From positions 95,056 through 159,055 of the forward strand of contig JACPUR010000035.1 of assembly GCA_016192135.1 (NCBI GenBank): a DNA stretch of 64,000 nt, given 5' to 3'. Below the pieces are notes generated by a model. That model was not told where the DNA came from, did not search any database, and worked only from the letters and a program-made list of their open reading frames with translations. The position numbers were made by a program, and so were the translations under genes. Each line of letters begins with the position of its first letter. Position 1 is the first letter of the stretch. This document shows, piece after piece, positions 1-64,000 of this stretch. The DNA is from Candidatus Tectimicrobiota bacterium. GTDB lineage: Bacteria > UBA8248.

Positions 1-1
1 C

Positions 2-304
2 GATTATAAGGGCAGCATGATGCAGCTCGGCGGCGTTAAGTGCGCGGATTGCCACATGGCGCGGGCGACCAAGACGGCCATCCAGAAAGGTCCGCACGAG
101 GCGGACATCCGGGCGCACCTCTTCAAGATCAGCCTCGACCCGGCGGCGAGCATGTTCACGCCGGACGGCAAGTTCGCGAAAGGTTTCCTCACGGTCGAGT
201 ATGCCTGTCTCGCCTGCCACGGCGGCAGGACCAAGGAATGGGCGATGGATGCCACCAAGAAGGGGATTCACGGCTACGGCAAAGCCGTCGCCGGAAAGAA
301 ATAG
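2..304 (+). CDS. multiheme c-type cytochrome, C-terminal fragment (5' end outside window)
   Basis: Open frame runs from the window edge. Two CxxCH heme motifs (CADCH, CLACH). Followed by further cytochrome genes on the same strand. Confidence 0.65.
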   Translation, partial: DYKGSMMQLGGVKCADCHMARATKTAIQKGPHEADIRAHLFKISLDPAASMFTPDGKFAKGFLTVEYACLACHGGRTKEWAMDATKKGIHGYGKAVAGKK

Positions 305-766
305 CTAAGCGCTTTCCTTCTTCGGCCCGCCGTGGCGGGGTTTCCCCGCCCGGCGGGCCGCCGCGCTTGCGGCGGTTTCATCCCGAGCGGCCGCCTCGCG
401 AGAAGAAAACACGCATTTCGGTTGCGGGGGTCCGGTTTCCGCCCTATTTTTGATCCGGTTCGGCCTTCCCCGCTTCGGGCGCCTCTCCGCAAGTTCGCCA
501 GAGATTACAGGCCGTCTCTGAAGGGGGCTTCATTGCCGAGGGAACGAACCATTTTCAAGCGCTTCCCGGGCGGGAGTCCCGCCCCGGCCGGAATCTACCT
601 GGAAGGGTGGTGGGAGCCGCCGATCTTTCAAGATGGAGGGGGCCGGTCCTTGCCCGGCCCCGCCGATCGAATCTTCCGCCGAATCCCTCCCCTGGCCGCG
701 CTCCTGATCTCCCCCGTGCTCGGCACCGTCTTCGTCCTCGGCTTCATCTTCCTCACCCTGGCCGCG

Positions 767-1873
767 ATGGCGATCATCCCCGTGAAGCTCATCCGCAGGG
801 GACGGGGCGGCCGCGCGGCGGGCCTCTTCCTGGCGGGCGCCGTCCTGCTGGGGGGGCCGGCAGCCTGGGGACAGGCGGTGTCGAACGAGATGTGCATCAA
901 CTGCCACAAGCTGCCGCTGCAGATGAAGCTGAAGGACGGCTCCAGCGTCTCCCTTCAGATTCCCGCCGCGGACTTCGGAAAGTCCGCGCACGGGAGTCTC
1001 CTGCTGTGCACGGCCTGCCACACCGATATCAAGAAGGTGCCCCACGACAAGCTTGAGTTCGAGGACCGGCGCGCTCTCAGCCTCCACTACAGCAGGGCGT
1101 GCACCTCCTGCCACGGCGGAAAGTTCAAGGAATTCCAGGAAGGGATCCACTGGCGCCTCCTCTCCGCAGGCGACCGCCGGGCGCCCCTGTGCGCGGACTG
1201 CCACGGCGCGCACGCGATCACCAAGGGAGGAGTCGCCAAGGGCTTCACCCCCCAGGCCTGCGCGAAGTGCCACGAGAAGCCCTACCGGCAATACGAGACC
1301 AGCGTTCATGGGCGGGGGCTCATCCAGAACGGGGCCAAGGATGTGCCCGGCTGCTCCACCTGCCATCCCTCCCACACGGGGCAGGACCCCCGGAAGATGG
1401 AGTTCCGCATCAACATTCCCCAGCTATGCGCCGACTGCCATCAAAACAAGCCGCTGATGGAGAAATACGGCCTCTCCTCTCAGGTCGTCTCGACTTATCT
1501 TGAGGATTTTCACGGTGCCTCGATCAGCCTCTACCGCGAGCAGCGGAACCTTCCCCCGCGCCTGACGGCGGTCTGCACCGATTGCCACGGCATCCACGAC
1601 ATCTTGCGGGTGAAGGACCCGGATTCGAAGGTCGTGCGCGAAAACCTGATGCGGACCTGCCAGAAGTGCCACCCGGACGCCTCGCTCAATTTCCCGGCGA
1701 GCTGGCTCTCGCACTATCCGCCGAGCACGACGCGCTATCCCTTGGTGTTCTTCCTCCGGCTGTTCTATTTCATCTTTGTCCCGGCGATCATCGCCTGCAT
1801 GCTCTTCCACGTCGGGCTCGACTTCGCCGCCGAGCTCCGCGCCCGGCGGCGGTCCCGGAAGGAGCGGGCATGA
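767..1873 (+). CDS. nonaheme c-type cytochrome, signal peptide plus C-terminal TM anchor
   Basis: Nine CxxCH motifs (CINCH, CTACH, CTSCH, CADCH, CAKCH, CSTCH, CADCH, CTDCH, CQKCH). Start chosen at ATG 767, which gives an N-terminal signal-like segment (RRGRGGRAAGLFLAGAVLLGGPAAWGQA). The ORF-track start at 332 gives an implausible Arg/Pro-rich extension. Hydrophobic C-terminus (FFLRLFYFIFVPAIIACMLF). The stop overlaps the next gene's start (ATGA). Confidence 0.8.
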   Translation: MAIIPVKLIRRGRGGRAAGLFLAGAVLLGGPAAWGQAVSNEMCINCHKLPLQMKLKDGSSVSLQIPAADFGKSAHGSLLLCTACHTDIKKVPHDKLEFEDRRALSLHYSRACTSCHGGKFKEFQEGIHWRLLSAGDRRAPLCADCHGAHAITKGGVAKGFTPQACAKCHEKPYRQYETSVHGRGLIQNGAKDVPGCSTCHPSHTGQDPRKMEFRINIPQLCADCHQNKPLMEKYGLSSQVVSTYLEDFHGASISLYREQRNLPPRLTAVCTDCHGIHDILRVKDPDSKVVRENLMRTCQKCHPDASLNFPASWLSHYPPSTTRYPLVFFLRLFYFIFVPAIIACMLFHVGLDFAAELRARRRSRKERA

Positions 1874-2631
1874 TGCCGCCGGAGGAGAAGGACGTGCGGG
1901 AGGAGGAGGGCTCCGTGCTGCGGTTCACGAGGAGGCAGCGGCTGGAGCATCACATCATGGCCGCCCTGTTCATCCTGCTGACGGTGACGGGCCTGCCACA
2001 GAAGTTCTCCGACGCCTTCTGGGCGGGCTCCGTGGTGCGGCTGATCGGCGACCTGGACCTGATGCGCTGGCTCCACCGGATGGCGGGTTTCGCCTTCGGC
2101 GGCTTCACCGTCTATTTCCTGGTCTTCGCGTCGCTCGACGTCCTCCGGGGGCGGGCGGCCCTCTCCATGGCCCCCTTCCTCTCGGACCTGAGGGAGGTCT
2201 ATCGCGGCCTCCTGTGGGCCGCCGGGCTGGGGCCGCGGCCGGCCGCCGGGCGCTTCGATTACCGGGAGAAGCTCGAGTTCTGGGGAATGCTCCTGGGGAG
2301 CGGCGTCATGATCCTGACCGGACTGATCCTCTACTTCCCGATTCAGGCCACCCGCTGGCTGCCCGGCCAGGTCATCCCCGTTGCCAAGACGGCGCACAGC
2401 TACGAGGCCATGCTGGCCCTCATGGTGATCGTCGTCTGGCACCTCTACAACGCCATGTTCCGGCCCGGCGTGTTCCCTCTGGACACCACGATCATCCACG
2501 GGCGCATGAGCCTCGGGCGCCTGCGGGAAGAGCACCCGCTCGAGTTCGAGCGCCTGTTTCCGGAGAAGGCCGCCGAGGAGGGCGAGGAAGAACGCCCGGC
2601 CCGCGGCGCCTCCGATCCCAGCCCCGCCTGA
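1870..2631 (+). CDS. di-heme cytochrome b membrane subunit (Ni/Fe-hydrogenase/FdnI-type cyt b family)
   Basis: ATG 1870 overlaps the upstream stop (ATGA). Four predicted TM helices with conserved His pairs (HHIMAAL, HRMAGF, HSYEAM, WHLYNAM), typical of PF01292-type cytochrome b. The in-frame upstream part of ORF 1582.. is rejected. Confidence 0.75.
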   Translation: MMPPEEKDVREEEGSVLRFTRRQRLEHHIMAALFILLTVTGLPQKFSDAFWAGSVVRLIGDLDLMRWLHRMAGFAFGGFTVYFLVFASLDVLRGRAALSMAPFLSDLREVYRGLLWAAGLGPRPAAGRFDYREKLEFWGMLLGSGVMILTGLILYFPIQATRWLPGQVIPVAKTAHSYEAMLALMVIVVWHLYNAMFRPGVFPLDTTIIHGRMSLGRLREEHPLEFERLFPEKAAEEGEEERPARGASDPSPA

Positions 2632-2771
2632 GGTCCGCCCGCCCCGGGGATTGGATGGTGAGCGGCGCCCGCCGCTTGCCAGCCGCCCGGAAGCGAGCAA
2701 TCATGCCGGCTCCGGACGCCGGGCCCCCGGGCGCGGCGGGCGTTCCCTTCATCTTCCATGCAGGAGGCACC

Positions 2772-3221
2772 ATGGCGATCAAGGCCCCGACGAAGCGCCG
2801 GTGGGCGCTGGTGGATTCGACGGCGATCGGAGTCGACAAGAAGTACGAGCCCCCTCTCATCATCGCCTGGGGAGTGGACAGCCACGCGGTGGGCACCCAG
2901 ACCATCACCATGGGCCGCACCATCATCCCCCCCAAGGCCCGGAACCAGCGCCACTACCACGTCTGCGACGCCACCTTCTATATCGTGCGGGGGCCCATCG
3001 TCGTGTGGATGGGAGAGGAGAAGGAGGAGCACACCGTCCCCACCGGCACTTTCGTTTACGCGGCGGCGGGCGAGATCCACGGCCTCTATAACCCGAGCGA
3101 GACCGAGGACGCCGAGCTCATCTTCACGTACGGCAACTGCCCGAACCGGGATGCCGCGCGAACTATCTATGTGGAGGAGGCGTGGCAGGAAGAGGACAAG
3201 CGGGATCGCATCCCGAAGTAG
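2772..3221 (+). CDS. cupin domain protein
   Basis: ATG preceded by GCAGGAGG. Cupin motifs (HxH...E, PxGxxH-like 'GEIHGLYN'). An alternative start at 2703 is possible. Confidence 0.6.
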   Translation: MAIKAPTKRRWALVDSTAIGVDKKYEPPLIIAWGVDSHAVGTQTITMGRTIIPPKARNQRHYHVCDATFYIVRGPIVVWMGEEKEEHTVPTGTFVYAAAGEIHGLYNPSETEDAELIFTYGNCPNRDAARTIYVEEAWQEEDKRDRIPK

Positions 3222-3238
3222 GCATCGGACGAACCAAG

Positions 3239-3270
3239 AAAAGCCGGCCCTTCGGGGCCGGCTTTTCTTG
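3239..3270 (+). terminator. rho-independent terminator after the cupin gene
   Basis: AAGCCGGCCC-TTCG-GGGCCGGCTT hairpin followed by TTCTTG. Confidence 0.6.
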
Positions 3271-3336
3271 TGGGTCCTAAACACATTACTTTCTGGTCAA
3301 CGTACGTGTGAAAAAGTGATGACTGAGGTTTTTTTT

Positions 3337-3432
3337 TCCCCTCACCCGGAGGGGAGGGCCAGGGTGGGGGAAGGATTTATAGCGCCGATAGATTCTCCCT
3401 CCCCCAGCCCCTTCCCGGAGGGAGGGGGAAAG
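3337..3432. repeat. GC-rich palindromic intergenic repeat, family 1 (CCCTCACCC...GGGAGGG type)
   Basis: CCCCTCACCCGGAGGGGAGGG ... CTCCCTCCCCCAGCCCCTTCCCGGAGGGAGGGGG. Same architecture as the copies at 45866, 49171, 54396, 56456 and 63529. Confidence 0.5.
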
Positions 3433-3451
3433 TCTCAGGCTGTGCGGCGGT

Positions 3452-3994
3452 TCAATTCAGCAGCGTCACGAGCTCCAGGAGCTGGCGCTTGAGAGTCTCC
3501 TCGTCCGCCGCCCGCCGGACGGCGCCGAGAATCTCGCTCGCGGCTTTCCCGTGCTCGCTGCGCTTCAGGTAGATGCGCGCGAGGTTCGTGTAGGGGAAGT
3601 GACGGGGATCATACCGAGGCGCCCGCTTTGCCTTCTCCAGCCACTCGATGGCCTGCTCCAGATCGCCCAACTGCATCAGATAGCAGCCGATGTCGTTGTA
3701 AGGATTCCCGAAATCGGGGTCGACCTCGATGGCGAGATGGCACTCCTCGATGGCCTCCTCGAGCCTGCCCTGCTTGCTGTACATCCAGCCCAGGTAGGTG
3801 TGGGCGTCCGCGGTGGGATGGTAGGCGAGAGAATTCTTGTACAGCTCGACCGCCCGATCGATTCTACCTCTCCGGTGCGCGCTTTCCGCCTCCGCCAGCA
3901 GCTCCAGGGCCTTTCTCAGCTCGGGATTCACCCGGGACTCTTCCCAGTATTTTTCCTCGAACGACATGGTAGGGAAGCTCTCTTGCATGGTCAC
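3452..3994 (-). CDS. tetratricopeptide (TPR) repeat protein
   Basis: Repeated A/Y/L TPR signature (AVELYKNSLAYHP, EAIEECHLAIEVDP, QAIEWLEKA). Confidence 0.6.
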   Translation of the reverse strand: MTMQESFPTMSFEEKYWEESRVNPELRKALELLAEAESAHRRGRIDRAVELYKNSLAYHPTADAHTYLGWMYSKQGRLEEAIEECHLAIEVDPDFGNPYNDIGCYLMQLGDLEQAIEWLEKAKRAPRYDPRHFPYTNLARIYLKRSEHGKAASEILGAVRRAADEETLKRQLLELVTLLN

Positions 3995-4169
3995 TGCCCT
4001 CCCTTGCGTCCGAAACCCGGCGGTGGATTTCAGACCTTATTCAATGTTAACGCGCCCGGCCCGGCTGTCAAGAAAGGCTCGTACGGGGAAGAGGGGGAGG
4101 GAAATCCCCGACCCAATGGAAAAAAAGCGCCCCAGCCGGACGGCCGGGGCGCCGCGCGCGTGAGCGCCT

Positions 4170-4652
4170 TCACTTTTTCGGGGGCGGCTTCCGGTATGTC
4201 CGGTGACAGCCTCCGCAGGTTCCCTGAACGTTCTTCAGGGCCGCCTCGGCGCCGTTCCTGTCGCCTGCCCGCAGGACCACCGCCAGCGAGGCGGCGGCGG
4301 TCCCGAGGTTCCTGGCCTTCTGATCGAAGTCCGCCTTGTTCTCCCAGATGACGGGGAGGGCGGTCGTCTGGCCCTCCAGGACTCTCTCCTTGAAAGCGTC
4401 AGGGATTCGCCGGGCCGATTGGGAAAGTGCATCAGCGGACTTGGCCGCGTCGGCGAGCCTGTTCTCCTTCATGGCCGCCTGAATGGCCCGGATGTTGCGC
4501 GGGTGGCTCTGCATCAGGTCCTTGCGGGCCTTCACCTGCGGATTCTCGTAGCCGATCAATTCGGCGAAGGAGAAGTCCTTCGTACATCCCGCGAGCAGCC
4601 CCACCGCCGCGACGAGGGCGGCGAGGGTGAAACCGGCACGCAGACTCTTCAT
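4170..4652 (-). CDS. cytochrome c' (class II c-type cytochrome) lipoprotein
   Basis: Start ATG 4652 with an AGGAG-like SD. Signal peptide plus lipobox (LLAGC). Single C-terminal heme site with the class-II tail (CGGCHRTYRKPPPKK). Helical, approx 160 aa. The longer ORF-track N-terminus is rejected. Confidence 0.65.
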   Translation of the reverse strand: MKSLRAGFTLAALVAAVGLLAGCTKDFSFAELIGYENPQVKARKDLMQSHPRNIRAIQAAMKENRLADAAKSADALSQSARRIPDAFKERVLEGQTTALPVIWENKADFDQKARNLGTAAASLAVVLRAGDRNGAEAALKNVQGTCGGCHRTYRKPPPKK

Positions 4653-4914
4653 CAGCCTTGATCTCCTCTGATATACGGGACAACGCGCGCCCCTGCCGGA
4701 GGCGTCCCGGCGGGGTGAAAAAGGCCGCGGCGGATGCGTGCTGGGTGCCGGAGTGAGAACACCCGGGCGCCGGAAAAAGTTCCGGGGCGGCCCCATTTCC
4801 GCTTGGCTGCCCGACGGAGAACGATTAAGATTTCCCATTCTTGCTTGCGGAAATGGCTTCGAGGCCGGCTCGCCGGCCGTGAGGCGCGCTTTCAATCGGA
4901 GCGGGAGGTCTCTC

Positions 4915-5790
4915 ATGTCCGACCCCAGGAGGGCGAAGTTCCGGGAGCTGCTCGGCCGGCGGGGGGTCACCCTCGTCCCGGGCGCGCACGACGCCCTCAC
5001 GGCCCGGCTCATCGAGGCCAAGGGCTTCGAGGCGGTCTATATGACCGGCGGGGGCACCTCCGTCGCCCTGACCGGCCTGCCGGACAACGGCCTGGTCACC
5101 GCCTCGGAGACGGTGATGAACGCGCGCTACATCGCGGATTCGGTTTCCATCCCCCTCATCGTAGACGCCGATACCGGCTACGGCAATGCCGTCAACGCGG
5201 TCCGCACCATCCGCGATCTGGACCGGGCCGGGGCCGCCTGCGTCCAGATCGAGGATCAGGTTTCGCCCAAGCGGTGCGGGCACCTTCCCGGGAAGGAAGT
5301 GGTGAGCCGCGCCGAGTTCGTCGGCAAGATCCGGGCCGTCGCCGATCACCGGCCCGACCCGGCGCTGGCGATCATGGCCCGCACCGACGCCCGGGCGACC
5401 TTCGGCTTCGAGGAGGCCGTAGTCCGGGGGAACGAGGCCCTGAAGGCGGGGGCCGACCTGGTGTTCATCGAGGCGCTCGAGTCGGCCGAGGAGTTCGCAG
5501 AGTACGCCCGCCGCTGCCCGGGACCCCTGCTCGCGAACATGACGGAGTTCGGGAAGACGCCCCTCATCCCGGCGGAGGAGTTCGGGCGGATGGGCTACCG
5601 CTTCGTGATCTTCCCCGCGAGCGCCCTGCGGGTCATGCTGCGCGCGGCGGCCGAGCTCCTCGACGAGATCCGGGAGAAGGGCACCCAAGCCGCGTACCTG
5701 GACCGGATGATGACCCGCGCGGAGCTGTACGACCTCATCGATTACGACGCCTATCACCGGATCGAAGCCCGCTACCTGCCCCGGGACTGA
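4915..5790 (+). CDS. isocitrate lyase/PEP mutase superfamily enzyme (2-methylisocitrate lyase / carboxyvinyl-carboxyphosphonate phosphorylmutase-like)
   Basis: ATG 4915 after GGGAGG. Family motifs (VPGAHDALTARL, PLIVDADTGYG, QIEDQVSPKRCGHLPGKE, ARTDA). Confidence 0.75.
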   Translation: MSDPRRAKFRELLGRRGVTLVPGAHDALTARLIEAKGFEAVYMTGGGTSVALTGLPDNGLVTASETVMNARYIADSVSIPLIVDADTGYGNAVNAVRTIRDLDRAGAACVQIEDQVSPKRCGHLPGKEVVSRAEFVGKIRAVADHRPDPALAIMARTDARATFGFEEAVVRGNEALKAGADLVFIEALESAEEFAEYARRCPGPLLANMTEFGKTPLIPAEEFGRMGYRFVIFPASALRVMLRAAAELLDEIREKGTQAAYLDRMMTRAELYDLIDYDAYHRIEARYLPRD

Positions 5791-5933
5791 TATCCCGCGG
5801 CCCGAATCCCGGCTTTCCTTCCCTCCGGTTTTCCGCCAAAATGCGGGCATTAAGCCCATGCACACGAAGGGAGAAGCTCCACCGGGAGGCAACCCATTCG
5901 CGTCCGGCTTTGCATCCATCCGAATGAGGAGAA

Positions 5934-7004
5934 ATGCCGATGAGGAATTCCTTGCTGAGTCTCGCCGCCGCGCTGGCGCTGGCGGCCGGCGCGGCGGCCC
6001 CGGCGGGCGCCGCCGTCTCGCCCGAGGAGGAGAAGCTCTACCGGGAGGCCAAGAAGGAAGGGGAGGTGGACTTCCGGGGGCCGACCGAGCGGACTTCCTT
6101 CATCAACGTCGCACGGGCATGGTCGAAGCGCTATCCCGACGTGAAGCTGAAGTATTCGCGCAACCCGACGGGGAGGCTCGTCAAGGCCATCGAGGCGGAA
6201 TTCCGGGCCGGAAAGCTCACCCACGAGGTGGTCCACGTCACCGACCCCGTGATCCTGGTCAAATGGAAGAAGCAAGGGAGGCTGCTCTCCTACAAGAGCC
6301 CCTACTATGCCGACTACGAGCCGCAGTACCTCGACAAAGACTTCACCTTCGCGGCCATGGGCGTCACCCCCATGCTCCCCCTCGTGAACAAGAAGTACGT
6401 CGAGAGCATCGGCATGAAGCCCGGCGACTTCAAGTGCTACAAGGACTTCCTAAACCCGAAATTCTCCGGCAAGCAGGTGGTCACCCACGCCAACGCCGGC
6501 GGGACCGCCCTTTTTGCCGCCATGCGAATGACCGAGCTCTTCGGCTGGGAGTTCCATGAAACCCTGCGTAAGCACAACATCCTGCTCGGGGCGACAGCGG
6601 GCGTGACCACGAGCATGGTCATCAAGGGCGAGCGGCCGGTGACCTACGCGGTGACGGGCTACCGCGCCCTGGAGCACGGGCAGGATCCCAAGAAGGGCGT
6701 GTTCACCTTCTGGCCCTGCGAGGGCGCGGTGATGATCAACTTCGCGATGACCATCCTCAAGGAGGGCGCCGCCAGGCATCCCAACGCCGCCAGGCTCCTG
6801 GTGACGTGGCTCTCCTCGAAGGAGGGCCAGGAGAACATCGTCGAGCACGCGCACTTCTTCAGCGGCCGCAAGGACGTGAAGCCGGTGCCCGGCGCCCAGC
6901 CGCTGCACACGTACAAGAACCTGTGGTGGCCCGACCTCGAGAAGGCCATCCAAGAGCACGATCCGTTCCTGAAGAAGTTTGATCAGGTGTACGGGCTGAA
7001 GTAG
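5934..7004 (+). CDS. ABC transporter periplasmic substrate-binding protein, Fe(III)/FbpA-AfuA-like
   Basis: Signal peptide (LALAAGAAAPAGAAVS). Binding-protein fold similar to iron(III)/thiamine SBPs. First gene of a 3-gene ABC operon. Confidence 0.7.
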   Translation: MPMRNSLLSLAAALALAAGAAAPAGAAVSPEEEKLYREAKKEGEVDFRGPTERTSFINVARAWSKRYPDVKLKYSRNPTGRLVKAIEAEFRAGKLTHEVVHVTDPVILVKWKKQGRLLSYKSPYYADYEPQYLDKDFTFAAMGVTPMLPLVNKKYVESIGMKPGDFKCYKDFLNPKFSGKQVVTHANAGGTALFAAMRMTELFGWEFHETLRKHNILLGATAGVTTSMVIKGERPVTYAVTGYRALEHGQDPKKGVFTFWPCEGAVMINFAMTILKEGAARHPNAARLLVTWLSSKEGQENIVEHAHFFSGRKDVKPVPGAQPLHTYKNLWWPDLEKAIQEHDPFLKKFDQVYGLK

Positions 7005-7071
7005 CTCCGGCCGCGCGCCGCCCCCGGCCTCCGCCGGGGGCGGCGGGGCGCCCAGGCAGGACGGAGGCTGC

Positions 7072-8871
7072 ATGGAGGCGATATCCGCCCCCGCGGGATG
7101 GCTGGCGGACCGGGCGGCCCAATGGAGAAACGAGCCCGGCAAGTTCGCCGCGATGGCGCTGACGGCCTCGTTCCTGGCCGCCCTCATCGCCTACCCCTTC
7201 CTGACCCTTTTCGTCATGAGCCTTCAGCACCCGGAGACGGGCGCCTGGACGATCTCAAGCTACGTCCGCATCTTCACCGAGGAGAGCTTCCGGGACGCGT
7301 TCATCCGCTCGATCTGGCTCAGCCTCATCGTCACCTTCTTCTCGCTCATTCTCGGCATCCCCATGGCCTTCGGGGTCTCGCGCACGCGGATGCCCTTCCG
7401 GGAGCTCGTGCGAAGCCTCACCGGCATCGCCTTCATCATCCCGAGCTTCATCGGGGCGGTGGGCTGGATCTTCCTGCTCGGGGAGAACCAGGGGGACATC
7501 AACCGCTTGGTGCGCTGGATCGTCAACCCCTTCCTGGCGGAGCCGATCGAGAGCGGCCCCTTCACGGTCTTCTCCTTCTGGGGTTTGGCCTTCGTCCTGG
7601 TCCTGCATTTTTTCCCGTTCGTCTTCTATTCCGTGAGCGCCTCGCTCGACAACATGGACCCCTCCTACGAGGAGGCGGGGAGCATGGTGGGGGCGGGGAG
7701 GCTCCTGACCGTGCTGCGGATCACCCTCCCCATGGCGGCCCCCGCCATCGTGTCGGGCGCCATCATGGTCTTCCTGGAGACGCTGGCGGCGTTCGGCGCC
7801 CCCCAGGTCATCGGCGTTCCCGCCCGGTTTCACGTTCTGACGACGCGCATCTACAACCTGTTCGAGCCGCCGCCGAACTTCGCCATGGCGACGGCGCTGG
7901 CCTCTCCGCTCATCGTCATCACGGCGGGGGCGCTGTGGCTTCAGCGGCGCATCCTGTCCCGGCGGCAGTACGTGACGGTGGGCGGCAAGGCCACCGCCCC
8001 CGCGCCCATGGACATCGGGCGGTGGCGCTACGTCCTGAGCGGGTTCTCCATGCTCGTGGTGTTCGTCTCGGTGGGGGCGCCGATGTACGCCATCTTCGCC
8101 ACCTCCGTGACGGAGGTGTGGGGGCGGCCGCTCTTCACCGGGCTCTTCCCGCCGGCCGCCGGCGGCTTCTCCTTGACGCACTACGAGCAGCTCTTCGACC
8201 CCGCCCTGGCCAACTGCGATCTTCCCGGCGGCTACATCGTCACCGAGGCCATATGCGCCGTCTACAACAGCATGTGGCTCTCGGCGGTGGCGGCCACCCT
8301 CATCCTCCTGCTGGCGGTGGTGTCGGCCTACATCGTCGAGCGCTCGGGAATCGATGGGAGGGGCGCGCTGACCGGCCTCATCATGATGACCTTCGCCTTC
8401 CCCTCCGTGGCGCTGGCCGTGGGGCTCTACGTGGGCTACCTGAGGCTCGAGTGGCTGCCCGTCTTCGGCACCATGATGATGTTCATCCTGGCCTACATCA
8501 CGCGCTACATCGCCTTCGCCTTCATTTTCGTGCGGAATACGATGAAGCAGGTGGGCCCCGAGATGGAGGAGGCGGGCCGCATGGTGGGGGCGGGGTGGAC
8601 GCGGACCACCTGGAGCATCTCGGTGCCCCTGCTCAAGAGCGGCCTGTGGATCGGCTGGACGCTCGTCTTCGCCGTCCTGCTCCGTGAGCTGCCCCTCACC
8701 ATCATGCTGAACGTCCAGGGGGCGCAGACCATGGCGGTGCGCATCCTGCTTTTCATCGAGGACGGCCTCCTCGAGCGCGCCGCCGCGATGTGCATCATCA
8801 TCATCGTGGCCTCGGTCGGGGCGACGTGGCTCGTCCGGAGGTTCGCCGGGAAATCCGTAATGGAGGTGTGA
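7072..8871 (+). CDS. ABC transporter permease with duplicated transmembrane domain (FbpB-like)
   Basis: Two BPD-type permease modules of approx 300 aa each. EAA-like loops. Many TM helices. Confidence 0.8.
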   Translation: MEAISAPAGWLADRAAQWRNEPGKFAAMALTASFLAALIAYPFLTLFVMSLQHPETGAWTISSYVRIFTEESFRDAFIRSIWLSLIVTFFSLILGIPMAFGVSRTRMPFRELVRSLTGIAFIIPSFIGAVGWIFLLGENQGDINRLVRWIVNPFLAEPIESGPFTVFSFWGLAFVLVLHFFPFVFYSVSASLDNMDPSYEEAGSMVGAGRLLTVLRITLPMAAPAIVSGAIMVFLETLAAFGAPQVIGVPARFHVLTTRIYNLFEPPPNFAMATALASPLIVITAGALWLQRRILSRRQYVTVGGKATAPAPMDIGRWRYVLSGFSMLVVFVSVGAPMYAIFATSVTEVWGRPLFTGLFPPAAGGFSLTHYEQLFDPALANCDLPGGYIVTEAICAVYNSMWLSAVAATLILLLAVVSAYIVERSGIDGRGALTGLIMMTFAFPSVALAVGLYVGYLRLEWLPVFGTMMMFILAYITRYIAFAFIFVRNTMKQVGPEMEEAGRMVGAGWTRTTWSISVPLLKSGLWIGWTLVFAVLLRELPLTIMLNVQGAQTMAVRILLFIEDGLLERAAAMCIIIIVASVGATWLVRRFAGKSVMEV

Positions 8872-8874
8872 CCG

Positions 8875-9939
8875 GTGTCCACGCTGGTCCTTCAGGGAGT
8901 GAGCAAGAGCTACGGCGAGGTCCGCGCGGTCCGCGACTTCAACCTCGAGGTGAAGTCCGGGGAGTCCGTGGTCTTCCTGGGGCCGAGCGGCTGCGGCAAG
9001 ACGACCACCCTCCGCATGATCGCGGGCTTCATCCAGCCGGACGCGGGCGAGATCCGCATGGACGGGGAGCTGGTCGCCTCCGCCCGCTTCTCCATGCCGC
9101 CCGACAGGCGCAGCTTCGCCATGGTGTTCCAGAACTACGCCGTCTGGCCCCATATGACCGTGGCCGAGAACCTCGCCTTCGGCCTCACGCTCCGCAAGCT
9201 CTCCAAGGCCGAGATCGGGCGGCGGGTGGGGCGCGCCCTGGAACTCGTCCAGATGAGCGCCCTGGGCGGCCGGCTGCCCAGCGCCCTCTCGGGCGGCCAG
9301 CAGCAGCGCGTGGCCCTGGCCCGCGCCCTTGTGCTCGAGCCCAAGCTCCTCCTCCTGGACGAGCCCCTCTCCAACCTCGACGCCACCCTGCGCGAGGAGA
9401 TGCGCTTCGAGATCAAGCACCTCCAGCGCCGGCTCGGCATCACGAGCATCTACGTCACCCACGACCAGGAAGAGGCCATGGTGGTCGGGGACCGCATCGT
9501 CGTCATGCGCCACGGCAAGGAGGAGCAGATCGGCTCGCCCGAGGACATCTACCGCCGCTCGGCCACCGAGTTCGTCGCCACCTTCGTCGGGCTCGCCAAC
9601 ACCCTCGAGGCCCGCGTCGCGGAAGGCGAGGGCCTGGTGGACGCGGGGCTGGGGGCGCCGCTCCGGGTGACGGGCCGGCCGGAAGGCCGGGCCGCCGGCG
9701 AGGCCATCCGGGTGGCCATCCGGCCCGAGGGCATCACCCTCAACCCCCCGGACGGCGGACCCAACTGCTTCGAGGCCTCAGTAAGCGAGCGCTACTTCCT
9801 CGGCGAGGTCCTGGACCTCCGCCTCCGCGTGGGCTCCCGCACGCTGCGCGCCCGGGTGCGGAGCGTGGCGGCCGTCAGCGAAGGAGACGCGGTCCGCATC
9901 CACATCAACCCCGAGCTGTGCCAGGTGTTGGGGGGGTAG
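8875..9939 (+). CDS. ABC transporter ATP-binding protein (FbpC/PotA-like)
   Basis: GTG start after GGAGGTG. Walker A (GPSGCGKTT), signature (LSGGQQQRVALARAL), Walker B (LLLDEP), C-terminal TOBE-like domain. Confidence 0.85.
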   Translation: MSTLVLQGVSKSYGEVRAVRDFNLEVKSGESVVFLGPSGCGKTTTLRMIAGFIQPDAGEIRMDGELVASARFSMPPDRRSFAMVFQNYAVWPHMTVAENLAFGLTLRKLSKAEIGRRVGRALELVQMSALGGRLPSALSGGQQQRVALARALVLEPKLLLLDEPLSNLDATLREEMRFEIKHLQRRLGITSIYVTHDQEEAMVVGDRIVVMRHGKEEQIGSPEDIYRRSATEFVATFVGLANTLEARVAEGEGLVDAGLGAPLRVTGRPEGRAAGEAIRVAIRPEGITLNPPDGGPNCFEASVSERYFLGEVLDLRLRVGSRTLRARVRSVAAVSEGDAVRIHINPELCQVLGG

Positions 9940-10041
9940 GGAGGGACCGCTGGAAGGAAATGGGCTTCGCCGCCGCGCCGCTCTACCTGCACTTCAACCG
10001 GGCGCTGATTTCGGCGGGGAGGGTTTCGTAGGGATTCGCGT

Positions 10042-10269
10042 TTAAAGCATCCCCAGGAAGTCATCCAGTTCGATTTCGGCTTGTTTGAGGATGTGAGCTA
10101 GGGTCGAGCGCTTGACAGGGCGGTGGGCAGGGACGACCAGCTTCAAGAGGTGTTCCCCCTCACGCTTTTGAAGCCGGATATGGCTCCCCCGTTGCCTCAC
10201 GACAATCCACCCTGTCCGTTGAAGGGCACGGACTACCTGGACATACGAAAGGCTGGGGACCCGCGTCAA
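10042..10269 (-). CDS. hicA: HicA-family toxin (mRNA interferase, YcfA-like)
   Basis: 75 aa. GSHIRL motif and basic fold typical of HicA. 4-nt overlap with the upstream hicB. Confidence 0.75.
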   Translation of the reverse strand: MTRVPSLSYVQVVRALQRTGWIVVRQRGSHIRLQKREGEHLLKLVVPAHRPVKRSTLAHILKQAEIELDDFLGML

Positions 10270-10469
10270 AGAACGAGTTCCATCACTTTGGCTTTTTCGG
10301 CCGGGAGGGCGTCATCCTCGGCAGATTCCAGATAAAGCTCGATGGCCTCGCGGATGTTGGCGAGGGCCTCCTCCTCGGTCTCCCCTTCGCTGACGCAGCC
10401 GGGGAGGGAGGGGGCATAGACCGTGAAGCCGCCTTCATCGCTGGGTTCGAGAATGATCTTGAGTTTCAT
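10266..10469 (-). CDS. hicB: HicB-family antitoxin (UPF0150)
   Basis: 67 aa. (FTVYAPSLPGCVSEGETEEEALANIREAIELYLE) is typical of HicB N-domain proteins. Confidence 0.7.
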   Translation of the reverse strand: MKLKIILEPSDEGGFTVYAPSLPGCVSEGETEEEALANIREAIELYLESAEDDALPAEKAKVMELVL

Positions 10470-10543
10470 GGCCGCAGTCCCCTTCTTGGCAAGCCTAACT
10501 TTTTTTATTCTACCGCAATTCCAGGCGGGACAGGGGTTGCGAT

Positions 10544-11398
10544 TTACTCCGTGAACTCGGGCTCGATCCTCCTGGGCACGATCCCCGCCTCGTACGCCCT
10601 TCGCAGGAGAACGCGGACCGCCTCCTTGCCCCGCTCGCCGTAGCCCCGCGTCCAGTCGTTCACGTACATCCCGACGAAGCGGTCCGCCTTCTCCCGGGGG
10701 AGGTCACGCGCGTAGCGCATGGCGTGGTCGAGGGCCTCTTCCCGGTGGTCGAGGGCGTAGGCGATGCTCGCCGAGAGCAGCCGGCTCACCTCGCGCACCG
10801 CCTCGGGGCCCAGGTCCTTCCGGATGACGTTGCCGCCCAAGGGCAGGGGCAGGCCCGTCTCCTTCTTCCACCAGGCGCCCAGGTCCTCGACGAGGTGGAA
10901 GCCCTCCTCCGCGTAGGTGAGCTGGCCCTCGTGGATGAGGAGGCCGCAGGGCACGGAGCCCCCCGCCACCTCCTCCATGATCCGGTCGAAGGGGACGACG
11001 CGGTGTTGGGGCTCGGCTCCTCCCAGGTAGAGCCGGAGCGCGAGGTAGGCCGTGGTGAGGAGGCCCGGGACGGCGATCTCCGCGCCCCGCACCTCCTCCT
11101 TCACCATGGGCCGGCGCGCGACGAGGACGGGGCCGTAGCCATCCCCGAAGCTCGCCCCGTGGGGGAGGATGGCGTAGCGGTCCGCGAGGTGGCAGTAGGC
11201 GTGGAAGCTCACCGCGCTGACCTCGTAGGTCCCCTCGAAGGCGGCCCGGTTCAGCGTCTCGATGTCCCGGAGCTCGTGAACGAACTCATAGCGCCCGGTG
11301 CCGATCTTGCCGTTGGCGAGGGCGTGGAACATGAAGGCGTCGTCCGAGTCCGGGCTGTGGGCGACGCGGATGGTCCTTGGCGCGTCCTTCGCCCTCAT
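10544..11398 (-). CDS. mqnD: 1,4-dihydroxy-6-naphthoate synthase (MqnD), futalosine menaquinone pathway
   Basis: ATG 11398 overlaps the upstream stop (ATGA). (VAHSPDSDDAFMFHAL ... GASFGDGYGPVLVAR) matches the MqnA/MqnD (PF02621) pattern, closest to MqnD (HSPCPNDxFxFxAL). The 682-aa ORF-track extension is rejected. Confidence 0.6.
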   Translation of the reverse strand: MRAKDAPRTIRVAHSPDSDDAFMFHALANGKIGTGRYEFVHELRDIETLNRAAFEGTYEVSAVSFHAYCHLADRYAILPHGASFGDGYGPVLVARRPMVKEEVRGAEIAVPGLLTTAYLALRLYLGGAEPQHRVVPFDRIMEEVAGGSVPCGLLIHEGQLTYAEEGFHLVEDLGAWWKKETGLPLPLGGNVIRKDLGPEAVREVSRLLSASIAYALDHREEALDHAMRYARDLPREKADRFVGMYVNDWTRGYGERGKEAVRVLLRRAYEAGIVPRRIEPEFTE

Positions 11399-12534
11399 CC
11401 GAACGCGCTCCGGCTCCGGCCCTTGTAGTCCCGGGCGAGGACGGGGAAGTCGCCCTCCGCCACGCGGCGGATGAGGGCGCCCAGGAGGGCGGAGAGGGCC
11501 TCGAGGTCGGACTCGAGGAACATCTCGACCGGAGAGTGCGCGAAGCGCCGGGGGAGGTTGAGGTTCACCACCGGGAGCCCGCCCGGCAGGGATCGGCTCA
11601 GGGTGGCGGCATCGGTGAAGGTGTTGGCGACGGCGTCCTCCTGGAGAGGGGCGCCCGCGGCCCGGGCCGTCTCCTTCACCCACTCCGCGAGGGGGGCCGG
11701 GGCGATGTGGCCGAGGAAGGTGATCGGGTGGTGGTCGTAGCGGCGGAGGGCGGGCCCGGCGCCCATCCGGAGCGCCTGGCCGTCCGGGGTGCCGGCGGGG
11801 CCTCCGGCCAGGACGGTGTCGAGGACGATGGCGAGATCGGGCGGGTGGCCCCCCATGGTGTGGGTCACGTTCAGGACGGAGGCGCCGCGCGAGCCGAGCT
11901 CCTCCTGGACGCAGAAGGCGGCGGTGAGCTTGAGGCGGCCGGCGAGGGGTCCCGCGTTCAGGAAGGCCTCGGCGCAGAGGGCGCAGCCCGAGCGGTTGTC
12001 CACCGCCTTGGACTTCCAGGCGCCTCCTGGCATGCCCGCGAAGGGGCCGTGGAAGACCCCGAGGGTGCCCGGCCCGATGCCGAGCTTCCGGACGGCCGCG
12101 CCGTCCAGCCCGCCCACCTCGATCCACATCTGGGCGGGGGTGGGGTGCTGGTCGCCGGAGAGGAACTGCTGATGCCCGCCCGCGATGTGGACGATGCCCC
12201 GGTGGAGGGAGCCGTCCGGCGCGAGGAGGTCGATCTCCCGGCCCGGGAAAACCGCGTTCGCCAGCAGCCCCGCCTTGTCGAAGCGCACCGCCCCGCCCGG
12301 CTCCACCCCGGTCACGACGACGGCCACCTCGTCCATGTGGCACTGGAGGAGCAGGTGGGGCGCGCCCTCGCTCCCTAGCCGCTGGGCGAGGAGGTTGCCG
12401 AAGGCGTCCTGGCGCAGGCGGTCCGCATGGGGCAGGAGGATCGCCGCGATGGCCTCGCGCACCGCCTCCTCGCGCCCCGGCGGGCCCGGGAGGGCGCAGA
12501 GCGCCCGCAGGCGCTCGATGAGGGGGGAGGGCAT
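11395..12534 (-). CDS. M42 family metallopeptidase (glutamyl aminopeptidase / FrvX-like)
   Basis: M42 motifs (HMDEVA, FCVQEELGSRGA, metal-binding D/E/H pattern). Confidence 0.75.
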   Translation of the reverse strand: MPSPLIERLRALCALPGPPGREEAVREAIAAILLPHADRLRQDAFGNLLAQRLGSEGAPHLLLQCHMDEVAVVVTGVEPGGAVRFDKAGLLANAVFPGREIDLLAPDGSLHRGIVHIAGGHQQFLSGDQHPTPAQMWIEVGGLDGAAVRKLGIGPGTLGVFHGPFAGMPGGAWKSKAVDNRSGCALCAEAFLNAGPLAGRLKLTAAFCVQEELGSRGASVLNVTHTMGGHPPDLAIVLDTVLAGGPAGTPDGQALRMGAGPALRRYDHHPITFLGHIAPAPLAEWVKETARAAGAPLQEDAVANTFTDAATLSRSLPGGLPVVNLNLPRRFAHSPVEMFLESDLEALSALLGALIRRVAEGDFPVLARDYKGRSRSAFG

Positions 12535-12542
12535 GGCCGGGC

Positions 12543-13214
12543 TCAGTCCACGATGGCGATCGCGCGGGCGGGGGCCGCCTCGGCGTCCGCAATCTTGATC
12601 GGAAGGGCCATCATGAAGAAGCGCTCCTTCTTGACCTTATCCAGGTTGTCCAGGCCCTCGATGAGGACGACGCCCGCCCCGAGCATGACGTGGTGCACCT
12701 TGAACTCGGTCGAGTCGAAGTCGGTGCGGCGGGCGTCGTACTCCTCGAAGAAGTCGAAGGCGATGGCCTTGGGCTTGCGCGCGACCAGCCATTTGGCGGC
12801 GGAGACATCGATGTAGGGGGACTTGGTGTAGTACTCGAGCGTGCCGAACATCTTGCGGCCCCAGTCGGTGCGCACCACGATGATGTCCCCGGCGCGGCAC
12901 TTCTTCTCGTGCTTCTCGAGGTGGGCCGCTTTGATCACCGCGTTGGGCTTGCCCATCGAGGTGACGTCGAGCATGACGGCCTCGCCCATGTAGAGCTGGA
13001 AGTCGATGGCCCCGACGGTGGGGGCGCCCTTCACGACGTGCAGGGGGCTGTCCACGTGGGTGCCGGTGTGGGCGCTGAGCTCGAGCCAGGTGGCCTGCCA
13101 GTGGTGGGAATAGGGCCCCCGGTAGGCGGTGGTGTGCTTCACCTTCTGGGGGACGCCCGGGGGGATGGGGACGCCGCTCTTGATCTCGCAGCTGATGTCG
13201 ATGTAGCGGGGCAT
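12543..13214 (-). CDS. cyclase family protein (kynurenine formamidase-like, PF04199)
   Basis: (HTGTHVDSPLH) plus the conserved cyclase core. First gene of the cyclase / M42 / mqnD operon. Confidence 0.75.
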   Translation of the reverse strand: MPRYIDISCEIKSGVPIPPGVPQKVKHTTAYRGPYSHHWQATWLELSAHTGTHVDSPLHVVKGAPTVGAIDFQLYMGEAVMLDVTSMGKPNAVIKAAHLEKHEKKCRAGDIIVVRTDWGRKMFGTLEYYTKSPYIDVSAAKWLVARKPKAIAFDFFEEYDARRTDFDSTEFKVHHVMLGAGVVLIEGLDNLDKVKKERFFMMALPIKIADAEAAPARAIAIVD

Positions 13215-13384
13215 GACAGCCTCCTTGTGGATATGCGCGCGCCCGAGCCACTGGCCGGCTTATGAGCGCCAATCTTGGCACGCACGCACGCTTCTGCCAA
13301 GCCTCCCGGCCTGTTCAGGCGCCCGGCCAGGAGGCGTATGATGGTTCCCGGAGGCGTCCGCCCGGACGCCCGAAAGGAGGCTGC

Positions 13385-13945
13385 ATGCAATCGCCGGAAA
13401 TGACGGGTCCCGAGGGTCCCGCCCCCGAGATACGGTTCGAGGACGGCGGGGGAAGCCCCGTTCCGCTCTCCTCGCTGTGGAAGCAGGGACCCCTCGCGCT
13501 CGTCTTCATGCGCCACCTGGGGTGAATTTTCTGCCGGGAGCAGGTGGCGCAGTTGCGCCGCGCGTGGCCGCTGTTCCAGGACAAGAAGATCCGGGTGGTC
13601 GCCGTGAGCCCGGCGGAGGGGGCCGCCGCCGAGGCGGTGTGCGGGATGCTGGGCTCTCCCTTCATCTGCCTGGGGGATCCGGCCGGAAAGGCATACGACG
13701 CCTTCGGCCTCGTTCAGGCCGAGGTCTCGCAGTTGATTAACTTCCGCACCTTCTCGCGCGGCCTCTGGGCCATGCTGCGCGGGCACAGACATGGCCAGAC
13801 CATCGGCGACCGCTCGCGCCTGCCGGGCGCCTTCATCATCGACGGGGAGGGGACGATCCGCTGGGGGCGCCGGGGGCGGGATGCGGCCGATCATCCCACG
13901 GCGCAGGACCTGCTCAACGCCTGGGATGGGATCCAGCGGGCGTGA
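13385..13945 (+). CDS. thioredoxin-fold redoxin (AhpC/TSA-like) with an in-frame TGA at 13523-13525, candidate selenoprotein (UxxC)
   Basis: ATG 13385 after AAAGGAGG. The N-terminal redoxin pattern (PVPLSSLWKQGPLALVFMRHLG) is followed by TGA and then (IFCREQVAQLRRAWPLFQDKKIRVVAVSP), so the stop sits exactly at the first Cys position of the CxxC redox motif. The reading frame stays open and family-like to 13945. Reading as two separate ORFs would split the domain. Confidence 0.5.
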
Positions 13946-14984
13946 GGAGGGGCGCCGCTAGCTTCTCGGGCCGTCCCACCGTATGCAGCGGGACCGGTTC
14001 GGGGCAGGGGGGGAGGGCCCCGTATCCGCCCGGAGAGCATCCGCGGCGCAGCGCGGCCACCACCCGGCGCTCCAGGAATTCCACCAGATAGCTCACCGCC
14101 TGCTGGCCGGGCGAGGGGTCCAGGCTGAACATGAAGTCGTGGTTCGCCCGGGGGAGAAGCACCAGGTCGGCCGGGATGTTCCTCTCCCGGAGCGCCCCAT
14201 GATATTCCCGCGCCTGCTGATAGGGGATCCAGGCGTCCCTCCGCCCATGGAGGAGAAGGACGGGGGAACGGACCTTCCCGATGAGGGCCTGCGGGTCCTG
14301 CCGGGCGAACCACTGGTGCCAGAGCCGGCCATCCTCGTCGGCGAAATAGTAGGAGAGCCGGATGTCCCAGGTGTCCATGAGGGGCCGGAAGCGATAGCCG
14401 CCGTAGAAGGAGACGATGCCCGCCACCTTCCCCGGCCGCCGCGCGGCCACCTGAAAGGCGTAGCTCCCTCCCAGGCTGAAGCCGACGAGCGTCACCCCGC
14501 CCCCCTCGCAGCGCGGGTGCGCCGCCAGGGTGTCCACCCCGCGGGCCATGTCCTCGAGCAGGAAATGGAAGCGCTCGACCCGCTCGGGAAAGGGGCGCAT
14601 CCCTTCCTTCAGGTTCACCATCCGGGCCGAATAATAGTTAATGTAGAGGACGCCGTACCCCAACCGGGCCAGCTGCAGGGCGTAAGGCCGGTAGGACCGC
14701 CAGAAGCCGATCTGCCCGTGCAGGAAGAGCAGGCAGGGGCTCTTGGCGGGCGCCGAGGCCCCGGCAGGAAGGGCCATGTAGCCCTCGATGGGCAAGCCGT
14801 CCGGGCTGGCGTAGCGGAAGGGCTGCAATTCCCCTTCATGCCGGGGCGGGGGAGGCAGCTTGACGTTCCCGGCCGGCGGAAACAGCGCGCACCCTCCGGC
14901 GAGAAGCAGGGCGGCCAGGAGGGCCGGCCGGTGGCCCCCACTGCGCTTCCAGGGAGTGCGCGGTGCGTTCGCTCGGATTGTCAA
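13914..14984 (-). CDS. alpha/beta hydrolase (dienelactone hydrolase/esterase-like) lipoprotein
   Basis: Signal peptide plus lipobox (LLLAGGC). (GFSLGG) nucleophile elbow. Conserved D and H downstream. Confidence 0.65.
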   Translation of the reverse strand: MTIRANAPRTPWKRSGGHRPALLAALLLAGGCALFPPAGNVKLPPPPRHEGELQPFRYASPDGLPIEGYMALPAGASAPAKSPCLLFLHGQIGFWRSYRPYALQLARLGYGVLYINYYSARMVNLKEGMRPFPERVERFHFLLEDMARGVDTLAAHPRCEGGGVTLVGFSLGGSYAFQVAARRPGKVAGIVSFYGGYRFRPLMDTWDIRLSYYFADEDGRLWHQWFARQDPQALIGKVRSPVLLLHGRRDAWIPYQQAREYHGALRERNIPADLVLLPRANHDFMFSLDPSPGQQAVSYLVEFLERRVVAALRRGCSPGGYGALPPCPEPVPLHTVGRPEKLAAPLLTPAGSHPRR

Positions 14985-15126
14985 TATCCCGCCTGCTAGA
15001 TGGCCCGGTGCAGCGCCGTAAGCTGAAGTTCATCTTAGGTGCGTCGAAAGAGCGGCGTCAAACCCGGGAAAGGCCTGAGTTTGACCCTCTCCAAATCCCC
15101 GTGCTAGCTTCCGCCCTTCTGCTCCC

Positions 15127-15831
15127 ATGGAGGGATGGAAAGTGGACATCCTCTTGAGCGTGGTCATCCCCTGCTACAACGAGGAAGCCACCATCCGGCA
15201 GGTCGTGGAACGGGTGAAGGCCGTCCCGCTCTCCCTGGAGATCATCGTGGTGGACGATGGCAGCACGGACGGGACGCGCGGCGTCCTGGCCGGGCTGGAG
15301 GGGGATGGGGTCCGCATCCTTCACCAGCCGGAGAACGGGGGAAAAGGCGCCGCCCTGGCGGCGGGTTTCGCGGCCGCGCGCGGGGACGTGCTGGTCGTCC
15401 AGGACGCCGACTTGGAATACGACCCCGCCGACCTTCCCGATCTCCTCGGGCCCATCCAGAGGGGGGTGGCGGACGTAGTTTACGGCAGCCGCTTCGGCGG
15501 AAGGCCCCAGCGCGTCCACATGTTCTGGCACAAGGTGGGCAACCGCTGCCTCACCTTCCTGACCAACCTTCTCTTCAACACCACCCTGACCGACATGGAG
15601 ACGGGCTACAAGATGTTCCGGCGGGAGGTCATCGCGGGCATCACCCTGCGCTCGCGCCGTTTCGACGTCGAGCCCGAGCTCACCGCCAAGATCTTCAAGG
15701 CGAAGCGGTGGCGGGTGTACGAGGTGCCCATCTCCTACTACGGCCGCTCCTACGACGAGGGGAAGAAGATCACCTGGCGGGACGGCGCCGTCGCCATGTG
15801 GACCCTGCTGCGCTACCGCTTCTGGGACTGA
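15127..15831 (+). CDS. family 2 glycosyltransferase (dolichyl-phosphate mannosyltransferase-like)
   Basis: (VVIPCYNEE ... IVVDDGSTDGT ... QDADLEYDP) GT2 motifs. Confidence 0.8.
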   Translation: MEGWKVDILLSVVIPCYNEEATIRQVVERVKAVPLSLEIIVVDDGSTDGTRGVLAGLEGDGVRILHQPENGGKGAALAAGFAAARGDVLVVQDADLEYDPADLPDLLGPIQRGVADVVYGSRFGGRPQRVHMFWHKVGNRCLTFLTNLLFNTTLTDMETGYKMFRREVIAGITLRSRRFDVEPELTAKIFKAKRWRVYEVPISYYGRSYDEGKKITWRDGAVAMWTLLRYRFWD

Positions 15832-15836
15832 ACGCC

Positions 15837-16625
15837 ATGCCGCTCCATCCCGTGCTCCACCCGGCGGGAGCCCCCTTCGACGCTTTTCTACGGAAGCATC
15901 ATCCCCAGAGCCTCCGCATGCGCGGCACGCTGGCCGAGTCGGGCGGCGCCTTCCCCGTCTGGACGGACAATCCGGCCGCGCCCAGGCTCGCCGTCCACGC
16001 CGCGCAGCGGAAGTGGCTCCTGCCGGTGGGCGATCCCGATGCGGTACTCGCCCATCTGGATGATCTTGACGCCCTCTCGGCCGAGGTGAACCGGGGGAGC
16101 GAGGACGAGGGCCTCCTGAAGCTGGCGTCGATCCCGCCCCCCCTGCGGGACGCCTTGGCGGCCTCGCGCCCCCTGGTCCGCCAGTCCCCCTGCGGCCTCT
16201 ATACCCTTCGGAGGGAGGACTTCCGCCCCTTCCGGGAGGGGCCGCCGGTGGAGACGCTGCGGGAGGAGGATGCCCCCCTCCTCGCCCGGCTGAGCGAGTA
16301 CGGGCACGACGTCGCGTACTGCCTGGAACGCATCCGCGGCGCCCCCACCGCGGCCGTCCGGATTGAAGGCGCCCTGGCTTCCTTCATGATCGTCCACGCC
16401 AGCGGGGACATCGGCATGCTGCGGACGCTGGACGCTTACCGCAACCGGCGGCTCGCGCGCGCCGTGGTCACGGCCATGGTGGAGCGGCAGTGGGCGCGGG
16501 GCAGGGAGGTCTTCTGCTACATCGTGGACGGGAACACGGCCTCGGAGCGGGTCTTCTTGAACCTGGGCTTTCGGCGGGCCGCGGACGTGGCGTGGGCCGT
16601 CTTCGGCCCTCCGGAGGGCGGCTGA
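15837..16625 (+). CDS. GNAT-family N-acetyltransferase-like protein
   Basis: C-terminal GNAT-like core (CYIVDGNTASERVFLNLGF). Confidence 0.45.
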   Translation: MPLHPVLHPAGAPFDAFLRKHHPQSLRMRGTLAESGGAFPVWTDNPAAPRLAVHAAQRKWLLPVGDPDAVLAHLDDLDALSAEVNRGSEDEGLLKLASIPPPLRDALAASRPLVRQSPCGLYTLRREDFRPFREGPPVETLREEDAPLLARLSEYGHDVAYCLERIRGAPTAAVRIEGALASFMIVHASGDIGMLRTLDAYRNRRLARAVVTAMVERQWARGREVFCYIVDGNTASERVFLNLGFRRAADVAWAVFGPPEGG

Positions 16626-16628
16626 GGC

Positions 16629-17114
16629 TCAGCGCGTGGCGAAGAGCATGTACTCGCGCCGGCGCGCCTCAAGGAAATTCACGAGCTGGAGCCGCTGCGC
16701 ATCCCGGGGCCCCGCGCCCGCCGCCCTGCGGAGCGCTTCCACCTCGTGGGCGAGGCGCTCGGCCTCGGCCAGGGCCTGATCCGTGAGGGAGAGAAGCGCG
16801 ATGTAGTCTCGGAGCTGGTTCTCGAGGACGCGCTTGCGCTCGAAGATGTCGCTCCCTGCCGTGCGAAGCTGAAGGTCGGCGTTGGTTTCCTTGATCAGCC
16901 CCCTCAGGGTGTCGAGTTTCTTCCGGATCTCCTTCGCCTGGGCCTCGCGGGCCCGCCGCTCCTCCTCGGCGCGCTTGCGGGCATCCTCGGGTTTCTCGGC
17001 CGGCGGCTGGTTCCCGGGCGGCGCGGGAGGCGCGGCGGGCCCCGCCAGGACGGGGAAGGGCGCCAGGGCCAGGCTCAGCGCCAGGAGGCAGGCGAGGCGG
17101 AGGGGATGAGGCAT
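16629..17114 (-). CDS. secreted coiled-coil hypothetical protein
   Basis: Signal peptide (LLALSLALAPFPVLAGPAAP). Charged heptad-like region. Confidence 0.45.
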   Translation of the reverse strand: MPHPLRLACLLALSLALAPFPVLAGPAAPPAPPGNQPPAEKPEDARKRAEEERRAREAQAKEIRKKLDTLRGLIKETNADLQLRTAGSDIFERKRVLENQLRDYIALLSLTDQALAEAERLAHEVEALRRAAGAGPRDAQRLQLVNFLEARRREYMLFATR

Positions 17115-17169
17115 GTCTTTTCTCCCGGGGGAAGGTCTCGGGGAATATTAGCCCCGGGCGGGGGACGGC

Positions 17170-18405
17170 TCAACCGCGCGATGCCTGCCGCGCGGGCGCG
17201 GCCTTCCTCGGGAGGAGGAGGGAGAGGAGGAAGCTCACCACGAGGAAGCCTGGCAGGATCCAGAAGGCGCTGTGGAGCCCCACCTGCTCGGCCACCTTCG
17301 AGATGGGATAGACCGAGAAGCTCGCCATCCCCCAGGCCACTCCCAGCATCATGGAGCTCGCGAAGCCGCGGTTGTTGGGCATCATCTCCTGCGCGTAGGC
17401 GATGCCCACCCCCATCATCAGGTACATGCTGATCCCGACCGCGGCGAGGATGGCCATGCCCAGGCCGGGGGGCGAGGCGAGGAACGCCGAAAGGCTGAGG
17501 AAGGAGAGGACCTGCGCGGTGACGACGATGGTCCGCATGCCGATGCGATCGGCCAGGACGCCGCCGAGCATCACCCCCAGGCCGCCGAAGAAGAGTAGGA
17601 TGGCGTTCGCCGTCCCGCCTTGCCAAAGCCCCAGCCCCCGCTCCACGTAAAGGGTCGGGAGGAAGCCCATCAGGTTGATGTTCACCATGGCGCGGCAGAA
17701 CGTGATGCCGGTCAGGATGACGAGTGGAAGCCCGGCCTCCCGCAGGGACGCCTGCAGGCCCCGAAGGAGGGAAGGGCCGCCCGCCCCAATTTGAACGGCC
17801 GCAGGCGGGTCGGGCAGACCCCAGCGCACCGCCAGCGCGGCGCCCACGGCGATCAGCGCATAGACCCAAAGCCACTCCATCCCGAACGTCCCCGCCACCC
17901 CGATGGCCACAAGGGGGCCGAAGGAGAAGCCGAGCCGCCCTCCCGTCACGAAGGCGCTCACGGCCAGCCCCTTGTACCGCTGGCTCAGGTTGCTCGCCCG
18001 CAGGGACATGTCGGGATGGCAGAGGCCCGCCATGCAGCCCCCGAAGAGGACGGCCACGCCCACGAGGGTGTAGCTCGGCGCCCAGCCGATGGCGGTCATG
18101 GCGAAGGCGCTCCCGCCCAGCCCCACGACGAGCCAGGGGAGGCGGGGCCAGCGGTCCACCACTACGGCGGTGAGGGGCTGGGCGAATGCGTTGCTCAGCG
18201 AGAGAGTGGTGACGAGCAGCCCCGCCTGGCTCAGGGAGAGCTGGAACTTCTCGCGGAGGAGAGGAAGCAGCGGCGAGAGCATGCTGACGAGGCTGTCCAC
18301 CACGAAGTGCGCAAAGACCAGGATGGCCATCGCCGCCCAGGGAAAGGACTCGGCGGCGGGGGCGGGCCCGGCGGGGGAGACGCCTACGAGGTTCGCCTGG
18401 GTCAT
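17170..18405 (-). CDS. MFS transporter
   Basis: 12-TM topology. MFS motifs (G-x-L-x-D-R-x-G-R-like 'VVDRWPRLP'). Confidence 0.8.
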   Translation of the reverse strand: MTQANLVGVSPAGPAPAAESFPWAAMAILVFAHFVVDSLVSMLSPLLPLLREKFQLSLSQAGLLVTTLSLSNAFAQPLTAVVVDRWPRLPWLVVGLGGSAFAMTAIGWAPSYTLVGVAVLFGGCMAGLCHPDMSLRASNLSQRYKGLAVSAFVTGGRLGFSFGPLVAIGVAGTFGMEWLWVYALIAVGAALAVRWGLPDPPAAVQIGAGGPSLLRGLQASLREAGLPLVILTGITFCRAMVNINLMGFLPTLYVERGLGLWQGGTANAILLFFGGLGVMLGGVLADRIGMRTIVVTAQVLSFLSLSAFLASPPGLGMAILAAVGISMYLMMGVGIAYAQEMMPNNRGFASSMMLGVAWGMASFSVYPISKVAEQVGLHSAFWILPGFLVVSFLLSLLLPRKAAPARQASRG

Positions 18406-19607
18406 GCCGTCTCTCCGGCCAGCTTCGCCTGGGGGCGCAGCCGCTCGCGGTGCAGGAGAATGGCCACGACCCCTCCCGCCGCGAACATCAGCGCGTAGAA
18501 CAGGAAAACGAGGCGGAGCCCGAACGACTGGGCCACGAGGCCTCCGATGATGGGCGAGAGCGTGCTCGCGCCCTCATTCATACCATAGATGAGGCCCACC
18601 GAGCTTGAGCGCTGGCGCTCCTCCACCAGCTCCGTCCCCACGGCCAGCACCAGGCTCGGCACCGGCGTGAGCAGGACGCCGACGGAGGCCACGGCGAGGA
18701 GCAGCGCCGGCACCGAGTTGACCCACGACAGGCTCGACAGGGCCGCCGCCGTCATGAAGGTCATGACCACGATGAAGATGGTGCGGTTCCCGCCGAGCCG
18801 GTCCGACCATTGGCCCACGAAGAGGGTGGCCACCGTGCCCAGCACGAAATAGCCGCTCAGGATCCATCCCGCCTGCCGGACGTCGTAGCCGAAGGACTGG
18901 GTCAGGAGGAGGGGGAGGAAGGTCATCAGCCCCCGGAAGCCGGTGATGCGGAAGGTCGAGAGCGTCACCAGCAGCATGAGGCGCCGGTTCCGGAACAGGG
19001 CGCCGATGGTGGAGCGGGCCGCCTGCCGCATGGCCTGCCCCTGAGAACCCTGGTCCCGGAAGCGGAGCCAGATGAGGGCGGCCCAGACGAGGCCTGGAAG
19101 GACGAGCACCTGGACGGCCGCCTGCCAGCTCATCAGGTAGGCGGTGAGCCATCCCACCAGGGCCGGGGTGACGATGTGCCCGACATCGCCCCCGCCGTTG
19201 AAGATGGCCATGGTGAAGCCCCGGCGGCCCGGAAGCTCCCGCGTGATCAGCGAGACGGCGGGAGGATGGTAGGCGGCGCTCCCCAGGCCGCTGATGAAGC
19301 CGAGCAGGAGCAGCAGTCGGTAGCTCCCCGCGTAGGCGTAGAAGAGGACGGGCAGGGCCTGGATGAGATGGGAGAGAGCCAAAACGGTGCGCCAGCGGCC
19401 GGTATAGTCGGCGAGGAAAGAGAAGGGAAACTGGAAGAGGCTGTTCGAGAGTGAATAGGCCGAAACAAGGATGCCCGCCTCGACGTAGCTGAGATCGTAC
19501 TCCTTCACGATGAGCGGGAGCACGGGGATGAGGAGGTACATGTAAAAGGAGTTGAGGCCATGGCTGGCGGAGAGGGCGAACAGGTTGAATTTCTTTTTGG
19601 CGTCCAT
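18402..19607 (-). CDS. MFS transporter (paralog, tandem)
   Basis: 12-TM topology. Start placed at ATG 19607 (MDAKKKFNLF). 4-nt overlap with the downstream MFS gene. Confidence 0.7.
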   Translation of the reverse strand: MDAKKKFNLFALSASHGLNSFYMYLLIPVLPLIVKEYDLSYVEAGILVSAYSLSNSLFQFPFSFLADYTGRWRTVLALSHLIQALPVLFYAYAGSYRLLLLLGFISGLGSAAYHPPAVSLITRELPGRRGFTMAIFNGGGDVGHIVTPALVGWLTAYLMSWQAAVQVLVLPGLVWAALIWLRFRDQGSQGQAMRQAARSTIGALFRNRRLMLLVTLSTFRITGFRGLMTFLPLLLTQSFGYDVRQAGWILSGYFVLGTVATLFVGQWSDRLGGNRTIFIVVMTFMTAAALSSLSWVNSVPALLLAVASVGVLLTPVPSLVLAVGTELVEERQRSSSVGLIYGMNEGASTLSPIIGGLVAQSFGLRLVFLFYALMFAAGGVVAILLHRERLRPQAKLAGETA

Positions 19608-19836
19608 CCGCGATTCGGCCTCGGGCACTGCGAGAGGCGGCATTGTCGTCGGGGGCCCGGCGCGCGTCAACGCCGGTGGGATACTTTGCGCCGGGGTGGA
19701 ACCCACCGCCGGTTTTTCCGTGGGGGGCGCACGGCCGTGCGCCCCTGCGAAGACAGGAACGGAAGCCCCGGCCGGGTTTCGGGCCCCTCCTTTCCTGGTA
19801 TCCTCCGGAGCGGGATGTCCGGTTTCGGGAGGCTAC

Positions 19837-20655
19837 GTGGCCCAGCCGCCGCGCTTCGATGAGAAAGCCGCCCGCCGCGTCGAGGCGGTCTACACCACGC
19901 CGGACGTGGCCGGCCAGCGGGCCCTCGTCCTGGAGGCGCTGGGGCTCAGGCCCGGGGAGCGCGTCCTGGACGTGGGGGTGGGCCCGGGTTTCCTGGCCCG
20001 GGAGATGGCCGGGGCCGTGGGGCCCGGGGGCTCGGTCGAGGGAGTGGACGTGAGCCCCGCCATGCTGGAGCTGGCCCGGGCGCGGCTGGAGGGCTTGCCG
20101 TGCGCCTCCCTGCGGGAGGGGGACGCTCTTCACCTGCCATTCGGCGATGAGGAGTTCGACGCCGCGGCGGCCATCCAGGTGTATGAGTACGTGAAGGAGA
20201 TCGATCGGGCGCTCGCCGAGCTTTTCCGGGTGCTGGGCCCAGGGGGCCGGGCGGCCATCCTGGACACGGACTGGGGCTCCCTCGTCTGGCGAGCGCGGGA
20301 CGGCGAGCGGGCGCGCCGCGTCATGGAGGCCTGGGACGAGCACCTGGCCGACCCCCACCTGCCGCGCACCCTCTCGGGCCGGCTGAGAAGGGCGGGGTTC
20401 GATATCCTCCGCCGGGAGGCGGTGCCCATCCTCAACCCCGAGTACAATCCGGGCACTTACAGCGCAGGGATGATCGGCCTCATCGTCCCCTTCGTCATCG
20501 GCCGCCGGGGCGTCACCAAGGAGGAGGCCAAGGCCTGGGCCGAGGACCTCAAGGCTCTGGGCGAACGAGGGGGGTACTTTTTCAGCCTCAACCGCTATCT
20601 CTTCCTCGTCCGCAAGCCGGGCGGGGCGCAGCGCGCGCAAGCGGAATCTTCCTAA
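19837..20655 (+). CDS. class I SAM-dependent methyltransferase
   Basis: GTG 19837 after GGGAGG. Motif I (VLDVGVGPGFLA). Methyltransf_11-like. Confidence 0.7.
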   Translation: MAQPPRFDEKAARRVEAVYTTPDVAGQRALVLEALGLRPGERVLDVGVGPGFLAREMAGAVGPGGSVEGVDVSPAMLELARARLEGLPCASLREGDALHLPFGDEEFDAAAAIQVYEYVKEIDRALAELFRVLGPGGRAAILDTDWGSLVWRARDGERARRVMEAWDEHLADPHLPRTLSGRLRRAGFDILRREAVPILNPEYNPGTYSAGMIGLIVPFVIGRRGVTKEEAKAWAEDLKALGERGGYFFSLNRYLFLVRKPGGAQRAQAESS

Positions 20656-20669
20656 AGGAGCGGACGGTC

Positions 20670-21002
20670 ATGCCTGTGTACAGCTGGAAGGACGTGCCGG
20701 AGAAGCAGCTCAACAACATCGTGCGGGGGCGCATCGTCCAGACCAAGAACGTCATGGCCTGCCGCATCACCGCCCCCCAGGGGGGGAAGGTCAAGACCCA
20801 CACCCACCCCTTCGACCAGATCACCCATCTGCTGCGCGGGAAGTTCCTCTGGCAGATCGAGGGGGAGGAGCCCCGCATCGTCCAGGCCGGGGACGTGCTG
20901 GTGCTCCCGGCCGGCACCCCGCACGGGGGCGAGGTGCTCGAGGAGGCGGAGTACATCGACATCTTCTCCCCGCCCAACCCGGATTTCGGTTGGGATAAGT
21001 AG
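20670..21002 (+). CDS. cupin domain protein
   Basis: AAAGGAG SD. (HTHPFDQITHLLRGK ... PAGTPHGGE) cupin motifs. Confidence 0.7.
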   Translation: MPVYSWKDVPEKQLNNIVRGRIVQTKNVMACRITAPQGGKVKTHTHPFDQITHLLRGKFLWQIEGEEPRIVQAGDVLVLPAGTPHGGEVLEEAEYIDIFSPPNPDFGWDK

Positions 21003-21079
21003 TCGGAATGCAGGAATGAGCAGAGAAAGAAGCGGGGCGGTCGTCTGGCCGACCCGCCTCTTTTTTCGCTTGGCTTGCC

Positions 21080-21787
21080 TCAGTCCAGCATCGCGACGGC
21101 GCGGATGGGGGAGCCGGTGCCGCCCTTGAGCTTCAAGGGCAGGCCGATGAAGGTGAAGCGCTTGCCCACGAGGCGCTTGGGGATGACGAGGTTCTCGGTG
21201 TTGAGCATGTTGCGCTCCCTGCACACCTGGTGGGCGGGGTAGGGCTCGTCCGCGTCCGGCGTCATGGTGACCGGGTTCTCGATGGTAAAGGGCTCGCAGC
21301 CCACGTTCCCCACGCCATGGTCGGCCAAGTACTCGGCCCCCTTGCGGCTCAGGCCGGCGAACTCGGTCCACCACTTGTCCTTGTCGTGGAACCACTTCTC
21401 ATAGTGCCCCGAGTGGTAGAGGAAGGTGTCGCCCTTCTCGATCTTCAAGCCGTGGCGCTTGAGCTCGGCCTCGATGTGCTCGGGCTCGATGAAGGTGCGC
21501 GCGGGGATATTGGAGAAGTCCACGCACAGGCCCCCCGTCACGAAGCGGGCGAGGGGGAGCTGGTCGATGGAGGGGGAGCCGGGCGCCGGGTTGAAGTGGT
21601 TGATGGCGTCCACGTGGGTCGAACTGTGATCGGAGAGCTTGAAGGACATCGCCATGAAGGAGAACTTGCCCTTGAAGCGCTTCGAGGACTCCTCGTGCGT
21701 CATCATCGGCGCGATTTCGGGGGTGGGGTGGAAGGGCCGGGCGTAGCCTCCGGGGGCGATGGTCTGGGCGAGGTCGATCAGCTCCAC
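21080..21787 (-). CDS. cyclase family protein (second paralog)
   Basis: GTG 21787 with AAGGAG 7 nt upstream gives (M)ELIDLAQ..., typical of the cyclase N-terminus. (HSSTHVDAINH) motif. The longer ORF-track start is rejected. Confidence 0.7.
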   Translation of the reverse strand: MELIDLAQTIAPGGYARPFHPTPEIAPMMTHEESSKRFKGKFSFMAMSFKLSDHSSTHVDAINHFNPAPGSPSIDQLPLARFVTGGLCVDFSNIPARTFIEPEHIEAELKRHGLKIEKGDTFLYHSGHYEKWFHDKDKWWTEFAGLSRKGAEYLADHGVGNVGCEPFTIENPVTMTPDADEPYPAHQVCRERNMLNTENLVIPKRLVGKRFTFIGLPLKLKGGTGSPIRAVAMLD

Positions 21788-21845
21788 AATTCTTCTCCTT
21801 AAAATTGAACAGTGCGGATGTGACGGGGGGTCGCCTTTCATCCGC

Positions 21846-21873
21846 AGGGGCGGTTCGCGAACCGCCCCTGCGC
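21846..21873. repeat. REP family 2 unit (GCAGGGGCGGTTCGCGAACCGCCCCTGC)
   Basis: Perfect 28-nt palindrome. Same unit at 27311 and 29842. Confidence 0.5.
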
Positions 21874-21943
21874 GGGACAGATCTTCAAAACGCCCTCGCA
21901 TGCGGCCGGAACCGGGATTCGCCGCGCGGCCGCCCGGCGGGCC

Positions 21944-23530
21944 TCAAATCCTGGGCGCCGAAACCGGCTTCCACGTCCGCTTGAGCTTCAAATCCTCCGC
22001 GATGGCGTTGGCGCAGTTGTAGCCGGGCGCGCCGGTGACGGCCCCGCCCACGTGGGAGCTCGACCCGCACAGGTAGAGGCCCTTCACCGGGGTGCGGAAT
22101 TGGCTCACCTTGGGGTGGGGCCGGTTGAAGCCGAGCTGCTCGGGGATGTAGGCCCCGACGTGGTGGCTGGCCCGCGGCATGTTGGCGTTGCCCTTGGCGA
22201 TGTCGTAGGGGGTGTAGAGGTAGCTGCCCAGGATGTTGCTCTTGTTGACGTTCGGGGCGTAGGCCTGCCACGCCTTGATGAACTCCTGGGTGAGCTCCTT
22301 GCGGTGCCTGTCCCATCCCTTGGCCCCCTCGCCGTTCAGCTCGTAGGGGGCGAAGGGCCACCAGAAGCCCACGTGGGCGCCCTCGGGGGCGTAGCTTGGC
22401 TCGAAGAGGCTGTTGCTGCCGCCGTTCCCCATGAGGCGGGGCAGATCGTTCCTGTGGATGTCCTCGAAGCACTCGTCGATCTCTTCGGTCGTGTCCGCGC
22501 CCCAGAAGATGTTGAAGGTCCTGTTGATGTCGGGTTCGAACTTGGCCGCCTTGAAGTCCGGAGCCTTCTTGAGGGCGAGGTGGATGGTGCACAGGGCGTG
22601 GGAGGCCCACTTATATTTCTTGGCAGCGGCCGAGAGCTCCTTGCCGAGGTGGCTCTCCCCCGCGAGCTGGACGGTCAGGGGCCAGTTCACCCCGCTCGCG
22701 ACGAACTTCCCGGCCTGGAGTCTCGTGCCGTCGTCCAGCGCCACGCCGGTGGCCTCGCCGCCGCGGACCGCGATCTCCCTGACTGCGGCGTCCGTGAAGA
22801 CCTTGCCTCCGCCCTGGACGATGACGCGCTCCAGGGCGCGGGCGAAGTTGGCGCTGCCGCCCACCGGCAGCCCGAAGTTGGCGATGCGCGAGAAGATGCG
22901 AGGAAAGAAGATCCCCGTCTTGGGCGTATTCTCCAGGGTGAAGGAGCCCAGGAAGAGCTTGAAGAGCACCCGCAGCCGCTCGTCCTCGAAGTGCTGGTCC
23001 ACCGCCTCGTACATGCTGAGGTCGTTGTACGCCCAGAACTCGCGGCCCAGCGGGCCCGAGAAGCGTTCGGCCATCTCGTCCGGCGGGAGGGGCGCGCAGT
23101 ACATGAACGAGGTGATGATGTCGAGCATGCCCTCGGTGAACTTGACGTGGAGCTCGCGGTAGGTTTTCGCGTCCTTCTTGTTGAGGCGGGCGATGGACTT
23201 GACCGTCTTCTCCACGTCGCGGTGGATGACGAAGCCCGTGCCGTCGCGGAAGACGCACCCCTGCTGCTGCTCGGGATAGACGAGGGCGAGGCCGTACTTG
23301 TGCAGTTCCAGGTCGTCGAGGATGGGGGAGCGGTCCAGTCCGACGTAGTAGTTCGAGTGGAGGTTGTGCTTGAAGCCGGGGAGCGTCACCTCGCGGGTCG
23401 AGCAGCCCCCGCCGATGACGCTGGCGCGCTCCAGCACGGCCACCTTCATCCCCGCCTTCGCCAGGTAGGCGCCGCAGACGAGGCTGTTGTGCCCGCCGCC
23501 GATCAAGATTCCGTCGAATGCTTCGGACAT
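21944..23530 (-). CDS. phytoene desaturase-family FAD/NAD(P)-dependent oxidoreductase (CrtI-like)
   Basis: ATG 23530 after AAGGAG. (GILIGGGHNSLVCGAYLAKAG) dinucleotide-binding motif. Amino-oxidase fold. Ends 150 nt before the cyclase gene. Confidence 0.75.
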   Translation of the reverse strand: MSEAFDGILIGGGHNSLVCGAYLAKAGMKVAVLERASVIGGGCSTREVTLPGFKHNLHSNYYVGLDRSPILDDLELHKYGLALVYPEQQQGCVFRDGTGFVIHRDVEKTVKSIARLNKKDAKTYRELHVKFTEGMLDIITSFMYCAPLPPDEMAERFSGPLGREFWAYNDLSMYEAVDQHFEDERLRVLFKLFLGSFTLENTPKTGIFFPRIFSRIANFGLPVGGSANFARALERVIVQGGGKVFTDAAVREIAVRGGEATGVALDDGTRLQAGKFVASGVNWPLTVQLAGESHLGKELSAAAKKYKWASHALCTIHLALKKAPDFKAAKFEPDINRTFNIFWGADTTEEIDECFEDIHRNDLPRLMGNGGSNSLFEPSYAPEGAHVGFWWPFAPYELNGEGAKGWDRHRKELTQEFIKAWQAYAPNVNKSNILGSYLYTPYDIAKGNANMPRASHHVGAYIPEQLGFNRPHPKVSQFRTPVKGLYLCGSSSHVGGAVTGAPGYNCANAIAEDLKLKRTWKPVSAPRI

Positions 23531-23805
23531 GGGTGAAAACTCCTTCCCGCATCCGGGGCCGGGGCGAGGGCCGCATCCTCCCGGCCGCGGGAGGATGCGA
23601 GTGGATTTGATCGTGTCAACGGGGATAATTTGCCCCAAGTCCGGCCCTGGCACAACCGGTCCGAAAAAGGGCGAGGCCGGGTGTGAAGAGGGCCACAGGA
23701 GCCGATGTGAGGGAAGCCACTGGCGGCCGGATTTTCCTTTCGCTTTCGGGTGACGATAATATATACAGGCCCGATCTTTCCGGCTCGGGGGCGGAGGGGA
23801 CGGCG

Positions 23806-24132
23806 GTGCTGACCACGCTGCGGAAAACCATCGGACGGCTGGCTCTTGTCGGAGGGGCGGGCCTGCTCGTCTTTCAGGTTGTGCAGTGGAGACAGCAGGG
23901 CATCTGGACGGCCTTCCCTCTGGGCATCCTCCTGGAAGGCTTCATGCGCCTCATCGGGACGCTGATGGGAATGCTGCCCTTCGTCACTCCGGAAGGCGTC
24001 GAGATGTTCCTCTACTTCGACATTTCCCAACTTCCCGGCGTCCTGCACCGCTTCTTCCTCGTCCTTCCTCTGTCGGGTTTTCTCCTGGTCCTGGGCTATT
24101 TCTGCTTGAGATGGGAAAAATACCTGGGATAG
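23806..24132 (+). CDS. small hypothetical membrane protein (3 TM)
   Basis: GTG 23806 after GGAGGGG. Hydrophobic helices. Start uncertain (the ORF-track start 23683 lies upstream of an AT-rich promoter-like stretch). Confidence 0.3.
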   Translation: MLTTLRKTIGRLALVGGAGLLVFQVVQWRQQGIWTAFPLGILLEGFMRLIGTLMGMLPFVTPEGVEMFLYFDISQLPGVLHRFFLVLPLSGFLLVLGYFCLRWEKYLG

Positions 24133-24185
24133 GGTAAGCGATTGATTTGAATTCGTTTGCCGTCGCGGGGCGCCGCCGAAAAACC

Positions 24186-24214
24186 TTGACTCCCCGCCTC
24201 CGAATTTTTATATT
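24186..24214 (+). promoter_or_regulatory. sigma70-like promoter (TTGACT-17nt-TATATT)
   Basis: Near-consensus -35 and -10 hexamers with 17-nt spacing, approx 45 nt upstream of a small ORF with a perfect SD. Confidence 0.4.
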
Positions 24215-24264
24215 GGTATTGGAAGCACGGACATCGTCATGCGCGCGACAAGAGGAGGATCTTC

Positions 24265-24363
24265 ATGGCCAATGGCATGATGATGGCTCCAACGATGAAG
24301 ATAGTGCGAAAGGTGCTGAAGGCGCCTTTCGGGCGGAAGAGGGTCCTCAAGAATCCGGAGTAA
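24265..24363 (+). CDS. small ORF (32 aa), Met-rich and basic
   Basis: AGGAGG 6 nt before the ATG. Encodes (MANGMMMAPTMKIVRKVLKAPFGRKRVLKNPE). Consensus promoter upstream. Strong terminator 160 nt downstream. Confidence 0.35.
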   Translation: MANGMMMAPTMKIVRKVLKAPFGRKRVLKNPE

Positions 24364-24521
24364 GGGCCCTGGTGCGCGGTCGCTGGCCGCACTGTGGGCC
24401 GCCGGAAAAGTCAGCGGGAAGGACGGCCGCCTTCCGAGTGTCGCTCGAGAGGGCGTGTCGCTAAGATGAGACGAGAGGCCGGGCATCCGGCCTGGGAGTC
24501 CGGCGAAGCTCCGGACCCACG

Positions 24522-24562
24522 AAAAGAAAAAAAGCGGCGCCGCGAGGCGCCGCTTCTTTTTT
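24522..24562. terminator. bidirectional rho-independent terminator
   Basis: A-run, GCGGCGCC-GCGA-GGCGCCGC hairpin, T-run. Serves the small-ORF unit (+) and the convergent cupin gene (-). Confidence 0.6.
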
Positions 24563-24583
24563 GGGCGATCGCTTGCGCGGCGC

Positions 24584-24985
24584 CTAGTGGCCCTTCTGGG
24601 CCTCCGCCGTCCGCTGCCGGATGGCGTCGGTGGTGTAGAGATGCCGGTCCTTGGCCAGATCGGTGTTGAAGACGGGGCAGAAGACCTCGAGCAGCATGCC
24701 CGGCTCGTGGGTCGTCATCCGGAGCATGTGCATCGCGCCCTTGGGGACGTGCACCACGTCGCCCGGGCGCAGGATGCGCGTGTCGCCCTCGAGCGTGAAC
24801 TCCCACTCCCCCGCCTGGATGTAGAAGAACTCCTCGTGGTCGGGATGGTTGTGGGGCTTCGTGGGCGTGCCGCCCGGCTCCATGATGAGGTGCTGCATCT
24901 GCATGTTGTCGCCGAAGATGCGGCGGTGGGCCGCCCCGGGACGGTCATGGGAGAGGGGAAGTAGGTCCCAGTTGTAGAACGCCAT
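24584..24985 (-). CDS. cupin domain protein
   Basis: AGGAGG SD. (HNHPDHEEFFYIQAG ... VVHVPKGAMH) cupin motifs. Confidence 0.7.
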   Translation of the reverse strand: MAFYNWDLLPLSHDRPGAAHRRIFGDNMQMQHLIMEPGGTPTKPHNHPDHEEFFYIQAGEWEFTLEGDTRILRPGDVVHVPKGAMHMLRMTTHEPGMLLEVFCPVFNTDLAKDRHLYTTDAIRQRTAEAQKGH

Positions 24986-25108
24986 TCCAATTCCTCCTTG
25001 CTTGCGGAAATCCGCTCGGGAGCGGCTTAAGAGGGGGCGATGATAGCCCCACTCCCCGGAGGAAGAAAAGCGCCGCTCGCGTTTTCCGCGATGCGGAAGC
25101 GGGAAATC

Positions 25109-25546
25109 CTATTCGGGCGTCAGCTCGAGGGTGTGGATGCCCCGGGTGTACTGGTGGGGCCGGAGGGAGCGCCCGGGGGGGAGGAAGGCGTATCCCAGCC
25201 GGCGGCCATCCGCTCCCAGGACGGCGTAGAGCCGCATCGGAGCGAGGCGCCTGGCCAGCACGGGCAGCCGCTCCGCGCCCGTCTCCCCCGAGACGTAGCG
25301 GGCCGGGTTCAGGAGCAGGTGGAGGGGCTCGGCGAGGTCCTCGGCGAGGACGGCCACGCGCTCGGTCGTCTCCCGGGTTTCGAGCAGATACTCCGCGTAG
25401 AAGAGGCGGTCGCGGTAGAGCTGCTCGTCCAGGGGCGGCATGGGCTCGAGGCGGACGTTGTCGCGGGCCAGGAGGCCGGCGCCGCCGCACCCGGCGGGCG
25501 CGGCCAGCAGGAGCCCGGCCAGGATGAGGGCGCCGATGTATCCCAC
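25109..25546 (-). CDS. hypothetical lipoprotein
   Basis: GTG 25546 after GGAGGA. Signal-anchor (GALILAGLLLAAPAGC). Divergent from pepA. Confidence 0.4.
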   Translation of the reverse strand: MGYIGALILAGLLLAAPAGCGGAGLLARDNVRLEPMPPLDEQLYRDRLFYAEYLLETRETTERVAVLAEDLAEPLHLLLNPARYVSGETGAERLPVLARRLAPMRLYAVLGADGRRLGYAFLPPGRSLRPHQYTRGIHTLELTPE

Positions 25547-25711
25547 CGTCTTCCTCCGTCTCGGGCGCGCGCGGAAAGCTCCTCTACTCTTCCACAAACC
25601 GGCCCGCGAAGGAAGGCCCGCCGGTGGCGGCCCGCCCCTGCTTCCGCTAGACTGCCGCCCCGGCCCGCGAGAGCGGCGCTTGCCTGCCCGAATCCCCAGA
25701 GGAGAGTCCGC

Positions 25712-27256
25712 ATGCGATTTTCCGTTGCGTCGGGCGACGGATGGTCCCAGGGCACCGACGCGATCATCCTTCCCATCGCCGAGAAGGCGAAGAACGACCG
25801 CCTCGACAAGGCGCTCGGCGGCGCGCTCTCCGCGCTGGCCCGGCGCGGCGTGTTCGAGGGCAAGGCCGGCCAGGTGCACGCCCTGCGGGTCCCCTCGCGC
25901 GGGGGCAGGCGCGGGCCCGAGGTGGCGGTGCTGGCCGGACTGGGGAAGGCCGGGGAGGCGACGCAGGAGACGGTCCGCCGCGCCCTGGGCTCGGCCGGCA
26001 GGCGCGCCCGGAGCGAGGGTGCCCGGAGCGTGGCCGTTTCCCTGGACGGCGCGGTGGGCGGAGGTCTGGGGGCGGAGGAGGCCGCCCGGGCGGCGGCGGA
26101 GGGGCTGGCGCTCGGCCTCTACCGGATGGAGCGCTTCAAGGGCGCGAAGAGCCGGGAGAAGCTCGCCAAGGAGCGCATGGAGCGGGCCGTCCTCTGCGGC
26201 GGAAGGGGCATCTCCCGGTCCGCCATGAGCCGGGGGATGCGGCTCGGGCAGATCCTGGCCGAGGGCACGGCCGTGGCGCGCGACCTGGTGAACACCCCGA
26301 GCAACGAGAAGCGCCCGCCCGACCTCGCCGCCGAGGTGCGGCGCATCGCGCGCAAGGCGGGGCTCAGGTGCACCGTCCTGGACGGCCGCCAGCTCGCCAG
26401 GCTCAAGATGGGGGCCCTCCTGGCCGTCGCGCGCGGGAGCTCCGCCCCGGCCCGCGTGTTCGTCCTGGAATACCGGCCCGGCCGGAGCTCGTCCAGGCCC
26501 ATCGCGTTCGTGGGGAAGGGCGTCACCTTCGACACGGGGGGCATCTCCATCAAGCCCAGCTCGGGCCTCGAGCTCATGACCACCGACATGAGCGGAGCGG
26601 CCGCCGTGGTGGGGGCCATGGTCTGCGTCGCGCGCCTCAAGCCCCGGGTGCCCGTCGTCGGAGTGGGGGCCCTGGTCGAGAACATGCTGGGCGCGGACGC
26701 CACCCGCCCCGGCGACATCGTGCGCGCCATGAGCGGCACCACCGTCGAGATCCACAACACCGACGCCGAGGGGAGGCTCGTCCTGGCCGACGCCCTCCAC
26801 TACACCAAGACGCGCTTTAAGCCCCAGTGCATGATCGACCTCGCCACCCTGACCGGGGCCTGCGTCGTGGCCCTGGGCGAAAAGCTCACGGGGCTCTACG
26901 CCACCCACGACGAGATGCGGGAGCGCATGATGCGGCTCGGGGAGGAGACGGGGGATAGGCTGTGGCACATGCCCCTCTACCCCGAGTTCGGCGACATGAT
27001 GAAGGGAAAGCTCGCCGATCTCTGCAACATCTCCGGAGGGCGCTACGGCGGGGCGAACACGGCGGCGGCCTTCCTCCAGCATTTCGCCGAGGGCACCCCC
27101 TGGGTCCACCTCGACATCGCGGGCCCGGCCCACACCTCGAAGGAGGAGCCCTACCGCCCCGCCGGGGGCACCGGGGTGGGGGTGCGGCTCCTGGCCGAGC
27201 TCGCCCGCACCTGGACCAGCCTCCCCAAGCAGAAGGGCAAGGCCTTCGGGACGTGA
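25712..27256 (+). CDS. pepA: leucyl aminopeptidase (M17)
   Basis: ATG 25712 after GGAGAG. (NTDAEGRL) M17 signature and C-terminal catalytic domain. The ORF-track upstream extension is rejected. Confidence 0.85.
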   Translation: MRFSVASGDGWSQGTDAIILPIAEKAKNDRLDKALGGALSALARRGVFEGKAGQVHALRVPSRGGRRGPEVAVLAGLGKAGEATQETVRRALGSAGRRARSEGARSVAVSLDGAVGGGLGAEEAARAAAEGLALGLYRMERFKGAKSREKLAKERMERAVLCGGRGISRSAMSRGMRLGQILAEGTAVARDLVNTPSNEKRPPDLAAEVRRIARKAGLRCTVLDGRQLARLKMGALLAVARGSSAPARVFVLEYRPGRSSSRPIAFVGKGVTFDTGGISIKPSSGLELMTTDMSGAAAVVGAMVCVARLKPRVPVVGVGALVENMLGADATRPGDIVRAMSGTTVEIHNTDAEGRLVLADALHYTKTRFKPQCMIDLATLTGACVVALGEKLTGLYATHDEMRERMMRLGEETGDRLWHMPLYPEFGDMMKGKLADLCNISGGRYGGANTAAAFLQHFAEGTPWVHLDIAGPAHTSKEEPYRPAGGTGVGVRLLAELARTWTSLPKQKGKAFGT

Positions 27257-27270
27257 GGGGGGAAAAATGT

Positions 27271-27340
27271 AGGGGCGACCGGCCGGTCGCCCCTACAGAC
27301 GTGAAGAGCCATTGATTTCCTGTAGGGGCGGTTCGTGAAC
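27271..27340. repeat. REP family 2 doublet (GTAGGGGCG...CGCCCCTAC x2)
   Basis: TAGGGGCGACCGGCCGGTCGCCCCTAC and GTAGGGGCGGTTCGTGAACCGCCCCTAC, between convergent genes. Confidence 0.55.
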
Positions 27341-27363
27341 CGCCCCTACTTCTTTCGCTTGCC

Positions 27364-27462
27364 CGATGCTTGTCATTCCGAACGAAGCGCGGGATCTACG
27401 TTTCACGCCACTCGCGAAGATTCCTTCGTCGCTGCGCTCCCTCGGAATGACATGGTGCCATT
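27364..27462. repeat. approx 100-nt palindromic MITE-like element
   Basis: Terminal inverted repeats GTCATTCCGAACGAAGCG ... CGCTCCCTCGGAATGAC. Confidence 0.4.
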
Positions 27463-27471
27463 GTTGAAAAA

Positions 27472-28383
27472 TTACCTCCCCTTGATCGTCCGCGCCCTTG
27501 CCAGCACCCTCTCGGCGTGCTTGGCCATGGCCACGTCCACCATCTTCCCCTTGTAGGTCACGGCGCCCAGGCCCGCCTTCGTGCCTTCCCCGAGGGCCTG
27601 CATCATCCCCTCGTAGTAGTCCACCTCGGCCGGGCTGGGGGAGAAGACCTCGTTGAAGATGGCGATCTGCTTGGGGTGGATGGCCGCCTTGCCGGTGTAG
27701 CCCAACTGCCTGGCGAGGGCGGCGTCGGCCCGGCAGCCCGCCTCGTCGTCGAGCCGCATGTAGACGCCGTCCGTGGGGTGGGGCATCCCCGCCGCGCGGG
27801 CGTCCGTCAGGGCCTTGCTGCGGGCGTAGAGGAGGGTGACGCCGTCCGGGGACCAGGTGGCGCCCAGGTCCCGGCAGAGGTCGGCGTCCTCGGCGCTGCC
27901 GAAGTTGATGCCCACCACGCGCGGGACGGCCGTGCACATCTCGTAGCAGTTGACCACTCCCTTGGCGCTCTCGATCTGGAGGATAATCCCGATGCCCCCC
28001 GCCTCGAGGCTCCGGTCCTTCTCCAACCGGGTGAGGATGGCGTCCGCCGTCCGGGCGTCGGCCGCGCTCTCGGGCTTGGGGAGGAAGATGGCGTCCAGGC
28101 CCGCGACGGCGACGGCCTCCAGGTCCTTCTCCAGCATTCCGGTTTCGACCGCGTTCACCCGCACCAGGGTGGTGAGGGGGGCGCCGGGGGCCTTCTTGAG
28201 CCCGGGGATGGCCTGGGCCACGAGCTCGCGGGCCTTCTGCTTCTGGGCCGGGGCGACCGAGTCCTCCAGGTCGTAGAGGGCCCCGTCGGCGCCCGAGGAG
28301 GGGGCCTTGGCGACCATCTTCTCGTTGCTGCCGGGGGTGAAGAGCATGGAGCGGAGCGGCGTGGTGACGAGGGGTCGTGCCAT
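27472..28383 (-). CDS. HpcH/HpaI-CitE family acyl-CoA lyase (citryl/malyl/citramalyl-CoA lyase-like)
   Basis: ATG 28383. (SMLFTPG ... LEDSVAP ... ILQIESAKG ... FGSAEDADLCRDLG) CitE motifs. Last gene of the E1alpha-E1beta-E2 operon. Confidence 0.75.
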   Translation of the reverse strand: MARPLVTTPLRSMLFTPGSNEKMVAKAPSSGADGALYDLEDSVAPAQKQKARELVAQAIPGLKKAPGAPLTTLVRVNAVETGMLEKDLEAVAVAGLDAIFLPKPESAADARTADAILTRLEKDRSLEAGGIGIILQIESAKGVVNCYEMCTAVPRVVGINFGSAEDADLCRDLGATWSPDGVTLLYARSKALTDARAAGMPHPTDGVYMRLDDEAGCRADAALARQLGYTGKAAIHPKQIAIFNEVFSPSPAEVDYYEGMMQALGEGTKAGLGAVTYKGKMVDVAMAKHAERVLARARTIKGR

Positions 28384-28388
28384 GAGGA

Positions 28389-29741
28389 TTAAGACTCCAA
28401 ATGAGAGAGATCCATCCCTTCGAGCGCGCTGCGGACGGCGGCGGCGAAGCGGCCCGCCGCCATGCCGTCGTTCGCCCGGTGGTCGAACGACAACGAGAGC
28501 GTCATCAGGGGAAGGAGGCCGATCCCTCCGCCGGGCAGGGCCGCCGCGCGCGGCGCGATCAGGCCCGTCCCGATGATGGCCGCCTCGGGCGGGTTGAGGA
28601 GGGGGATGCCCCCCCGGGCCCCCGAGGCGCCGAAGTTGGTGAGGGTGAGAGTGCCGCCCCCCATGTCGTCGGGGGTGAGCCCCCCCGAGCGGGCGCGGGC
28701 GCCCAGGCCGTCGACCGCCCGGACGAGGTCCACGAAGCCCATCCGGTCGATCTCCCGCAGGACGGGTACCACGAGCCCCTCGGGCGTGTCCACGGCGATC
28801 CCGAGGTTGACGTAGCGCGCCACGTGCAGCTCGTCCCCCTCGAAGCGGGCGTTCAGCCGCGCGTGGGCGGGGTCGCGCAGGGCGTGGACGATGGCCAGGG
28901 CGAGGAAGGGCGTGTAGCTGAGCGAGGCCCCGTGCCCCTCCCGGAAGCGCTCCTTGTGGGCCTCGCGCCAGGCGGCGATGCGGCTCATGTCCACGTCCAT
29001 CCACAGGCTCGCCTGGGGGATAGCCGCCGAGCGCGAGAGGTTCTCGGCGATGCGCCGGCGGAGGCGGGTCAGGGGCTCCCGCCGCTCACGGGGCTTCCCT
29101 TCCTCCGCCAGGGGGCGGAAGAGGAGCCTCACCGAGGGCGCGGCGGAGCCCCCCGCCTCGATGAAGCGCTCCACGTCCCGCGCCGTCACCCGGCCCCCCG
29201 CCCCCGTGCCGGGGAGGCCGAGGATCGTCCCCAGCGGGATGCCGTGCTCCGCCGCGAGGCGCTGCACGCGGGGGGAGAGCCATTTTCCTTGGCTATCGGG
29301 CGCCGCTTGCCGCGCTTGGGGAGCGGCGGGCCTCGACGGGGCGGGGGACACGGCGGGGGCTTGGCGCGGCGGGAGCGGGGCCACGGGGGCCACCCAGTCC
29401 CCCTCCGGCTGCTTGGGGGGGCCGGAGGCTTTCGGTGCGGCGCCTCCGGCCGGGGCCTTCGGCGCGGGGGAGGTCTCGGGAGGCGCGTCGGGGATCTCTT
29501 CTTCCGTTTCCAGCAGGGCGAGCACCTCGCCCACCGGGACGGTGGCGTCCGGAGCGACCAGGACCTCCTTCAGCACCCCGTCCGCCGGGCTCTCGACCTC
29601 GAACTCCACCTTATCGCTCTCGGCGGAGAGGAGAGGCTCTCCCTTCGCCACGCGATCTCCCGCCGCCTTCTTCCACTCGACCACGGTGCTCTCGTGAACG
29701 CTCGTGCCCATGCGCGGCATGCGGATGCGGGCGATGGGCAT
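28389..29741 (-). CDS. 2-oxoacid dehydrogenase E2 component (dihydrolipoamide acyltransferase)
   Basis: Lipoyl domain (SAESDKVEFEVESPADGVL), PSBD, catalytic domain (SFDHRANDG). ATG 29741 after AGGTGGAG. Confidence 0.8.
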   Translation of the reverse strand: MPIARIRMPRMGTSVHESTVVEWKKAAGDRVAKGEPLLSAESDKVEFEVESPADGVLKEVLVAPDATVPVGEVLALLETEEEIPDAPPETSPAPKAPAGGAAPKASGPPKQPEGDWVAPVAPLPPRQAPAVSPAPSRPAAPQARQAAPDSQGKWLSPRVQRLAAEHGIPLGTILGLPGTGAGGRVTARDVERFIEAGGSAAPSVRLLFRPLAEEGKPRERREPLTRLRRRIAENLSRSAAIPQASLWMDVDMSRIAAWREAHKERFREGHGASLSYTPFLALAIVHALRDPAHARLNARFEGDELHVARYVNLGIAVDTPEGLVVPVLREIDRMGFVDLVRAVDGLGARARSGGLTPDDMGGGTLTLTNFGASGARGGIPLLNPPEAAIIGTGLIAPRAAALPGGGIGLLPLMTLSLSFDHRANDGMAAGRFAAAVRSALEGMDLSHLES

Positions 29742-29841
29742 GGGGGGCTCCACCTTTTCGCAAATCGGGCGATAGGGCCGAGGGAGACTGCCTCCGGCGC
29801 GCCGGGGCGCCTTACTCGCAGGGGTGCATCCGCCGATTTCC

Positions 29842-29870
29842 CGCAGGGGCGGTTCGCGAACCGCCCCTCC
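29842..29870. repeat. REP family 2 unit inside the E1beta-E2 intercistronic region
   Basis: GCAGGGGCGGTTCGCGAACCGCCCCTCC. Confidence 0.5.
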
Positions 29871-29926
29871 GAAAAGCGCCTCGCGCCTCGCGTGCGCCCG
29901 TTTGCCCGCCGCCCGGCCATGCGCCG

Positions 29927-30925
29927 CTAGAACGCGGCCAGTTCCCGGAGCGCCCCGACGACCTGGGCGGTGCCGGGGAGATACGCCTTCTCGAGCGGCG
30001 GGCTGAGGGGCACGGGGCAGTCCGGCGCGCCGACGCGGCGGATGGGGGCGTCCAGGTGCTCGAACACCTCCTCCGCGATGAGCGCGGCGATCTCTCCGCC
30101 GACCCCGCCCCTCTTGCGGGCCTCGTGGAGGATGAGGAGCTTGCCCGTCTTCTTCACGCTCCGGAGGATGGCCTCCTTGTCCATGGGGACGAGGGTGCGA
30201 AGGTCGATGACCTCGGCCGAGACGCCCTCCCTCTCCAGCACCTGGGCGGCCTCGAGGGCCTCGAGGACGCTGGTCCCGAAGGTGAGGAGGGTCAGATCTT
30301 CGCCCTCGCGCAGGGTGCGCGCCTGGCCGAAGGGCACGGTGTAGTCGCCCTCCGGAACGTCGATCTGGAGCTGGGGAGGGAGATCCGCCGGCCGGTAGTT
30401 GTAGAACTTCTTGTACTCCATGAAGATGACGGGATTGTCGTCCCGGATGGCCTGCTTGAGCATCCCCTTGGCGTCGTAGGCGGTGGCCGGGGCGACTATC
30501 TTCAAGCCGGGCGTGCCGAAGAACCAGCTCTCGGGATTCACGCTGTGGTAAGGGCCCCCGCTCACGAGAGCCGCCGAGGGGAGGCGCAGGACGATGGGGA
30601 CGGGGCCCATCCGCCGGTAGTGGTTCCCGGCGGCGAAGTCCACGATCATCTTGAAGGCCTCGGTCACGAAGTCCGCGAACTGGTACTCCACCACGGGCCG
30701 CATCCCCGCCAGGGCGGCGCCGATGGCGGCGCCGGTGAAGCCGGCCTCGCTCAAGGGGGCGTCCACCACCCGGTCGCGCCCGAAGTGCTGCTGGAATCCC
30801 TTGGTGATGTAGAAGGCGCCCCCGCCCAGGCCGATGTCCTCCCCGACGAGGAATACCCGCTCGTCGCGCTCCATCTCCTCCCAGAGCGCGGCGCTCAAGG
30901 CCTCCCGGTAGGTGATGAGGCTCAT
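29927..30925 (-). CDS. 2-oxoacid dehydrogenase E1 component beta subunit
   Basis: ATG 30925 overlapping the alpha-subunit stop (ATGA). Transketolase-like pyrimidine-binding and C-terminal domains. Confidence 0.85.
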   Translation of the reverse strand: MSLITYREALSAALWEEMERDERVFLVGEDIGLGGGAFYITKGFQQHFGRDRVVDAPLSEAGFTGAAIGAALAGMRPVVEYQFADFVTEAFKMIVDFAAGNHYRRMGPVPIVLRLPSAALVSGGPYHSVNPESWFFGTPGLKIVAPATAYDAKGMLKQAIRDDNPVIFMEYKKFYNYRPADLPPQLQIDVPEGDYTVPFGQARTLREGEDLTLLTFGTSVLEALEAAQVLEREGVSAEVIDLRTLVPMDKEAILRSVKKTGKLLILHEARKRGGVGGEIAALIAEEVFEHLDAPIRRVGAPDCPVPLSPPLEKAYLPGTAQVVGALRELAAF

Positions 30926-32085
30926 TCGGCGAACACTCCCTCCGCCACCTTGGCGGGATCGGGGAAGGGGAGCTTGAGGGCGGTGTCCCGTGCCTCCTCC
31001 GCCTCCCGGCGGGCCCGGGCGTGGGAGGCGGCGATCTCCTCGGGCGTCAGCACCTCGTACTCGATCAGGTACTGGTCGAAGCGCTTGATCGGGTCGCGCT
31101 TCTCCTGCCAGAGCTTGAACTTCTCCATGTCCACGTAGTCGGTGAAGCGGTCGTAGACCGAGTGCCCGCCCAGCCGCATGGTGACGCTCTCGATGAGGGT
31201 GGGGCCCCCGCCCCGGCGGGCGCGCTCGAGGGCCCGGGAGACGACCTCGCGGACCAGGAGCACGTCCGTGCCGTCGATGAGGAAGCCGGGCACCCCGTAG
31301 CCGGACGCCCGGAGGGCCAGGGCGGGGCAGGCGTACTGGTCCGAGAGGGGGGTCTTGTAGGCGTACTGGTTGTTGTCGATCACGACGGCGAGGGGGAACT
31401 TCCGCACCGCCGCGAAGTTCATGGCCTCGTGGAAGTCCCCCGAGCTGGTGCCGCCGTCCCCGATGTAGGTGAGGACGGCCTGCCCATTCCGCTGGAGCTT
31501 GGCCGCCCAGGCGATGCCCGCCGCGATGGGGACCATGGTGCCGATGTGGCTGATGAGCTGGGTGATCTTCTTGGGCCGGTAGCCCATGTGGAAGTTGCCG
31601 TCGCGGCCTTCGGAGGGCCCGCCGGCCCGGCCGAAGAAATGGGCCATGATGCTGACGGGGGGGTGGCCCTTGGCGAGGTGGGCCCCGCAGTTGCGGTGCA
31701 TCGGGACGAGCCATTCCTCCTCCCGCAGGCAGGAGGCGCTCCCCACGCCGGCCGCCTCGTTGCCCCGGCTGAAGAAGGCGGTGCCCGGGACGTGCCCGGA
31801 GCGGAAGGCGGAGTCGAGCGTCTCCTCGACGGCGCGGGTCAGGGAGAGGAGGTGGTGGAGGCGGAGGGCGTCCGGTTTCCCGGGCCTCAGGTCCTCGCGC
31901 TGGATGGGGACCCAGCGCGCCTCCAGGCCCTCGATGGAGAGGTAGCGGTCCGCGAGGTCGCGAAAGAAGTCCAGCCCGGCGAGCTCCTCGCTCCGGACCG
32001 GCTCGCTCGCGGCGTTCTGGATTTTGGCCCGCATGGCGCCATCCCTATGTGCGTGGCTGCGAGCTGCGGTAGGACTTCCCCCCAT
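30922..32085 (-). CDS. 2-oxoacid dehydrogenase E1 component alpha subunit (TPP-dependent)
   Basis: TPP motif (GDGGTSSGDFHEAMNFAA). Start uncertain (ATG 32085 or 32034). Confidence 0.8.
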   Translation of the reverse strand: MGGSPTAARSHAHRDGAMRAKIQNAASEPVRSEELAGLDFFRDLADRYLSIEGLEARWVPIQREDLRPGKPDALRLHHLLSLTRAVEETLDSAFRSGHVPGTAFFSRGNEAAGVGSASCLREEEWLVPMHRNCGAHLAKGHPPVSIMAHFFGRAGGPSEGRDGNFHMGYRPKKITQLISHIGTMVPIAAGIAWAAKLQRNGQAVLTYIGDGGTSSGDFHEAMNFAAVRKFPLAVVIDNNQYAYKTPLSDQYACPALALRASGYGVPGFLIDGTDVLLVREVVSRALERARRGGGPTLIESVTMRLGGHSVYDRFTDYVDMEKFKLWQEKRDPIKRFDQYLIEYEVLTPEEIAASHARARREAEEARDTALKLPFPDPAKVAEGVFAE

Positions 32086-32239
32086 TCATATACCAGAAAA
32101 AAGAAGATGGCGGGAAGGAAGGCCAATACCGGAGCGTCCTACCCAGGCTTTTCTCCCCGGCCCGTCTAGGGTAGAGTCGCCCCCGGACGCCCGCACGTGA
32201 ATTGCGCACCCCCCCCTCGGGGGCCATCGGGAAGGAACG

Positions 32240-33151
<912 letters not shown>

Positions 33152-33160
33152 GGGACGGAG

Positions 33161-33724
33161 GTGCGCATCATCGGCGGCCGCGCCCGGGGCCGCCGCCTCG
33201 CCTCCCCCCGGGGGGAGACGGTCCGGCCCACCGGGGATCGAGTCCGTGAGGCCCTCTTCAACATCTGGGGCCAGAACCTCGAGGGGGTCCGGCTCCTCGA
33301 CGTCTGCGCCGGGAGCGGGGCCATCTCCTTGGAGGCCTTGAGCCGAGGCGCCGCCGAGGCGGTGGCGCTCGAGGTCGACCCGGGCCTCTGCCGGCGCCTA
33401 GAGGAGGAGGCCGGGCGCCTGGGCCTCTCGGCGGGTCTCAAGGTCGTCCGCGGCGACGCGAGGCGGGAGTTGGCCCGCCTCCGGCAATCGGGGGCGCCGC
33501 CGTTCGACCTGGCGTTCGTCGACCCGCCGTGGCGGGAAACCGCCCTGCGGCGCGAACTGGCGGACCTTCTCTTCGAGCCGTCCGCGCTCTGCCGGGAGGC
33601 GGCGGTCGAGGTCCCGAGGGGGGAGGAATTTATGGCTCCCGCGGGCGCGGAGCTCATCCGGCAATCGAGGTATGGGGACACGCGGCTCTGTTTTTTGAGG
33701 GTGAGGGAAGGGCGGGGGGCCTGA
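33161..33724 (+). CDS. rsmD: 16S rRNA (guanine966-N2)-methyltransferase RsmD
   Basis: (LDVCAGSGAISLEALSRGA ... FVDPPW) motifs. Confidence 0.75.
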   Translation: MRIIGGRARGRRLASPRGETVRPTGDRVREALFNIWGQNLEGVRLLDVCAGSGAISLEALSRGAAEAVALEVDPGLCRRLEEEAGRLGLSAGLKVVRGDARRELARLRQSGAPPFDLAFVDPPWRETALRRELADLLFEPSALCREAAVEVPRGEEFMAPAGAELIRQSRYGDTRLCFLRVREGRGA

Positions 33725-34008
33725 CGAATTTTCTCTCTCGCCTCCGAATGTTACATACTTTCCACCGAACTTGTGAAAAATCAGGGGGGAAGACGAAAGC
33801 TCAAGGCGCGGATAGGCGAAAATTTTTCGCAACTCATTGATTTTAAGAGGAAAATATGTTTTGCCCCGGATTAAGGCAGGATAACTTAAGTGGCGTATTT
33901 TGGGGATGTTAGCGGGGCCAGCCACAGAGTTATCCACATCTTGTCCACTATTTCTGTGGGGAAGATACCTGACCTGGATACCCGGGGATTTTCCGGAGGA
34001 AAGGAAGG

Positions 34009-34770
34009 TTGCTCCAGCGCTTTGATTTGACAGGCAGGACCGCTCTCGTCACCGGAGGAGGAACCGGCCTGGGCCGGGCAATGGCCCGCGCCCTGGCGGA
34101 GGCAGGGGCCGACGTGGCGGTCGCCGCCCGGCGGCGGGAGAAACTGGAGGAGGCGGCGGCCGAGATCCGCTCCCTGGGGCGGCGCGCCGCCGCGATCGAG
34201 CTGGACGTGACCGATTCCGCGTCGGCCGCCCGGGCCGTCGCCGAGGCCGAGGCCGCTCTCGGACCCCTGAACGTTCTAGTGAACAACAGCGGCATCAGCG
34301 GGGAGGGCTGGGCGGCGGAGCTCCCGCTCGAGCGCTGGGAGCAGGTGATGGCCACCAACCTCCGCGGCGCCTTCCTGATGTGTCAGGCGGCGGGGCGGGG
34401 GATGATCGAGCGCAAGGGCGGCGCGATTATCAATGTCGCCTCGGTCGCCGGCATGGTGGGCATCCGGATGCTCGCGGCATACTCGGCGAGCAAGGGGGGC
34501 CTCATCCAGCTCACCCGCACCCTCGCACTCGAATGGGCCCGCTACGGGGTGCGGGTGAACGCTCTCGCGCCGGGCTATTTCCTGACGGACCTCAACCGCG
34601 GGCTCTTCACCTCCGAGGCGGGCGAGCGGATGATCCGAAATCACATCCCGATGGGCCGGGTGGGCCAGCCGTCCGAGCTGGCGGGGGCCGTCGTGTTCCT
34701 CGCGAGCGAGGCATCGAGCTTCGTGACGGGGGCCGTCCTTACGGTGGACGGGGGCCAGAGCGCCCAATAG
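34009..34770 (+). CDS. SDR-family oxidoreductase (FabG-like)
   Basis: (TGGGTGLGRA) Rossmann. (YSASKGG) catalytic YxxxK. TTG start after AGGAAGG. Confidence 0.8.
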   Translation: MLQRFDLTGRTALVTGGGTGLGRAMARALAEAGADVAVAARRREKLEEAAAEIRSLGRRAAAIELDVTDSASAARAVAEAEAALGPLNVLVNNSGISGEGWAAELPLERWEQVMATNLRGAFLMCQAAGRGMIERKGGAIINVASVAGMVGIRMLAAYSASKGGLIQLTRTLALEWARYGVRVNALAPGYFLTDLNRGLFTSEAGERMIRNHIPMGRVGQPSELAGAVVFLASEASSFVTGAVLTVDGGQSAQ

Positions 34771-34833
34771 GGTTTTTTGAGTGATTTTGGGCGGTGAATT
34801 CGGGCGCCCCGTCCAGAAGCGCCGCCACTGGGC

Positions 34834-35856
34834 CTACGGGAGGAGGGGCGCCCGGCCGAAGACGCGGTTCGCGGCGAGGTCGGCGAGCGCGCCCTCGGCC
34901 TCGGCCAGGGGGTAGGTCGCCGAGATGATCGGCTTCACCCAGCCTTCCCCCACCCACCGGGCCGCCTCGGCCAGTTCCGCCCGGTTCACATAGCGCGAGC
35001 CCGTCACGACAATCTCATCCGAGACGAAGCGGGTCGGGTCGCTCGCGAAGACCGCGCCAGGCTGGAAGCCCACCACGACGAGCGTCCCCGCCGCGGCGAG
35101 GGAGGCGAAACTCTTGGAGAGGGTCTCCTCCGTCCCCACGAACTCCAGCACGGCTTCGGCCCCTTTGCCCTTCGTGATCTCGGCCACCGCCGCGGCGAAA
35201 TCCTCCCGGCGGCTGTTCACGGCGTGGTCCGCGCCGAGGGCCCTCGCCCGGGCGAGGCGGCCATCGTCGATGTCCACGGCGACCACCCGCGCGCCGAAGC
35301 GCTTGCCGATCTGCACGGCGTGGATGCCCACCCCCCCGCACGCCCCGACGATCACCAGATCATCCCCGGGACGGACCCCCGCGCGGGTCTTGATGGCCTT
35401 GAGGGGAGTCGCCACCGGGCTCACGATGACGGTGGCCTCGGCGTACCCCACCCCATCGGGAATACGGCAGAGGTTGCGCGCCGGGGAGCGGACGTATTCG
35501 GCGTAGCCCCCGTCGGCGTGGACCCCGAGGTAGCCCCGGAAGTTCCGGCAGAGCGTGTCCCGCCCCACTTGGCAGAACCGGCAGGAGCCGCAGGTCAGAT
35601 AGGCGTGGAGGACGGCGCGGTCCCCCTCCCGCCAGCCCTCGACGCCCACGCCCAGGGCCGCGACCTCCCCCGCGATCTCGTGGCCCATCACGAGGGGGAG
35701 CTTTCCCGCCGCGCGCCCGGCTCGGATGGTCACGTCGAACTGATCCGGGGCGCAGGCGTGCACACGCAGCACCACCTCCCCCGGACCGGGGACGGGATCG
35801 GGCACTGTTTCAAGGGAGAGCCCGCCGCCCCATTCCCGGAGGACCATCGCGCGCAC
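34834..35856 (-). CDS. zinc-dependent alcohol dehydrogenase family protein
   Basis: (GHEIAGEV) and (CGSCRFC) zinc sites. (GACGGVG) NAD site. Confidence 0.8.
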   Translation of the reverse strand: MRAMVLREWGGGLSLETVPDPVPGPGEVVLRVHACAPDQFDVTIRAGRAAGKLPLVMGHEIAGEVAALGVGVEGWREGDRAVLHAYLTCGSCRFCQVGRDTLCRNFRGYLGVHADGGYAEYVRSPARNLCRIPDGVGYAEATVIVSPVATPLKAIKTRAGVRPGDDLVIVGACGGVGIHAVQIGKRFGARVVAVDIDDGRLARARALGADHAVNSRREDFAAAVAEITKGKGAEAVLEFVGTEETLSKSFASLAAAGTLVVVGFQPGAVFASDPTRFVSDEIVVTGSRYVNRAELAEAARWVGEGWVKPIISATYPLAEAEGALADLAANRVFGRAPLLP

Positions 35857-35866
35857 GTTTGGTTCC

Positions 35867-36835
35867 TCAGAGGGCAGGAGGGAGGGGGGGCGGGGACTGG
35901 CGCATTCCCCGGATGAGCTCGAGCCCCCGCGCCTCGAACAGCTCCTGAATCTTCTCCGGAGTCCAGCGGTAGAACCCCCGGCCGCTCTTGATGCCGAGGC
36001 GCCCCTCCTCGATCAGGCGGTCGAGCATGGGCGAGGGGTCCGGCCGGTGATCCAGGTGGGGCTGGATGTTCCTGTGGACGTCGCGAAGGACATCGATGCC
36101 CGAGAAATCCGTCATGGCCAGGATGCCGAGCACGGGGATGAGCCGGCCCACCGAGCGCAGGACCGCGTCCACGGCCTCGGGGGTGGCGTAGCCCTGTTCG
36201 ACGATGTAGTAGGCCTCCCGGCGCAGGGCGGTGGTCAGGCGGGTGCCGATGTGGCCGGGGACCTCCCGGCAAATGACGGGCTCCTTGCCCGCCCGGCGCA
36301 AGAGGGCGCACGTGGCCTCGATCACCTCCGGGGCCGTCCGGTCCCCGGGCACCACCTCCACCACCGGGATGAGGGGCGGGGGGGTGTAGTTGTGGGTGGC
36401 GATGCAGCGCTCGGGGCGCCTCGTGCCGCGGGCGATGTCGCTGATGCGCAGGCCCGAGGTTTCGCTGGCGAAGATGGCGCTCTCGGATGCGAGGGACTCC
36501 AGGCGCCGGAAAAGCTCCTGCTTGACCGGAAGCTGCTCGGCGACGGCCTCGACGACGAACCCGGCCTCCGCCACGCAGCCGGCGAGGTCGGTGGTGGGGC
36601 GCACTCGGGCGCGGGCCGCTTCGGCCTCCCCGCGGGAGAGCGCGCCCGCCCCGGCCAGGAGGGCGAGCCCCTTCCCGATGGCCTCCATCGCGCGGGCCGA
36701 GCTCTCCTCCGTGCGGTTGTACATCGCCACGGCGAAGCCGGCCTGGGCGAACTGCTGGGCGACGCCGTGCCCCACGTAGCCGCCGCCCACCACGGCGATC
36801 TTCTGGACGTCTTGCGCCCGGACGAACGGGGCCAT
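35867..36835 (-). CDS. 3-hydroxyacyl-CoA (3-hydroxybutyryl-CoA) dehydrogenase
   Basis: ATG 36835 after GGAG. (IAVVGGGYVG) NAD site and C-terminal 3HCDH domain. Confidence 0.8.
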   Translation of the reverse strand: MAPFVRAQDVQKIAVVGGGYVGHGVAQQFAQAGFAVAMYNRTEESSARAMEAIGKGLALLAGAGALSRGEAEAARARVRPTTDLAGCVAEAGFVVEAVAEQLPVKQELFRRLESLASESAIFASETSGLRISDIARGTRRPERCIATHNYTPPPLIPVVEVVPGDRTAPEVIEATCALLRRAGKEPVICREVPGHIGTRLTTALRREAYYIVEQGYATPEAVDAVLRSVGRLIPVLGILAMTDFSGIDVLRDVHRNIQPHLDHRPDPSPMLDRLIEEGRLGIKSGRGFYRWTPEKIQELFEARGLELIRGMRQSPPPLPPAL

Positions 36836-36840
36836 TGGGC

Positions 36841-38055
36841 TCACTCCGCGATGTAGCCCGTCCGCGCGACGCCGCGCAGCATCTCGCCGATTTTGATCCG
36901 GTGAACGTCCGACGTGCCGTCGATATGGTAGCACATGAGCGCGTCCCGCAGGATTTTCTCGACCGGGTAGTCGCGCATGTACCCGTAGCCCCCCATGAGC
37001 TGGAGCGCCATGTCGCACACCTTGGGGCCCACGTCCGAGGAGAAGATGGAGGCGAGGATGCCGTGCTTGGCGTCGTAGTCGGGCTGGTCCGCCATCCATG
37101 CCGCCTGGACGCATACGGCGCGGGCGGCCTCGAGCTGGGCCGCCATCTCCCCGAGCCGGAGGGCGACGGTGGGATGCTCGATGACGGGCTTTCCTCCCTG
37201 GACCCGGGTTTTCGCGTATTCGACGGCGTACTCGAAGGCCGCGCGCCCCAGGGCGAGGCCGAAGGCCCCCGTCGTCGGCACGTGCCGCGCCCCGAACGAG
37301 GCGAGGTAGCGAAGCCCCTGGTTCACCTCGCTCACCCGGTTGAAGTCGGGCACCCGGCAGTTCTCGAAGATGAGCTCGGCGTTCATCATCAGGCGGTTCC
37401 CGAGCTTGTCGTGGATGCGCCCGACGCGGAACCCCGGCGTCCCCCTCTCGATGAGGAACACGGTCAGGCCCCGGGTGACGCCCACCGACTTGTCCGTGCG
37501 GGTCGCGATGAAGAAGAGCTTGGCGACCGAGGCGCAGGCGATGAAGTGCTTGGTGCCGTTGATCACCCAGCCGTCCCCGTCCCGCACCGCGGTGGTGCGA
37601 ACGCCGCCGTCCGGCCCGTCGTAGGGCATGAGGGTGTCGCAGCCGGAATCGGGCTCGGTCATCGCGACGGCCAGGAGCGCCCGGTCGTCATCCGTGAACT
37701 TGGGGAGAAAGTGGTCCCGCTGCTCCCTCGAGCACTTCTGGACGAGGAGCTTGGCCATTTTCCAGGCCTGGTGGAAATGGGTGGCGAAACCCGAATCCGC
37801 CTGGCAGAGCTCCTCCAGCATGAGAAGATGGGTGAGGATGCCGATGCCGCCGCCGCCGTATTCCTTGGGGAGGGCCGCCGTGCGGAGCCCGGCCCTCGAT
37901 CCTTCCTCGATGACGTGCCAGGGGAAGCGCCGGTGCACTTCGGCGGGGTCCGCCAGCCGGTCGAGCTCGGCCACGACGGGCTTGATCTTCCTCATGGCGA
38001 AGTCGCGGGCCAGCTCTCGCAGCCTGATTTGCTCGTCCGAAAGCCGCATGTCCAT
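36841..38055 (-). CDS. acyl-CoA dehydrogenase
   Basis: ACAD N, middle and C domains. (GGYGYMRDYPVEKILRDA). Confidence 0.85.
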   Translation of the reverse strand: MDMRLSDEQIRLRELARDFAMRKIKPVVAELDRLADPAEVHRRFPWHVIEEGSRAGLRTAALPKEYGGGGIGILTHLLMLEELCQADSGFATHFHQAWKMAKLLVQKCSREQRDHFLPKFTDDDRALLAVAMTEPDSGCDTLMPYDGPDGGVRTTAVRDGDGWVINGTKHFIACASVAKLFFIATRTDKSVGVTRGLTVFLIERGTPGFRVGRIHDKLGNRLMMNAELIFENCRVPDFNRVSEVNQGLRYLASFGARHVPTTGAFGLALGRAAFEYAVEYAKTRVQGGKPVIEHPTVALRLGEMAAQLEAARAVCVQAAWMADQPDYDAKHGILASIFSSDVGPKVCDMALQLMGGYGYMRDYPVEKILRDALMCYHIDGTSDVHRIKIGEMLRGVARTGYIAE

Positions 38056-38589
38056 GTTGCCATTCCTCCGGTATGGGCCGGCAGGATTCCTGCCGTTGAG
38101 CGTGTCCGGTAAGAGCGTTCCCAGCGCAATGGGATCATGTCCCCGCGATCCCGCTTGAATCGGACACTACGATCCTTTTTGTGCCATGTCATTCTCTTGT
38201 CCGCCCCCATCCGCGGTCCAATAATTCCGCTCCTCTCGCGGATTCGCCAGACCCCCGGCGCCTGGGCCTGGCTCGTTCAAGCGGCGCTGGAGTATCCGCC
38301 GTTTTTCCGGGCGGCACTTGATTTCGGGCGAGGTTTGGACGATAAGATGGGGGGTCGCGGCCGGGATTTGCCCGCCGCGGGCTTCTTTTTCTGGCAGGAG
38401 GCCGATCGGCCATGCATCGGTGGAATCCAGTCCGAGGGAGGGCCAGGGGCGCGGCCAAGACGCCCCGACCGTCGCTGGCTCCCTAGGCGCCAGCGCAGGT
38501 GAGCGCCAGCCGGGCGGAAAAGCCTCGCAGCGAGGGAGGCGGCGCCGGGCGGGCCAACAGTGGATTCTCTCCCTAGGAGCCCGTGATTC

Positions 38590-40239
38590 ATGCCGAAGCG
38601 CACTGTCGTCTCTCAAGCGGCCCCGAAAGGCCCGGCCGCCTCGATTCCCCGCGTACGCATCTTCGACACCACCCTCCGGGACGGCGAGCAGTCCCCCGGC
38701 TGCAGCATGGACCGCTTCCAGAAGGTCCAGATGGCTCTCCAGCTCGAGAAGCTGGGGGTGGACATCATCGAGGCCGGCTTCCCCATCGCGTCGAACGATG
38801 AGTTCGAGGCCGTGCGGGACGTGGCCAAGGCGGTCAAGCGGCCCATCGTGGCCGGCCTCTCCCGCTCCTCTCGCGGGGACATCGACCGGTGCTGGGACGC
38901 CGTCCGCCACGCGCGGCGGCCGCGCATCCACACCTTCATCGCCACCTCCGACATCCACCTCAAGTACAAGCTCAAGATGACGCGGCAGGACCTCCTGAAG
39001 GAGATCGCCGCCTCGGTGCGGTACGCCCGGAAGCTCTGCCGCGACATCGAGTGGAGCGCCGAGGACGCCACCCGGTCGGACTGGGACTTCCTCGCCGAGG
39101 CCGTCAAGGTCGCCATCGCCGAGGGCGCCACGACCATCAATCTGCCCGACACGGTGGGCTACATCGTCCCGAGCGAGTTCCGCCGCTTCTGGGAGCACAT
39201 CTTCGAGAAGGTCCCGGCCTACGAGGACGTCGTCTTCAGCGCCCACTGCCACAACGACCTGGGCCTGGCCGTGGCCAACAGCCTGATGGCCGTGGAGTGC
39301 GGCGTGCGCCAGGTCGAGTGCACCGTCAACGGCATCGGGGAGCGGGCCGGGAACGCCTCGCTCGAGGAGGTCGTGATGGCGCTCCACACGCGCGAGGACG
39401 CGCTGCCCTTCACCACGAACATCCGCACGCGGGAGATCTACCCGGCGAGCCGCCTCCTCACCTCGATGACGGGCATCCCCGTCCAGCCGAACAAGGCCGT
39501 CGTGGGCAAGAACGCCTTCGCCCACGAGGCGGGCATCCACCAGCACGGCGTCCTCTCCAAGGCCATCACCTACGAGATCATGACGCCCAAGTCGGTGGGC
39601 CGGCCCTCCAACTCGCTCGTGCTCGGGAAGCACTCGGGCCGGGCCGGGCTGCGCAACCGCTACGCGCAGCTCGGCTTCAAGATGACGAAGGACGAGGTCT
39701 CGGCCATCTACCCGCGCTTCATCGACCTGGCGGACAAGAAGCGCGAGGTCTACGACGAGGACCTCATCGCCCTCCTGCAGGAGGAGCGGGCGGGCCAGGC
39801 CGGCAGCTCCTACCAACTCGAGTTCCTCCAGGTGACGAGCTCCACGGGCACCCAGCCGGCGGCGACGGCCATGGTCCGCATCCGGGAGGGCGACACGGTG
39901 CACTCCGAAGTGGGCCGAGGGAACGGCCCCGTGGACGCGGCGGTCTACGCCATCCTGCGCATCACGGGGGCCAAGTGCCGGCTCACGGACTTCGCGGTGC
40001 ACTCCGTCACCCGGGGGCGCGACGCCATGGCCGAGGCGAACCTGACGGTGGAGTTCGAAGACGGGATTCAGCTCGCGGGCCACGCGGCGAGCCCCGACAC
40101 CGTCGAGGCGGGGGCCAAGGCCTTCCTCAACGCCGTGAACAAGCACCGCCTCACCCAGAGCCTGAAGCAGAACGGCCCGAAGGGGAAGGGCAGGAAGAAG
40201 AAGAACGGCCGCGCGAAGGAGGAACTGAAAGGCATCTGA
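38590..40239 (+). CDS. leuA: 2-isopropylmalate synthase
   Basis: ([15 protein letters not shown]) and ([14 protein letters not shown]) HMGL-like motifs plus the LeuA dimerisation domain. Confidence 0.9.
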
Positions 40240-40260
40240 CGCGCAAGGCGCGAGTCGCGG

Positions 40261-40291
40261 GCGGGGCCCTTCGGGGCCCCGCTTTTTTTCC
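40261..40291 (+). terminator. rho-independent terminator after leuA
   Basis: GCGGGGCCC-TTCG-GGGCCCCGC followed by TTTTTTT. Confidence 0.65.
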
Positions 40292-40504
40292 TGCGCCGCG
40301 CGGATGCCCGCTGGGCCGTAGCGTATCCCTTTCTCGTTGCCTTTCGTCGCCAATTGTGGTTAATTGCATCCATTAGTCGTTTCTTTGTGCAAACGAAGGG
40401 AGGCGCTCTTTCCCCGGGGGGCCTTTCCTGCGCGGCTTTTCCCGAACTCCGCCGTTTTTTCCCGGGCGGTGGCCCACGTTGCCAAATCGAGGGAGGGGCA
40501 AAGC

Positions 40505-41779
40505 ATGAAGCACACCGGAAAATTCTGGTTCGGAGGATGGGCGCTGGCCGTCTGGTTCGCCGCCGCCTCTCTCCTGGCGGGTTTCCCGACGGCCGCCCAG
40601 GCCGCCGAGAAGCCCATCAAGATCGGCTTCAGCATGGCGCTGACTGGCGGCCTCGCCGCGGGGGGGAAGGCGGCCCTTCTGGCCATGCAGATTTGGGCCG
40701 AAGACGTGAACAAGAAGGGCGGGCTGCTGGGGCGGCCCGTTGAGTTGGTGTTCTACGATGACCAGACCAAGCCCGCGAACGTGCCCACGATCTACACGAA
40801 GCTCCTCGACGTGGACAAGGTGGATTTCGTGGTTTCACCCTATGGCACCAACATGACCGCTCCGGCCATGCCCATCGTGATGGAGCGCAAGCTTACGTTC
40901 ATATCCCTCTTCGCCCTCGCCATCAATGAGAAGTTCAACTACCCCTATTATTTCGGAAGCATGCCGACGGGCCCGAAACCTTACGATGACTGGTCCACGG
41001 GTTTCTTTGAAGTCGCTGCCGCGCAGAACCCCAAGCCCCGGACGGTCGCCCTCGTCGGCGCGGACGCCGAGTATCCTGTGAACGCCCTCACTGGCGCCCG
41101 GAAGAACATCCAGAAGCATGGCTTCCGGATCGTCTATGACAAGCGTTATCCCCCGGCCACGACGGACTACACCCCCATCGCCCGCGCCATCAAGGCGGTC
41201 AACCCGGACATCGTCTACGTAGCCTCCTATCCCCCCGATACGGTGGGCATGATCAAGGCCTCCAAAGAGGTCAACCTCAAGCCCAAGATCTTTGGAGGGG
41301 GCATGGTGGGGCTTCAGTTCACCCCCATTCAGCAGAATCTCGGGGTTGCGCTGAACGGGATAGTGAACTACCACACCTGGGTGCCCGAGCCGACCCTGAT
41401 GTTTCCCGGCATCGGAGATTTCTTCAAGAAGTACAAGCCCAGGGCTGTCGCCGAGAAGCTCGATCCTTTAGGCTACTATCTTCCGCCGTTGGCCTACGCC
41501 TACCTGGAGGTTCTGGCCCAGGCCATCGAGGCCACGAAGAGCCTGGATCAGAAGATGGTCGGGGAGTACATCCGCAAGACCGAGTTCAGCACGATCGCGG
41601 GCAAGATTAAGTTCGCCACCAACGGCGAGTGGGCGAAATCCCGCATGCTCATGACCCAGTTCCAAAACATCAAGAGCGGCGATTTGGAGGAGTTCAGCAA
41701 GCCGGGCAAGATGGTGGTGCTTTCTCCCGAGGAGTTCAAGTCCGGGAAGCTGATCTATCCGTTCCAGGGCTGGAAGTAG
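40505..41779 (+). CDS. branched-chain amino acid ABC transporter substrate-binding protein (LivJ/K-like)
   Basis: ATG 40505 after GAGGGAGGGG. Signal peptide. Peripla_BP_6-like fold. Confidence 0.8.
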   Translation: MKHTGKFWFGGWALAVWFAAASLLAGFPTAAQAAEKPIKIGFSMALTGGLAAGGKAALLAMQIWAEDVNKKGGLLGRPVELVFYDDQTKPANVPTIYTKLLDVDKVDFVVSPYGTNMTAPAMPIVMERKLTFISLFALAINEKFNYPYYFGSMPTGPKPYDDWSTGFFEVAAAQNPKPRTVALVGADAEYPVNALTGARKNIQKHGFRIVYDKRYPPATTDYTPIARAIKAVNPDIVYVASYPPDTVGMIKASKEVNLKPKIFGGGMVGLQFTPIQQNLGVALNGIVNYHTWVPEPTLMFPGIGDFFKKYKPRAVAEKLDPLGYYLPPLAYAYLEVLAQAIEATKSLDQKMVGEYIRKTEFSTIAGKIKFATNGEWAKSRMLMTQFQNIKSGDLEEFSKPGKMVVLSPEEFKSGKLIYPFQGWK

Positions 41780-41851
41780 CTTTTCCTTCGCGGCAAGGGA
41801 CAAGGGCCGTGCCTTCCTGAGGTGCGCGCCCTTGTCCTTTGTTGAGAAAGG

Positions 41852-42730
41852 ATGGGCTCGAAATTCATGGAATTGTTGCTGAACGCCGTCAAGGATGGGT
41901 TGCTGCTGGGGGGTTTTTACGGCGCTATCAGCGTGGGGCTTACGATCTCCTTTGGCCTCCTGGATGTGGTCAACATCGCGCATCCGATATTCATTATTCT
42001 GGGTTCTTACATCGCCTACGTTCTGAACTCGACTTGGGGGGTTGACCCTCTTCTTGCGGGCCTCTTGCCCGCTCCTCTCTTCTATTGGCTCGGGGTGGCG
42101 GTCTACCGCGTCTACTACAGGAGCTTCGAGAGGAGGGGCGAGGAGTCCCTGCGGGGGCTGGTGTTCTTCTTCGGTATTCTGTTTCTCATCGAGGTGAGCC
42201 TCATCATCACCTACGGGGTGGACTACCGGCTGGTGAGCGCGGGTTACATCGGGCGATCCTTGGATTTGGGGGGCTTGAGCTTCGCCTATCGCCTGCTCGT
42301 CCCCTTCCTCGCGGGTTCCCTGCTGACGCTGGCTCTTTTCCTGTTCCTCACCAGGACCTTCTACGGAAAGGCCATCATGGGGGTCTCTCAGGACCGTTTC
42401 GCCCTTCAGCTCATGGGGGCTGACCCCGTCAAGATCAAGACCATCGCCTTCGGCCTGAGCATCGCCACAACGAGCCTGGCCGGCGCCCTGCTCATCATAA
42501 TCGGCCCCGTCGAGCCTTCTGTGGGAAGGGTGTACATCGGGCGGGTGTTCGCCGTCGTCGTTTTGGGGGGGATGGGGAGCGTGGGGGGGACCTTGGTCGC
42601 CGCCATCATCGTCGGTGTGGCGGAGAGCTTGACCTCCATCTTCGTGGGGCCCGCTTGGTCGGAGGCCGTCTCTTTCGCGCTGCTTCTGCTTGCCCTGGCG
42701 GTGAGGCCTTCCGGCCTCTTCGGAAGATAG
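41852..42730 (+). CDS. livH: branched-chain amino acid ABC permease LivH
   Basis: 8-TM BPD_transp_2 permease. Confidence 0.8.
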   Translation: MGSKFMELLLNAVKDGLLLGGFYGAISVGLTISFGLLDVVNIAHPIFIILGSYIAYVLNSTWGVDPLLAGLLPAPLFYWLGVAVYRVYYRSFERRGEESLRGLVFFFGILFLIEVSLIITYGVDYRLVSAGYIGRSLDLGGLSFAYRLLVPFLAGSLLTLALFLFLTRTFYGKAIMGVSQDRFALQLMGADPVKIKTIAFGLSIATTSLAGALLIIIGPVEPSVGRVYIGRVFAVVVLGGMGSVGGTLVAAIIVGVAESLTSIFVGPAWSEAVSFALLLLALAVRPSGLFGR

Positions 42731-42732
42731 CC

Positions 42733-43683
42733 TTGAAGCGCTGGGTTTGGCCTGTTTTGGTAGCGACAGCACTCATGCTGGCGACCTTGCTGTCGCAAAG
42801 GTTCATCCGGAATCAGTATTTCTTCTTCGCGGGCTACGTCATTCTGCAATACGTTATCCTCGCCACCGCCTGGAACATATTGGGCGGCTACACCGGCTAT
42901 GTGAATTTCGGGACGTCGGCCTTCTTCGCCCTGGGTGCCTACTCGGCGGCGATTCTGATCAACAAGCTGGGCGTTTCCCACTTCCTGGCCCTCGTCGTCG
43001 CGGGAGGGCTGATCTCCGGGCTCCTGGGGCTGGGCATCGGATACCTGACGCTCCGCCTGAGAGGGGTGTTTTTCTCGATCGCCACCTTGGCCCTCGCCGT
43101 CGTTTTGCAGACGGCCATCATCAATTGGGATTATGTCGGAGGAGCGCGGGGGATCTATGTTCTGCGGCCGAAGGAAGCTCCCTTCTTCGGGCATTACGTG
43201 GAGTTTCTCTTCATCATGATGGTGCTCCTCTCCTTGGTTTCCGTCGGGGTGGCCTGGTGGATCGAGAATTCCTGGGTCGGACGGGGGCTCGCCGCGATCC
43301 GGGACAACGAGGAGGCGGCCGAGTGCATGGGAGTTCCCATCCTCAAGCTCAAACTCTTCGCCACCACCGTGAGCGGGATTCTCATGGGCGTTGCGGGGGC
43401 CCCCTTCCCCTACTACATCACCTACCTGGAGCCTTCCTCGGCCTTCAACCTGGACTACGCCGTGAACAGCCTGGCCATGCCCATGATCGGCGGGACGACG
43501 ACCTGGATCGGGCCCGTGATCGGGGCGGTCCTCTTGGGGACGGCCCAGCAGCTGGCCACGGTGACCATTTCCTCGCATTTGAACCTTCTTCTGGTGGGGG
43601 TGATTCTCGTGGCCTTCGTCGTGTTGGCGCCTGAGGGAATCGTCGGCCTTGTGCAGCGGCTCAGGAGGAGGAAGCTTTCCTGA
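42733..43683 (+). CDS. livM: branched-chain amino acid ABC permease LivM
   Basis: TTG 42733 after GGAAG. BPD_transp_2 permease. The ORF-track upstream extension overlaps livH and is rejected. Confidence 0.75.
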   Translation: MKRWVWPVLVATALMLATLLSQRFIRNQYFFFAGYVILQYVILATAWNILGGYTGYVNFGTSAFFALGAYSAAILINKLGVSHFLALVVAGGLISGLLGLGIGYLTLRLRGVFFSIATLALAVVLQTAIINWDYVGGARGIYVLRPKEAPFFGHYVEFLFIMMVLLSLVSVGVAWWIENSWVGRGLAAIRDNEEAAECMGVPILKLKLFATTVSGILMGVAGAPFPYYITYLEPSSAFNLDYAVNSLAMPMIGGTTTWIGPVIGAVLLGTAQQLATVTISSHLNLLLVGVILVAFVVLAPEGIVGLVQRLRRRKLS

Positions 43684-44402
43684 TGGCGGAAGCCCTGCTG
43701 GAAGTCCAAGGCGTGGTCAAGCGCTTCGGGGGCTTCACCGCCCTGAACGGCGTCTCCTTCGAGGTGAGGGAGGGCGAGCGCTTCGGCCTCATCGGGCCGA
43801 ACGGATCGGGCAAGACCACCCTCATCAACTGCATCTCGGGGGCGCTCCGCAACGACGACGGGCGGATCCTCTTCCGCGGGATCGACATCACCAGGACACC
43901 CGCGTACCGGCGGACCCGGCTGGGGATCGCGCGGAGCTTCCAGATCCCCCGGCCATTCTCCAGCATGACGGTGGCGGAGAACCTCTGCATCCCGCTCGAG
44001 TACGCCGCCGGCGTCCGCGACGCGGACGCTCCCGGCGAGGCGCGGGAGATCCTCCGGCGCATCGGGCTCGAATCCAAGGCGGACGCGCCGACCGGCGGCC
44101 TCACCCAGATCGAGCTGCGCAAGCTCGAGCTCGCCCGCGCCATGGCGGCCCGGCCCAGCCTCCTCATCTCGGACGAGGCCATGGCGGGGCTCTCCAGCGC
44201 CGAGGTGGACGAGATCCTCGCCCTCCTCGGCCGCCTCAACGCCCAGGGAATCACCGTCATCATGATCGAGCACATCATGCGGGCGGTCATGAGCTTCTCC
44301 GAGCGAATCGTGGTGCTCGACGCGGGGGACAAGATAGCGGAGGGCACGCCCGGGGAGATCGTGAACAACAAGGACGTGGAGAAGGCCTACCTTGGCGAAT
44401 AG
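43683..44402 (+). CDS. livG: branched-chain amino acid ABC ATP-binding protein LivG
   Basis: (GPNGSGKTT) Walker A. ABC signature. H-loop. Confidence 0.85.
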   Translation: MAEALLEVQGVVKRFGGFTALNGVSFEVREGERFGLIGPNGSGKTTLINCISGALRNDDGRILFRGIDITRTPAYRRTRLGIARSFQIPRPFSSMTVAENLCIPLEYAAGVRDADAPGEAREILRRIGLESKADAPTGGLTQIELRKLELARAMAARPSLLISDEAMAGLSSAEVDEILALLGRLNAQGITVIMIEHIMRAVMSFSERIVVLDAGDKIAEGTPGEIVNNKDVEKAYLGE

Positions 44403-45123
44403 GCTGGTCCTCAAGGACGTGCGGGCGGGCTACGGGTCCGTCCAGGTCCTCCACGGCGTCTCGGTGGAGGTCGCCGAGGGCGAGACGGTCGTGCTCCTCG
44501 GCACGAACGGCAACGGGAAGAGCACCCTCATTAAGTGCATCATGGGCATGGTGCGGCCGGATGCCGGGGAGATCTACCTCGAGCGCGACGGCCGGCGCAT
44601 CGACCTCATCGGGAAAGCGCCGGAGGAGGTGGTGAACCTCGGCATCACCCTCGTCCCCGAGGGGAGGCGGCTCTTCCCCAAGCTCACGGTCGAGGAGAAC
44701 CTCCTCCTCGGCGCCTACCGCGCCGAGGCGCGGCGCGAGATCGGCGGCAACCTCGCCTTCTGCTACGAGGCCTTCCCCATCCTGGAGCAGCGCAAGCGCC
44801 AGCTCGCCGGGAGCATGAGCGGGGGCGAGCAGCAGATGCTCGCCGTGGCCCGGGCCCTCATGTCGGCCCCGCGCATCCTCCTGGTGGACGAGCCCTCCGT
44901 GGGCCTCGCCCCCATCTTAGTCAGCCGCGTGATCGCCAAGATCAAGGAGCTCAAGGAGCGCTACCACCTCACCGTCCTGATGGCCGAGCAGAACTTCAAC
45001 CAGGCCGTCAAGATCGCCGACCGTGGCTACATCATCGTCCACGGCCAGATCGAGTTCGAGGGCAAGGACGCGGGCGAGCTCTCCGGCCACGAGCTCGTCA
45101 AGAAGTTCTACCTCGGGTTGTAG
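44392..45123 (+). CDS. livF: branched-chain amino acid ABC ATP-binding protein LivF
   Basis: TTG start. (GTNGNGKST) Walker A. (MSGGEQQMLAVARAL). Confidence 0.85.
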   Translation: MANRLVLKDVRAGYGSVQVLHGVSVEVAEGETVVLLGTNGNGKSTLIKCIMGMVRPDAGEIYLERDGRRIDLIGKAPEEVVNLGITLVPEGRRLFPKLTVEENLLLGAYRAEARREIGGNLAFCYEAFPILEQRKRQLAGSMSGGEQQMLAVARALMSAPRILLVDEPSVGLAPILVSRVIAKIKELKERYHLTVLMAEQNFNQAVKIADRGYIIVHGQIEFEGKDAGELSGHELVKKFYLGL

Positions 45124-45329
45124 GGCCTCCCGCGCGAACCCGTCATCACCGTTTTTTATCGTTGAATCGCGTTGAACCGTCCCCTCGCGCGCGCCCCGAA
45201 AAATGGGGAAGTATCCGGTATTATCCGCGACTGTCCGGCACGCCCCCGCCCCGCCGCGCGCCCCCTCGCTTCGTAAAAAAAAGGCGTAATTCCCCATAAT
45301 TTCCCGGAACGGGCCGGAAGGCCCCTCTC

Positions 45330-45960
45330 TCCCACGGCCGGCCTCCTTGTCCCCCCCCTTTGGAACACCCCCCCTTGCCAAGGGGGGCAGGGGGGGTAGC
45401 AGGAGGGGGAGGTAAAGGGGGGCGAGCGGTTTACAGCCCCCGCCCCGGGGCGCCTTCCCCCTGCCCAATCCCGAATCTAGGCTCCACCGGGAGAAAGCCC
45501 GTTACCGCAAATCGCGCCAATTTCGCGCACCTTCATGCATGGGGGGTTTTTCGATACCCCCCATCGCGCCTTTGCCGGGTCCAGGCGGACCCGGCCCTTC
45601 CCCCAAGGGGGGCGGCGCATCCTCCGCCCCCTGTTTTCCCGGGTCCCCAAACCGGCCTGCCGGTTTGGGAGGAGGGGGGGAGGTATTGGGGGGGTGGTGC
45701 TGGGTGAAAAGGGATGCGCCCGGCCCCCGAATGACGGATAATGGAGTGCACAAAAGCTCAAAAAAATGCTCATTTTTTGCGTGAATTTGGGGGAAAACGG
45801 CGCGTTTTTTCCAAATTCGGCCCCGTTTTTGTGCCAGCGAGGCAGGGCATGGGCGCCCTACGTTTTTCCCTCTCCCTCCGGGAGAGGGTAGGGTGAGGGC
45901 GCGGACGGGGGCATTCCCTCACCCCGGCCCTCTCCCAAGGGGAGAGGGGGAAGGACCAAC
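45330..45960. repeat. non-coding region dense in hairpins, homopolymer C/G tracts and REP-family-1 units
   Basis: C8 and C7 runs at 45351-45374. G-run clusters at 45382-45422 and 45666-45704. Perfect hairpins (ATGGGGGG..CCCCCCAT, CCAAACCGG-CCTG-CCGGTTTGG). Family-1 unit at 45866-45952. No credible ORF. Confidence 0.45.
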
Positions 45961-46017
45961 GGACGGATTCAACCGCGCATTCCGCGTGAAGTGCCGCCCT
46001 TTCCCGGAGGCCCCGCC

Positions 46018-47397
46018 ATGCCCGACGACCGCCCCTATCCCGCCACGGCCGAGCTCGCCCGCCGCATCGCCCAGGCAAGGGTGGAGGACGTGGACCCCCC
46101 CGCCCGGGCCAAGGCCCGCGAGGCCGTCGTGGACACCCTGGGCGTCGCCCTGGCCGGCTCGCGGGAGGAGTGCGCCCGCCTCGCCCGGGAGCTCGCCGCG
46201 CGCGAGGGGGGCGCCCCCAAGGCCGCGCTGTGGGGCGGGGGAGGCCGCACCAGCCTCACCTGGGCCGCCTTCGCGAACGGCACCGCCGGCCACGCCCTCG
46301 ACTTCGACGACACCGACTTCATCCTGCTCGGCCACCCGAGCGTGGTGCTCGCCCCCGCCCTCATCGCCCTGGCCGGGGAGCGCGGGAGGGACGGCGCCCA
46401 TCTCCTCGCCGCCTACGCCGTGGGCTTCGAGACCCTGCGCGCCCTGGGCCGGGCCCTCAACCCCCGGCACTACCGCCGGGGCTTCCACGCCACCGCCACC
46501 CTCGGGACGGTCGGGGCCGCCGCGGCCTGCGCCCACCTCCTGCGCCTCGGCGAGGAGCGGACGCGCCACGCCCTCTCCCTCGCCGCGAGCCAGGCCGCGG
46601 GCCTCGGGTGCAACTTCGGCACCATGACCAAGCCCTTCCACGCCGGCCAGGCCTCCCGCGCCGGGCTCTTGGCCGCCCTCCTGGCCGAGGCGGGCTTCAC
46701 CTCGGGCCCCGACGCCCTCGAGACCGGCTTCACCGCCGCCCTGGCCGCCGAGGGCATCGGGCCCGGCGTCGAGCGCTTCGCGGACTGGGAGGGCGCGCTG
46801 CGTTCCTGGGGCCCCCCCTGGGACATCGAGGGCGGCGTCAGCGTCAAGCTCCACCCCTGCTGCGCCATGACCCACACCGCCATCGACGCCATGCTCGCCC
46901 TGCGCGAGACCGAGGGCATCCGCCCCGGGGAGGTCGAGAGCCTGGGCGCCAAGTCCTCCGCCATGGCCCAGAAGATCCTGCGCTACTCCACGGCCTCGAA
47001 CGGCCTCGAGGGCAAGTTCTCCATGCAGTTCTGCCTCGCCTCCGCCCTGGCCGACGGCCGGGTCGGCCTCCCCCAGTTCGAGGACCAAGGCGTCCAAAGG
47101 CCCCTCGTCCAGGACCTCCAGCGGCGCGCGAGCTTCGGCCTCGACCCCGCCCTCGACCCCGAGAGCCACCGCGCCGAGGTCTGGGTGCGCCTCAAGGACG
47201 GCCGCGAGGCCCGCCGCGCCGAGACCCTCCCCCGGGGCCACGCCGAGCGCCCCGTCCCCGAGGGCGAGCTCCGCGCCAAATTCCTCGAATGCGCCGCCCT
47301 CGCCCTCCCGCCCCAAAAGGCCCAGGCCGCCTGGGACGCCTGGTGGGAGGTCGAGGGGGCGGGGGACGTGGGGAAGCTCGCGGAGATGCTGGGGTAG
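46018..47397 (+). CDS. MmgE/PrpD family protein (2-methylcitrate dehydratase family)
   Basis: ATG 46018 after GGAGG. PrpD-family N- and C-domains. Confidence 0.8.
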   Translation: MPDDRPYPATAELARRIAQARVEDVDPPARAKAREAVVDTLGVALAGSREECARLARELAAREGGAPKAALWGGGGRTSLTWAAFANGTAGHALDFDDTDFILLGHPSVVLAPALIALAGERGRDGAHLLAAYAVGFETLRALGRALNPRHYRRGFHATATLGTVGAAAACAHLLRLGEERTRHALSLAASQAAGLGCNFGTMTKPFHAGQASRAGLLAALLAEAGFTSGPDALETGFTAALAAEGIGPGVERFADWEGALRSWGPPWDIEGGVSVKLHPCCAMTHTAIDAMLALRETEGIRPGEVESLGAKSSAMAQKILRYSTASNGLEGKFSMQFCLASALADGRVGLPQFEDQGVQRPLVQDLQRRASFGLDPALDPESHRAEVWVRLKDGREARRAETLPRGHAERPVPEGELRAKFLECAALALPPQKAQAAWDAWWEVEGAGDVGKLAEMLG

Positions 47398-47407
47398 GGG
47401 CAGGGGG

Positions 47408-47998
47408 ATGCCATTCAACCCCGACGCCCGCCGCCGCCGGTCGGTGCGGTTGAAGGGATGGGATTACGCCTCGCGCGGGGCGTATTTCATCACGATATGC
47501 GTGCAAGGCCGCGAATGCCGTCTGGGGGAGATCGCGGGCGGGAAGATGCGATTGAGCGAAGCCGGCGCGATGGTCCACCGGACATGGGAGGAATTGCCCC
47601 TCCGGTTTCCGAACGTGGGATTGGATGCGTTCGTGGTGATGCCGAATCACCTTCATGGGATATTGGTTTTGAAAGTCCGTAGGGGCGAATCTCGTATTCG
47701 CCCCCTGGAAGCGGGCGGGTCTTCGCCTTTGCATGAGGGCGAACACAAGGTTCGCCCCTACGGAACGTTGCCGTGGACAATTGGCCGTATCGTGCAGGCG
47801 TTCAAGTCCACGGTGACGCGGCGCTACGCCGCTGACGTGAAAGAACAAGGCTGGCCGCCCTTCTCCGGCAGGTTCTGGCAGCGCAATTTCTACGAGCACA
47901 TCCTCCGGGACGAGGCGGAATGGGACCGCGCGCGGGAATACGTCCTGCACAATCCCCTGGAATGGGCGGAGGACGAGAACCACCCGCAAAATGTGTAG
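47408..47998 (+). mobile_element. REP-associated tyrosine transposase (RAYT, IS200/IS605 Y1 family) carrying an internal REP doublet
   Basis: (YFITICVQGREC), HUH motif (NHLHGIL), catalytic Tyr (WQRNFYEHILRDE). An extra approx 30 aa between HUH and the following helix is encoded by two REP-2 hairpins. Confidence 0.8.
47679..47769. repeat. REP family 2 doublet inside the RAYT ORF
   Basis: GTAGGGGCGAATCTCGTATTCGCCCC ... GGGCGAACACAAGGTTCGCCCCTAC in inverted orientation, in-frame, no stop codon. Confidence 0.55.
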
Positions 47999-48010
47999 AA
48001 TGGTTCGCGG

Positions 48011-48056
48011 GGGGATAGAATCCCCCCGCCGGGGGATGCTCCCCGTTTTTTCTTCG
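48011..48056 (+). terminator. hairpin(s) plus T-tract downstream of RAYT (possible terminator)
   Basis: CGGGGGGAT-AGA-ATCCCCCCG, then GGGGA-TGC-TCCCC followed by GTTTTTTCTTC. Confidence 0.35.
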
Positions 48057-48064
48057 AGGTCCGG

Positions 48065-49144
48065 ATGCGCGAGCGGGTGGTGGTGGCGATGAGCGGGGGG
48101 GTGGACAGCTCGGTGGCGGCCGCCCTGCTGGTGGAGCGGGGCTACGAGGTGGTGGGGGTGGGGCTGCGCCTGGCGGACCGGCTGCCGGGGGAGGCGGAGT
48201 CCTTCCACCGGGGCTGCTGCGCCCCGCGCGACCTGGCCGACGCGCGGGCGGTGGCGGCGCGGCTGGGCTTCCCCTTCTACGCGATGGACGCGCGGGAGGC
48301 CTTCCGGGGGGCGGTGGTGGAGGGCTTCGCGGAGGCCTACCTCCGGGGCCGCACCCCGAACCCCTGCGTGGACTGCAACCAGGAGGTGAAGTTCCACCAC
48401 CTGGCGGAGCGGGCGCGGGCGCTGGGGGCGGGGCGGCTGGCGACGGGCCACTACGCCCGGCGGGTCACGGCCGGGGGGCGGCTCACCCTGGCCCGGAGCG
48501 CGGACCGGGCGAAGGACCAGACGTATTTCCTCTTCGGGCTGACCCAGGCCCAGCTCGCCCTCGCGATGTTCCCGCTGGGGGATATGGAGAAGCGCCAGGT
48601 GCGGGAGGCGGCGCGGCGGCTGGGCCTCCCGAACGCGGAGAAGCCCGAGAGCCAGGAGATCTGCTTCGTGCCGGAGGGGGACTACCGGCGCTTCCTGGAC
48701 CGGGAGCGGCCGGGCTGGCGCCGGGCGGGGCGCATCGTGGACGGCGACGGGAACGTGCTCGGCGCGCACGAGGGCGTCGCCGAGTTCACGGTGGGCCAGC
48801 GGCGGGGGCTCGGGCTCGGGGGCGGGGAGCCGCGCTTCGTGGTGCGGCTCGATTCGGACACGGCGACGGTGGTGGCCGGGCGGCGGGAGGAGCTCCACCG
48901 GGAGCGCTTCCTCGTGGAGAGGGTGCGGTGGTCGCTGCCCATCGGGCGGGAGGGGCGGCGGCTCCTCGTCCAGGTGCGCCACCGGCAGCGGCCCGTCCCC
49001 TGCCTCGTGCGGCCCCGGCCGGGGCGGGCGGCCGAGGTCGTGCCCGAGGACCCTCCGGCCCTGGGCGCGGTGGCCCCGGGCCAGGCGGCCGTCTTCTACG
49101 AGGGGGAGGTGCTCCAGGGCGGGGGATGGGTGGCGGGGGAGTGA
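48065..49144 (+). CDS. mnmA: tRNA-specific 2-thiouridylase MnmA
   Basis: (VVVAMSGGVDSSVAA) PP-loop. Catalytic Cys motifs (PNPCVDCN). C-terminal domain. Confidence 0.85.
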   Translation: MRERVVVAMSGGVDSSVAAALLVERGYEVVGVGLRLADRLPGEAESFHRGCCAPRDLADARAVAARLGFPFYAMDAREAFRGAVVEGFAEAYLRGRTPNPCVDCNQEVKFHHLAERARALGAGRLATGHYARRVTAGGRLTLARSADRAKDQTYFLFGLTQAQLALAMFPLGDMEKRQVREAARRLGLPNAEKPESQEICFVPEGDYRRFLDRERPGWRRAGRIVDGDGNVLGAHEGVAEFTVGQRRGLGLGGGEPRFVVRLDSDTATVVAGRREELHRERFLVERVRWSLPIGREGRRLLVQVRHRQRPVPCLVRPRPGRAAEVVPEDPPALGAVAPGQAAVFYEGEVLQGGGWVAGE

Positions 49145-49170
49145 GGAATCCTCGCCTGCCAGGATTTAGG

Positions 49171-49258
49171 TTCCCTCCCCCTCCGGGGGAGGGTAGGGTG
49201 AGGGGAAAATCCACGGAGGTGCTTCCCTCACCCCAGCCCTCTCCCATAGGGAGAGGGA
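49171..49258. repeat. REP/MITE family 1 unit
   Basis: CCCTCCCCCTCCGGGGGAGGGTAGGGTGAGGGG ... CCCTCACCCCAGCCCTCTCCCATAGGGAGAGGGAG. Confidence 0.5.
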
Positions 49259-49358
49259 GAAAAGCGGGGCCGCGCGTATTGCCATATGCCCCCGCGGGCG
49301 GCGGGGCCGGGCGGGGGACCGAGGGTCCTCCCGCCGGCCGAGAGGGGAGAAAAACTTC

Positions 49359-50162
49359 ATGCCCATAGCGCGGGTCCCAGGCGGGCCGGACATCCACTAC
49401 GAGGTGCGCGGCGAGGGCCCGCCCCTTCTCCTCGTGAGCGGGACGGGCCACGATCACACCTTCTGGTCGGGCCAGTTTCCCCTCTTCGAGCCCGGGTTCC
49501 GCGTCATCGTCTTCGACAACCGGGGGGTGGGGAGGAGCGGCGTGCCCCCGCCGGGCTACGCCCTGGCCGACATGGCCGACGACGCGGCCCGCGTGCTGGA
49601 CGCCGCGGGCGCCGGGCGCGCCCACGTCATGGGCTTCTCCATGGGAGGCCACATCTCCCAGGAGCTCTGCCTCCGCCATCCCGGCCGGGTGCGCAGCCTG
49701 GGGCTGCACCACACCTGGAGCCGGAACTGCGCCCGCCTGCGGTCCTTCCAGGCGGCCCGCAAGCGCCTCGCCGGGCGGGGGGAGCGGGAGGCGCTCGTCG
49801 AGATGAGCCTCCTCGGGCTCTATTCGCACGAGTACTGGGACGCCCACCCCGCCGAGATGGAGAAGAAGAGGAAGTGGCTGATCGAGGCGTCGCCGGCGGA
49901 CGCGGGCTGGATCGGCCAGCTCGAGGCCTGCCTCGCGGGCGACACCCTGGAGCGGCTGGGCGGGATCCGGGTGCCCACCCTGATCACCGCCTCGACGCAC
50001 GACTTGATCGTGGGGACCCACGAGGCGGAGGAGATCCACCGGCGCATCCCGGGCTCCCGGCTCGTCATCATGGAGGGGACGGGGCACGTCGCCCTCCTCG
50101 AGCGGCCGGAGGCTTTCGGGCGCATCTGCCTCGGCTTCCTCCGCGAGGTGGGGGATGCGTGA
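49359..50162 (+). CDS. alpha/beta hydrolase fold protein
   Basis: (GFSMGG) nucleophile elbow. Asp and His downstream. Confidence 0.75.
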   Translation: MPIARVPGGPDIHYEVRGEGPPLLLVSGTGHDHTFWSGQFPLFEPGFRVIVFDNRGVGRSGVPPPGYALADMADDAARVLDAAGAGRAHVMGFSMGGHISQELCLRHPGRVRSLGLHHTWSRNCARLRSFQAARKRLAGRGEREALVEMSLLGLYSHEYWDAHPAEMEKKRKWLIEASPADAGWIGQLEACLAGDTLERLGGIRVPTLITASTHDLIVGTHEAEEIHRRIPGSRLVIMEGTGHVALLERPEAFGRICLGFLREVGDA

Positions 50163-50179
50163 GCGGGTTTCGGGGCCGC

Positions 50180-50524
50180 CTACCCGGGGGGCCAGGCCAT
50201 GGGGCGGCCGCCGAGCAGGTGGAAGTGGATGTGGAAGACGCTCTGGCCGGCGTCCTTGTTGCAGTTGGCCACGAGGCGGAAGCCGCTCTGGGCGATGCCC
50301 TGCTTGCGGGCGATCTTGCTCGAGGCGGTGACGATGGAGCCCAGGAGCTCGTTGTGGGCGTCGCCGATTTCGAGCAGGGTTTCGAGGTGCTGCTTGGGGA
50401 TGATGACGACGTGGACGGGGGCCTGGGGGTTGATGTCCTCAAAGGCGAAGAGGCGCTTGTCCTCGTAGACCTTCTTGGAGGGGACCTGGCCCGCGGCGAT
50501 CTTGCAGAAGATGCAGTCCTGCAT
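50180..50524 (-). CDS. HIT (histidine triad) family protein
   Basis: ATG 50524. (QSVFHIHFHLLGG) HIT motif. The 610-aa ORF-track extension is rejected. Confidence 0.8.
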   Translation of the reverse strand: MQDCIFCKIAAGQVPSKKVYEDKRLFAFEDINPQAPVHVVIIPKQHLETLLEIGDAHNELLGSIVTASSKIARKQGIAQSGFRLVANCNKDAGQSVFHIHFHLLGGRPMAWPPG

Positions 50525-50752
50525 GCTTGCCTCTGGCTGGGGGGAGTCCACCGGGAGACGGAGGTATCTTAGGCCTCCGGGGCCGGGATGACAAGGAAGC
50601 CGCCCCTCGGGCCCCGGGCGCTTTCGGGCGCCGGTTGCGCGGGGCATGAGGATGTGACAATCCTGCATGCATCGAATCCCTATTCCGATAGGCCGAGCTT
50701 TCGTTTCGCCGTGCGGGAGCCGCCTTAGGCGAAGCCGGGAAGGAGGGGGGAC

Positions 50753-52144
50753 ATGAACCTCAGCCGCGCGCTCGTCGAGCATGTGCACGCCATCCGCTAC
50801 GAAACCCTGCCGGAGGAGGCCCGGGACCGGGCCAAGTACTTCCTCCTGGACTTCCTGGGGGTCGCGCTGCGGGGCGGGGAGGCGGCGAGCTCGCGCGTGC
50901 TGCGCTCCTTCATCCGCAAGCGGACGCCCCAGGACGGCCCCTGCACCGTGATCGGCTCCCCCCTCCGGACGGACGCCCCTTACGCCGCCCTCGCCAACGG
51001 GGGCATCGCCCACGCCCTCGAGATGGACGACGTGACCACGCGGTCGAGCCTCCACCCGGCGGTGAGCGTGATGCCCAGCACTCTCGCGGTGGCCGAGGCC
51101 CATCGGCCCGACCCCAAGAGGGTCATCGCCGCCATCGTGGCGGGCTACGAGGTGACGAACCGGGTGGGGAACGCCGTCAACCCCACGAGCCACTACAAGC
51201 GCGGCTTCCACCCGACGGGGACGTGCGGCGCCTTCGCCGCCTCCGTCACGGCCTCGAAGATGCTCGGGCTCTCGCCCGAGGCCGCCGCCAGCGCCTTCGG
51301 CATCGCCGGCAGCCAGGCGGCCGGCTCGATGCAGTACCTCGACAACGGCGCCTGGACCAAGCGCTTCCACCCCGGCTGGGCGGCCCACAGCGGCATCATC
51401 GCCGCCTACCTGGCCCAGGAGGGCTTCACGGGCCCGGAAGACATCCTCGGCGGGCCCTCGGGCTTCCTCCACGGCTACAGCGACGACGCCCATCCGGAAT
51501 ACGTCCTGGAGCACCTGGGCGAGTACTGGGAGATCTGCCTCTCGGCCATCAAGCCCCACGCCTGCTGCCGCTACAACCACGCCCCCGTGGACGCCGTGAT
51601 CGGGCTCTGCAAGGCGCACGACATCCGGCCCGAGGAGGTGAGGGGAGTGGAGGTGCGGGTGCCCGAGACGTGCGTGATGCTCGTGGTCGAGCCCGAGGCG
51701 CTCAAGACGGCCCCCCAGAACGTGGTGGACGCGCAGTTCAGCCTGCAATACGCGGTGGCGGTGGCCCTCCTCAGGCGGCGGGCGGGGCTGGAGGAGTACC
51801 AGGACGATTTCCTGCGCTCCCAGGTCCACCGCTCGGTCATCGGCAAGATCCGCTGCCTCGGGGACGCGGAGCTGGAGAAGGCGTTCCCCGGCAAGTGGCA
51901 GGCCCGGGTGCGCATCGACACCGCGCGGGGCCCCTTCGAGGCTCATGTGGAGCACCCGAAGGGGGACCCGCGGAATCCGCTCTCGTGGGAGGAACTCATC
52001 GAGCGCTTCCACGACATGGCGGGGCCGGTGCTCGACGCGGCGGCGCGCCGCCTGCTGGTCGAGCGCGTCCGGGGGCTGGAGCGCCTGGCGAGCATCACCG
52101 AGGTGACGGAGCTCGCCGCCTCGGCCGAGGGGACGAGGGTCTGA
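50753..52144 (+). CDS. MmgE/PrpD family protein (second paralog)
   Basis: AAGGAGGGG SD. PrpD-family domains. Confidence 0.8.
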   Translation: MNLSRALVEHVHAIRYETLPEEARDRAKYFLLDFLGVALRGGEAASSRVLRSFIRKRTPQDGPCTVIGSPLRTDAPYAALANGGIAHALEMDDVTTRSSLHPAVSVMPSTLAVAEAHRPDPKRVIAAIVAGYEVTNRVGNAVNPTSHYKRGFHPTGTCGAFAASVTASKMLGLSPEAAASAFGIAGSQAAGSMQYLDNGAWTKRFHPGWAAHSGIIAAYLAQEGFTGPEDILGGPSGFLHGYSDDAHPEYVLEHLGEYWEICLSAIKPHACCRYNHAPVDAVIGLCKAHDIRPEEVRGVEVRVPETCVMLVVEPEALKTAPQNVVDAQFSLQYAVAVALLRRRAGLEEYQDDFLRSQVHRSVIGKIRCLGDAELEKAFPGKWQARVRIDTARGPFEAHVEHPKGDPRNPLSWEELIERFHDMAGPVLDAAARRLLVERVRGLERLASITEVTELAASAEGTRV

Positions 52145-52147
52145 GGC

Positions 52148-52834
52148 CTAGCGCGCCGCGCCGGCCTGCTCGAGGAGGGCGATGCCCAGGGCGAGGCGGC
52201 CGGCCAGGCGCTCGATGAGCTGGGTGCCCATCCCGGCCCGGTAGCGGGCGGGGTCGCCCGAGCCGATGAGGAGCGCCCCGAGGAGCCTCCCTTCCGTCCG
52301 GAGCGGGACGACGGCCGAGGATCGGATTTTGGCGCGGGCCTCCCCGGGGAAGAGGGGGCCCCCTTCGGCCAGCTCCCCCTGGAGGACGATCGCCCCGTCC
52401 GGCGGGAGGTGGGGGCTCTCCTCCTCTCCCAGGGCCCGGAGGCGCGGCGGCTCCTCGCCGCCCGGGAGGTCGGGCGCGCACAGGAGGAAGCCCGCGTAGT
52501 CGAGCCCGAAGCGCCGCTCCATGTCGAGGGCGATGCGGGTGAGGTTGGCGGCCGAGAGGGGCATCTCGAACAGGAGCCGGTCGAGGGCGGCGAAGTCTTC
52601 CTCGATCTGCTCGTTGCGGCGGACGATCTCGATGATCTCGTCCAGCAGGCGGATGAGGTCCTCGCGCTCCCCCTTGAGCCGGTCGAAGAGGCGCTGCCGG
52701 AGGTTGAGCACCCTGGCGGAGGCGGAGTTCTCGCCCAGGAGCCCGCTCGCGCGCAGCAGCTCGGGATGCTCGATGAAGAAGCGGGGGTTCTCTTCCAGAA
52801 ACCGGATGACGTCCTCCGCCGCGGCCGGCGACAT
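52148..52834 (-). CDS. DUF484-family (GAF-like) protein
   Basis: ATG 52834. (FLEENPRFFIEHPELL) N-terminus typical of DUF484. Convergent with the prpD paralog. Confidence 0.5.
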   Translation of the reverse strand: MSPAAAEDVIRFLEENPRFFIEHPELLRASGLLGENSASARVLNLRQRLFDRLKGEREDLIRLLDEIIEIVRRNEQIEEDFAALDRLLFEMPLSAANLTRIALDMERRFGLDYAGFLLCAPDLPGGEEPPRLRALGEEESPHLPPDGAIVLQGELAEGGPLFPGEARAKIRSSAVVPLRTEGRLLGALLIGSGDPARYRAGMGTQLIERLAGRLALGIALLEQAGAAR

Positions 52835-53025
52835 CGCCTCTCTCCTCGGGGCCTGTTTCGCTGGGGGCGGATTCCGGGCGTGCGGGCGGCAGTCTACCAC
52901 CTCCCATGCCGTTGACAAAAGGCCTCTCTGGGTTAAAAACATGGCGTCCACGTCCGCGCTGGCCGGGGCGCTCCCGCTCCCCGGGCGTCTGGCTCTCGCT
53001 CCCTGAGCGCCTGGAAAGGAGAGGC

Positions 53026-53943
53026 ATGGAAACCTTCGCCCCGGGCCGCACCACCGTCGGCTTCGTCGGGATCGGCAAGATGGGCGTCCCCATGTCCCGG
53101 AACCTCCGGCGGGGGGACTTCGCCGTGGTGGCCTACGACACCCGCCCCGAGGCCCTGGAGACGGTCCGGGGGGACGGCGTCCAGCCCGCGCGGGACCTGG
53201 CCGAGCTGGCCGCCCGGGCGGGGGTGGTCATCACCATGCTCCCGGACAGCGCCATCGTGGAGAAGGTGGTGCTGGGCCCCGGGGGGCTGGCGGAGCACCT
53301 GGCGCCGGGCAAGCTCATCATCGACATGAGCTCCTCCTACCCGCCCCGCACCCGGGCGCTCGCCGAGGCCCTCGCCCAAAAGGGCATCCAGCTCATCGGG
53401 GCGCCGGTGAGCGGCGGGGTGACGGGCGCCGAGGCGGCCACGCTCGCCATCATGCCCGGCGGGCCCAAGGCGGCGGTCGAGGCGGCCATGCCCATCTTCA
53501 AGGCGCTGGGCAAGTCCATCACTCACGTCAGCGAGGCGGTGGAGTCCGGCCACGCGATGAAGTGCGTGAACAACTTCCTCTCCGCCACCAACATGCTCTC
53601 CTCGATGGAGGCCATGACCCTCGCCCAAAAGCTGGGGCTGGACGCGCGGACGGCGCTCGACGTCGTGAACAACAGCACCGGCATGAACACGGGCACCCGC
53701 GACAAGTGGCCCAGGTTCCTCCTCAAGCGGTCCTTCACCACCGGGTTCAGCATGGGCCTCATGCACAAGGACCTCTCCATGGCCAGCGATCTGGCCAAGG
53801 AGGCGGGGACCGTGCTCTTCCTGCTGAACCACGTGCGGCAGATGTACGCGCTGGGCGTCTCCCAGTACGGCTTCGACGCCGATCAGGCGCACCTGCTGGA
53901 GATCATCGAGTCCTGGGCCGGGCGCGGCCCGGGAAAGGAGTAG
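53026..53943 (+). CDS. NAD(P)-dependent 3-hydroxyisobutyrate dehydrogenase-family oxidoreductase
   Basis: AAAGGAGAGG SD. (VGFVGIGKMG) Rossmann. Catalytic Lys region (GHAMKCVNNFL). Confidence 0.8.
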   Translation: METFAPGRTTVGFVGIGKMGVPMSRNLRRGDFAVVAYDTRPEALETVRGDGVQPARDLAELAARAGVVITMLPDSAIVEKVVLGPGGLAEHLAPGKLIIDMSSSYPPRTRALAEALAQKGIQLIGAPVSGGVTGAEAATLAIMPGGPKAAVEAAMPIFKALGKSITHVSEAVESGHAMKCVNNFLSATNMLSSMEAMTLAQKLGLDARTALDVVNNSTGMNTGTRDKWPRFLLKRSFTTGFSMGLMHKDLSMASDLAKEAGTVLFLLNHVRQMYALGVSQYGFDADQAHLLEIIESWAGRGPGKE

Positions 53944-53971
53944 CGGCCGTCATGGAAGGAGATGGAAGCTG

Positions 53972-54352
53972 ATGGAGCGGAGATTCCGCGGCGGGCGCCG
54001 CCTCAGGGCCACCGCCCTGGCCCTCGCGCTGGCCCTCCTGCCGGGGGCGCTCGCCGGCTGCGCCTGGTGGGACAAGAACGTGGGCAAGAGGGTCGACAAC
54101 TTCATGACCCGGCGCCTCCTCATCGTCACCGACCCGCCGGACGCCGACGTGTACGTGAACAACGTCCCGCAGGGGAAGACCCCCCTGACCCTGACCTACC
54201 GGGTCAGCGTCGGCGACTTCATGAAGGGCTTCGTGGTCGTGGTGCAGAAGGAGGGCTACCTCCCCCTCCGCCGGGAGGTGGACTACAAGACCGAGTCCAT
54301 CCAGCTCAAGCTCATCCGCCAGCAGCCCCAGCGGGGGCCCGCCGGCAATTGA
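53972..54352 (+). CDS. PEGA-domain lipoprotein
   Basis: AGGAG SD. Lipobox (LAGC). (LLIVTDPPDADVYVNNVPQGKTPL) PEGA-like. Confidence 0.5.
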   Translation: MERRFRGGRRLRATALALALALLPGALAGCAWWDKNVGKRVDNFMTRRLLIVTDPPDADVYVNNVPQGKTPLTLTYRVSVGDFMKGFVVVVQKEGYLPLRREVDYKTESIQLKLIRQQPQRGPAGN

Positions 54353-54395
54353 GCAGTGGGTCAATTTGGCCTTTTCCCCGTTTCGCGCGGCCACG

Positions 54396-54552
54396 TTTCC
54401 CTCACCCCCATCCCCTCTCCGCCCTCTCGAACCGGCAGGCCGGTTCGGGGACCCGAAAAGACGGGGAGAGGGGCGCCGATGCCGCAAAAGCCGATGCCCC
54501 GGATGAAGGGGCCGCTTCTCCCTCTCCCTCCGGGAGAGGGCCGGGGTGAGGG
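54396..54552. repeat. REP/MITE family 1 composite
   Basis: CCCTCACCCCCATCCCCTCTCC ... CGAACCGGCAGGCCGGTTCG ... CCCTCTCCCTCCGGGAGAGGGCCGGGGTGAGGGAG. Confidence 0.5.
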
Positions 54553-54708
54553 AGAGCCGGGGGCGGGGGCGCAATCGAAGGCATCGTTGTCTGTCTTGTA
54601 AGCTGACCGGCAATTGACAATTTTCCAATGGGTTGGTAGAAGACTCCCCTTTCCCGGGGACCCAGGACGGCCCGGGGCCAACGGCGCAACGGGCGGGAGA
54701 GCCTTGTT

Positions 54709-55023
54709 ATGTATGCGGTTGTAGAGACCGGCGGCAAGCAGGTGCGGGTCCAGGCGGGCGACCTCCTCACGGTCGAGCGCCTGGTCGGCGAGGTGGGTGA
54801 GACGGTGGACCTGGACCGGGTCCACCTCATCGTGGACGGCGGCCGCATCGTGGCCGACCCCGGCTCCCTCAAGACGGCGAAGGTCCGGGCCGTCATCAAG
54901 GGCCACGGGCGGGACCGCAAGGTGATCGCCTTCCGGTACAAGAAGCGCAAGAACATCCGCGTGAAGCGCGGCCACCGGCAGCCCTTCACCCAGATCCAGG
55001 TGACGGAGATACTCGGTTCCTAG
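54709..55023 (+). CDS. rplU: 50S ribosomal protein L21
   Basis: (MYAVVETGGKQ) N-terminus. L21 family. Confidence 0.9.
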   Translation: MYAVVETGGKQVRVQAGDLLTVERLVGEVGETVDLDRVHLIVDGGRIVADPGSLKTAKVRAVIKGHGRDRKVIAFRYKKRKNIRVKRGHRQPFTQIQVTEILGS

Positions 55024-55039
55024 GGGGCGGGAGTGATCC

Positions 55040-56376
<1,337 letters not shown>

Positions 56377-56455
56377 TGGTGGGCCGGCTTGCCCTTCACC
56401 CCGCGCCTCCTCTGCCGGCCCTTGTGCGTCAAGGAACCGTATGCCTAGCTGTTTT

Positions 56456-56552
56456 TCCCTCCCCCTCCGAGGGAGGGTAGGGAGGGGGGAAAAGGCTCGC
56501 GGCGGCTTTCATTCTCCCTCCCCCCTGCCCCCCTCTCGGAGGGAGGGGGGAA
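56456..56552. repeat. REP/MITE family 1 unit
   Basis: CCCTCCCCCTCCGAGGGAGGGTAGGGAGGGGGG ... CTCCCTCCCCCCTGCCCCCCTCTCGGAGGGAGGGGGG. Confidence 0.5.
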
Positions 56553-56639
56553 AACGCGGTTGCTCTCCTGGAGGGAACGCCGCGCTCGGAACGACGGCGG
56601 AATTGCCGGGTTGATCCGTTATCGGAGGGCTGAGCCGCT

Positions 56640-57788
56640 TTGAACACGACTCCACCGGGCAAGCGAACCGAGCCCGCCCTGGCCAGCCGCCGGGTGGTGA
56701 TCAAGGTCGGGAGCTCCGTCCTCACGGCCCCGGACGAGGAGGGCGTGAACCGCCGCGTGCTCGGGCGCATCGCCTCCCAGGTGGCCGCGCTCCGCCGCGC
56801 CGGGCGGGAAGTGGTGCTGGTTTCCTCCGGCGCCATCGCGGCCGGCTCGAAGCGCCTGGGCATCCAGGGCGCCCCCAAGGGGATGCCCCAGCGCCAGGCG
56901 GCCGCCGCGGTCGGCCAGCCCATCCTGATGGAGGCCTACGGGCGGGCCTTCCGGCGCCTGGGGCTCGAGACGGCCCAGCTCCTCCTCACCCACGCCGACC
57001 TCGACGCGCGGTCCCGCTTCCTGAACGCCTGCAACACCTTCGAGGCGCTCCTGGCCCGGGGGGTGCTCCCCATCGTGAACGAGAACGACACGGTCTCGGT
57101 CGAGGAGATCCGCTTCGGGGACAACGACACCCTCGCCGCTCTCGTCGCCCAGATGATGCGGGCGGGGCTGGTGGTCATCCTCTCGGACGTCGAGGGCCTC
57201 TACGACGCCGACCCCCGGCGCGATCCCTCGGCCCGGCTCATCCGCCGGGTGGAGGGGCTGCCCCCCGAGGTGGCCGAGAAGGCGGGCGTCAGCGCCAACC
57301 CCCTGGCCCACGGGGGGATGCTCACCAAGGTCCGGGCCGTGAAGGTGCTGAACCGGATGGGCATCGCCACCCTCATCGTGCGGGGGAGGGCTCCCAACAT
57401 CCTCCTCCGCGCCCTCGAGCGGGGGGAGGAGGGCACCCTCTTCGTCCCGAACGGCGCCCCGCTGAAGGCCCGGAAGGGCTGGATCGGGACGGCCGTCATC
57501 CCGCGCGGGTGGATCGGGCTGGACGCCGGGGCGGTCAAGGCCATCGCCGAGGGGGGCCGGAGCCTCCTGCCCAAGGGCATCGCCGGCGTGGGGGGGGACT
57601 TCCGGTTCGGCGACGTGGTCGAGCTGCGCGATCCCAAGGGGAGGGCCGTGGCCCGGGGGCTGTCCAACTATGGCGCCGAGGAGGTGGCCCGCATCGCGGG
57701 CAGGCACACGGGCGAGATCGCGGAGATCCTCGGCGGCAAGCACTACGACGAGGTGATCCACCGCAACAATCTGGTACTCTTGGACTGA
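56640..57788 (+). CDS. proB: glutamate 5-kinase with PUA domain
   Basis: TTG start. (VIKVGSSVLT) AAK N-terminus. C-terminal PUA. Confidence 0.85.
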   Translation: MNTTPPGKRTEPALASRRVVIKVGSSVLTAPDEEGVNRRVLGRIASQVAALRRAGREVVLVSSGAIAAGSKRLGIQGAPKGMPQRQAAAAVGQPILMEAYGRAFRRLGLETAQLLLTHADLDARSRFLNACNTFEALLARGVLPIVNENDTVSVEEIRFGDNDTLAALVAQMMRAGLVVILSDVEGLYDADPRRDPSARLIRRVEGLPPEVAEKAGVSANPLAHGGMLTKVRAVKVLNRMGIATLIVRGRAPNILLRALERGEEGTLFVPNGAPLKARKGWIGTAVIPRGWIGLDAGAVKAIAEGGRSLLPKGIAGVGGDFRFGDVVELRDPKGRAVARGLSNYGAEEVARIAGRHTGEIAEILGGKHYDEVIHRNNLVLLD

Positions 57789-57815
57789 GGGCGGCCCGCC
57801 GCCAGCGGAGGGCAA

Positions 57816-58493
57816 TTGCGGATCGGCATCCAGGGAGGCACCTTCAATCCCATCCACTGCGGCCATCTCCGGTCGGCGGAGGAGGTCCGCGAAGCCCTCG
57901 GCCTGGATCAAATCCGCTTCATCCCTTCCGCCCAGCCGCCCCACAAGGCCGGCGAGGAGATGGCCCCCGCCCGGGACCGGCTGGAGATGGTGCGCCTGGC
58001 GGTCGAGGGGCACCCCGGCTTCGTCTGCGACCCCCTGGAGGCGGAGCGGGGAGGCCCCTCCTACACCGTGGACACGCTCGAGGCCCTGGCCGAGGGGCCC
58101 TGCCGGGGCCACGAGACGGTCTTCATCATCGGGGCCGACGCCTTCCGCGAGGTCCACACCTGGAGCCGCCCCTCCCGGTTCCTGCGGATGACCCATCTGG
58201 CCGTGACCCTCCGGGGGGAGCAGCGGGCGGAGGAGGTGCTCCGGGCGGTGGAGCGGGAGATGCGGCCGCTGGACCCGGACCTGAGCTTCGAGTTCATTGG
58301 AGATAACCAGGCAAAAGTATCTGATTCTAGGCATGTTATCCACTTCGTTCAGATTTCCAACCTGGACATCTCCGCGACCCAGATCCGGCGCCTAATTCGA
58401 TCCGGAAGGTCCGTGCGGTATTTATTGCCTCGGGAAGTGGAACTTTTTATAATTCGCCGCCAGCTGTACGGGGGGATACTTGACGCCCGGTGA
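57816..58493 (+). CDS. nadD: nicotinate-nucleotide adenylyltransferase
   Basis: TTG start. (GGTFNPIHCGHL) HxGH motif. (ISATQIR). Confidence 0.8.
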   Translation: MRIGIQGGTFNPIHCGHLRSAEEVREALGLDQIRFIPSAQPPHKAGEEMAPARDRLEMVRLAVEGHPGFVCDPLEAERGGPSYTVDTLEALAEGPCRGHETVFIIGADAFREVHTWSRPSRFLRMTHLAVTLRGEQRAEEVLRAVEREMRPLDPDLSFEFIGDNQAKVSDSRHVIHFVQISNLDISATQIRRLIRSGRSVRYLLPREVELFIIRRQLYGGILDAR

Positions 58494-58869
58494 TGCCGAA
58501 AGAGGGGTTGCCCCCATCGATTCCTTGACCCACCGCCTCCGGCGGATGTCCGAATCCGCCGAGTCCAAGTTGGCCCGTGACGTGGTTGCCATCGACCTGC
58601 GAGCCCAGGCGGCCGAGGTGGACGCGTTTCTCATCTGCCACGGGACCAACCCCCGGCACGTGAAGGCGATCGCCGAGGCGGTGGAAGATAGGCTGAGAGA
58701 GATGGGGGAGTCGTTTTTCATCGAGGGCATGAACGAGGCCAGCTGGGTCCTCATCGACTGCGGCGACGTGGCCATCCACATCTTCCAGGAGAAAACGCGG
58801 CGGTTCTACCGGCTCGAGGAACTCTGGTCCCACGCGCCGCTCCTGGAGATGGCCGCGTCCGGCGGATGA
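58480..58869 (+). CDS. rsfS: ribosome silencing factor RsfS (Iojap)
   Basis: (DFLICHGTNPRHVKAIAEAV ... WVLIDCGDVAIHIF). Start uncertain (TTG 58480 or ATG 58546). Confidence 0.7.
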   Translation: MTPGDAERGVAPIDSLTHRLRRMSESAESKLARDVVAIDLRAQAAEVDAFLICHGTNPRHVKAIAEAVEDRLREMGESFFIEGMNEASWVLIDCGDVAIHIFQEKTRRFYRLEELWSHAPLLEMAASGG

Positions 58870-58894
58870 AGCCCTGCCGAAACGGGAGGCACAT

Positions 58895-59263
58895 GTGAAG
58901 CACCTGACGAAAGAGCAGATCGAGATTCTCAAGCGGAGGCTCCTGGAGGTCCGCCGCGAGATTCTGGGGGATGTCGAGAAGAGCAAGCGCCACAGCAAGG
59001 AGACCGGCGACGACGGGACGCAGGACATCGCCGACATGGCCGCCGACACCTACTCCCGCCAAGTGCTGATGGACCTCGGCGAGCGCGAGCGCGAGCGCCT
59101 GCGCGAGGTGGACGCCGCCTTCAAGCGGATCGATGACGGGAGCTACGGCCTCTGCGAGGAGACGGACGAGCCCATCCCCTTCTCGCGGCTGGAGGCCATC
59201 CCGTACACGCGCTACACGGTCACGGCCCAGAACGAGATCGAGCGCCGGAGCAAGGGGGCATGA
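58895..59263 (+). CDS. DksA/TraR-family protein lacking the C4 zinc-finger cysteines
   Basis: GTG after GGGAGG. Coiled-coil plus (DGSYGLCEETDEPIPFSRLEAIPYTRYTVTAQ). Canonical CxxC...CxxC is replaced by one Cys and T/A. Confidence 0.55.
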   Translation: MKHLTKEQIEILKRRLLEVRREILGDVEKSKRHSKETGDDGTQDIADMAADTYSRQVLMDLGERERERLREVDAAFKRIDDGSYGLCEETDEPIPFSRLEAIPYTRYTVTAQNEIERRSKGA

Positions 59264-59282
59264 GCCCCGGCCGGGGGAGCCC

Positions 59283-60578
59283 ATGAAGCTGCGCCAGTTC
59301 GTCGCCCTCGCGATCCCCCTCCTGCTGGCGCTCTACCTCCTCCACTACAACCGCGAGTTCGCCGTCCTCCGCTTCTCCGACCAATTCTCCGTCCGGCTCC
59401 CCCTGGCGATGCTGCTCCTCGGCTCCGCCCTCATCGGGGCGCTCGTCGCCGCCGTGCTCGGATGGGGCGCTGCGGCCGTCAAGGCGGTCTCGGCGTGGCG
59501 GGAGCGCCGCGAGACCCGGCGGAAGGAGCGCGCCCGGGAAGCCCTCGCGCGGGCCCAGGCCCACCGGAGCCGGGGCAGGCGCCGGCGGGCGCTGCGGCTG
59601 GCCCGCAGGGCCATCCGCCTGGACCCGCGCCTTCCCTCGGCGCTCGCCCTGGCCGCGGACCTGGCCGCCGAGTCCGGGAACCTGGACGAGGCCATCCGCT
59701 GGAACTCCCGGCTGCAGGCCCTGTGGCCGGACTCGCCGGACGCCGCCCTCCGGCTCTCGGAGAACCTGGAGGCCCTGGGCCGGAAGGCGGAGGCGGAGCG
59801 GATGCTGACCCGCTCGGAGGGGAACGGGAAGGGCCATCCGGCCGTCGTCCGCAGGCTGCGCGACCTCCTCGCCGAGTCGGGCCGGTGGGAGGAGGCGGTT
59901 CAGGCCGCGGAGAGGCTCTACCGCATGGAGGGGAAGGCCAGCGAGGAGGACGCCCGGCGGACCGCGGAAATCTACCTCGCCGCGGCGGAGGGCAGGCTCG
60001 CCCGGCCGGACGCCTGGGGGGCCGTCTCCCTGCTGGAGGAGGCGGTCCGGCGGTGCCCGGCCTCGCGCGAGCCGCGCCTGCGCCTCGGGGACGCCTACCT
60101 GGCGGCGGGCAAGCCCAAGCGGGCGGTCCGGGCCTGGGAGGCGGGTTACCGGGAGGTGAAGGGTGTCGAGTTCCTCCGCCGGATCGTGGGGGCCCACGCC
60201 CCGCTGGATTCGGAGAGCGCCCTGCGCCAGGCCGCCTCCCATCTCGTTTCCATGGCCGATTCCCGGTGCGGCGACCCGGCCCCCTGGATGATGGCCTCCG
60301 CCCTTCTGATGGAGGCGGGCCGGACGGGCGAGGCCGTCCGCTGGCTCGAGGAGGCGGCCGCCTGCATCCCCGCCGCGGCGGGGGGGGAGACCGGCTGGCT
60401 GGGCCTGGCGGTCCGGCTGATGGAGGCGCGCGCCAAGCTCGAGGCGGGCGACCGGCTGGCCGCCGAGAACGACTTCCGGCGGGTGGCCCAGGAGGCGGGA
60501 TGGTTCCTGCTGGGCGAGACGCCCTCGGGTGCCATCGTCAAGCGGTTCGAGGCCGTCGCCCCGAGGGGCTTCGCGTGA
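59283..60578 (+). CDS. membrane-anchored TPR-like protein (LapB/HemY-N-like architecture)
   Basis: Two N-terminal TM helices. Helical TPR-like repeats. The upstream ORF-track extension is rejected. Confidence 0.5.
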   Translation: MKLRQFVALAIPLLLALYLLHYNREFAVLRFSDQFSVRLPLAMLLLGSALIGALVAAVLGWGAAAVKAVSAWRERRETRRKERAREALARAQAHRSRGRRRRALRLARRAIRLDPRLPSALALAADLAAESGNLDEAIRWNSRLQALWPDSPDAALRLSENLEALGRKAEAERMLTRSEGNGKGHPAVVRRLRDLLAESGRWEEAVQAAERLYRMEGKASEEDARRTAEIYLAAAEGRLARPDAWGAVSLLEEAVRRCPASREPRLRLGDAYLAAGKPKRAVRAWEAGYREVKGVEFLRRIVGAHAPLDSESALRQAASHLVSMADSRCGDPAPWMMASALLMEAGRTGEAVRWLEEAAACIPAAAGGETGWLGLAVRLMEARAKLEAGDRLAAENDFRRVAQEAGWFLLGETPSGAIVKRFEAVAPRGFA

Positions 60579-61084
60579 GAGGCGCCCAGGGGGTCTTGGG
60601 CCGGAGGGAGGCCGGGTCCGTCCTCGTGGGCGCGCTCCTGCTGGCAGCCCTTCTGGTGGGCGGCATGGGCGGGGACGCCCTCTCGGCCCGGCCGGAATGC
60701 CCCCGCGGCACGACCGCCGTCGAGGACGTGGCCACGGGCGCCGTGAGGTGCGAGCGGGAGGACTCCCTCGACACCCGTGAGGCGGGCCCTGCGCCGCTTC
60801 CTCCGGCCGAGCCGCCGCCGGCGCCCGCCGCGCCGGAGTCCCCGGGGGCTCCCGCCGCGCCGGGCGCGCCTCAGGCCCCGCGCCGGATTCCGGGCGCTCA
60901 GGCCGACTGCGGGCTCGCCCGGTGGGGCTGCGAGGAGGCGTGCGGCCGCAAGCATCTCGCGGAGTCGCAGGCGCCGGGCTCCGCCGCGGCCCAGCGCGCC
61001 GCGGTGGCCTACGGCGCCTGCCTGAGGGTGTGCGGCCAGGAGTTCCAGTGCGAGCCTCGCCTGCCGGAGACGCCCATCCGGTAG
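60575..61084 (+). CDS. hypothetical secreted Cys-rich, Pro/Ala-rich protein
   Basis: GTG overlapping the upstream stop (GTGA). Signal-like (LVGALLLAALLVGG). 8 Cys in the C-terminal 60 aa. Confidence 0.3.
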   Translation: MRGAQGVLGRREAGSVLVGALLLAALLVGGMGGDALSARPECPRGTTAVEDVATGAVRCEREDSLDTREAGPAPLPPAEPPPAPAAPESPGAPAAPGAPQAPRRIPGAQADCGLARWGCEEACGRKHLAESQAPGSAAAQRAAVAYGACLRVCGQEFQCEPRLPETPIR

Positions 61085-61193
61085 GCCAAGCGCGCGCTGT
61101 GCTTGACTTTGCGGGGCGTCCCGAATAGGGTATCCGCCACACGCTGCCCATCCTCCGGCGCGGGACGATCCGCCCCCCGCGGGAGCCCTCGAG

Positions 61194-61652
61194 ATGAAGC
61201 CCATCGCCCTCGCGTCGGACCATGCCGGCTTCCAGGCCAAGGAAGCCGTGAAGGCGGTCCTGCGCGAGCTGGGCATCCCCTTCCGCGACTACGGCACGCA
61301 CAGCGAGGACTCTTGCGACTATCCCGACTTCGCCGCCCAGGCGGCCCGGGCGGTGAGCGAGGGGGAGTCGGAGCGGGCCATCCTCGCCTGCGGGTCCGGC
61401 ACCGGGATGGCCATGGTCGCCAACAAGTTCCCCGGCGTGCGGGCCGCGGCCTGCCACGACGAGTGGTGCGCCCGGATGAGCCGCATGCACAACGACGCGA
61501 ACGTGCTGGCCCTGGGGGGCCGCGTCCTCGGCGCGGAGGCGGTCCAGCAGATGGTCCGTCTCTGGCTGGACACGCCCTTCGAGGGCGGGCGCCATTCGCG
61601 CCGCGTCGCGAAGATCGCCGACTTGGAGCGCTGTCACGAAGCCAAGCCCTGA
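61194..61652 (+). CDS. rpiB: ribose-5-phosphate isomerase B (RpiB/LacAB family)
   Basis: (IALASDHAGF ... ILACGSGTGMAMVANK) motifs. Confidence 0.8.
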   Translation: MKPIALASDHAGFQAKEAVKAVLRELGIPFRDYGTHSEDSCDYPDFAAQAARAVSEGESERAILACGSGTGMAMVANKFPGVRAAACHDEWCARMSRMHNDANVLALGGRVLGAEAVQQMVRLWLDTPFEGGRHSRRVAKIADLERCHEAKP

Positions 61653-61676
61653 ACCGACCGCCCCGGACGGTTCCGC

Positions 61677-62144
61677 ATGAAATGCCCGATCTGCTCGCAT
61701 CCGGATAGCCGGGTCGTCGACAGCAGGATGACGAAGGAAGGCAACGCCATCCGCCGCAGGAGAGAGTGCGAGTCCTGCGGCCACCGCTTCACCACCTACG
61801 AGCGCCCCGAAGTCTCGTTTCCCCTGATCATCAAAAAGGATGGCAGCCGCGTCCCCTACGAGCGCGAGAAGATCCGCGCCGGGATCGCGAAGGCCCTGGA
61901 GAAGCGCCCGGTCCCGGCCGAGGAGCAGGAGGCCATCGTGGACCGGGTGGAGCGCTTCATCCTGGACGCCGGCGAGAAGGAGGTCACGACCTCCGCCATC
62001 GGGGAGAAGGTGATGGAGGAGCTGCGCGAGACCGATCAGGTCGCCTACGTGCGCTTCGCCTCGGTCTACCGCTCCTTCGGCGCCGTGCGGGACTTCGAGG
62101 AAGAGCTCCAGCGCCTCACGGGCAAGAAAGAGCGCCAGGCCTGA
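61677..62144 (+). CDS. nrdR: transcriptional repressor NrdR
   Basis: ([17 protein letters not shown]...[12 protein letters not shown]) zinc ribbon plus ATP-cone. Confidence 0.85.
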
Positions 62145-62174
62145 GCTTCATCCCCCCCTTTCCCGGGGGGAGCC

Positions 62175-63386
62175 TCATTCGCTGAGCGTCTCGCCCTCGG
62201 GCTCGCGGCCTTCGTGGGACGCGCCCGAGGCGAAGAGGCGCCCGATCTCCTCCGGCGAGAAGCCGGCCTCCTCCAGCACCTCCCTCGAATGCTGGCCCAG
62301 CCCGGGCGCGGGCCGGAGCCGCCTGGGCCCGGCGCCCGGGAACCGGGCGGGGAGCCTGAGCGCGGGGTGGGTCCCGCCGGCCGGGTGAGGGGGCTCGATC
62401 ACCAGGTCGCGGGCTTGCACCTGGGGGTGGCTGAAAACCTCCTCCACCTCCAGCACCGGGCTGACGCACACCTCCTCGCCCTCGAAGAGGGCGAGCCACT
62501 CCTCCAGGGCCCGCTTCCGGAAGGTGTCCTCCAGGGCGGCGATCACCCCCCGCCGGCGCTCCCCCCTCGCCGAGAGATCCCCCTCGAACTCCTCCCGGCC
62601 GATGAGGCGGCAGAGGTTCTTCCAGAACTTGGGCTCCGAGCAGGCGAGGGCGAGCCAGCGGCCGTCCGCCGTGGGGTAGAGGCGGTAGCCGGGGCGGCGG
62701 CCGTTGTGGCGCGTGGTCTCTCTCCCTCCCGGGGTGCCGCACGAGAGGAAGTACTGGGCGTGGTGGGCCAGGAAGCCCACCGCCGTGTCCAGCATGGCCA
62801 CGTCGATGAACTGCCCCCGCCCGGTCCGCTCCGCCTGGCGCAGGGCCGCCACGACGGAGAAGGCGGCCCACATCCCCGAGCCGAGGTCGGCGAAGGGGGT
62901 GCCCGGGATGTAGGGCGGCCCCCCCGCGGGGCCGGTGAGCCCGACCGTCCCTCCCATCGCCTCGAAGTTCAGGTCGTGCCCGGGCGCCTGGGCGAGGGGG
63001 CCGTCCTGGCCGTAGCCGGTGATGGCGCAATAGACGAGCCGGGGGTTCTCCCGGGAGAGCCGGGCGTAGCCCACCCCCAGGCGGTCGAGGACTCCGGGCC
63101 GGAAGCTCTCGACGAGGACATGGGCTCCCTTCACCAGGCGGAAGAGGGCGTCCACCCCCTCCGGGCGCTTGAGGTCGAGGGCCAGGCTGCGCTTGTTGAG
63201 GTTGCAGTAGAGGTGGAAGGCGGAGGCGCCCCGGACGTCCAGGGGGGCCGCCATGCGCCCGTAGTCGCCCCGGACGGGGTCCTCCACCTTCACGACGTCG
63301 GCCCCGAGGTGGGCGAGCATGAGGGTGCATTGCCCGCCGGGAAGGAGCCGGGTCAGGTCGAGCACCCGCACGCCGGAGAGCGGCAT
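62175..63386 (-). CDS. CaiB/BaiF family (type III) CoA-transferase
   Basis: ATG 63386 after GGAGGA. (VRVLDLTRLLPGGQCTLMLAHLGADV) N-terminus and conserved Asp region. Confidence 0.8.
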   Translation of the reverse strand: MPLSGVRVLDLTRLLPGGQCTLMLAHLGADVVKVEDPVRGDYGRMAAPLDVRGASAFHLYCNLNKRSLALDLKRPEGVDALFRLVKGAHVLVESFRPGVLDRLGVGYARLSRENPRLVYCAITGYGQDGPLAQAPGHDLNFEAMGGTVGLTGPAGGPPYIPGTPFADLGSGMWAAFSVVAALRQAERTGRGQFIDVAMLDTAVGFLAHHAQYFLSCGTPGGRETTRHNGRRPGYRLYPTADGRWLALACSEPKFWKNLCRLIGREEFEGDLSARGERRRGVIAALEDTFRKRALEEWLALFEGEEVCVSPVLEVEEVFSHPQVQARDLVIEPPHPAGGTHPALRLPARFPGAGPRRLRPAPGLGQHSREVLEEAGFSPEEIGRLFASGASHEGREPEGETLSE

Positions 63387-63528
63387 CGGGAGTCCTCCGA
63401 AATAAGATGCGGTACGGGCGCGAACGGCCCCAGCCGTAGCATCCGGGCGGGGAAAGATCAATCTTTAGGGCGGCAGAGGCCGCGCCCGTGTGCGGGAGCC
63501 CCTTCGCCTCCCGCCTCCGCTGGGACCT

Positions 63529-63643
63529 TCCCCTCACCCCGGCCCTCTCCCAGAGGGAGAGGGAGGAATGACCATTTCATACGCCGACAGCTTTGGCGGC
63601 CCCGGCGCCCCTCTCCCCTTGGGAGAGGGGAGGGGGTGAGGGA
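63529..63643. repeat. REP/MITE family 1 composite
   Basis: CCCCTCACCCCGGCCCTCTCCCAGAGGGAGAGGGAGG ... CCCCTCTCCCCTTGGGAGAGGGGAGGGGGTGAGGG. Confidence 0.5.
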
Positions 63644-63653
63644 ATGATGATGA

Positions 63654-64000
<347 letters not shown>

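What the first reader, a model, noticed from the sequence alone, without database searches (positions are those of the whole stretch)
1..3221. Cbc-type quinol:cytochrome c module: multiheme cyt c fragment, 9-heme cyt c, di-heme cyt b, translationally coupled, followed by a cupin
Three consecutive same-strand genes: a heme-binding C-terminal fragment, a nonaheme c-type cytochrome with a signal peptide and C-terminal TM anchor, and a 4-TM di-heme cytochrome b of the FdnI/Ni-Fe-hydrogenase-cyt-b family. The cyt c stop overlaps the cyt b start (ATGA). This architecture resembles the Geobacter-type Cbc menaquinol oxidoreductase complexes used for periplasmic or extracellular electron transfer. A cytochrome c' lipoprotein (4170-4652) and the futalosine-pathway gene mqnD (10544-11398) are nearby. 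The 5' end lies outside the window, so the module may be larger.
Basis: partly seen in the sequence, partly recalled or inferred. Interest (0 to 1): 0.55.

Follow-up and report, generated by a model that had tools for sequence, protein, structure and literature searches.

The report
Split CbcL-type quinol–cytochrome c module
This is a two-gene version of the Geobacter CbcL membrane cytochrome: a nine-heme cytochrome c and a two-heme cytochrome b that link the membrane quinone pool to periplasmic electron carriers; it is real and widespread but an expected kind of respiratory module.

Summary
The window comes from a Candidatus Tectomicrobia MAG. It carries the last 100 residues of an octaheme cytochrome c (2-304), a nonaheme cytochrome c (ORF ending at 1873), a four-helix diheme cytochrome b (1870-2631, ATGA overlap at 1870-1873) and a cupin (2772-3221).

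The Cbc-type reading is supported and can be sharpened. Both proteins are collinear homologues of the two halves of a fused CbcL-type protein. The nonaheme matches at 26% identity with all nine hemes aligned (E=5e-30). The cytochrome b matches at 32% identity over its full length (E=5e-24), against 23% and E=1.6e-8 for FdnI. All four FdnI heme-ligand histidines and nine non-motif histidines are invariant in the family.

The nonaheme/cytochrome b pair is adjacent in 79 of 80 related loci from many phyla. Upstream DNA from a near-identical contig shows the module is not larger. The fragment is a 387-residue OcwA/MccA-like octaheme protein preceded by an M48 peptidase. There is no formate dehydrogenase or hydrogenase.

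Two corrections apply. The nonaheme gene most likely starts at TTG 533 (446 aa). Its N-terminus is a fused copy of an uncharacterised small membrane-protein family that elsewhere is a separate gene directly upstream of the pair.

Direction of electron flow and physiological partner remain unknown. Interest is modest.

The parts
2..304 (+). 3' end (last 100 codons plus stop) of a 387-aa octaheme cytochrome c. It has a signal peptide and eight CXXCH motifs; two of the motifs lie in the window, at nt 41-55 and 206-220.
   Evidence: full gene L002:1122-2285; L002 is 99.97% identical to the window. The family is 50-60% identical across phyla. AF2 model pLDDT 71. Best Foldseek matches are OcwA 6i5b (E 6.5e-12), 6qvm and MccA 4rkm. 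PDB sequence hits are 6i5b and 6qvm.
323..360 (+). Strong GC-rich hairpin just after the octaheme stop codon. It has no U-tract. It may be a transcript end or stabiliser separating the octaheme gene from the nonaheme/cytochrome b pair.
   Evidence: dG -41.8 kcal/mol, z -4.5, and 0 of 200 shuffles fold as well. A weak terminator-like site at 424-452 is not better than shuffles.
533..1873 (+). Nonaheme cytochrome c gene, most likely start TTG 533, 446 aa. It is the c-type half of a split CbcL-type oxidoreductase.
   Evidence: Nine CXXCH motifs plus nine invariant non-motif His in 81/81 sequences. BLASTP to the CbcL-type protein of L087: 26% identity over 317 aa, E=5e-30, all nine hemes collinear. 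Start: residues 1-114 are 71% identical to P0004, which starts at the equivalent TTG. The gene caller and NCBI used TTG 650 (407 aa).
533..805 (+). N-terminal 'X' module fused to the nonaheme. It has a soluble part with the GGSxAPxGIYLEGWWEPP motif, an about 30-residue Pro/Gly-rich hydrophobic stretch, and a basic loop (KLIRRGRGGR).
   Evidence: homologous to stand-alone 83-244 aa proteins with no Pfam or NCBIfam match. Stand-alone X lies directly upstream of the nonaheme and cytochrome b genes in L091, L095/L096 and L097. It also does so in 9 of 37 short-cytochrome-b loci.
806..877 (+). Signal-peptide-like hydrophobic segment (AAGLFLAGAVLLGGPAAWG|QA). An AxA-type cleavage motif is conserved in relatives.
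   Evidence: Read from the alignment (AWG-QA, AQA-QG, ARA-QG, VYA-QV, GYA-QA, GSA-QA). No signal-peptide predictor was available, so cleavage is inferred.
1742..1810 (+). C-terminal membrane anchor of the nonaheme (aa 404-422) followed by His426 (nt 1808-1810) and a basic cytoplasmic tail.
   Evidence: Hydropathy. An anchor His is present in the window clade and in 28 of 79 tabulated loci, including most short-cytochrome-b loci, and in the CbcL-type protein (WFHSILW). The literature notes a fifth candidate His in CbcL TM1 (bioRxiv 10.1101/2021.04.15.440034).
1870..1873 (+). ATGA overlap: the nonaheme stop TGA (1871-1873) overlaps the cytochrome b start ATG (1870-1872).
   Evidence: The projected start of the cytochrome b lies within a few tens of nt of the nonaheme stop in most related loci.
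1870..2631 (+). Diheme cytochrome b, 253 aa, four transmembrane helices, FdnI/HydC fold. It is the b-type half of the split CbcL-type oxidoreductase. Heme ligands: His27 (nt 1948-1950), His69 (2074-2076), His176 (2395-2397), His191 (2440-2442).
   Evidence: PF01292 61 bits. FdnI 1kqf_C alignment with all four ligand His matched. Invariance in the family. BLASTP to the CbcL-type protein: 32% identity over 259 aa, E=5e-24. BLASTP to FdnI: 23% identity, E=1.6e-8.
2772..3221 (+). Cupin_2 protein, 149 aa, no signal peptide, metal-binding His motifs. It is a conserved downstream neighbour in this clade only, and its function is unknown.
   Evidence: PF07883. Nearest solved structures are TM1459-type Mn cupins. 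It is 93-94% identical in L007 and L088, where the cytochromes are 52-78% identical. Its 90% cluster spans Tectomicrobia and Nitrospinaceae. It is absent downstream of the pair in 79 of the 80 loci from the genome scan.
3235..3270 (.). Perfect 16-bp hairpin flanked by an A-run and a U-run. It is a likely bidirectional terminator closing the nonaheme-cytochrome b-cupin unit and the convergent TPR gene.
   Evidence: dG -32.1 kcal/mol, z -5.0, and 0 of 200 shuffles fold as well.
3452..4652 (-). TPR protein (3452-3994) and cytochrome c' lipoprotein (4170-4652). Their synteny with the module is conserved only within the Tectomicrobia/Nitrospinota clade. They are not shown to belong to it.
   Evidence: Pfam. 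Synteny in L007 and L088-L090.

Best explanation
Genes 533-1873 and 1870-2631 encode a two-subunit, split form of the CbcL-type (Cbc1) membrane cytochrome bc.

The cytochrome b is an FdnI/HydC-fold four-helix protein with both termini in the cytoplasm. It should bind two b hemes stacked across the membrane. His69 and His176 would hold the heme near the periplasm. His27 and His191 would hold the heme near the cytoplasm.

The nonaheme protein sits in the periplasm on a C-terminal helix. It carries nine bis-His c hemes that act as a wire.

Electrons pass between menaquinol/menaquinone, the two b hemes, the nine c hemes and soluble periplasmic redox proteins. The organism carries the futalosine-pathway gene mqnD nearby. 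By analogy with the HQNO site of FdnI, the quinone site lies in the conserved cytoplasmic TM2-TM3 loop next to the inner heme.

What is shown:
- Gene structure, heme-motif and ligand conservation.
- Homology to CbcL-type proteins.
- Obligatory pairing of the two genes across phyla.

What is inferred:
- Heme occupancy and the location of the quinone site.
- Complex formation.
- Direction of flow (quinol oxidation as proposed for Geobacter CbcL, or quinone reduction as proposed for MtoC).
- The partner protein. The neighbouring octaheme OcwA/MccA-like cytochrome and the cytochrome c' are candidates only.

The N-terminal X module of the nonaheme is probably an accessory subunit or assembly element. 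Here it is made as one precursor and separated by signal peptidase.
For: 1. Architecture and motifs: nine CXXCH, a C-terminal anchor, the ATGA overlap and PF01292.
2. The four FdnI ligand His are matched residue for residue. His27 and His69 are invariant in 80/80 sequences. His176 and His191 are invariant in 76/80; of the other four, three are truncated at those columns and one carries a different residue.
3. Nine non-motif His are invariant in 81/81 nonaheme sequences. This matches the all-bis-His nonaheme domain measured for CbcL (PMC9129911).
4. There is full-length collinear similarity of both proteins to a CbcL-type fusion protein (L087:4799-6654). The nonaheme gives E=5e-30. The cytochrome b gives E=5e-24 at 32% identity, against 23% identity and E=1.6e-8 for FdnI. 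That L087 protein matches the published CbcL alignment fragments (WP_010940947.1) in the b domain.
5. A cytochrome b homologue lies directly downstream of the nonaheme gene in 79 of 80 loci. These come from Chloroflexota, Nitrospirota, Acidobacteriota, Anaeromyxobacteraceae, Tectomicrobia, Nitrospinota and others. The 80th contig ends at the gene.
6. The charge distribution of the loops fits FdnI topology (read).
7. mqnD is present at 10544-11398.
Against: - No biochemical or expression data exist for this protein or for any split homologue that I could find.
- The genuine G. sulfurreducens CbcL sequence could not be retrieved. The comparison rests on a metagenomic CbcL-type gene with one frameshift that I repaired by eye, and on noisy OCR fragments of the published alignment.
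- Identity to the CbcL-type nonaheme domain is only 26%.
- The window cytochrome b lacks the extra C-terminal helix of CbcL. It also lacks the TM2 His83 found in 75 of 80 family members, so its cofactor arrangement may differ in detail.
- The AF2 model of the nonaheme was poor (pLDDT 68) and the fold search with it was uninformative.
- Direction of electron flow cannot be read from sequence.
Confidence: 0.8

Rival explanations
1. Same complex, opposite physiological direction. It takes electrons from periplasmic donors through the nonaheme wire and reduces menaquinone at the cytoplasmic side. That would be a proton-motive redox-loop half like FdnI, or like the role proposed for MtoC in iron oxidisers.
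For: - The cytochrome b has FdnI topology, and the loop equivalent to the FdnI quinone-reduction site is conserved (R128, K134, E136, Y137).
- The CbcL c-domain midpoint potential (-194 mV, PMC13591261 and PMC9129911) is below that of menaquinone.
- CbcL/MtoC/MtrH homologues occur in both metal reducers and metal oxidisers (PMC6295460).
- The family occurs in a Mn-oxidising Nitrospirota MAG (L042).
Against: - No periplasmic dehydrogenase or oxidising enzyme is encoded next to the pair in the window.
- Geobacter genetics assign CbcL to quinol oxidation toward low-potential acceptors (PMC13591261).
- Heme potentials of this protein are unknown.
Confidence: 0.3
2. The pair is the dedicated quinol dehydrogenase of the upstream octaheme cytochrome. 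That cytochrome would be a catalytic terminal reductase (nitrite, hydroxylamine, sulfite or metal). The pair would then play the role that NrfH or NrfBCD plays for NrfA.
For: - The octaheme is on the same strand directly upstream. This is so in the window and in the Tectomicrobia relative L088, and in L028, L031, L053, L062 and L084.
- Its fold is nearest to OcwA and MccA.
- It has only seven invariant non-motif His for eight hemes, so one heme may have an open or unusual distal site.
- The family is unusually conserved across phyla, at 50-60% identity.
Against: - A close octaheme homologue is adjacent in only about 5 of 80 loci from the genome scan.
- In the window it is separated by 228 nt and a strong hairpin.
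- In L088 a divergently transcribed 713-aa multiheme gene lies between them.
- No catalytic residue was identified. The AF2 model has no hemes and moderate confidence.
Confidence: 0.25
3. The module is the inner-membrane entry point of an extracellular electron transfer pathway, as CbcL is in Geobacter.
For: - Homology to CbcL/MtrH/MtoC.
- In many related loci the pair sits among large multiheme cytochromes (24 loci with NapC/NirT-type, 15 with about 724-aa multihemes).
Against: - The 64-kb window holds no other multiheme gene.
- It holds none of the typical neighbours.
- It holds no porin-cytochrome genes.
- The family occurs in many lineages with no known extracellular respiration.
Confidence: 0.1
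4. The cytochrome b is an ordinary gamma subunit of a formate dehydrogenase-N or [NiFe] hydrogenase, and the cytochrome c genes are unrelated neighbours.
For: Weak NCBIfam hits to formate dehydrogenase gamma models, all far below their cut-offs (57.6 vs 115.9 bits, 48.5 vs 341 bits).
Against: - No FdnG/H or hydrogenase genes occur upstream or anywhere nearby.
- The gene is translationally coupled to the nonaheme gene.
- The same pairing occurs in 79 of 80 loci.
- It is closer to the CbcL b domain than to FdnI.
Confidence: 0.02

Closest known systems
CbcL (Cbc1, GSU0274) of Geobacter sulfurreducens and the CbcL/MtoC/MtrH family
   Same: - An N-terminal periplasmic domain with nine CXXCH hemes and a full set of conserved distal His.
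- A membrane helix after the heme domain that carries a His.
- A HydC/FdnI-type diheme cytochrome b with the two-His helix.
- Both halves align collinearly with a CbcL-type protein.
- The literature description matches (PMC6295460, PMC9129911, bioRxiv 10.1101/2021.04.15.440034).
   Different: - It is encoded as two overlapping genes instead of one fusion.
- The cytochrome b has four helices and an acidic tail, where CbcL has an extra C-terminal helix.
- The heme domain is about 40 residues longer.
- An unrelated small membrane module (X) is fused to the N-terminus.
- Identity is only 26-32%.
- The host is a Tectomicrobia MAG with no known metal respiration.
CbcBA (Cbc5) of Geobacter sulfurreducens
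   Same: Two separate subunits: a multiheme c anchored by a C-terminal helix that carries a His, plus a four-helix diheme b. It is proposed to be a menaquinol:periplasmic cytochrome oxidoreductase (bioRxiv 10.1101/2021.04.15.440034).
   Different: CbcA has seven hemes. According to the authors, CbcB shares no sequence homology with the CbcL b domain and has only three ligand His, with the fourth supplied by CbcA. The b protein here has all four.
FdnI, gamma subunit of E. coli formate dehydrogenase-N (PDB 1KQF)
   Same: Same fold family (PF01292) and the same four heme-ligand His positions. The same topology is inferred, and the loop at the quinone (HQNO) site is conserved.
   Different: Identity is 23%. 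The partner is a nonaheme cytochrome c, not a molybdoenzyme/Fe-S pair. No fdnGH genes are present.
OcwA of Thermincola potens (PDB 6I5B) and MccA of Wolinella succinogenes (PDB 4RKM), for the upstream octaheme
   Same: They are the best structural and sequence matches of the 387-aa octaheme. All are multiheme proteins of the NrfA/OTR-related group.
   Different: The octaheme has eight hemes in about 350 mature residues, against nine in about 500 residues (OcwA) or eight in about 700 (MccA). TM-scores are only about 0.5 and identity 17-22%. There is no CX15CH motif and no evidence of the MccA copper site. Its function is untested.

Membership tests
CbcL/MtoC/MtrH-type cytochrome bc (Cbc1) | Periplasmic c-type domain with nine CXXCH motifs, collinear with that of CbcL | tested here: met
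   Nine motifs. BLASTP to the CbcL-type protein of L087 gives 26% identity over 317 aa, E=5e-30, and spans all nine hemes.
CbcL/MtoC/MtrH-type cytochrome bc (Cbc1) | All c hemes bis-His coordinated (conserved distal His, no conserved Met ligand) | tested here: met
   Nine non-motif His are invariant in 81/81 sequences. This tests conservation only, not spectroscopy. One Met (M309) is also conserved in 79/81.
CbcL/MtoC/MtrH-type cytochrome bc (Cbc1) | HydC/FdnI-type diheme cytochrome b with conserved heme-ligand His, including two on one helix | tested here: met
   PF01292. His27, His69, His176 and His191 equal FdnI His18, His57, His155 and His169. They are invariant in the family. Identity to the CbcL-type b domain is 32%, E=5e-24.
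CbcL/MtoC/MtrH-type cytochrome bc (Cbc1) | c and b domains fused in one polypeptide with six transmembrane helices | tested here: not met
   There are two genes overlapping by ATGA. The total is one anchor helix plus four b helices. The sixth, C-terminal helix of the CbcL type is absent. For this reason it is filed as a split variant, not as CbcL proper.
CbcL/MtoC/MtrH-type cytochrome bc (Cbc1) | Candidate fifth His in the helix that follows the heme domain | tested here: met
   His426 in LFHVGLD, against WFHSILW in the CbcL-type protein. Its role is unknown in either protein.
CbcL/MtoC/MtrH-type cytochrome bc (Cbc1) | Menaquinol oxidation feeding periplasmic cytochromes, needed for low-potential extracellular acceptors | not testable with these tools
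   This needs genetics or biochemistry. The only context evidence is mqnD nearby and the lack of any outer-membrane conduit in the window.
Formate dehydrogenase-N / [NiFe] hydrogenase gamma subunit (FdnI/HydC proper) | Encoded with, and anchoring, the catalytic and Fe-S subunits of a formate dehydrogenase or hydrogenase | tested here: not met
   Upstream are a nonaheme, an octaheme and an M48 peptidase. NCBIfam formate dehydrogenase gamma hits are far below their cut-offs.
NrfA/OTR/MccA/OcwA-type catalytic multiheme cytochromes (for the octaheme at 2-304) | Related fold with a heme that lacks a standard distal His | tested here: inconclusive
   Foldseek to OcwA and MccA gives E 1e-9 to 1e-12 but TM about 0.5, from a pLDDT-71 model. 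There are seven invariant non-motif His for eight hemes. No active-site residues were identified.

The most novel reading that the evidence does not exclude
The uncharacterised small membrane protein X is a genuine third component of a widespread three-part quinone-cytochrome c module: X, nonaheme c and diheme b. X could be a subunit, an assembly factor or a regulator. It has a GxY...W motif followed by a Pro/Gly-rich hydrophobic stretch.

In the Tectomicrobia/Nitrospinota clade, X would be made as a cleavable pre-domain fused in front of the nonaheme signal peptide. One precursor would then yield a cytoplasm-facing membrane protein and a periplasmic cytochrome.

A related open point concerns the extra conserved His residues. 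These are TM2 His83 in most homologues and the anchor-helix His here and in CbcL. They may mark an alternative or third heme or quinone site.
Probability: 0.35. Interest if true: 0.5.

Novelty: new variant of a known kind. Interest (0 to 1): 0.35.

Why it matters
CbcL-type cytochromes are one of the few known ways that bacteria move electrons from the quinone pool into the periplasm without a bc1 complex. They have been studied only in Geobacter, and only as single fused proteins.

The data here show that the same machinery exists as a two-gene unit, often a three-gene unit. They span Chloroflexota, Nitrospirota, Acidobacteriota, Myxococcota, Tectomicrobia and Nitrospinota. These genes are currently annotated only as 'cytochrome c3 family' and 'cytochrome b/b6 domain' proteins.

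Recognising the unit improves respiratory-chain annotation of uncultured lineages. It also provides naturally separated subunits that may be easier to express and study than the fusion. For this particular window the gain is correct annotation rather than new biology.

Tried and rejected
1. Retrieving G. sulfurreducens CbcL. The only text source was OCR of the supplementary alignment of PMC9129911. A database search with those fragments returned only short, partial CbcL-type proteins. I therefore recovered a CbcL-type gene from contig L087 and repaired one frameshift by eye.
2. The fold search with the AF2 model of the nonaheme was uninformative. The model had pLDDT 68. The best hit was HAO 6t5e (E=1.4e-3, TM 0.31).
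3. The best solved-structure sequence match of the nonaheme is 28pb_A 'Cytochrome c'. It could not be identified because it is absent from the fold library.
4. The formate dehydrogenase or hydrogenase reading was rejected on context.
5. I checked whether loss of cytochrome b His83 is compensated by the anchor-helix His. It is not a swap, because 27 loci have both.
6. I looked in the window for the typical neighbours of the family: HisKA_3/LuxR two-component system, NapC/NirT multiheme, Fer4/NrfD, M56 peptidase and cytochrome b6. None is present.
7. One literature search with loose term logic returned only community-survey papers. A Manganitrophus paper does not mention the module.
8. Three context look-ups for stand-alone X proteins hit contigs too short to be informative.
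9. The weak terminator-like site at 424-452 is no better than shuffles.

Full report
**What is in the sequence**

The window has about 68% G+C. It comes from a Candidatus Tectomicrobia metagenome-assembled genome. Its nonaheme, cytochrome b, cupin and cytochrome c' proteins are exact matches to NCBI MAG proteins on a 261-kb contig.

On the + strand, the first 3.3 kb hold the following genes.

- Octaheme fragment, 2-304. It encodes the last 100 residues of a c-type cytochrome with two CXXCH motifs.
- Nonaheme gene, an ORF ending at 1873. It has exactly nine CXXCH motifs and a C-terminal hydrophobic helix followed by a basic tail.
- Cytochrome b gene, 1870-2631. Its ATG overlaps the preceding TGA as ATGA, and an AGGAG lies 8 nt upstream. 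The 253-residue product matches PF01292 at 61 bits.
- Cupin gene, 2772-3221. It is a Cupin_2 protein with its own AGGAGG.
- Terminator-like hairpin, 3235-3270. It is a perfect 16-bp hairpin with flanking A and U runs that closes the unit.

On the opposite strand lie a TPR protein (3452-3994) and a cytochrome c' lipoprotein (4170-4652). Further on are a HicAB pair and mqnD (10544-11398, PF02621 at 252 bits), which belongs to the futalosine pathway to menaquinone.

**Upstream of the window**

An exact-sequence look-up of the cytochrome b found six independent assemblies of the same locus. Contig L002 is 99.97% identical to the window and extends 1,981 nt further upstream.

The truncated gene turns out to be a 387-residue octaheme cytochrome c with a signal peptide. 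It is preceded by an M48 peptidase lipoprotein gene. The module is therefore not larger.

The octaheme gene is separated from the nonaheme gene by 228 nt. This gap contains a very stable GC hairpin at 323-360 (dG -41.8 kcal/mol, z -4.5). Only the nonaheme and cytochrome b genes are translationally coupled.

**The cytochrome b**

phmmer aligns it with FdnI of E. coli formate dehydrogenase-N (1kqf_C). His27, His69, His176 and His191 fall on FdnI His18, His57, His155 and His169. From my knowledge of the 1KQF structure, these are the ligands of the inner and outer b hemes.

I extracted 79 homologues from related loci. His27 and His69 are invariant in 80/80 sequences. His176 and His191 are invariant in 76/80; of the other four sequences, three are truncated at those columns and one carries a different residue.

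The positive charges of the N-terminus, the TM2-TM3 loop and the C-terminal region fit FdnI topology, with both ends in the cytoplasm. The TM2-TM3 loop aligns with the loop that forms the quinone (HQNO) site of FdnI. It carries family-conserved residues R128, K134, E136 and Y137. Placing the quinone site there is an inference.

**The nonaheme and the link to CbcL**

The nonaheme belongs to a very large family.

- 777 database proteins score below 1e-5 among the 8,000 candidates scored.
- All nine motif His and nine further His are invariant in 81/81 sequences, which fits nine bis-His hemes.

The literature describes G. sulfurreducens CbcL as follows. It has nine bis-His c hemes in residues 30-279. 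These are fused to a six-helix HydC/FdnI-type diheme b with five candidate ligand His (PMC6295460; PMC9129911; bioRxiv 10.1101/2021.04.15.440034).

I could not obtain GSU0274 itself. Fragments of the published alignment led to CbcL-type b-domain proteins. These led to contig L087, which carries a CbcL-type gene next to ResB/CcsA, a triheme c7-like gene and a NapC/NirT-type gene. After repair of one frameshift it encodes 618 residues, with nine hemes, an anchor helix and a b domain.

| Window protein | Compared with | Identity | Aligned length | E-value | Note |
|---|---|---|---|---|---|
| Nonaheme | CbcL-type protein (L087) | 26% | 317 aa | 5e-30 | all nine hemes aligned |
| Cytochrome b | CbcL-type protein (L087) | 32% | 259 aa | 5e-24 | full length |
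| Cytochrome b | FdnI | 23% | 218 aa | 1.6e-8 | |

Shared motifs include RRFxRR...H...TGLPxKFS, GPxPxxxRxxYxEK, HSxEAxLA and FPxD.

The helix after the heme domain carries a His in both proteins: LFHVGLD here and WFHSILW in the CbcL type. The window pair is thus a split CbcL-type module. It differs in three ways. It is encoded as two genes. It lacks the extra C-terminal helix of CbcL. It also carries an extra N-terminal module, described below.

**Conservation of the pair**

In 79 of the 80 best related loci a cytochrome b homologue starts within a few tens of nucleotides of the nonaheme stop. The 80th contig ends there. The loci come from Anaerolineae, Dehalococcoidia, Nitrospirota (including a Mn-oxidiser MAG), Acidobacteriota, Anaeromyxobacteraceae, Binatia, Tectomicrobia and Nitrospinota.

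By contrast, a close homologue of the octaheme is directly upstream in only about five of these loci, plus the Tectomicrobia relative L088. The cupin/TPR/cytochrome c' arrangement is confined to L007 and L088-L090.

The commonest neighbours elsewhere are these:

| Neighbour | Loci (of 80) |
|---|---|
| HisKA_3 histidine kinase | 43 |
| LuxR-type response regulator | 41 |
| Large NapC/NirT-type multiheme protein | 24 |
| Fer4 protein | 22 |
| NrfD protein | 21 |
| M56/M48 peptidase | 19 |

None of these is in the window. No other multiheme gene occurs in the 64 kb.

**The N-terminus of the nonaheme**

Gene callers started the protein at TTG 650, giving 407 aa. Relatives at 55-82% identity conserve the sequence further upstream (FKRFPGGSPAPAGIYLEGWWEPP), and their genes start at the equivalent of TTG 533. 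The best start is therefore TTG 533, giving 446 aa. A GGGGG lies 5 nt upstream of it.

A full HMMER search with residues 1-116 found the close relative at E=2e-38. It also found 26 stand-alone proteins of 83-244 residues that share the same module, sometimes in tandem. They have no Pfam or NCBIfam match.

Wherever such a protein lay on an informative contig, a nonaheme-type gene follows it directly. On the contigs that extend far enough, a cytochrome b gene follows that (L091, L095/L096; L097 ends inside the nonaheme gene). One short contig shows a response regulator on the opposite strand instead.

Searching from the nonaheme side, the module is directly upstream in 9 of 37 loci with a short cytochrome b. 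It is elsewhere in the locus in 5 and fused in 1. It occurs in only 1 of 42 loci with a long cytochrome b. It is also fused in the window and in L088-L090.

After the module comes a basic loop and a second hydrophobic stretch that ends in a conserved AxA-type site before Gln. I infer that the precursor is cut there, releasing the module from the periplasmic cytochrome. This is untested, and the membrane topology of the module is unresolved. AF2 drew it as one long low-confidence helix.

**The octaheme**

Its family is 50-60% identical across Thermotogota, Firmicutes, Nitrospirota, Armatimonadota and even archaea. It has eight invariant CXXCH motifs but only seven invariant non-motif His.

An AF2 model (pLDDT 71) is most like OcwA (6i5b, E=6.5e-12), the C. 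ferrireducens S-layer undecaheme (6qvm) and MccA (4rkm), with TM-scores near 0.5. It may be a catalytic or terminal cytochrome that takes electrons from the pair. The genomic link is loose and nothing catalytic was identified.

**How it most likely works**

1. Menaquinol and menaquinone exchange electrons with the inner b heme at a cytoplasm-side site.
2. Electrons cross the membrane through the two b hemes.
3. They enter the nine-heme wire held on the anchor helix.
4. They leave to soluble periplasmic partners.

Because the transfer crosses the membrane, it is electrogenic. The direction decides whether the step consumes or builds membrane potential. Geobacter genetics favour quinol oxidation for CbcL. 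The homologues MtoC and MtrH and the FdnI precedent show that the reverse is equally possible (PMC6295460). The direction here is open.

**Comparison with what is known, and verdict**

The module works like CbcL, and by homology belongs with it. It fails the defining feature 'single fused polypeptide with six helices', so I file it as a split variant of a known kind.

I found no paper describing the split form or the X module. Joshi et al. note that Geobacter genomes hold many uncharacterised clusters with a diheme b next to a multiheme c, reminiscent of CbcL. The finding is solid and improves annotation, but it is what a specialist would expect from such a gene pair. Interest is 0.35.

Noticed in passing
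window 533-805; loci L091:5001-5429, L095:4001-4342, L097:340-1074: An uncharacterised small membrane-protein family ('X') is fused to the N-terminus of the nonaheme here. It has a GxY...W motif plus a Pro/Gly-rich hydrophobic stretch and no Pfam or NCBIfam match. Elsewhere it is a separate gene directly upstream of the nonaheme/cytochrome b pair, sometimes duplicated in tandem.
   Followed up: yes
window 2772-3221; L007:2541-2987; L088:10175-10609: The cupin is 93-94% identical between genomes whose neighbouring cytochromes are only 52-78% identical. Its 90%-identity cluster (75 members) spans Tectomicrobia and Nitrospinaceae. Such strong constraint on a 149-aa protein of unknown function is unexplained. 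The adjacent TPR protein is also unusually conserved, at 82-85% identity.
   Followed up: partly
window 2116-2118 (cytochrome b residue 83) and 1808-1810 (nonaheme His426): 75 of 80 family members have a His in TM2 of the cytochrome b, 14 residues below the ligand His69. The window has Phe there and L007 has Tyr. A His in the anchor helix of the nonaheme is present here, in 28 of 79 tabulated loci including most short-cytochrome-b loci, and in the CbcL-type protein. It is largely absent from the Anaerolineae-type loci. The two features are not a simple swap, because 27 loci have both.
   Followed up: partly
L048:9023-10261, L008:8974-10506 and other Chloroflexota loci: In Anaerolineae-type loci the cytochrome b is 380-580 residues long because c-type cytochrome domains (mono- or multiheme) are fused to its C-terminus. 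Several of these loci also carry a second FdnI-type cytochrome b directly upstream of the nonaheme gene.
   Followed up: partly
L088:5569-7710 (minus strand), compared with window 305-532: The closest sequenced relative has a 713-aa NapC/NirT-domain multiheme gene, transcribed divergently, between the octaheme and nonaheme genes. The window has only 228 nt with a GC hairpin at that place.
   Followed up: partly
80 related loci (L007-L086): A HisKA_3 histidine kinase and a LuxR-type response regulator are the most frequent neighbours of the pair (43 and 41 of 80 loci). They flank X-nonaheme-cytochrome b in L091 and L095. No such regulator is present in the window.
   Followed up: partly
window 10042-10469 (-): A HicA toxin / HicB antitoxin pair (PF07927, PF15919) lies between an ABC transporter operon and mqnD.
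   Followed up: no
PDB entry 28pb chain A: The best solved-structure sequence match of the nonaheme is a 278-residue chain labelled only 'Cytochrome c' (E=6e-6; 6e-10 with the family profile). It aligns over the first six hemes. It was absent from the fold library, so I could not tell what it is; it might be a CbcL-type domain.
   Followed up: no
L087:5950-6010: The CbcL-type gene used for comparison is split into 401-aa and 217-aa calls by a frameshift in the metagenomic contig. Several database 'proteins' of 170-220 aa annotated as the cytochrome b subunit of formate dehydrogenase are such C-terminal pieces of CbcL-type genes.
   Followed up: partly

Follow-up and report, generated by a model that had tools for sequence, protein, structure and literature searches.

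A repeat family of Escherichia coli has been on record since the 1990s as BoxC, or as an intrastrand-triplex motif. To our knowledge neither a parent insertion sequence nor a mobilising enzyme has been described for BoxC/PIT/TM_ECO, thirty years after BoxC was first reported, and the only in vivo probe of the triplex was negative. In the accounts accessible to us the element also goes under the names PIT element (Hoyne & Maher 2000, 2002), TM_ECO (Holder et al. 2015, PMC4666352) and HPGQ motif (Kaplan et al. 2016, PMC5100583), and the published TM_ECO pattern reads 5'-CCCTCNCCC N3-6 GGGNGAGGG N3 GGGNGAGGG (Holder et al. 2015, PMC4666352). By NMR the full E. coli element is a triplex, not a quadruplex.

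We compared this family with the repeats in a 64,000-nucleotide stretch of DNA from a Candidatus Tectimicrobiota bacterium, referred to here as the window. To judge by a base-for-base match, the window repeats are the published E. coli BoxC/PIT/TM_ECO/HPGQ element, and the idea of a new repeat family was dropped on the same grounds. An Rfam scan of the window gave zero matches at or above the gathering score. The unit is about 35 nt long, has no gene of its own and follows the pattern YY-CCCTCTCCC-N3-GGGAGAGGG-YYR-GGGTGAGGG (with a loop of N3-6 in its more general form); it usually occurs as an inverted pair made of one A-type and one B-type unit. The TM_ECO pattern fits seven window units with a linker of 2-4 nt, two of the units tested having a TA linker, i.e. 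2 nt and not 3 nt. Both published linker types are present in the window, in inverted TA+CCG and TA+CTG pairs, and E. coli K-12 likewise has inverted A+B pairs. Across genomes, 16 inverted pairs are of mixed type and 5 of the same type where 50% mixed pairs are expected (p 0.012), an excess that is not reproduced in the viral set (4 mixed versus 6 same-type).

The window was scanned with a covariance model trained on 100 units from other genomes, and 11 full-length units were detected at 6 intergenic loci (21-59 bits, E 5e-15 to 2e-4; Table 1), the best match inside the window genes reaching just 14 bits (E 0.025). There are two extra copies, one disrupted and one degenerate. All units lie outside the called genes; where the window is annotated, about 13% of it is intergenic. 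GGGAGAGGG occurs 15 times in the window versus 3.8 +/- 2.0 times in shuffled sequences and GGGTGAGGG 11 times versus 1.6 +/- 1.3 times; 0 of the 100 shuffles reached either observed count, and these shuffles together with the cross-genome scan reject an artefact of chance or GC composition. The first-pass annotation had described structured, dispersed, intergenic repeats of the REP/BIME/MITE kind, sometimes arranged as inverted copies. This description is borne out, as all six main loci contain the sequence described, and the degenerate form that it placed near 45590-45690 is also correct: it was recognised as an inverted match, the covariance model alone being barely able to detect this copy. 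There is no strand bias, with six units on the + strand and five on the - strand.

Table 1. Repeat units of the window and the segments missing from relatives
Feature	Position	Strand	Support	Remarks
Degenerate unit, left half of inverted pair	3333..3376	+	covariance model 30.2 bits, E 6e-7	pair with 3391..3434 between convergent cupin and TPR genes; stems not resolved by simple parser
Variant unit CCCCCTCCC tcc GGGAAGGGG ct GGGGGAGGG	3391..3434	-	covariance model 27.0 bits	9/9 triads by mirror rule, 6/9 by direct-repeat rule
Degenerate copy, subfamily with inner loop hairpin AAACCGGCCTGCCGGTTT	45600..45695	+	weak model matches	45624-45683 is a 60-nt inverted match, 77% complementary, to 54412-54471
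Type-A-like unit tt CCCTCTCCC tcc GGGAGAGGG ta GGGTGAGGG	45862..45905	+	46.0 bits, E 2e-11, 9/9 triads	inverted A+B pair with 45910..45954, between livF-like ABC ATPase and PrpD-like genes
Type-B unit, linker CCG	45910..45954	-	57.4 bits	pair 45862-45954 folds at -31.4 kcal/mol, z -4.0
Type-A-like unit, compensated hairpin variant CCCTCCCCC/GGGGGAGGG	49167..49210	+	45.7 bits	third strand unchanged, 8/9 triads
Type-B unit, linker CTG, partner of 49167..49210	49219..49263	-	58.8 bits	pair 49167-49263 has z -4.7; between mnmA and an alpha/beta-hydrolase gene absent in relatives
Unit with ~40-nt insertion in hairpin loop, own hairpin AACCGGCAGGCCGGTT	54396..54475	-	sequence, fold	weak covariance-model matches at 54393-54439 and 54448-54478
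Type-B unit, linker CCG, between PEGA gene and rplU promoter	54514..54558	+	58.8 bits, E 5e-15	
Variant unit CCCTCCCCC tcc GAGGGAGGG ta GGGAGGGGG	56451..56494	+	21.4 bits, E 2e-4	9/9 triads, 6/9 by direct-repeat rule
Variant unit CCCCCCTCC ctccg AGAGGGGGG ca GGGGGGAGG	56510..56555	-	27.1 bits	third strand is mirror image of purine arm; 9/9 triads versus 6/9; pair 56451-56555 has z -3.6
Type-B unit, linker CCG, between divergent CoA-transferase and enolase genes	63525..63569	-	57.8 bits	
Unit with atypical linker, partner of 63525..63569, third strands outside	63602..63648	+	37.9 bits	pair 63525-63648 folds at -40.3 kcal/mol, z -5.4
Segment absent from relatives L124, L125	54353..54617	.	alignment, direct-repeat search	11-bp direct repeat CCGGCAATTGA, left copy 54342-54352, right copy 54607-54617
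Segment absent from relatives with overlapping obg and proB	56377..56633	.	comparison, direct-repeat search	11-bp direct repeat CGGAGGGCTGA, left copy 56366-56376, right copy 56623-56633

The repeats had been suspected of recent activity, and the comparison with related genomes agrees with a recent expansion. Copies are present in strains that are 99% identical to the window, while relatives of 80-88% identity, as well as more distant ones, carry zero copies in the matching regions, and a motif search of about 150 kb of relatives (L124-L135) found none. The intergenic regions of the relatives that match the window copies are short or absent; obg and proB, which overlap in relatives, are ~250 nt apart in the window, and about 263 nt are also missing at obg-proB in relative L126. 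In the intergenic region between livF and PrpD, L126 is too diverged from the window for an alignment to give insertion borders. At the level of sequence, these comparisons show that the window copies were gained after the split from the 80-88% relatives and before the split from the 99% strains, and that intergenic DNA is where they went in, one of the sites being a junction at which two genes used to overlap. The three repeat loci common to the window and a 99% identical strain are all intact. Hypervariability of the repeats was considered and not seen: 6 of 369 nt (1.6%) differ from this strain in repeat regions and 33 of 1543 nt (2.1%) in other intergenic DNA (Fisher p 0.68). The family is also widely spread: at least 120 species, drawn from many phyla and with GC contents of 36-73%, contain the exact 27-base core, as do at least 120 viral contigs, among them one with phage tail genes.

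The sequence common to the two inserts of ~250 nt consists of the repeat units only, the remainder being unrelated filler, and neither terminal inverted repeats nor shared ends were found on them. Flanking direct repeats of at least 11 bp were found at none of the remaining window loci. A G-rich 10-mer repeated directly at 49117/49309 is probably due to chance. As for the two 11-bp direct repeats, they could equally be the footprint of a slippage deletion in the relatives, or may persist only as a gene end (one copy) and a ribosome-binding site or -35 box (the other). At one pair of filled and empty E. coli alleles (hrpB-mrcB) there is no target-site duplication, ~112 nt replacing 10 nt. The window inserts do not show terminal inverted repeats inside a target-site duplication of fixed length, and we do not classify them as MITEs. 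Subfamilies within a genome have peculiarities in common: the loop insertion occurs at both 54396-54475 and 45600-45695, and thirteen E. coli copies have the same mismatch. The multi-copy loci L008, L018, L057 and L059 were inspected for a transposase-like gene bracketed by copies, and only housekeeping genes were found there.

The three blocks of the repeat vary together, in the window as in other phyla, in a manner that keeps a three-stranded DNA fold. Hairpin variants were chosen blind to the third block, which was then scored for triads. Among 10 distinct hairpin-variant types (our own grouping, after removal of three register artefacts) with 15 changed positions, the third block has a triad-compatible change at 15/15 positions in mirror register; a count by cells gives 27 covarying positions and 10 with an incompatible base retained, mostly at triad position 6 and including three cells that come from register artefacts. 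The blocks CCTTCTCCC/GGGAGAAGG/GGATGAGGG are an example of such a variant. If variants moved between genomes by transfer, the number of independent events may be overstated. In the window, 9 of the 11 units have 9/9 triads by the sequence rule, and the three divergent units have 9/9 triads by the mirror rule versus 6/9 by the direct-repeat rule. A second dependence links base -2 with the last linker base (C-G 133, T-A 74, other 21), the mutual information being 0.69 bit versus a null maximum of 0.055. By their sequence, the three blocks are able to form an antiparallel purine-motif triplex with G*G:C, A*A:T and T*A:T triads. The GGGTGAGGG block, earlier taken for an arm of a long stem, is probably not mainly that; covarying with the hairpin in mirror register, it is better described as a triplex third strand. 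In E. coli, a published DMS footprinting experiment in vivo gave no sign of the triplex. We found no earlier account of the mirror-register three-way covariation and the -2/linker pair in the accessible literature on the family.

Could the repeats be REP/REPIN elements that are moved by a RAYT, a Y1 HUH transposase whose gene would lie at another place in the genome? They form inverted pairs, are strictly intergenic, have multiplied in a single lineage and depend on a folded single strand, and the relatives have GTAG-REP pairs at the very same intergenic spots. Moreover, IS200/IS605 enzymes make guide and cleavage-site contacts that are similar to the -2/linker contact. However, the conserved GTAG/CTAC (or CGTC) head is missing, the 5' flank being YY after variable bases; GTAG occurs in two units by accident, spanning the TA linker, and the earlier separation of these repeats from a GTAG-type second family is upheld. 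An identical core is shared by many phyla, unlike REP sequences, each of which belongs to a single species or genus, and no RAYT or Y1 transposase domain was found among the ~20 window ORFs scanned or beside the multi-copy loci. We regard mobilisation by a RAYT as unlikely.

According to the HPGQ hypothesis (Kaplan et al. 2016, PMC5100583), a switch between a G-quadruplex and a hairpin regulates the neighbouring genes, the four GGG tracts of GGGAGAGGG-NNN-GGGTGAGGG forming a K+ quadruplex that alternates with the hairpin. The consensus is indeed the textbook G3N3G3N3G3N3G3 motif, the isolated G-rich part gives a K+-dependent quadruplex signal in published CD, and the same sequence is listed as a quadruplex of K. 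pneumoniae. Selection for four tracts of at least three G is not what we found, since the consensus has the tracts but covarying variants lose them: in GGGAGAAGG-GGATGAGGG, GGAAGGGGG-GGGGGATGG and GAGAGAGGG the G-tracts are lost and all triads are kept, and the GGG tracts that a three-tetrad quadruplex requires are broken in several covarying variants. The triplex is favoured over the G-quadruplex because all three blocks change together by the rules of a purine-motif triplex (mirror, not direct repeat). The NMR result for the full element points the same way, and neither in the window nor in E. coli is there a fixed distance or orientation to genes, which makes the switch very unlikely.

The first-pass annotation had suggested intrinsic terminators or transcriptional insulators between operons, and had placed the repeats after genes. 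The hairpins fold stably (-9 to -40 kcal/mol) and the 3' end of a gene does precede five of the seven loci, but the repeats at 63529-63643 lie upstream of the CoA-transferase start, in the divergent promoter region common to CoA-transferase and enolase. A T-run stands on the 5' side of the hairpin and an A-rich tail on its 3' side, so neither strand reads as a hairpin followed by a U-tract; a terminator scan finds 10 sites versus 7.9 expected, and zero unit hairpins with a tail. One pair was inserted inside the obg-proB operon, at a junction where the two genes of the relatives overlap, so that read-through is presumably still needed for proB. For E. coli, the work of Hoyne & Maher (2002), as relayed in PMC4666352, gave PIT elements neither promoter nor terminator activity. 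The suggestion finds no support in the sequence and we consider it most unlikely. Least probable of all is a recombination or mutation hotspot selected by the host to make useful variation, as speculated by Holder et al. (2015, PMC4666352): motif-bearing E. coli loci are more rearranged than control loci and deletions between the two hairpins occur (e.g. strain N5D43), but the window repeats are no more divergent than other intergenic DNA, and selection is not required to explain instability because any palindrome is expected to be unstable.

We think it likely that the window repeats are non-autonomous, copy-and-paste copies of BoxC/PIT/TM_ECO/HPGQ that fold as a triplex, were gained recently and have spread across phyla. 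A single G-rich strand would fold into a 9-bp hairpin, as shown by covariation and by published CD and NMR, and the third block would lie antiparallel on its purine arm, giving G*G:C, A*A:T and T*A:T triads in an intrastrand purine-motif triplex. We infer that the element spreads by copy-and-paste and is mobilised in trans by an enzyme that would recognise the element in its folded, single-stranded state; between phyla it may travel with phages or other vectors, and the copies would have no dedicated role at neighbouring genes. Somewhat more speculative, and a possibility that we put forward only tentatively, is that it is a pan-bacterial, horizontally spreading repeat that is selected as an intrastrand DNA triplex and copied into intergenic sites by an enzyme acting on single-stranded DNA. 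If this is true, the covariation and the -2/linker pair would be the first evolutionary evidence of a DNA triple helix being recognised in living cells.

The finding in this genome is ordinary in itself, i.e. one more host of a decades-old repeat family. There are nevertheless new handles on the problem, namely the mirror-register three-way covariation, the -2/linker pair and a recent invasion with empty sites in close relatives. The three results define the true 35-nt extent of the element, and together they suggest that the folded single strand is what selection or the copying machinery sees. They also point to a way of searching for the enzyme, in which the gene content of many genomes would be compared with their number of copies.

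It is useful to compare the window repeats with the systems that they resemble. The closest is the E. coli element: the three 9-nt blocks are identical in sequence, the loop is free, the linkers fall into TTA-like and CCG/CTG-like classes with mixed-type inverted pairs, and copies are strictly intergenic, without strand bias and very variable in number among close relatives. The differences are that the window host is uncultured, has 69% GC, is to judge by named homologues probably a relative of the Nitrospinota and stands outside the 262 proteobacterial genomes catalogued, that the A-type linker has 2 nt (TA) and not TTA, that pairs occur in both arrangements and one local subfamily has a hairpin inserted in the loop, and that 11-bp direct repeats flank two window insertions and none flank the one E. 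coli locus checked. Like the MITEs (Correia/NEMIS, ERIC, RUP), the repeats are small non-coding intergenic insertions, polymorphic among close relatives, and two window copies are flanked by direct repeats; unlike in MITEs, no terminal inverted repeats adjoin these, and the inserts have just internal 35-nt units in common. With REP/BIME/REPIN elements they share short, structured, intergenic, non-autonomous inverted doublets that are expanded in a lineage and probably handled as folded single-stranded DNA. Here the GTAG head and, among the scanned ORFs, a linked RAYT are absent, the third G-rich block has no REP counterpart, and the core is kept across phyla and is not species-specific. Finally, H-DNA and mirror-repeat tracts also have purine and pyrimidine blocks in mirror symmetry and obey the purine-motif triad rules. 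The window element differs from them in being a dispersed family with a conserved sequence and not a simple-sequence tract, and its three strands (hairpin and third strand) all come from one DNA strand, so that the fold would need single-stranded DNA and not a supercoiled duplex.

The composite palindromic repeats that the first-pass annotation had described are all present on inspection of the sequence (see the table), and they recur beyond chance: within the window GGGAGAGGG is found 15 times where 3.8 are expected and GGGTGAGGG 11 times where 1.6 are, and for neither word did any of 100 shuffles score as high. Each unit is a repeat of about 35 nt with a hairpin (a pyrimidine and a purine arm), a linker and a third, G-rich block, and its G-rich strand reads YY-CCCTCTCCC-N3-GGGAGAGGG-YYR-GGGTGAGGG. 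A covariance model trained on 100 units, all from other organisms, picked out 11 full-length window units, with scores of 21-59 bits, while the top within-gene match reached 14 bits. Orientation is mixed (6 units on the + strand, 5 on the - strand), with no strand bias. The degenerate form reported within 45590-45690 turned out to be a decayed inverted copy of a unit with a loop insertion, and an AT-rich stretch separates it from the intact pair at 45862-45954.

Genes were called with Pfam and by reference to a 99% identical contig, and every copy in the window falls between them, as had been stated. One unit pair interrupts an operon whose genes were formerly coupled, and another lies in a divergent promoter region. 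The suggested role as terminator or insulator finds no support in the sequence: by inspection and by a terminator scan, the units are not terminator-shaped; the sole terminator-like site adjoining a unit is listed in the table. No associated gene was found among the scanned ORFs of the window and the genes at multi-copy loci. Beside the repeat locus at 49167-49263, the window shares with the 99% identical strain an alpha/beta-hydrolase gene (49359-50162) that is missing from two related contigs (L126 and L127), in which mnmA is followed directly by a HIT-family gene.

Repeat units and associated features of the window, and covarying hairpin variants across genomes
Feature	Position	Sequence	Remark
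Composite repeat block	3337-3432		
Composite repeat block	45866-45952		
Composite repeat block	49171-49258		
Composite repeat block	54396-54552		
Composite repeat block	56456-56552		
Composite repeat block	63529-63643		
Unit with loop insertion	54396-54475		~40-nt insertion with its own small hairpin
Decayed inverted copy of this unit	45600-45695		
AT-rich stretch	45720-45840		A and T runs
Terminator-like site	45844-45864		small hairpin and T-run
Copy site			cupin / TPR, convergent genes
Copy site			livF-like ABC ATPase -> PrpD-like gene
Copy site			mnmA -> alpha/beta-hydrolase gene
Copy site			PEGA -> rplU
Copy site			obg -> proB
Copy site			CoA-transferase / enolase, divergent genes
11-bp direct repeats	56366-56376 / 56623-56633		end in TGA stop of upstream gene
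11-bp direct repeats	54342-54352 / 54607-54617		end in TGA stop of upstream gene
GTAG-type REP palindromes	21836-21872, 27314-27347, 29835-29871	GTAGGGGCGGTTCGYGAACCGCCCCT	
Covarying variant		CCTTCTCCC / GGGAGAAGG / GGATGAGGG	8 loci
Covarying variant		CCCCCCTCC / AGAGGGGGG / GGGGGGAGG	
Covarying variant		CCTTCCCCC / GGGGGAAGG / GGATGGGGG	
Covarying variant		CCCCCTTCC / GGAAGGGGG / GGGGGATGG	
Covarying variant		CCTCCTCCC / GGGAGGAGG / GGTGGAGGG	
Covarying variant		CTCTCTCCC / GGGAGAGAG / GAGAGAGGG	
Covarying variant		TCCTCTCCC / GGGAGAGGA / AGGTGAGGG	
Covarying variant		CCCTCTCCT / AGGAGAGGG / GGGAGAGGT	

Comparison with relatives bears out the idea that the element was recently active. Two contigs of 99% identical strains (L122, L123) carry identical copies at identical places, while a motif search of twelve other contigs found none, neither in the syntenic, 80-88% identical L124-L127, which jointly cover window positions 40048-60550, nor in the more distant L128-L135. 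The PEGA-rplU spacer of L124 and L125 measures 91-110 bp (355 bp in the window), and obg and proB overlap in both contigs (262 bp apart in the window). The top named homologues of the window's Obg come from Nitrospinota MAGs (84% and 70% identity). Between the window and a 99% identical strain the repeat regions differ at 6 of 369 nt, as compared to 33 of 1543 nt in other intergenic sequence, i.e. there is no extra divergence. The short spacer before the end of the CoA-transferase gene has an 11-nt indel (62162-62172, CCCGGGGGGAG) and clustered substitutions relative to L122.

Two inserts of about 250 nt each have no counterpart in the relatives. They have only repeat units in common, their filler sequence being unrelated, and neither has terminal inverted repeats. 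A perfect 11-bp direct repeat lies at the borders of each insert, CCGGCAATTGA in one and CGGAGGGCTGA in the other. The same pattern would result from slippage deletion in the relatives. As the outgroups are without the element, gain in the window's lineage is the simpler reading. For each repeat, one copy is a gene end and the other lies across a ribosome-binding site or the rplU promoter's conserved TTGACA, so selection may be what keeps the repeats perfect. The left junction at 56377-56405 resembles a decayed copy of the proB 5' end, which suggests that the original duplication at the obg-proB junction was longer. At the hrpB-mrcB locus of E. coli, filled alleles carry a pair of about 112 nt, one type B and one type A unit (CCG/CTG-like and TTA-like linkers), empty alleles have 10 unrelated bases, and no target-site duplication was found. 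In strain N5D43, as compared to K-12, a deletion in this spacer brings the B unit's pyrimidine arm up against the A unit's purine arm; one hybrid hairpin is left, which shows a route of pair decay.

GTAG-type REP palindromes, the "family 2" of the first-pass annotation, also occur in the window, and no RAYT was found among the scanned ORFs. Similar GTAG-REP pairs lie after livF and after mnmA in L126 (~5070-5400 and 9005-9100), at the exact intergenic spots of the window's triplex-motif pairs; different repeat families colonise the same gaps in sister lineages.

The exact 27-base core, searched with loop and linker free, is present in at least 120 species, which among the matches listed include Planctomycetota, Chloroflexota, Verrucomicrobiota, Myxococcota, Cyanobacteria, Bacteroidota, Omnitrophota and alpha-, beta- and gamma-Proteobacteria, with GC contents of 36 to 73%; by our own arithmetic, under uniform base composition, chance would give well under one match in 596 Gb. 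At least 120 IMG/VR contigs also carry the core, one of them with tail-collar, DUF4815 and Dam methylase genes, so phages are a plausible vehicle, even though some viral contigs may include host flanks. In L259, an IMG/VR contig with phage tail genes, an exact copy (3583-3615) lies within a 1007-aa ORF without Pfam match (1575-4598, - strand); unless the ORF is spurious, this copy is a rare one in coding sequence.

The structural argument comes from hairpins chosen solely by a pyrimidine arm and its perfect complement, the third block being inspected afterwards. In non-consensus hairpins the third block is altered at the index where the pyrimidine arm is, by the rule C to G and T to A or T. 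Our own grouping leaves out three register artefacts and yields 10 distinct variant types, in which all 15 changed positions are matched in the third block; a count by cell gives 27 covarying positions and 10 with an incompatible base, these being mostly triad position 6, plus three from the register artefacts. At position 6 a third-strand A on a C:G or G.A pair, a non-canonical combination, is tolerated repeatedly (window 49172-49204; L003, L326; E. coli "A mm" copies), and all other triad positions covary. The relation between hairpin and third block is one of mirror symmetry, which an antiparallel third strand requires; Watson-Crick pairing would not produce it, and nor would a protein site built from direct or inverted repeats. 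The window's divergent units obey this rule as well: at 56510-56555, 56451-56494 and 3391-3434 the mirror rule gives 9 of 9 triads (third-strand base on hairpin base pair) as opposed to 6 of 9 by the direct-repeat rule. A three-tetrad quadruplex is at odds with several variants, which lose the needed G-tracts.

We consider the best-supported reading of the units to be a selfish, non-autonomous repeat that spreads by copy-and-paste and is recognised in its folded form as single-stranded DNA. The comparisons establish their identity, the constraint on the fold, the lineage-specific gain and the spread across phyla; mobilisation would take place in trans, via a putative single-stranded intermediate, and transfer may be phage-mediated.

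A window scan of Rfam gave no match to the units. Their block pattern, linker classes and mixed pairs are shared with TM_ECO, 5'-CCCTCNCCC N3-6 GGGNGAGGG N3 GGGNGAGGG, of which 23 matching E. coli K-12 copies are tabulated (Holder et al. 2015, PMC4666352), so that on sequence grounds we assign them to this known family rather than to a new one. The element was earlier named BoxC, and PIT (Hoyne & Maher); Kaplan et al. 2016 (PMC5100583) present it as HPGQ, a switch between G-quadruplex and hairpin. In vitro, CD and NMR show that it adopts a stable intrastrand purine-motif triplex, while DMS footprinting in vivo gave no triplex signal (PMC4666352); according to Hoyne & Maher, as cited there, it has no promoter or terminator activity. 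Its copies are always intergenic and without strand bias, number 3610 in 262 proteobacterial genomes and vary widely in number among close relatives (PMC4666352). The words "covariation" and "compensatory" are both absent from Holder et al. 2015 (PMC4666352), and the three-block covariation appears to be new structural evidence.

The published linkers are of type A (TTA) or B (CCG), and inverted pairs always join A with B (PMC4666352); the window units are alike in their linker classes (TA; CCG or CTG) and mixed-type pairs. Among 228 distinct consensus units, drawn from genomes as well as viral contigs (L001-L120 and L211-L330), the base 2 nt upstream of the hairpin and the final base of the linker covary (C-G 133, T-A 74, other 21; a separate pair count gave CG 49, UA 39, other 11), a pattern noted for the window units as well. 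The mutual information of the two columns reaches 0.69 bit (null maximum, 0.055), all other column pairs in these units stay at or below 0.2 bit, and the association holds separately in the genome and viral sets (p 2e-26 and 2e-23). By this covariation, types A and B become two states of a single pair, and the element reaches 2 nt further 5' than described. The pair could be a lone capping pair, or it could be a recognition contact of the kind that guide and cleavage site make in IS200/IS605.

Follow-up and report, generated by a model that had tools for sequence, protein, structure and literature searches.

The locus at 13385-13945 raises the question of whether a redoxin reading frame that is interrupted by an in-frame TGA encodes one protein or two and, if it encodes one, how the TGA is read. 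It lies in a stretch of DNA of 64,000 nucleotides, which is referred to below as the window. The frame runs from the ATG at 13385 to a TGA stop at 13943-13945, and its 187 codons contain one internal stop, the TGA at 13523-13525, in the context ...LALVFMRHLG-*-IFCREQVAQLRR.... The start codon aligns with M-[QHN]-x-PE, the conserved N-terminus of the orthologs described below. An earlier note on this DNA had described the frame as open and family-like around this single TGA, which is borne out by the translation and by the Pfam and NCBIfam matches. It had also pointed to a Shine-Dalgarno sequence at the 5' ORF, and this was indeed found just upstream of the ATG (AAAGGAGG, Table 1). Judged from sequence comparisons, the locus very probably encodes one Prx-like / SelL-related redoxin in which the UGA is decoded as selenocysteine (Sec). 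The correct gene model is then most likely a single selenoprotein of 186 residues, where the current annotation has an orphan ORF of 46 residues followed by a "redoxin domain-containing protein" of 130.

The last 32 nt of the redoxin gene (13914-13945) are shared with the 3' end of a convergent dienelactone-hydrolase-like gene on the opposite strand (13914-14984), the product of which matches Pfam DLH. With a divergent cyclase gene on one side and this convergent hydrolase gene on the other, the redoxin gene stands by itself, so that the gene context is uninformative on function.

Table 1. Features of the redoxin locus, in window coordinates.
Feature	Position	Strand	Basis
Complete CDS, thioredoxin-fold redoxin of 186 residues (Prx-like / SelL-related), proposed Sec at residue 47	13385..13945	+	Translation, PF00578, NF040769, orthologs
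Shine-Dalgarno sequence AAAGGAGG, 4 nt before the ATG	13373..13380	+	Read from sequence
In-frame UGA, proposed Sec codon, U47 of the U-I-F-C motif	13523..13525	+	TGA in orthologs, Cys in homologs
TGC codon, Cys50, second residue of UxxC, proposed resolving cysteine	13532..13534	+	Column invariant in alignment A1
SECIS-type hairpin, 7-bp stem (13544-13550/13555-13561), apical loop AGUU (13551-13554)	13544..13561	+	
Genuine TGA stop of the redoxin gene	13943..13945	+	

The family to which the protein belongs was established by translating the TGA as Cys, a homology search that the earlier note had suggested. This gave matches to Pfam AhpC-TSA (PF00578; E 1.2e-14, 54.7 bits against a gathering threshold of 26), to Pfam Redoxin (E 1.6e-9) and to NCBIfam NF040769, "SelL-related redox protein" (E 8.4e-40, 136.2 bits against a curated cutoff of 120), the last covering model positions 2-172 of 173. 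PF13911 (AhpC-TSA_2), which is recorded for most homologs, fell slightly under its cutoff for the window redoxin (25.7 against 27).

A search of 5.8 billion proteins yielded 18 relatives. Of these, the eight with the highest identity (59-99%) are fragments 115-133 aa long, all starting after the TGA position; they come from Candidatus Tectomicrobia and Nitrospinota MAGs, where they carry the name "redoxin domain-containing protein" or "hypothetical protein". The other ten are full-length and remote (32-45% identity), and all ten carry Cys at the TGA column, in RH[LF]G-C-IFC[RQ]E. For this count, alignment A1 was judged on the ten full-length Cys-form rows, while the eight Sec-form rows had been entered with Cys and were not counted. 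The column of Cys50 is equivalent to the position of the peroxidatic Cys in peroxiredoxins. When a member of the largest clade served as the query of a second protein search, the matches at 55-82% identity covered only 54-75% of the query, none of them being named a selenoprotein, and the full-length matches were 43-60% identical. Cys occupies the Sec site in 39 of the 40 full-length forms checked. The TGA therefore lies, as the earlier note had it, at the first Cys of a CxxC motif. In one homolog, P0034, the Sec/Cys position is taken by Arg (RHFG-R-LFCREQ); a CGA codon there would differ from TGA by a single base. CxxS replaces CxxC in three Cys forms (P0070, P0079 and P0131), which is reminiscent of the UxxS selenoprotein of cd02970 in the 2026 inventory of prokaryotic selenoprotein families.

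The DNA behind the fragments contains eight distinct orthologs, 54-75% identical to the window protein. Each has one TGA in frame at this codon, preceded by ~46 codons of conserved N-terminal sequence. The upstream order M42 peptidase, cyclase, redoxin is found in six of these eight, the contigs of the other two being too short or different. The identical TGA is also present in six independent assemblies of the window sequence. Beyond these, searching metagenome DNA with the TGA-containing pattern R-[HQ]-[LF]-G-TGA-x-F-C-R-E-[QH] gave at least 120 stretches; among the matches listed, all are open on either side of the TGA, and 60 complete genes fall into at least 44 clusters below 60% identity. 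Because the same TGA recurs in six assemblies and in more than 100 orthologs, the UGA is neither a chance occurrence nor a sequencing error. The earlier note had held that the two halves make no sense apart and had proposed to look for Cys in orthologs. Both points stood up, in that close homologs are annotated as C-terminal fragments but keep the N-terminal part and the TGA itself in their DNA, and Cys appears in the remote full-length homologs. Selenoprotein families classically show such a pattern of Sec and Cys homologs, which effectively excludes that the locus is a pseudogene, that it results from misassembly or that it consists of two independent genes.

Some Sec-form genes are much longer than that in the window. 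At 28 loci among the matches listed (L103, L111, L120, L123, L139, L145, L159, L170, L176 and others), the frame runs ~460-480 residues past the UGA. Database fragments of such long genes carry short-chain dehydrogenase (SDR) domains (PF00106, PF13561, PF08659) behind AhpC-TSA_2, which suggests that the long genes encode a selenoredoxin fused to an SDR.

Sec insertion in bacteria depends on a SECIS hairpin downstream of the UGA, and the earlier note had proposed a GC hairpin as a possible part of one. This hairpin is real, although the coordinates given for it were off by one, GGCGCAGUUGCGCC being located at 13546-13559. According to published criteria (PMC13188914, Fig. 2), a bSECIS has an upper stem of 4-16 bp capped by an apical loop of 3-9 nt, a G in loop position 1 or 2 that is usually followed by G or U, a spacing of 16-37 nt between UGA and apical loop, and a free energy of -7.5 kcal/mol or lower. 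The window hairpin falls within these values on all four counts: a 4-nt loop on a 7-bp stem, a G at loop position 2 followed by U, a spacing of 25 nt (13526-13550, counted from the sequence) and a free energy of -13.9 kcal/mol, which was reached by 2 of 200 shuffles. The wider fold of 13520-13600 that the earlier note had recommended was not significant on its own for this 81-nt window (z -0.66). The support for the hairpin therefore comes from the comparison with related sequences and not from the fold of this single sequence.

This comparison was based on an alignment (A2) of 118 distinct Sec-form sequences that is gapless from the TGA. In A2, 90% of the pair cells are formed, all seven pairs are present in 79 of the 118 sequences, and at least six of the seven in 97. 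Two-sided changes occur at all seven pairs and amount to 102 cells, against 32.7 +/- 3.9 in shuffled alignments, none of 500 shuffles reaching 102. When the 3' partners were slid by 1-3 columns as a control, pairing fell to 20-55%. Unguided prediction with RNAalifold returned six of the seven pairs. As for the loop, 94 of the 118 Sec forms have AGUU and another 7 have AGGU.

As a control set we used 80 Cys-form genes from species genomes, found with a Cys-only peptide pattern. In these Cys forms only 46% of the hairpin is paired, at least six of the seven pairs are present in one of the 80, the loop is AGUU in five, and the mean free energy is -2.9 kcal/mol as compared to -11.3 kcal/mol for the Sec forms. 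The difference persists where the peptide is the same: all 68 Sec forms with the peptide AQLR encode it as GCG-CAG-UUG-CG[CU], with 6-7 pairs, whereas the Cys forms with AQLR (n = 7) use mixed codons and form only 2-4 pairs. Conversely, pairing is kept across changes of amino acid, with Ala...Arg (GCG...CGC) alternating with Val...His (GUG...CAC), Thr...Arg (ACG...CGU) and Ala...Cys (GCA...UGC), and the closing pair of the hairpin flips in GGCGG...CCGCC. Since both the comparison of Sec with Cys forms and the matched-peptide control reveal these differences, the hairpin is under selection as RNA, and only together with the UGA codon. The suggestion in the earlier note that it might act as a bacterial SECIS thus gained support from the G-U in the 4-nt loop, the distance of 25 nt from the UGA, the covariation and the restriction to Sec forms.

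The AGUU hairpin at +21 to +38 is not universal among the Sec forms. Thirteen of the 118 (L098, L099, L101, L114, L118, L133, L150, L156, L158, L166, L193, L205 and L208) form fewer than five of its seven pairs and have other folds, mostly with G-containing loops; in these alternatives, the register is shifted and the loop is GUU, or else GAGCAG-GNU-CUGCUC forms closer to the UGA. The RH[LF]G-U-xFCRE redoxin family may thus use more than one SECIS solution. Two alternative hairpins in the window were also considered and rejected: GCAGC-UGGCGCA-GUUGC (13540-13556), which has lost its closing pair both in the window and in L010, and a small hairpin at 13531-13543, which occupies near-invariant coding positions and has zero covariation. 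Among the alternatives considered, RNAalifold backs only the AGUU hairpin. A scan of the whole window against Rfam at gathering thresholds gave no match, and a scan of the coding frames of the window for a UGA plus hairpin returned the redoxin gene as the only candidate.

How UGA is read elsewhere in the organism can be judged from the window itself. TGA is the most frequent stop there, ending 28 of the 42 called ORFs, and UGA is therefore an ordinary stop codon in this organism. Other same-frame TGA junctions in the window (at 8869, 57786, 61650 and 21946) are ordinary gene boundaries. The Sec machinery itself was not found in the DNA searched: ARAGORN detected no tRNA-Sec, and no tRNA at all, in the 64-kb window; a Pfam scan of the 20 largest previously unassigned ORFs of the window gave no SelA, SelB or SelD domains, these ORFs being transport, amino-acid and central-metabolism genes; and tblastn with E. 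coli SelA, SelB and SelD gave no hits, either in the window or in related loci totalling 1.2 Mb. Within 27256-30922 (~3.6 kb), adjoining an E1 dehydrogenase gene on the reverse strand (30922-32085), zero ORFs pass a codon-position G+C filter, a crude filter that may miss genes.

A second thioredoxin-fold gene interrupted by TGA is located 2.5 kb away from the redoxin ortholog on a related, syntenic contig (L013:7594-8295, and likewise L014:2771-3427 and L015:2771-3427). Its TGA stands in ...LEFGAIT-TGA-PPFRRQ..., its product is deiodinase-like (NF038285, 108 bits, below cutoff), and it has a hairpin with an AGGU loop that starts 16 nt past the UGA. This gene, which has no counterpart in the window, probably encodes another selenoprotein in a related organism, and we count it in support of Sec decoding of the redoxin UGA. 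For the wider group, a paper on Entotheonella (Tectomicrobia) lends indirect support to the presence of Sec machinery, as it mentions homologs of SelA and SelB, but within a biosynthetic cluster, and the supplements of ISME 2016 make no mention of Entotheonella, Tectomicrobia or Nitrospina.

Several other explanations of the interrupted frame have to be weighed against Sec decoding. It is extremely improbable that the gene is a pseudogene, or that an ordinary CxxC redoxin gene shows the TGA only through an error of sequencing or assembly (TGC or TGT becoming TGA). A single base change would indeed turn the Cys codon into TGA, and annotators called the downstream fragment only, but the TGA is shared by the six assemblies, the eight orthologs and the more than 100 metagenome genes, in which both halves are conserved without other stops or frameshifts. 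Moreover, the N-terminal 46 codons show no sign of neutral drift, and the Sec-specific hairpin is kept by compensatory changes. The locus might instead consist of two genes, one for a 46-residue peptide that ends at the TGA and one for a C-terminal protein of ~130 residues that starts from a downstream TTG or GTG, and this is exactly the split that gene callers make in every assembly. We nonetheless consider two genes highly unlikely: the starts of the fragments vary among orthologs, being TTG or ATG at different residues or right after the stop, a protein made from the fragment would start beyond the first beta strands of the fold and beyond its redox motif, and the full-length Cys homologs are single polypeptides.

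The remaining explanations concern the hairpin and the inserted residue. Cys forms with an identical peptide lack the hairpin, the 68 Sec forms fix four codons including the rare UUG, and amino-acid changes are coupled such that pairing persists. It is thus very improbable that the hairpin is a mere by-product of the conserved peptide (V/A)AQLR(D/R) and high G+C without a role in decoding, even though it sits within conserved coding sequence and the surrounding 81 nt of one sequence fold no better than shuffles. The UGA could also be recoded as something other than Sec, either as Cys, by a tRNA(Sec)-like tRNA-Cys together with a SelB-type factor, or as Trp or Gly by reassignment. tRNA(Sec)-like tRNAs that insert Cys have been described, and a SECIS-type hairpin would equally serve SelB-dependent insertion of Cys. 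The failure to find Sec machinery in the 64-kb window and the 1.2 Mb of related loci is compatible with this. Against it, the predominance of TGA among the stops of the window excludes a general reassignment, the homologs carry Cys and not Trp or Gly at the UGA column, and a costly UGA and SECIS for Cys, where TGC suffices, would be a rare exception only. Recoding as another residue is therefore unlikely. Overall, the conservation of the TGA and of the frame, the hairpin and the use of TGA as the usual stop make a pseudogene, a sequencing error, a split gene and a reassigned code very unlikely.

If the UGA is decoded as Sec, as we favor, then by analogy with the bacterial Sec pathway a complex of SelB, GTP and Sec-tRNA(Sec) would bind the hairpin at its AGUU loop. 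The UGA, 25 nt upstream of the loop, would at that point be in the ribosomal A site, and Sec would be inserted instead of translation being terminated.

The fold of the product was studied by means of its relatives. The best solved relative by family profile is human prostamide/PGF synthase (PRXL2B, 9us9), which matches over the full length (E 1.2e-9), followed by ResA and by 1-Cys or Q-type peroxiredoxins. The nearest full-length Cys homolog, P0007, was modeled as a stand-in for the window protein (pLDDT 95.5). In this model, the first motif Cys (C40) is predicted to lie directly before the first long helix (residues 41-51) and after a strand (residues 30-34). The attacking residue of thioredoxin-fold enzymes is usually located right before such a helix. 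The model superposes on Prx, ResA and PGFS structures, with the best TM-score (0.73/0.79, rmsd 2.7) on 9usa. In the remote homologs the first motif position is stricter than the second, as illustrated by the CxxS forms, which fits the first position as the catalytic residue. From this model and the motif we infer that the product is a selenol/thiol oxidoreductase. Sec47 would be an exposed nucleophile that attacks an oxidized substrate such as a peroxide, an endoperoxide or a disulfide, Cys50 would resolve the intermediate via a selenenylsulfide, and the latter would then be reduced by a thioredoxin-type reductant.

The hundreds of database entries of this redoxin family that are cut short at the Sec codon illustrate how public annotation routinely splits bacterial selenoproteins of this kind in two. 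In public databases, the Sec forms of the RH[LF]G-U-xFCRE redoxins are represented almost only by truncated fragments, and neither this subfamily nor NF040769 is named among the 119 families of the 2026 inventory. Tentatively, the RH[LF]G-U-xFCRE redoxins could constitute a large and diverse selenoprotein subfamily that was not separately described before, a possibility that we regard as rather doubtful. If it were true, a nearly invariant SECIS with an AGUU tetraloop would visibly constrain the protein sequence, Ala...Arg changing to Val...His in step, and the window gene would document the use of Sec in a lineage of Tectomicrobia/Nitrospinota type. Sec decoding of the redoxin UGA also predicts that the source organism, which is labelled Candidatus Tectomicrobia, requires selenium and has a functional Sec pathway. 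The 118 Sec-form and 80 Cys-form genes make up an unusually clean natural data set on a SECIS inside a coding sequence, in which the SECIS fixes synonymous codons and couples amino-acid substitutions, and the set can be used for training or benchmarking selenoprotein gene finders.

From the Sargasso and GOS surveys onward, selenoproteins of the Prx-like UxxC kind have ranked among the most abundant ones predicted in bacteria, and GOS listed 225 sequences of "Prx-like 1" (pfam00578, UxxC). In the 2026 inventory of 119 prokaryotic families, the Prx-like thiol:disulfide oxidoreductase (PF00578, UxxC/UxxU) is "predicted with high confidence", and the "Peroxiredoxin-like family protein (cd02970; UxxS)" and the "Redoxin family protein (PF08534; UxxC)" are listed as well. 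The window gene shares with the Prx-like UxxC selenoproteins the Prx-like fold, PF00578, a UxxC motif with Sec first, a majority of Cys homologs and a SECIS inside the coding sequence. The Prx-like family (representative WP_010940744.1) is likened here by description, and the window gene differs from it in having a motif of PRX_like2 / SelL-related type, RH[LF]G-U-xFCRE. The GOS supplementary files searched do not contain FCREQ, FCREH or RHFGU. The cd02970 selenoprotein, also compared by description, resembles the window protein in being of the broad Prx-like-2 type with Sec first, and CxxS occurs among the Cys forms of the window family, but its motif is UxxS, while that of the window gene is UxxC. 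The canonical peroxiredoxin motif is PxxxTxxU/C. The window protein instead reads R-H-L-G-U-I-F-C, with Sec at the position of Thr and Arg at that of Pro.

SelL is a Prx-like selenoprotein of fish, invertebrates and marine bacteria. The likeness of the window protein to SelL is based on its score against NF040769 (136.2 versus 120), SelL itself being compared by description. SelL proper has two Sec residues in UxxU that form a diselenide, whereas the window gene has one TGA and one TGC, giving UxxC, and is thus not a SelL proper. PRXL2B (PDB 9us9 and 9usa) is akin to the window protein in that its RRFG-C-VVCR aligns to RHLG-U-IFCRE and that it gives the top TM-score for the P0007 model. It differs in being a eukaryotic Cys enzyme of ~19% identity, with a prostaglandin endoperoxide substrate that has no known bacterial counterpart.

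Like the SECIS of E. coli fdhF, which is decoded by SelB, the window hairpin lies within the coding sequence immediately 3' of the UGA, and in its small apical loop G is followed by U. The two differ in sequence, and no bulged U was identified in the window hairpin. Its loop presumably lies later (25 nt) than that of fdhF, at a spacing within the published range. What the redoxin finding leaves unchanged is the knowledge of the Sec mechanism itself, and a selenoprotein specialist would not be surprised by it. Both the Prx-like UxxC kind of selenoprotein and the standard Sec mechanism are known already, and what is new is a mis-annotated member.
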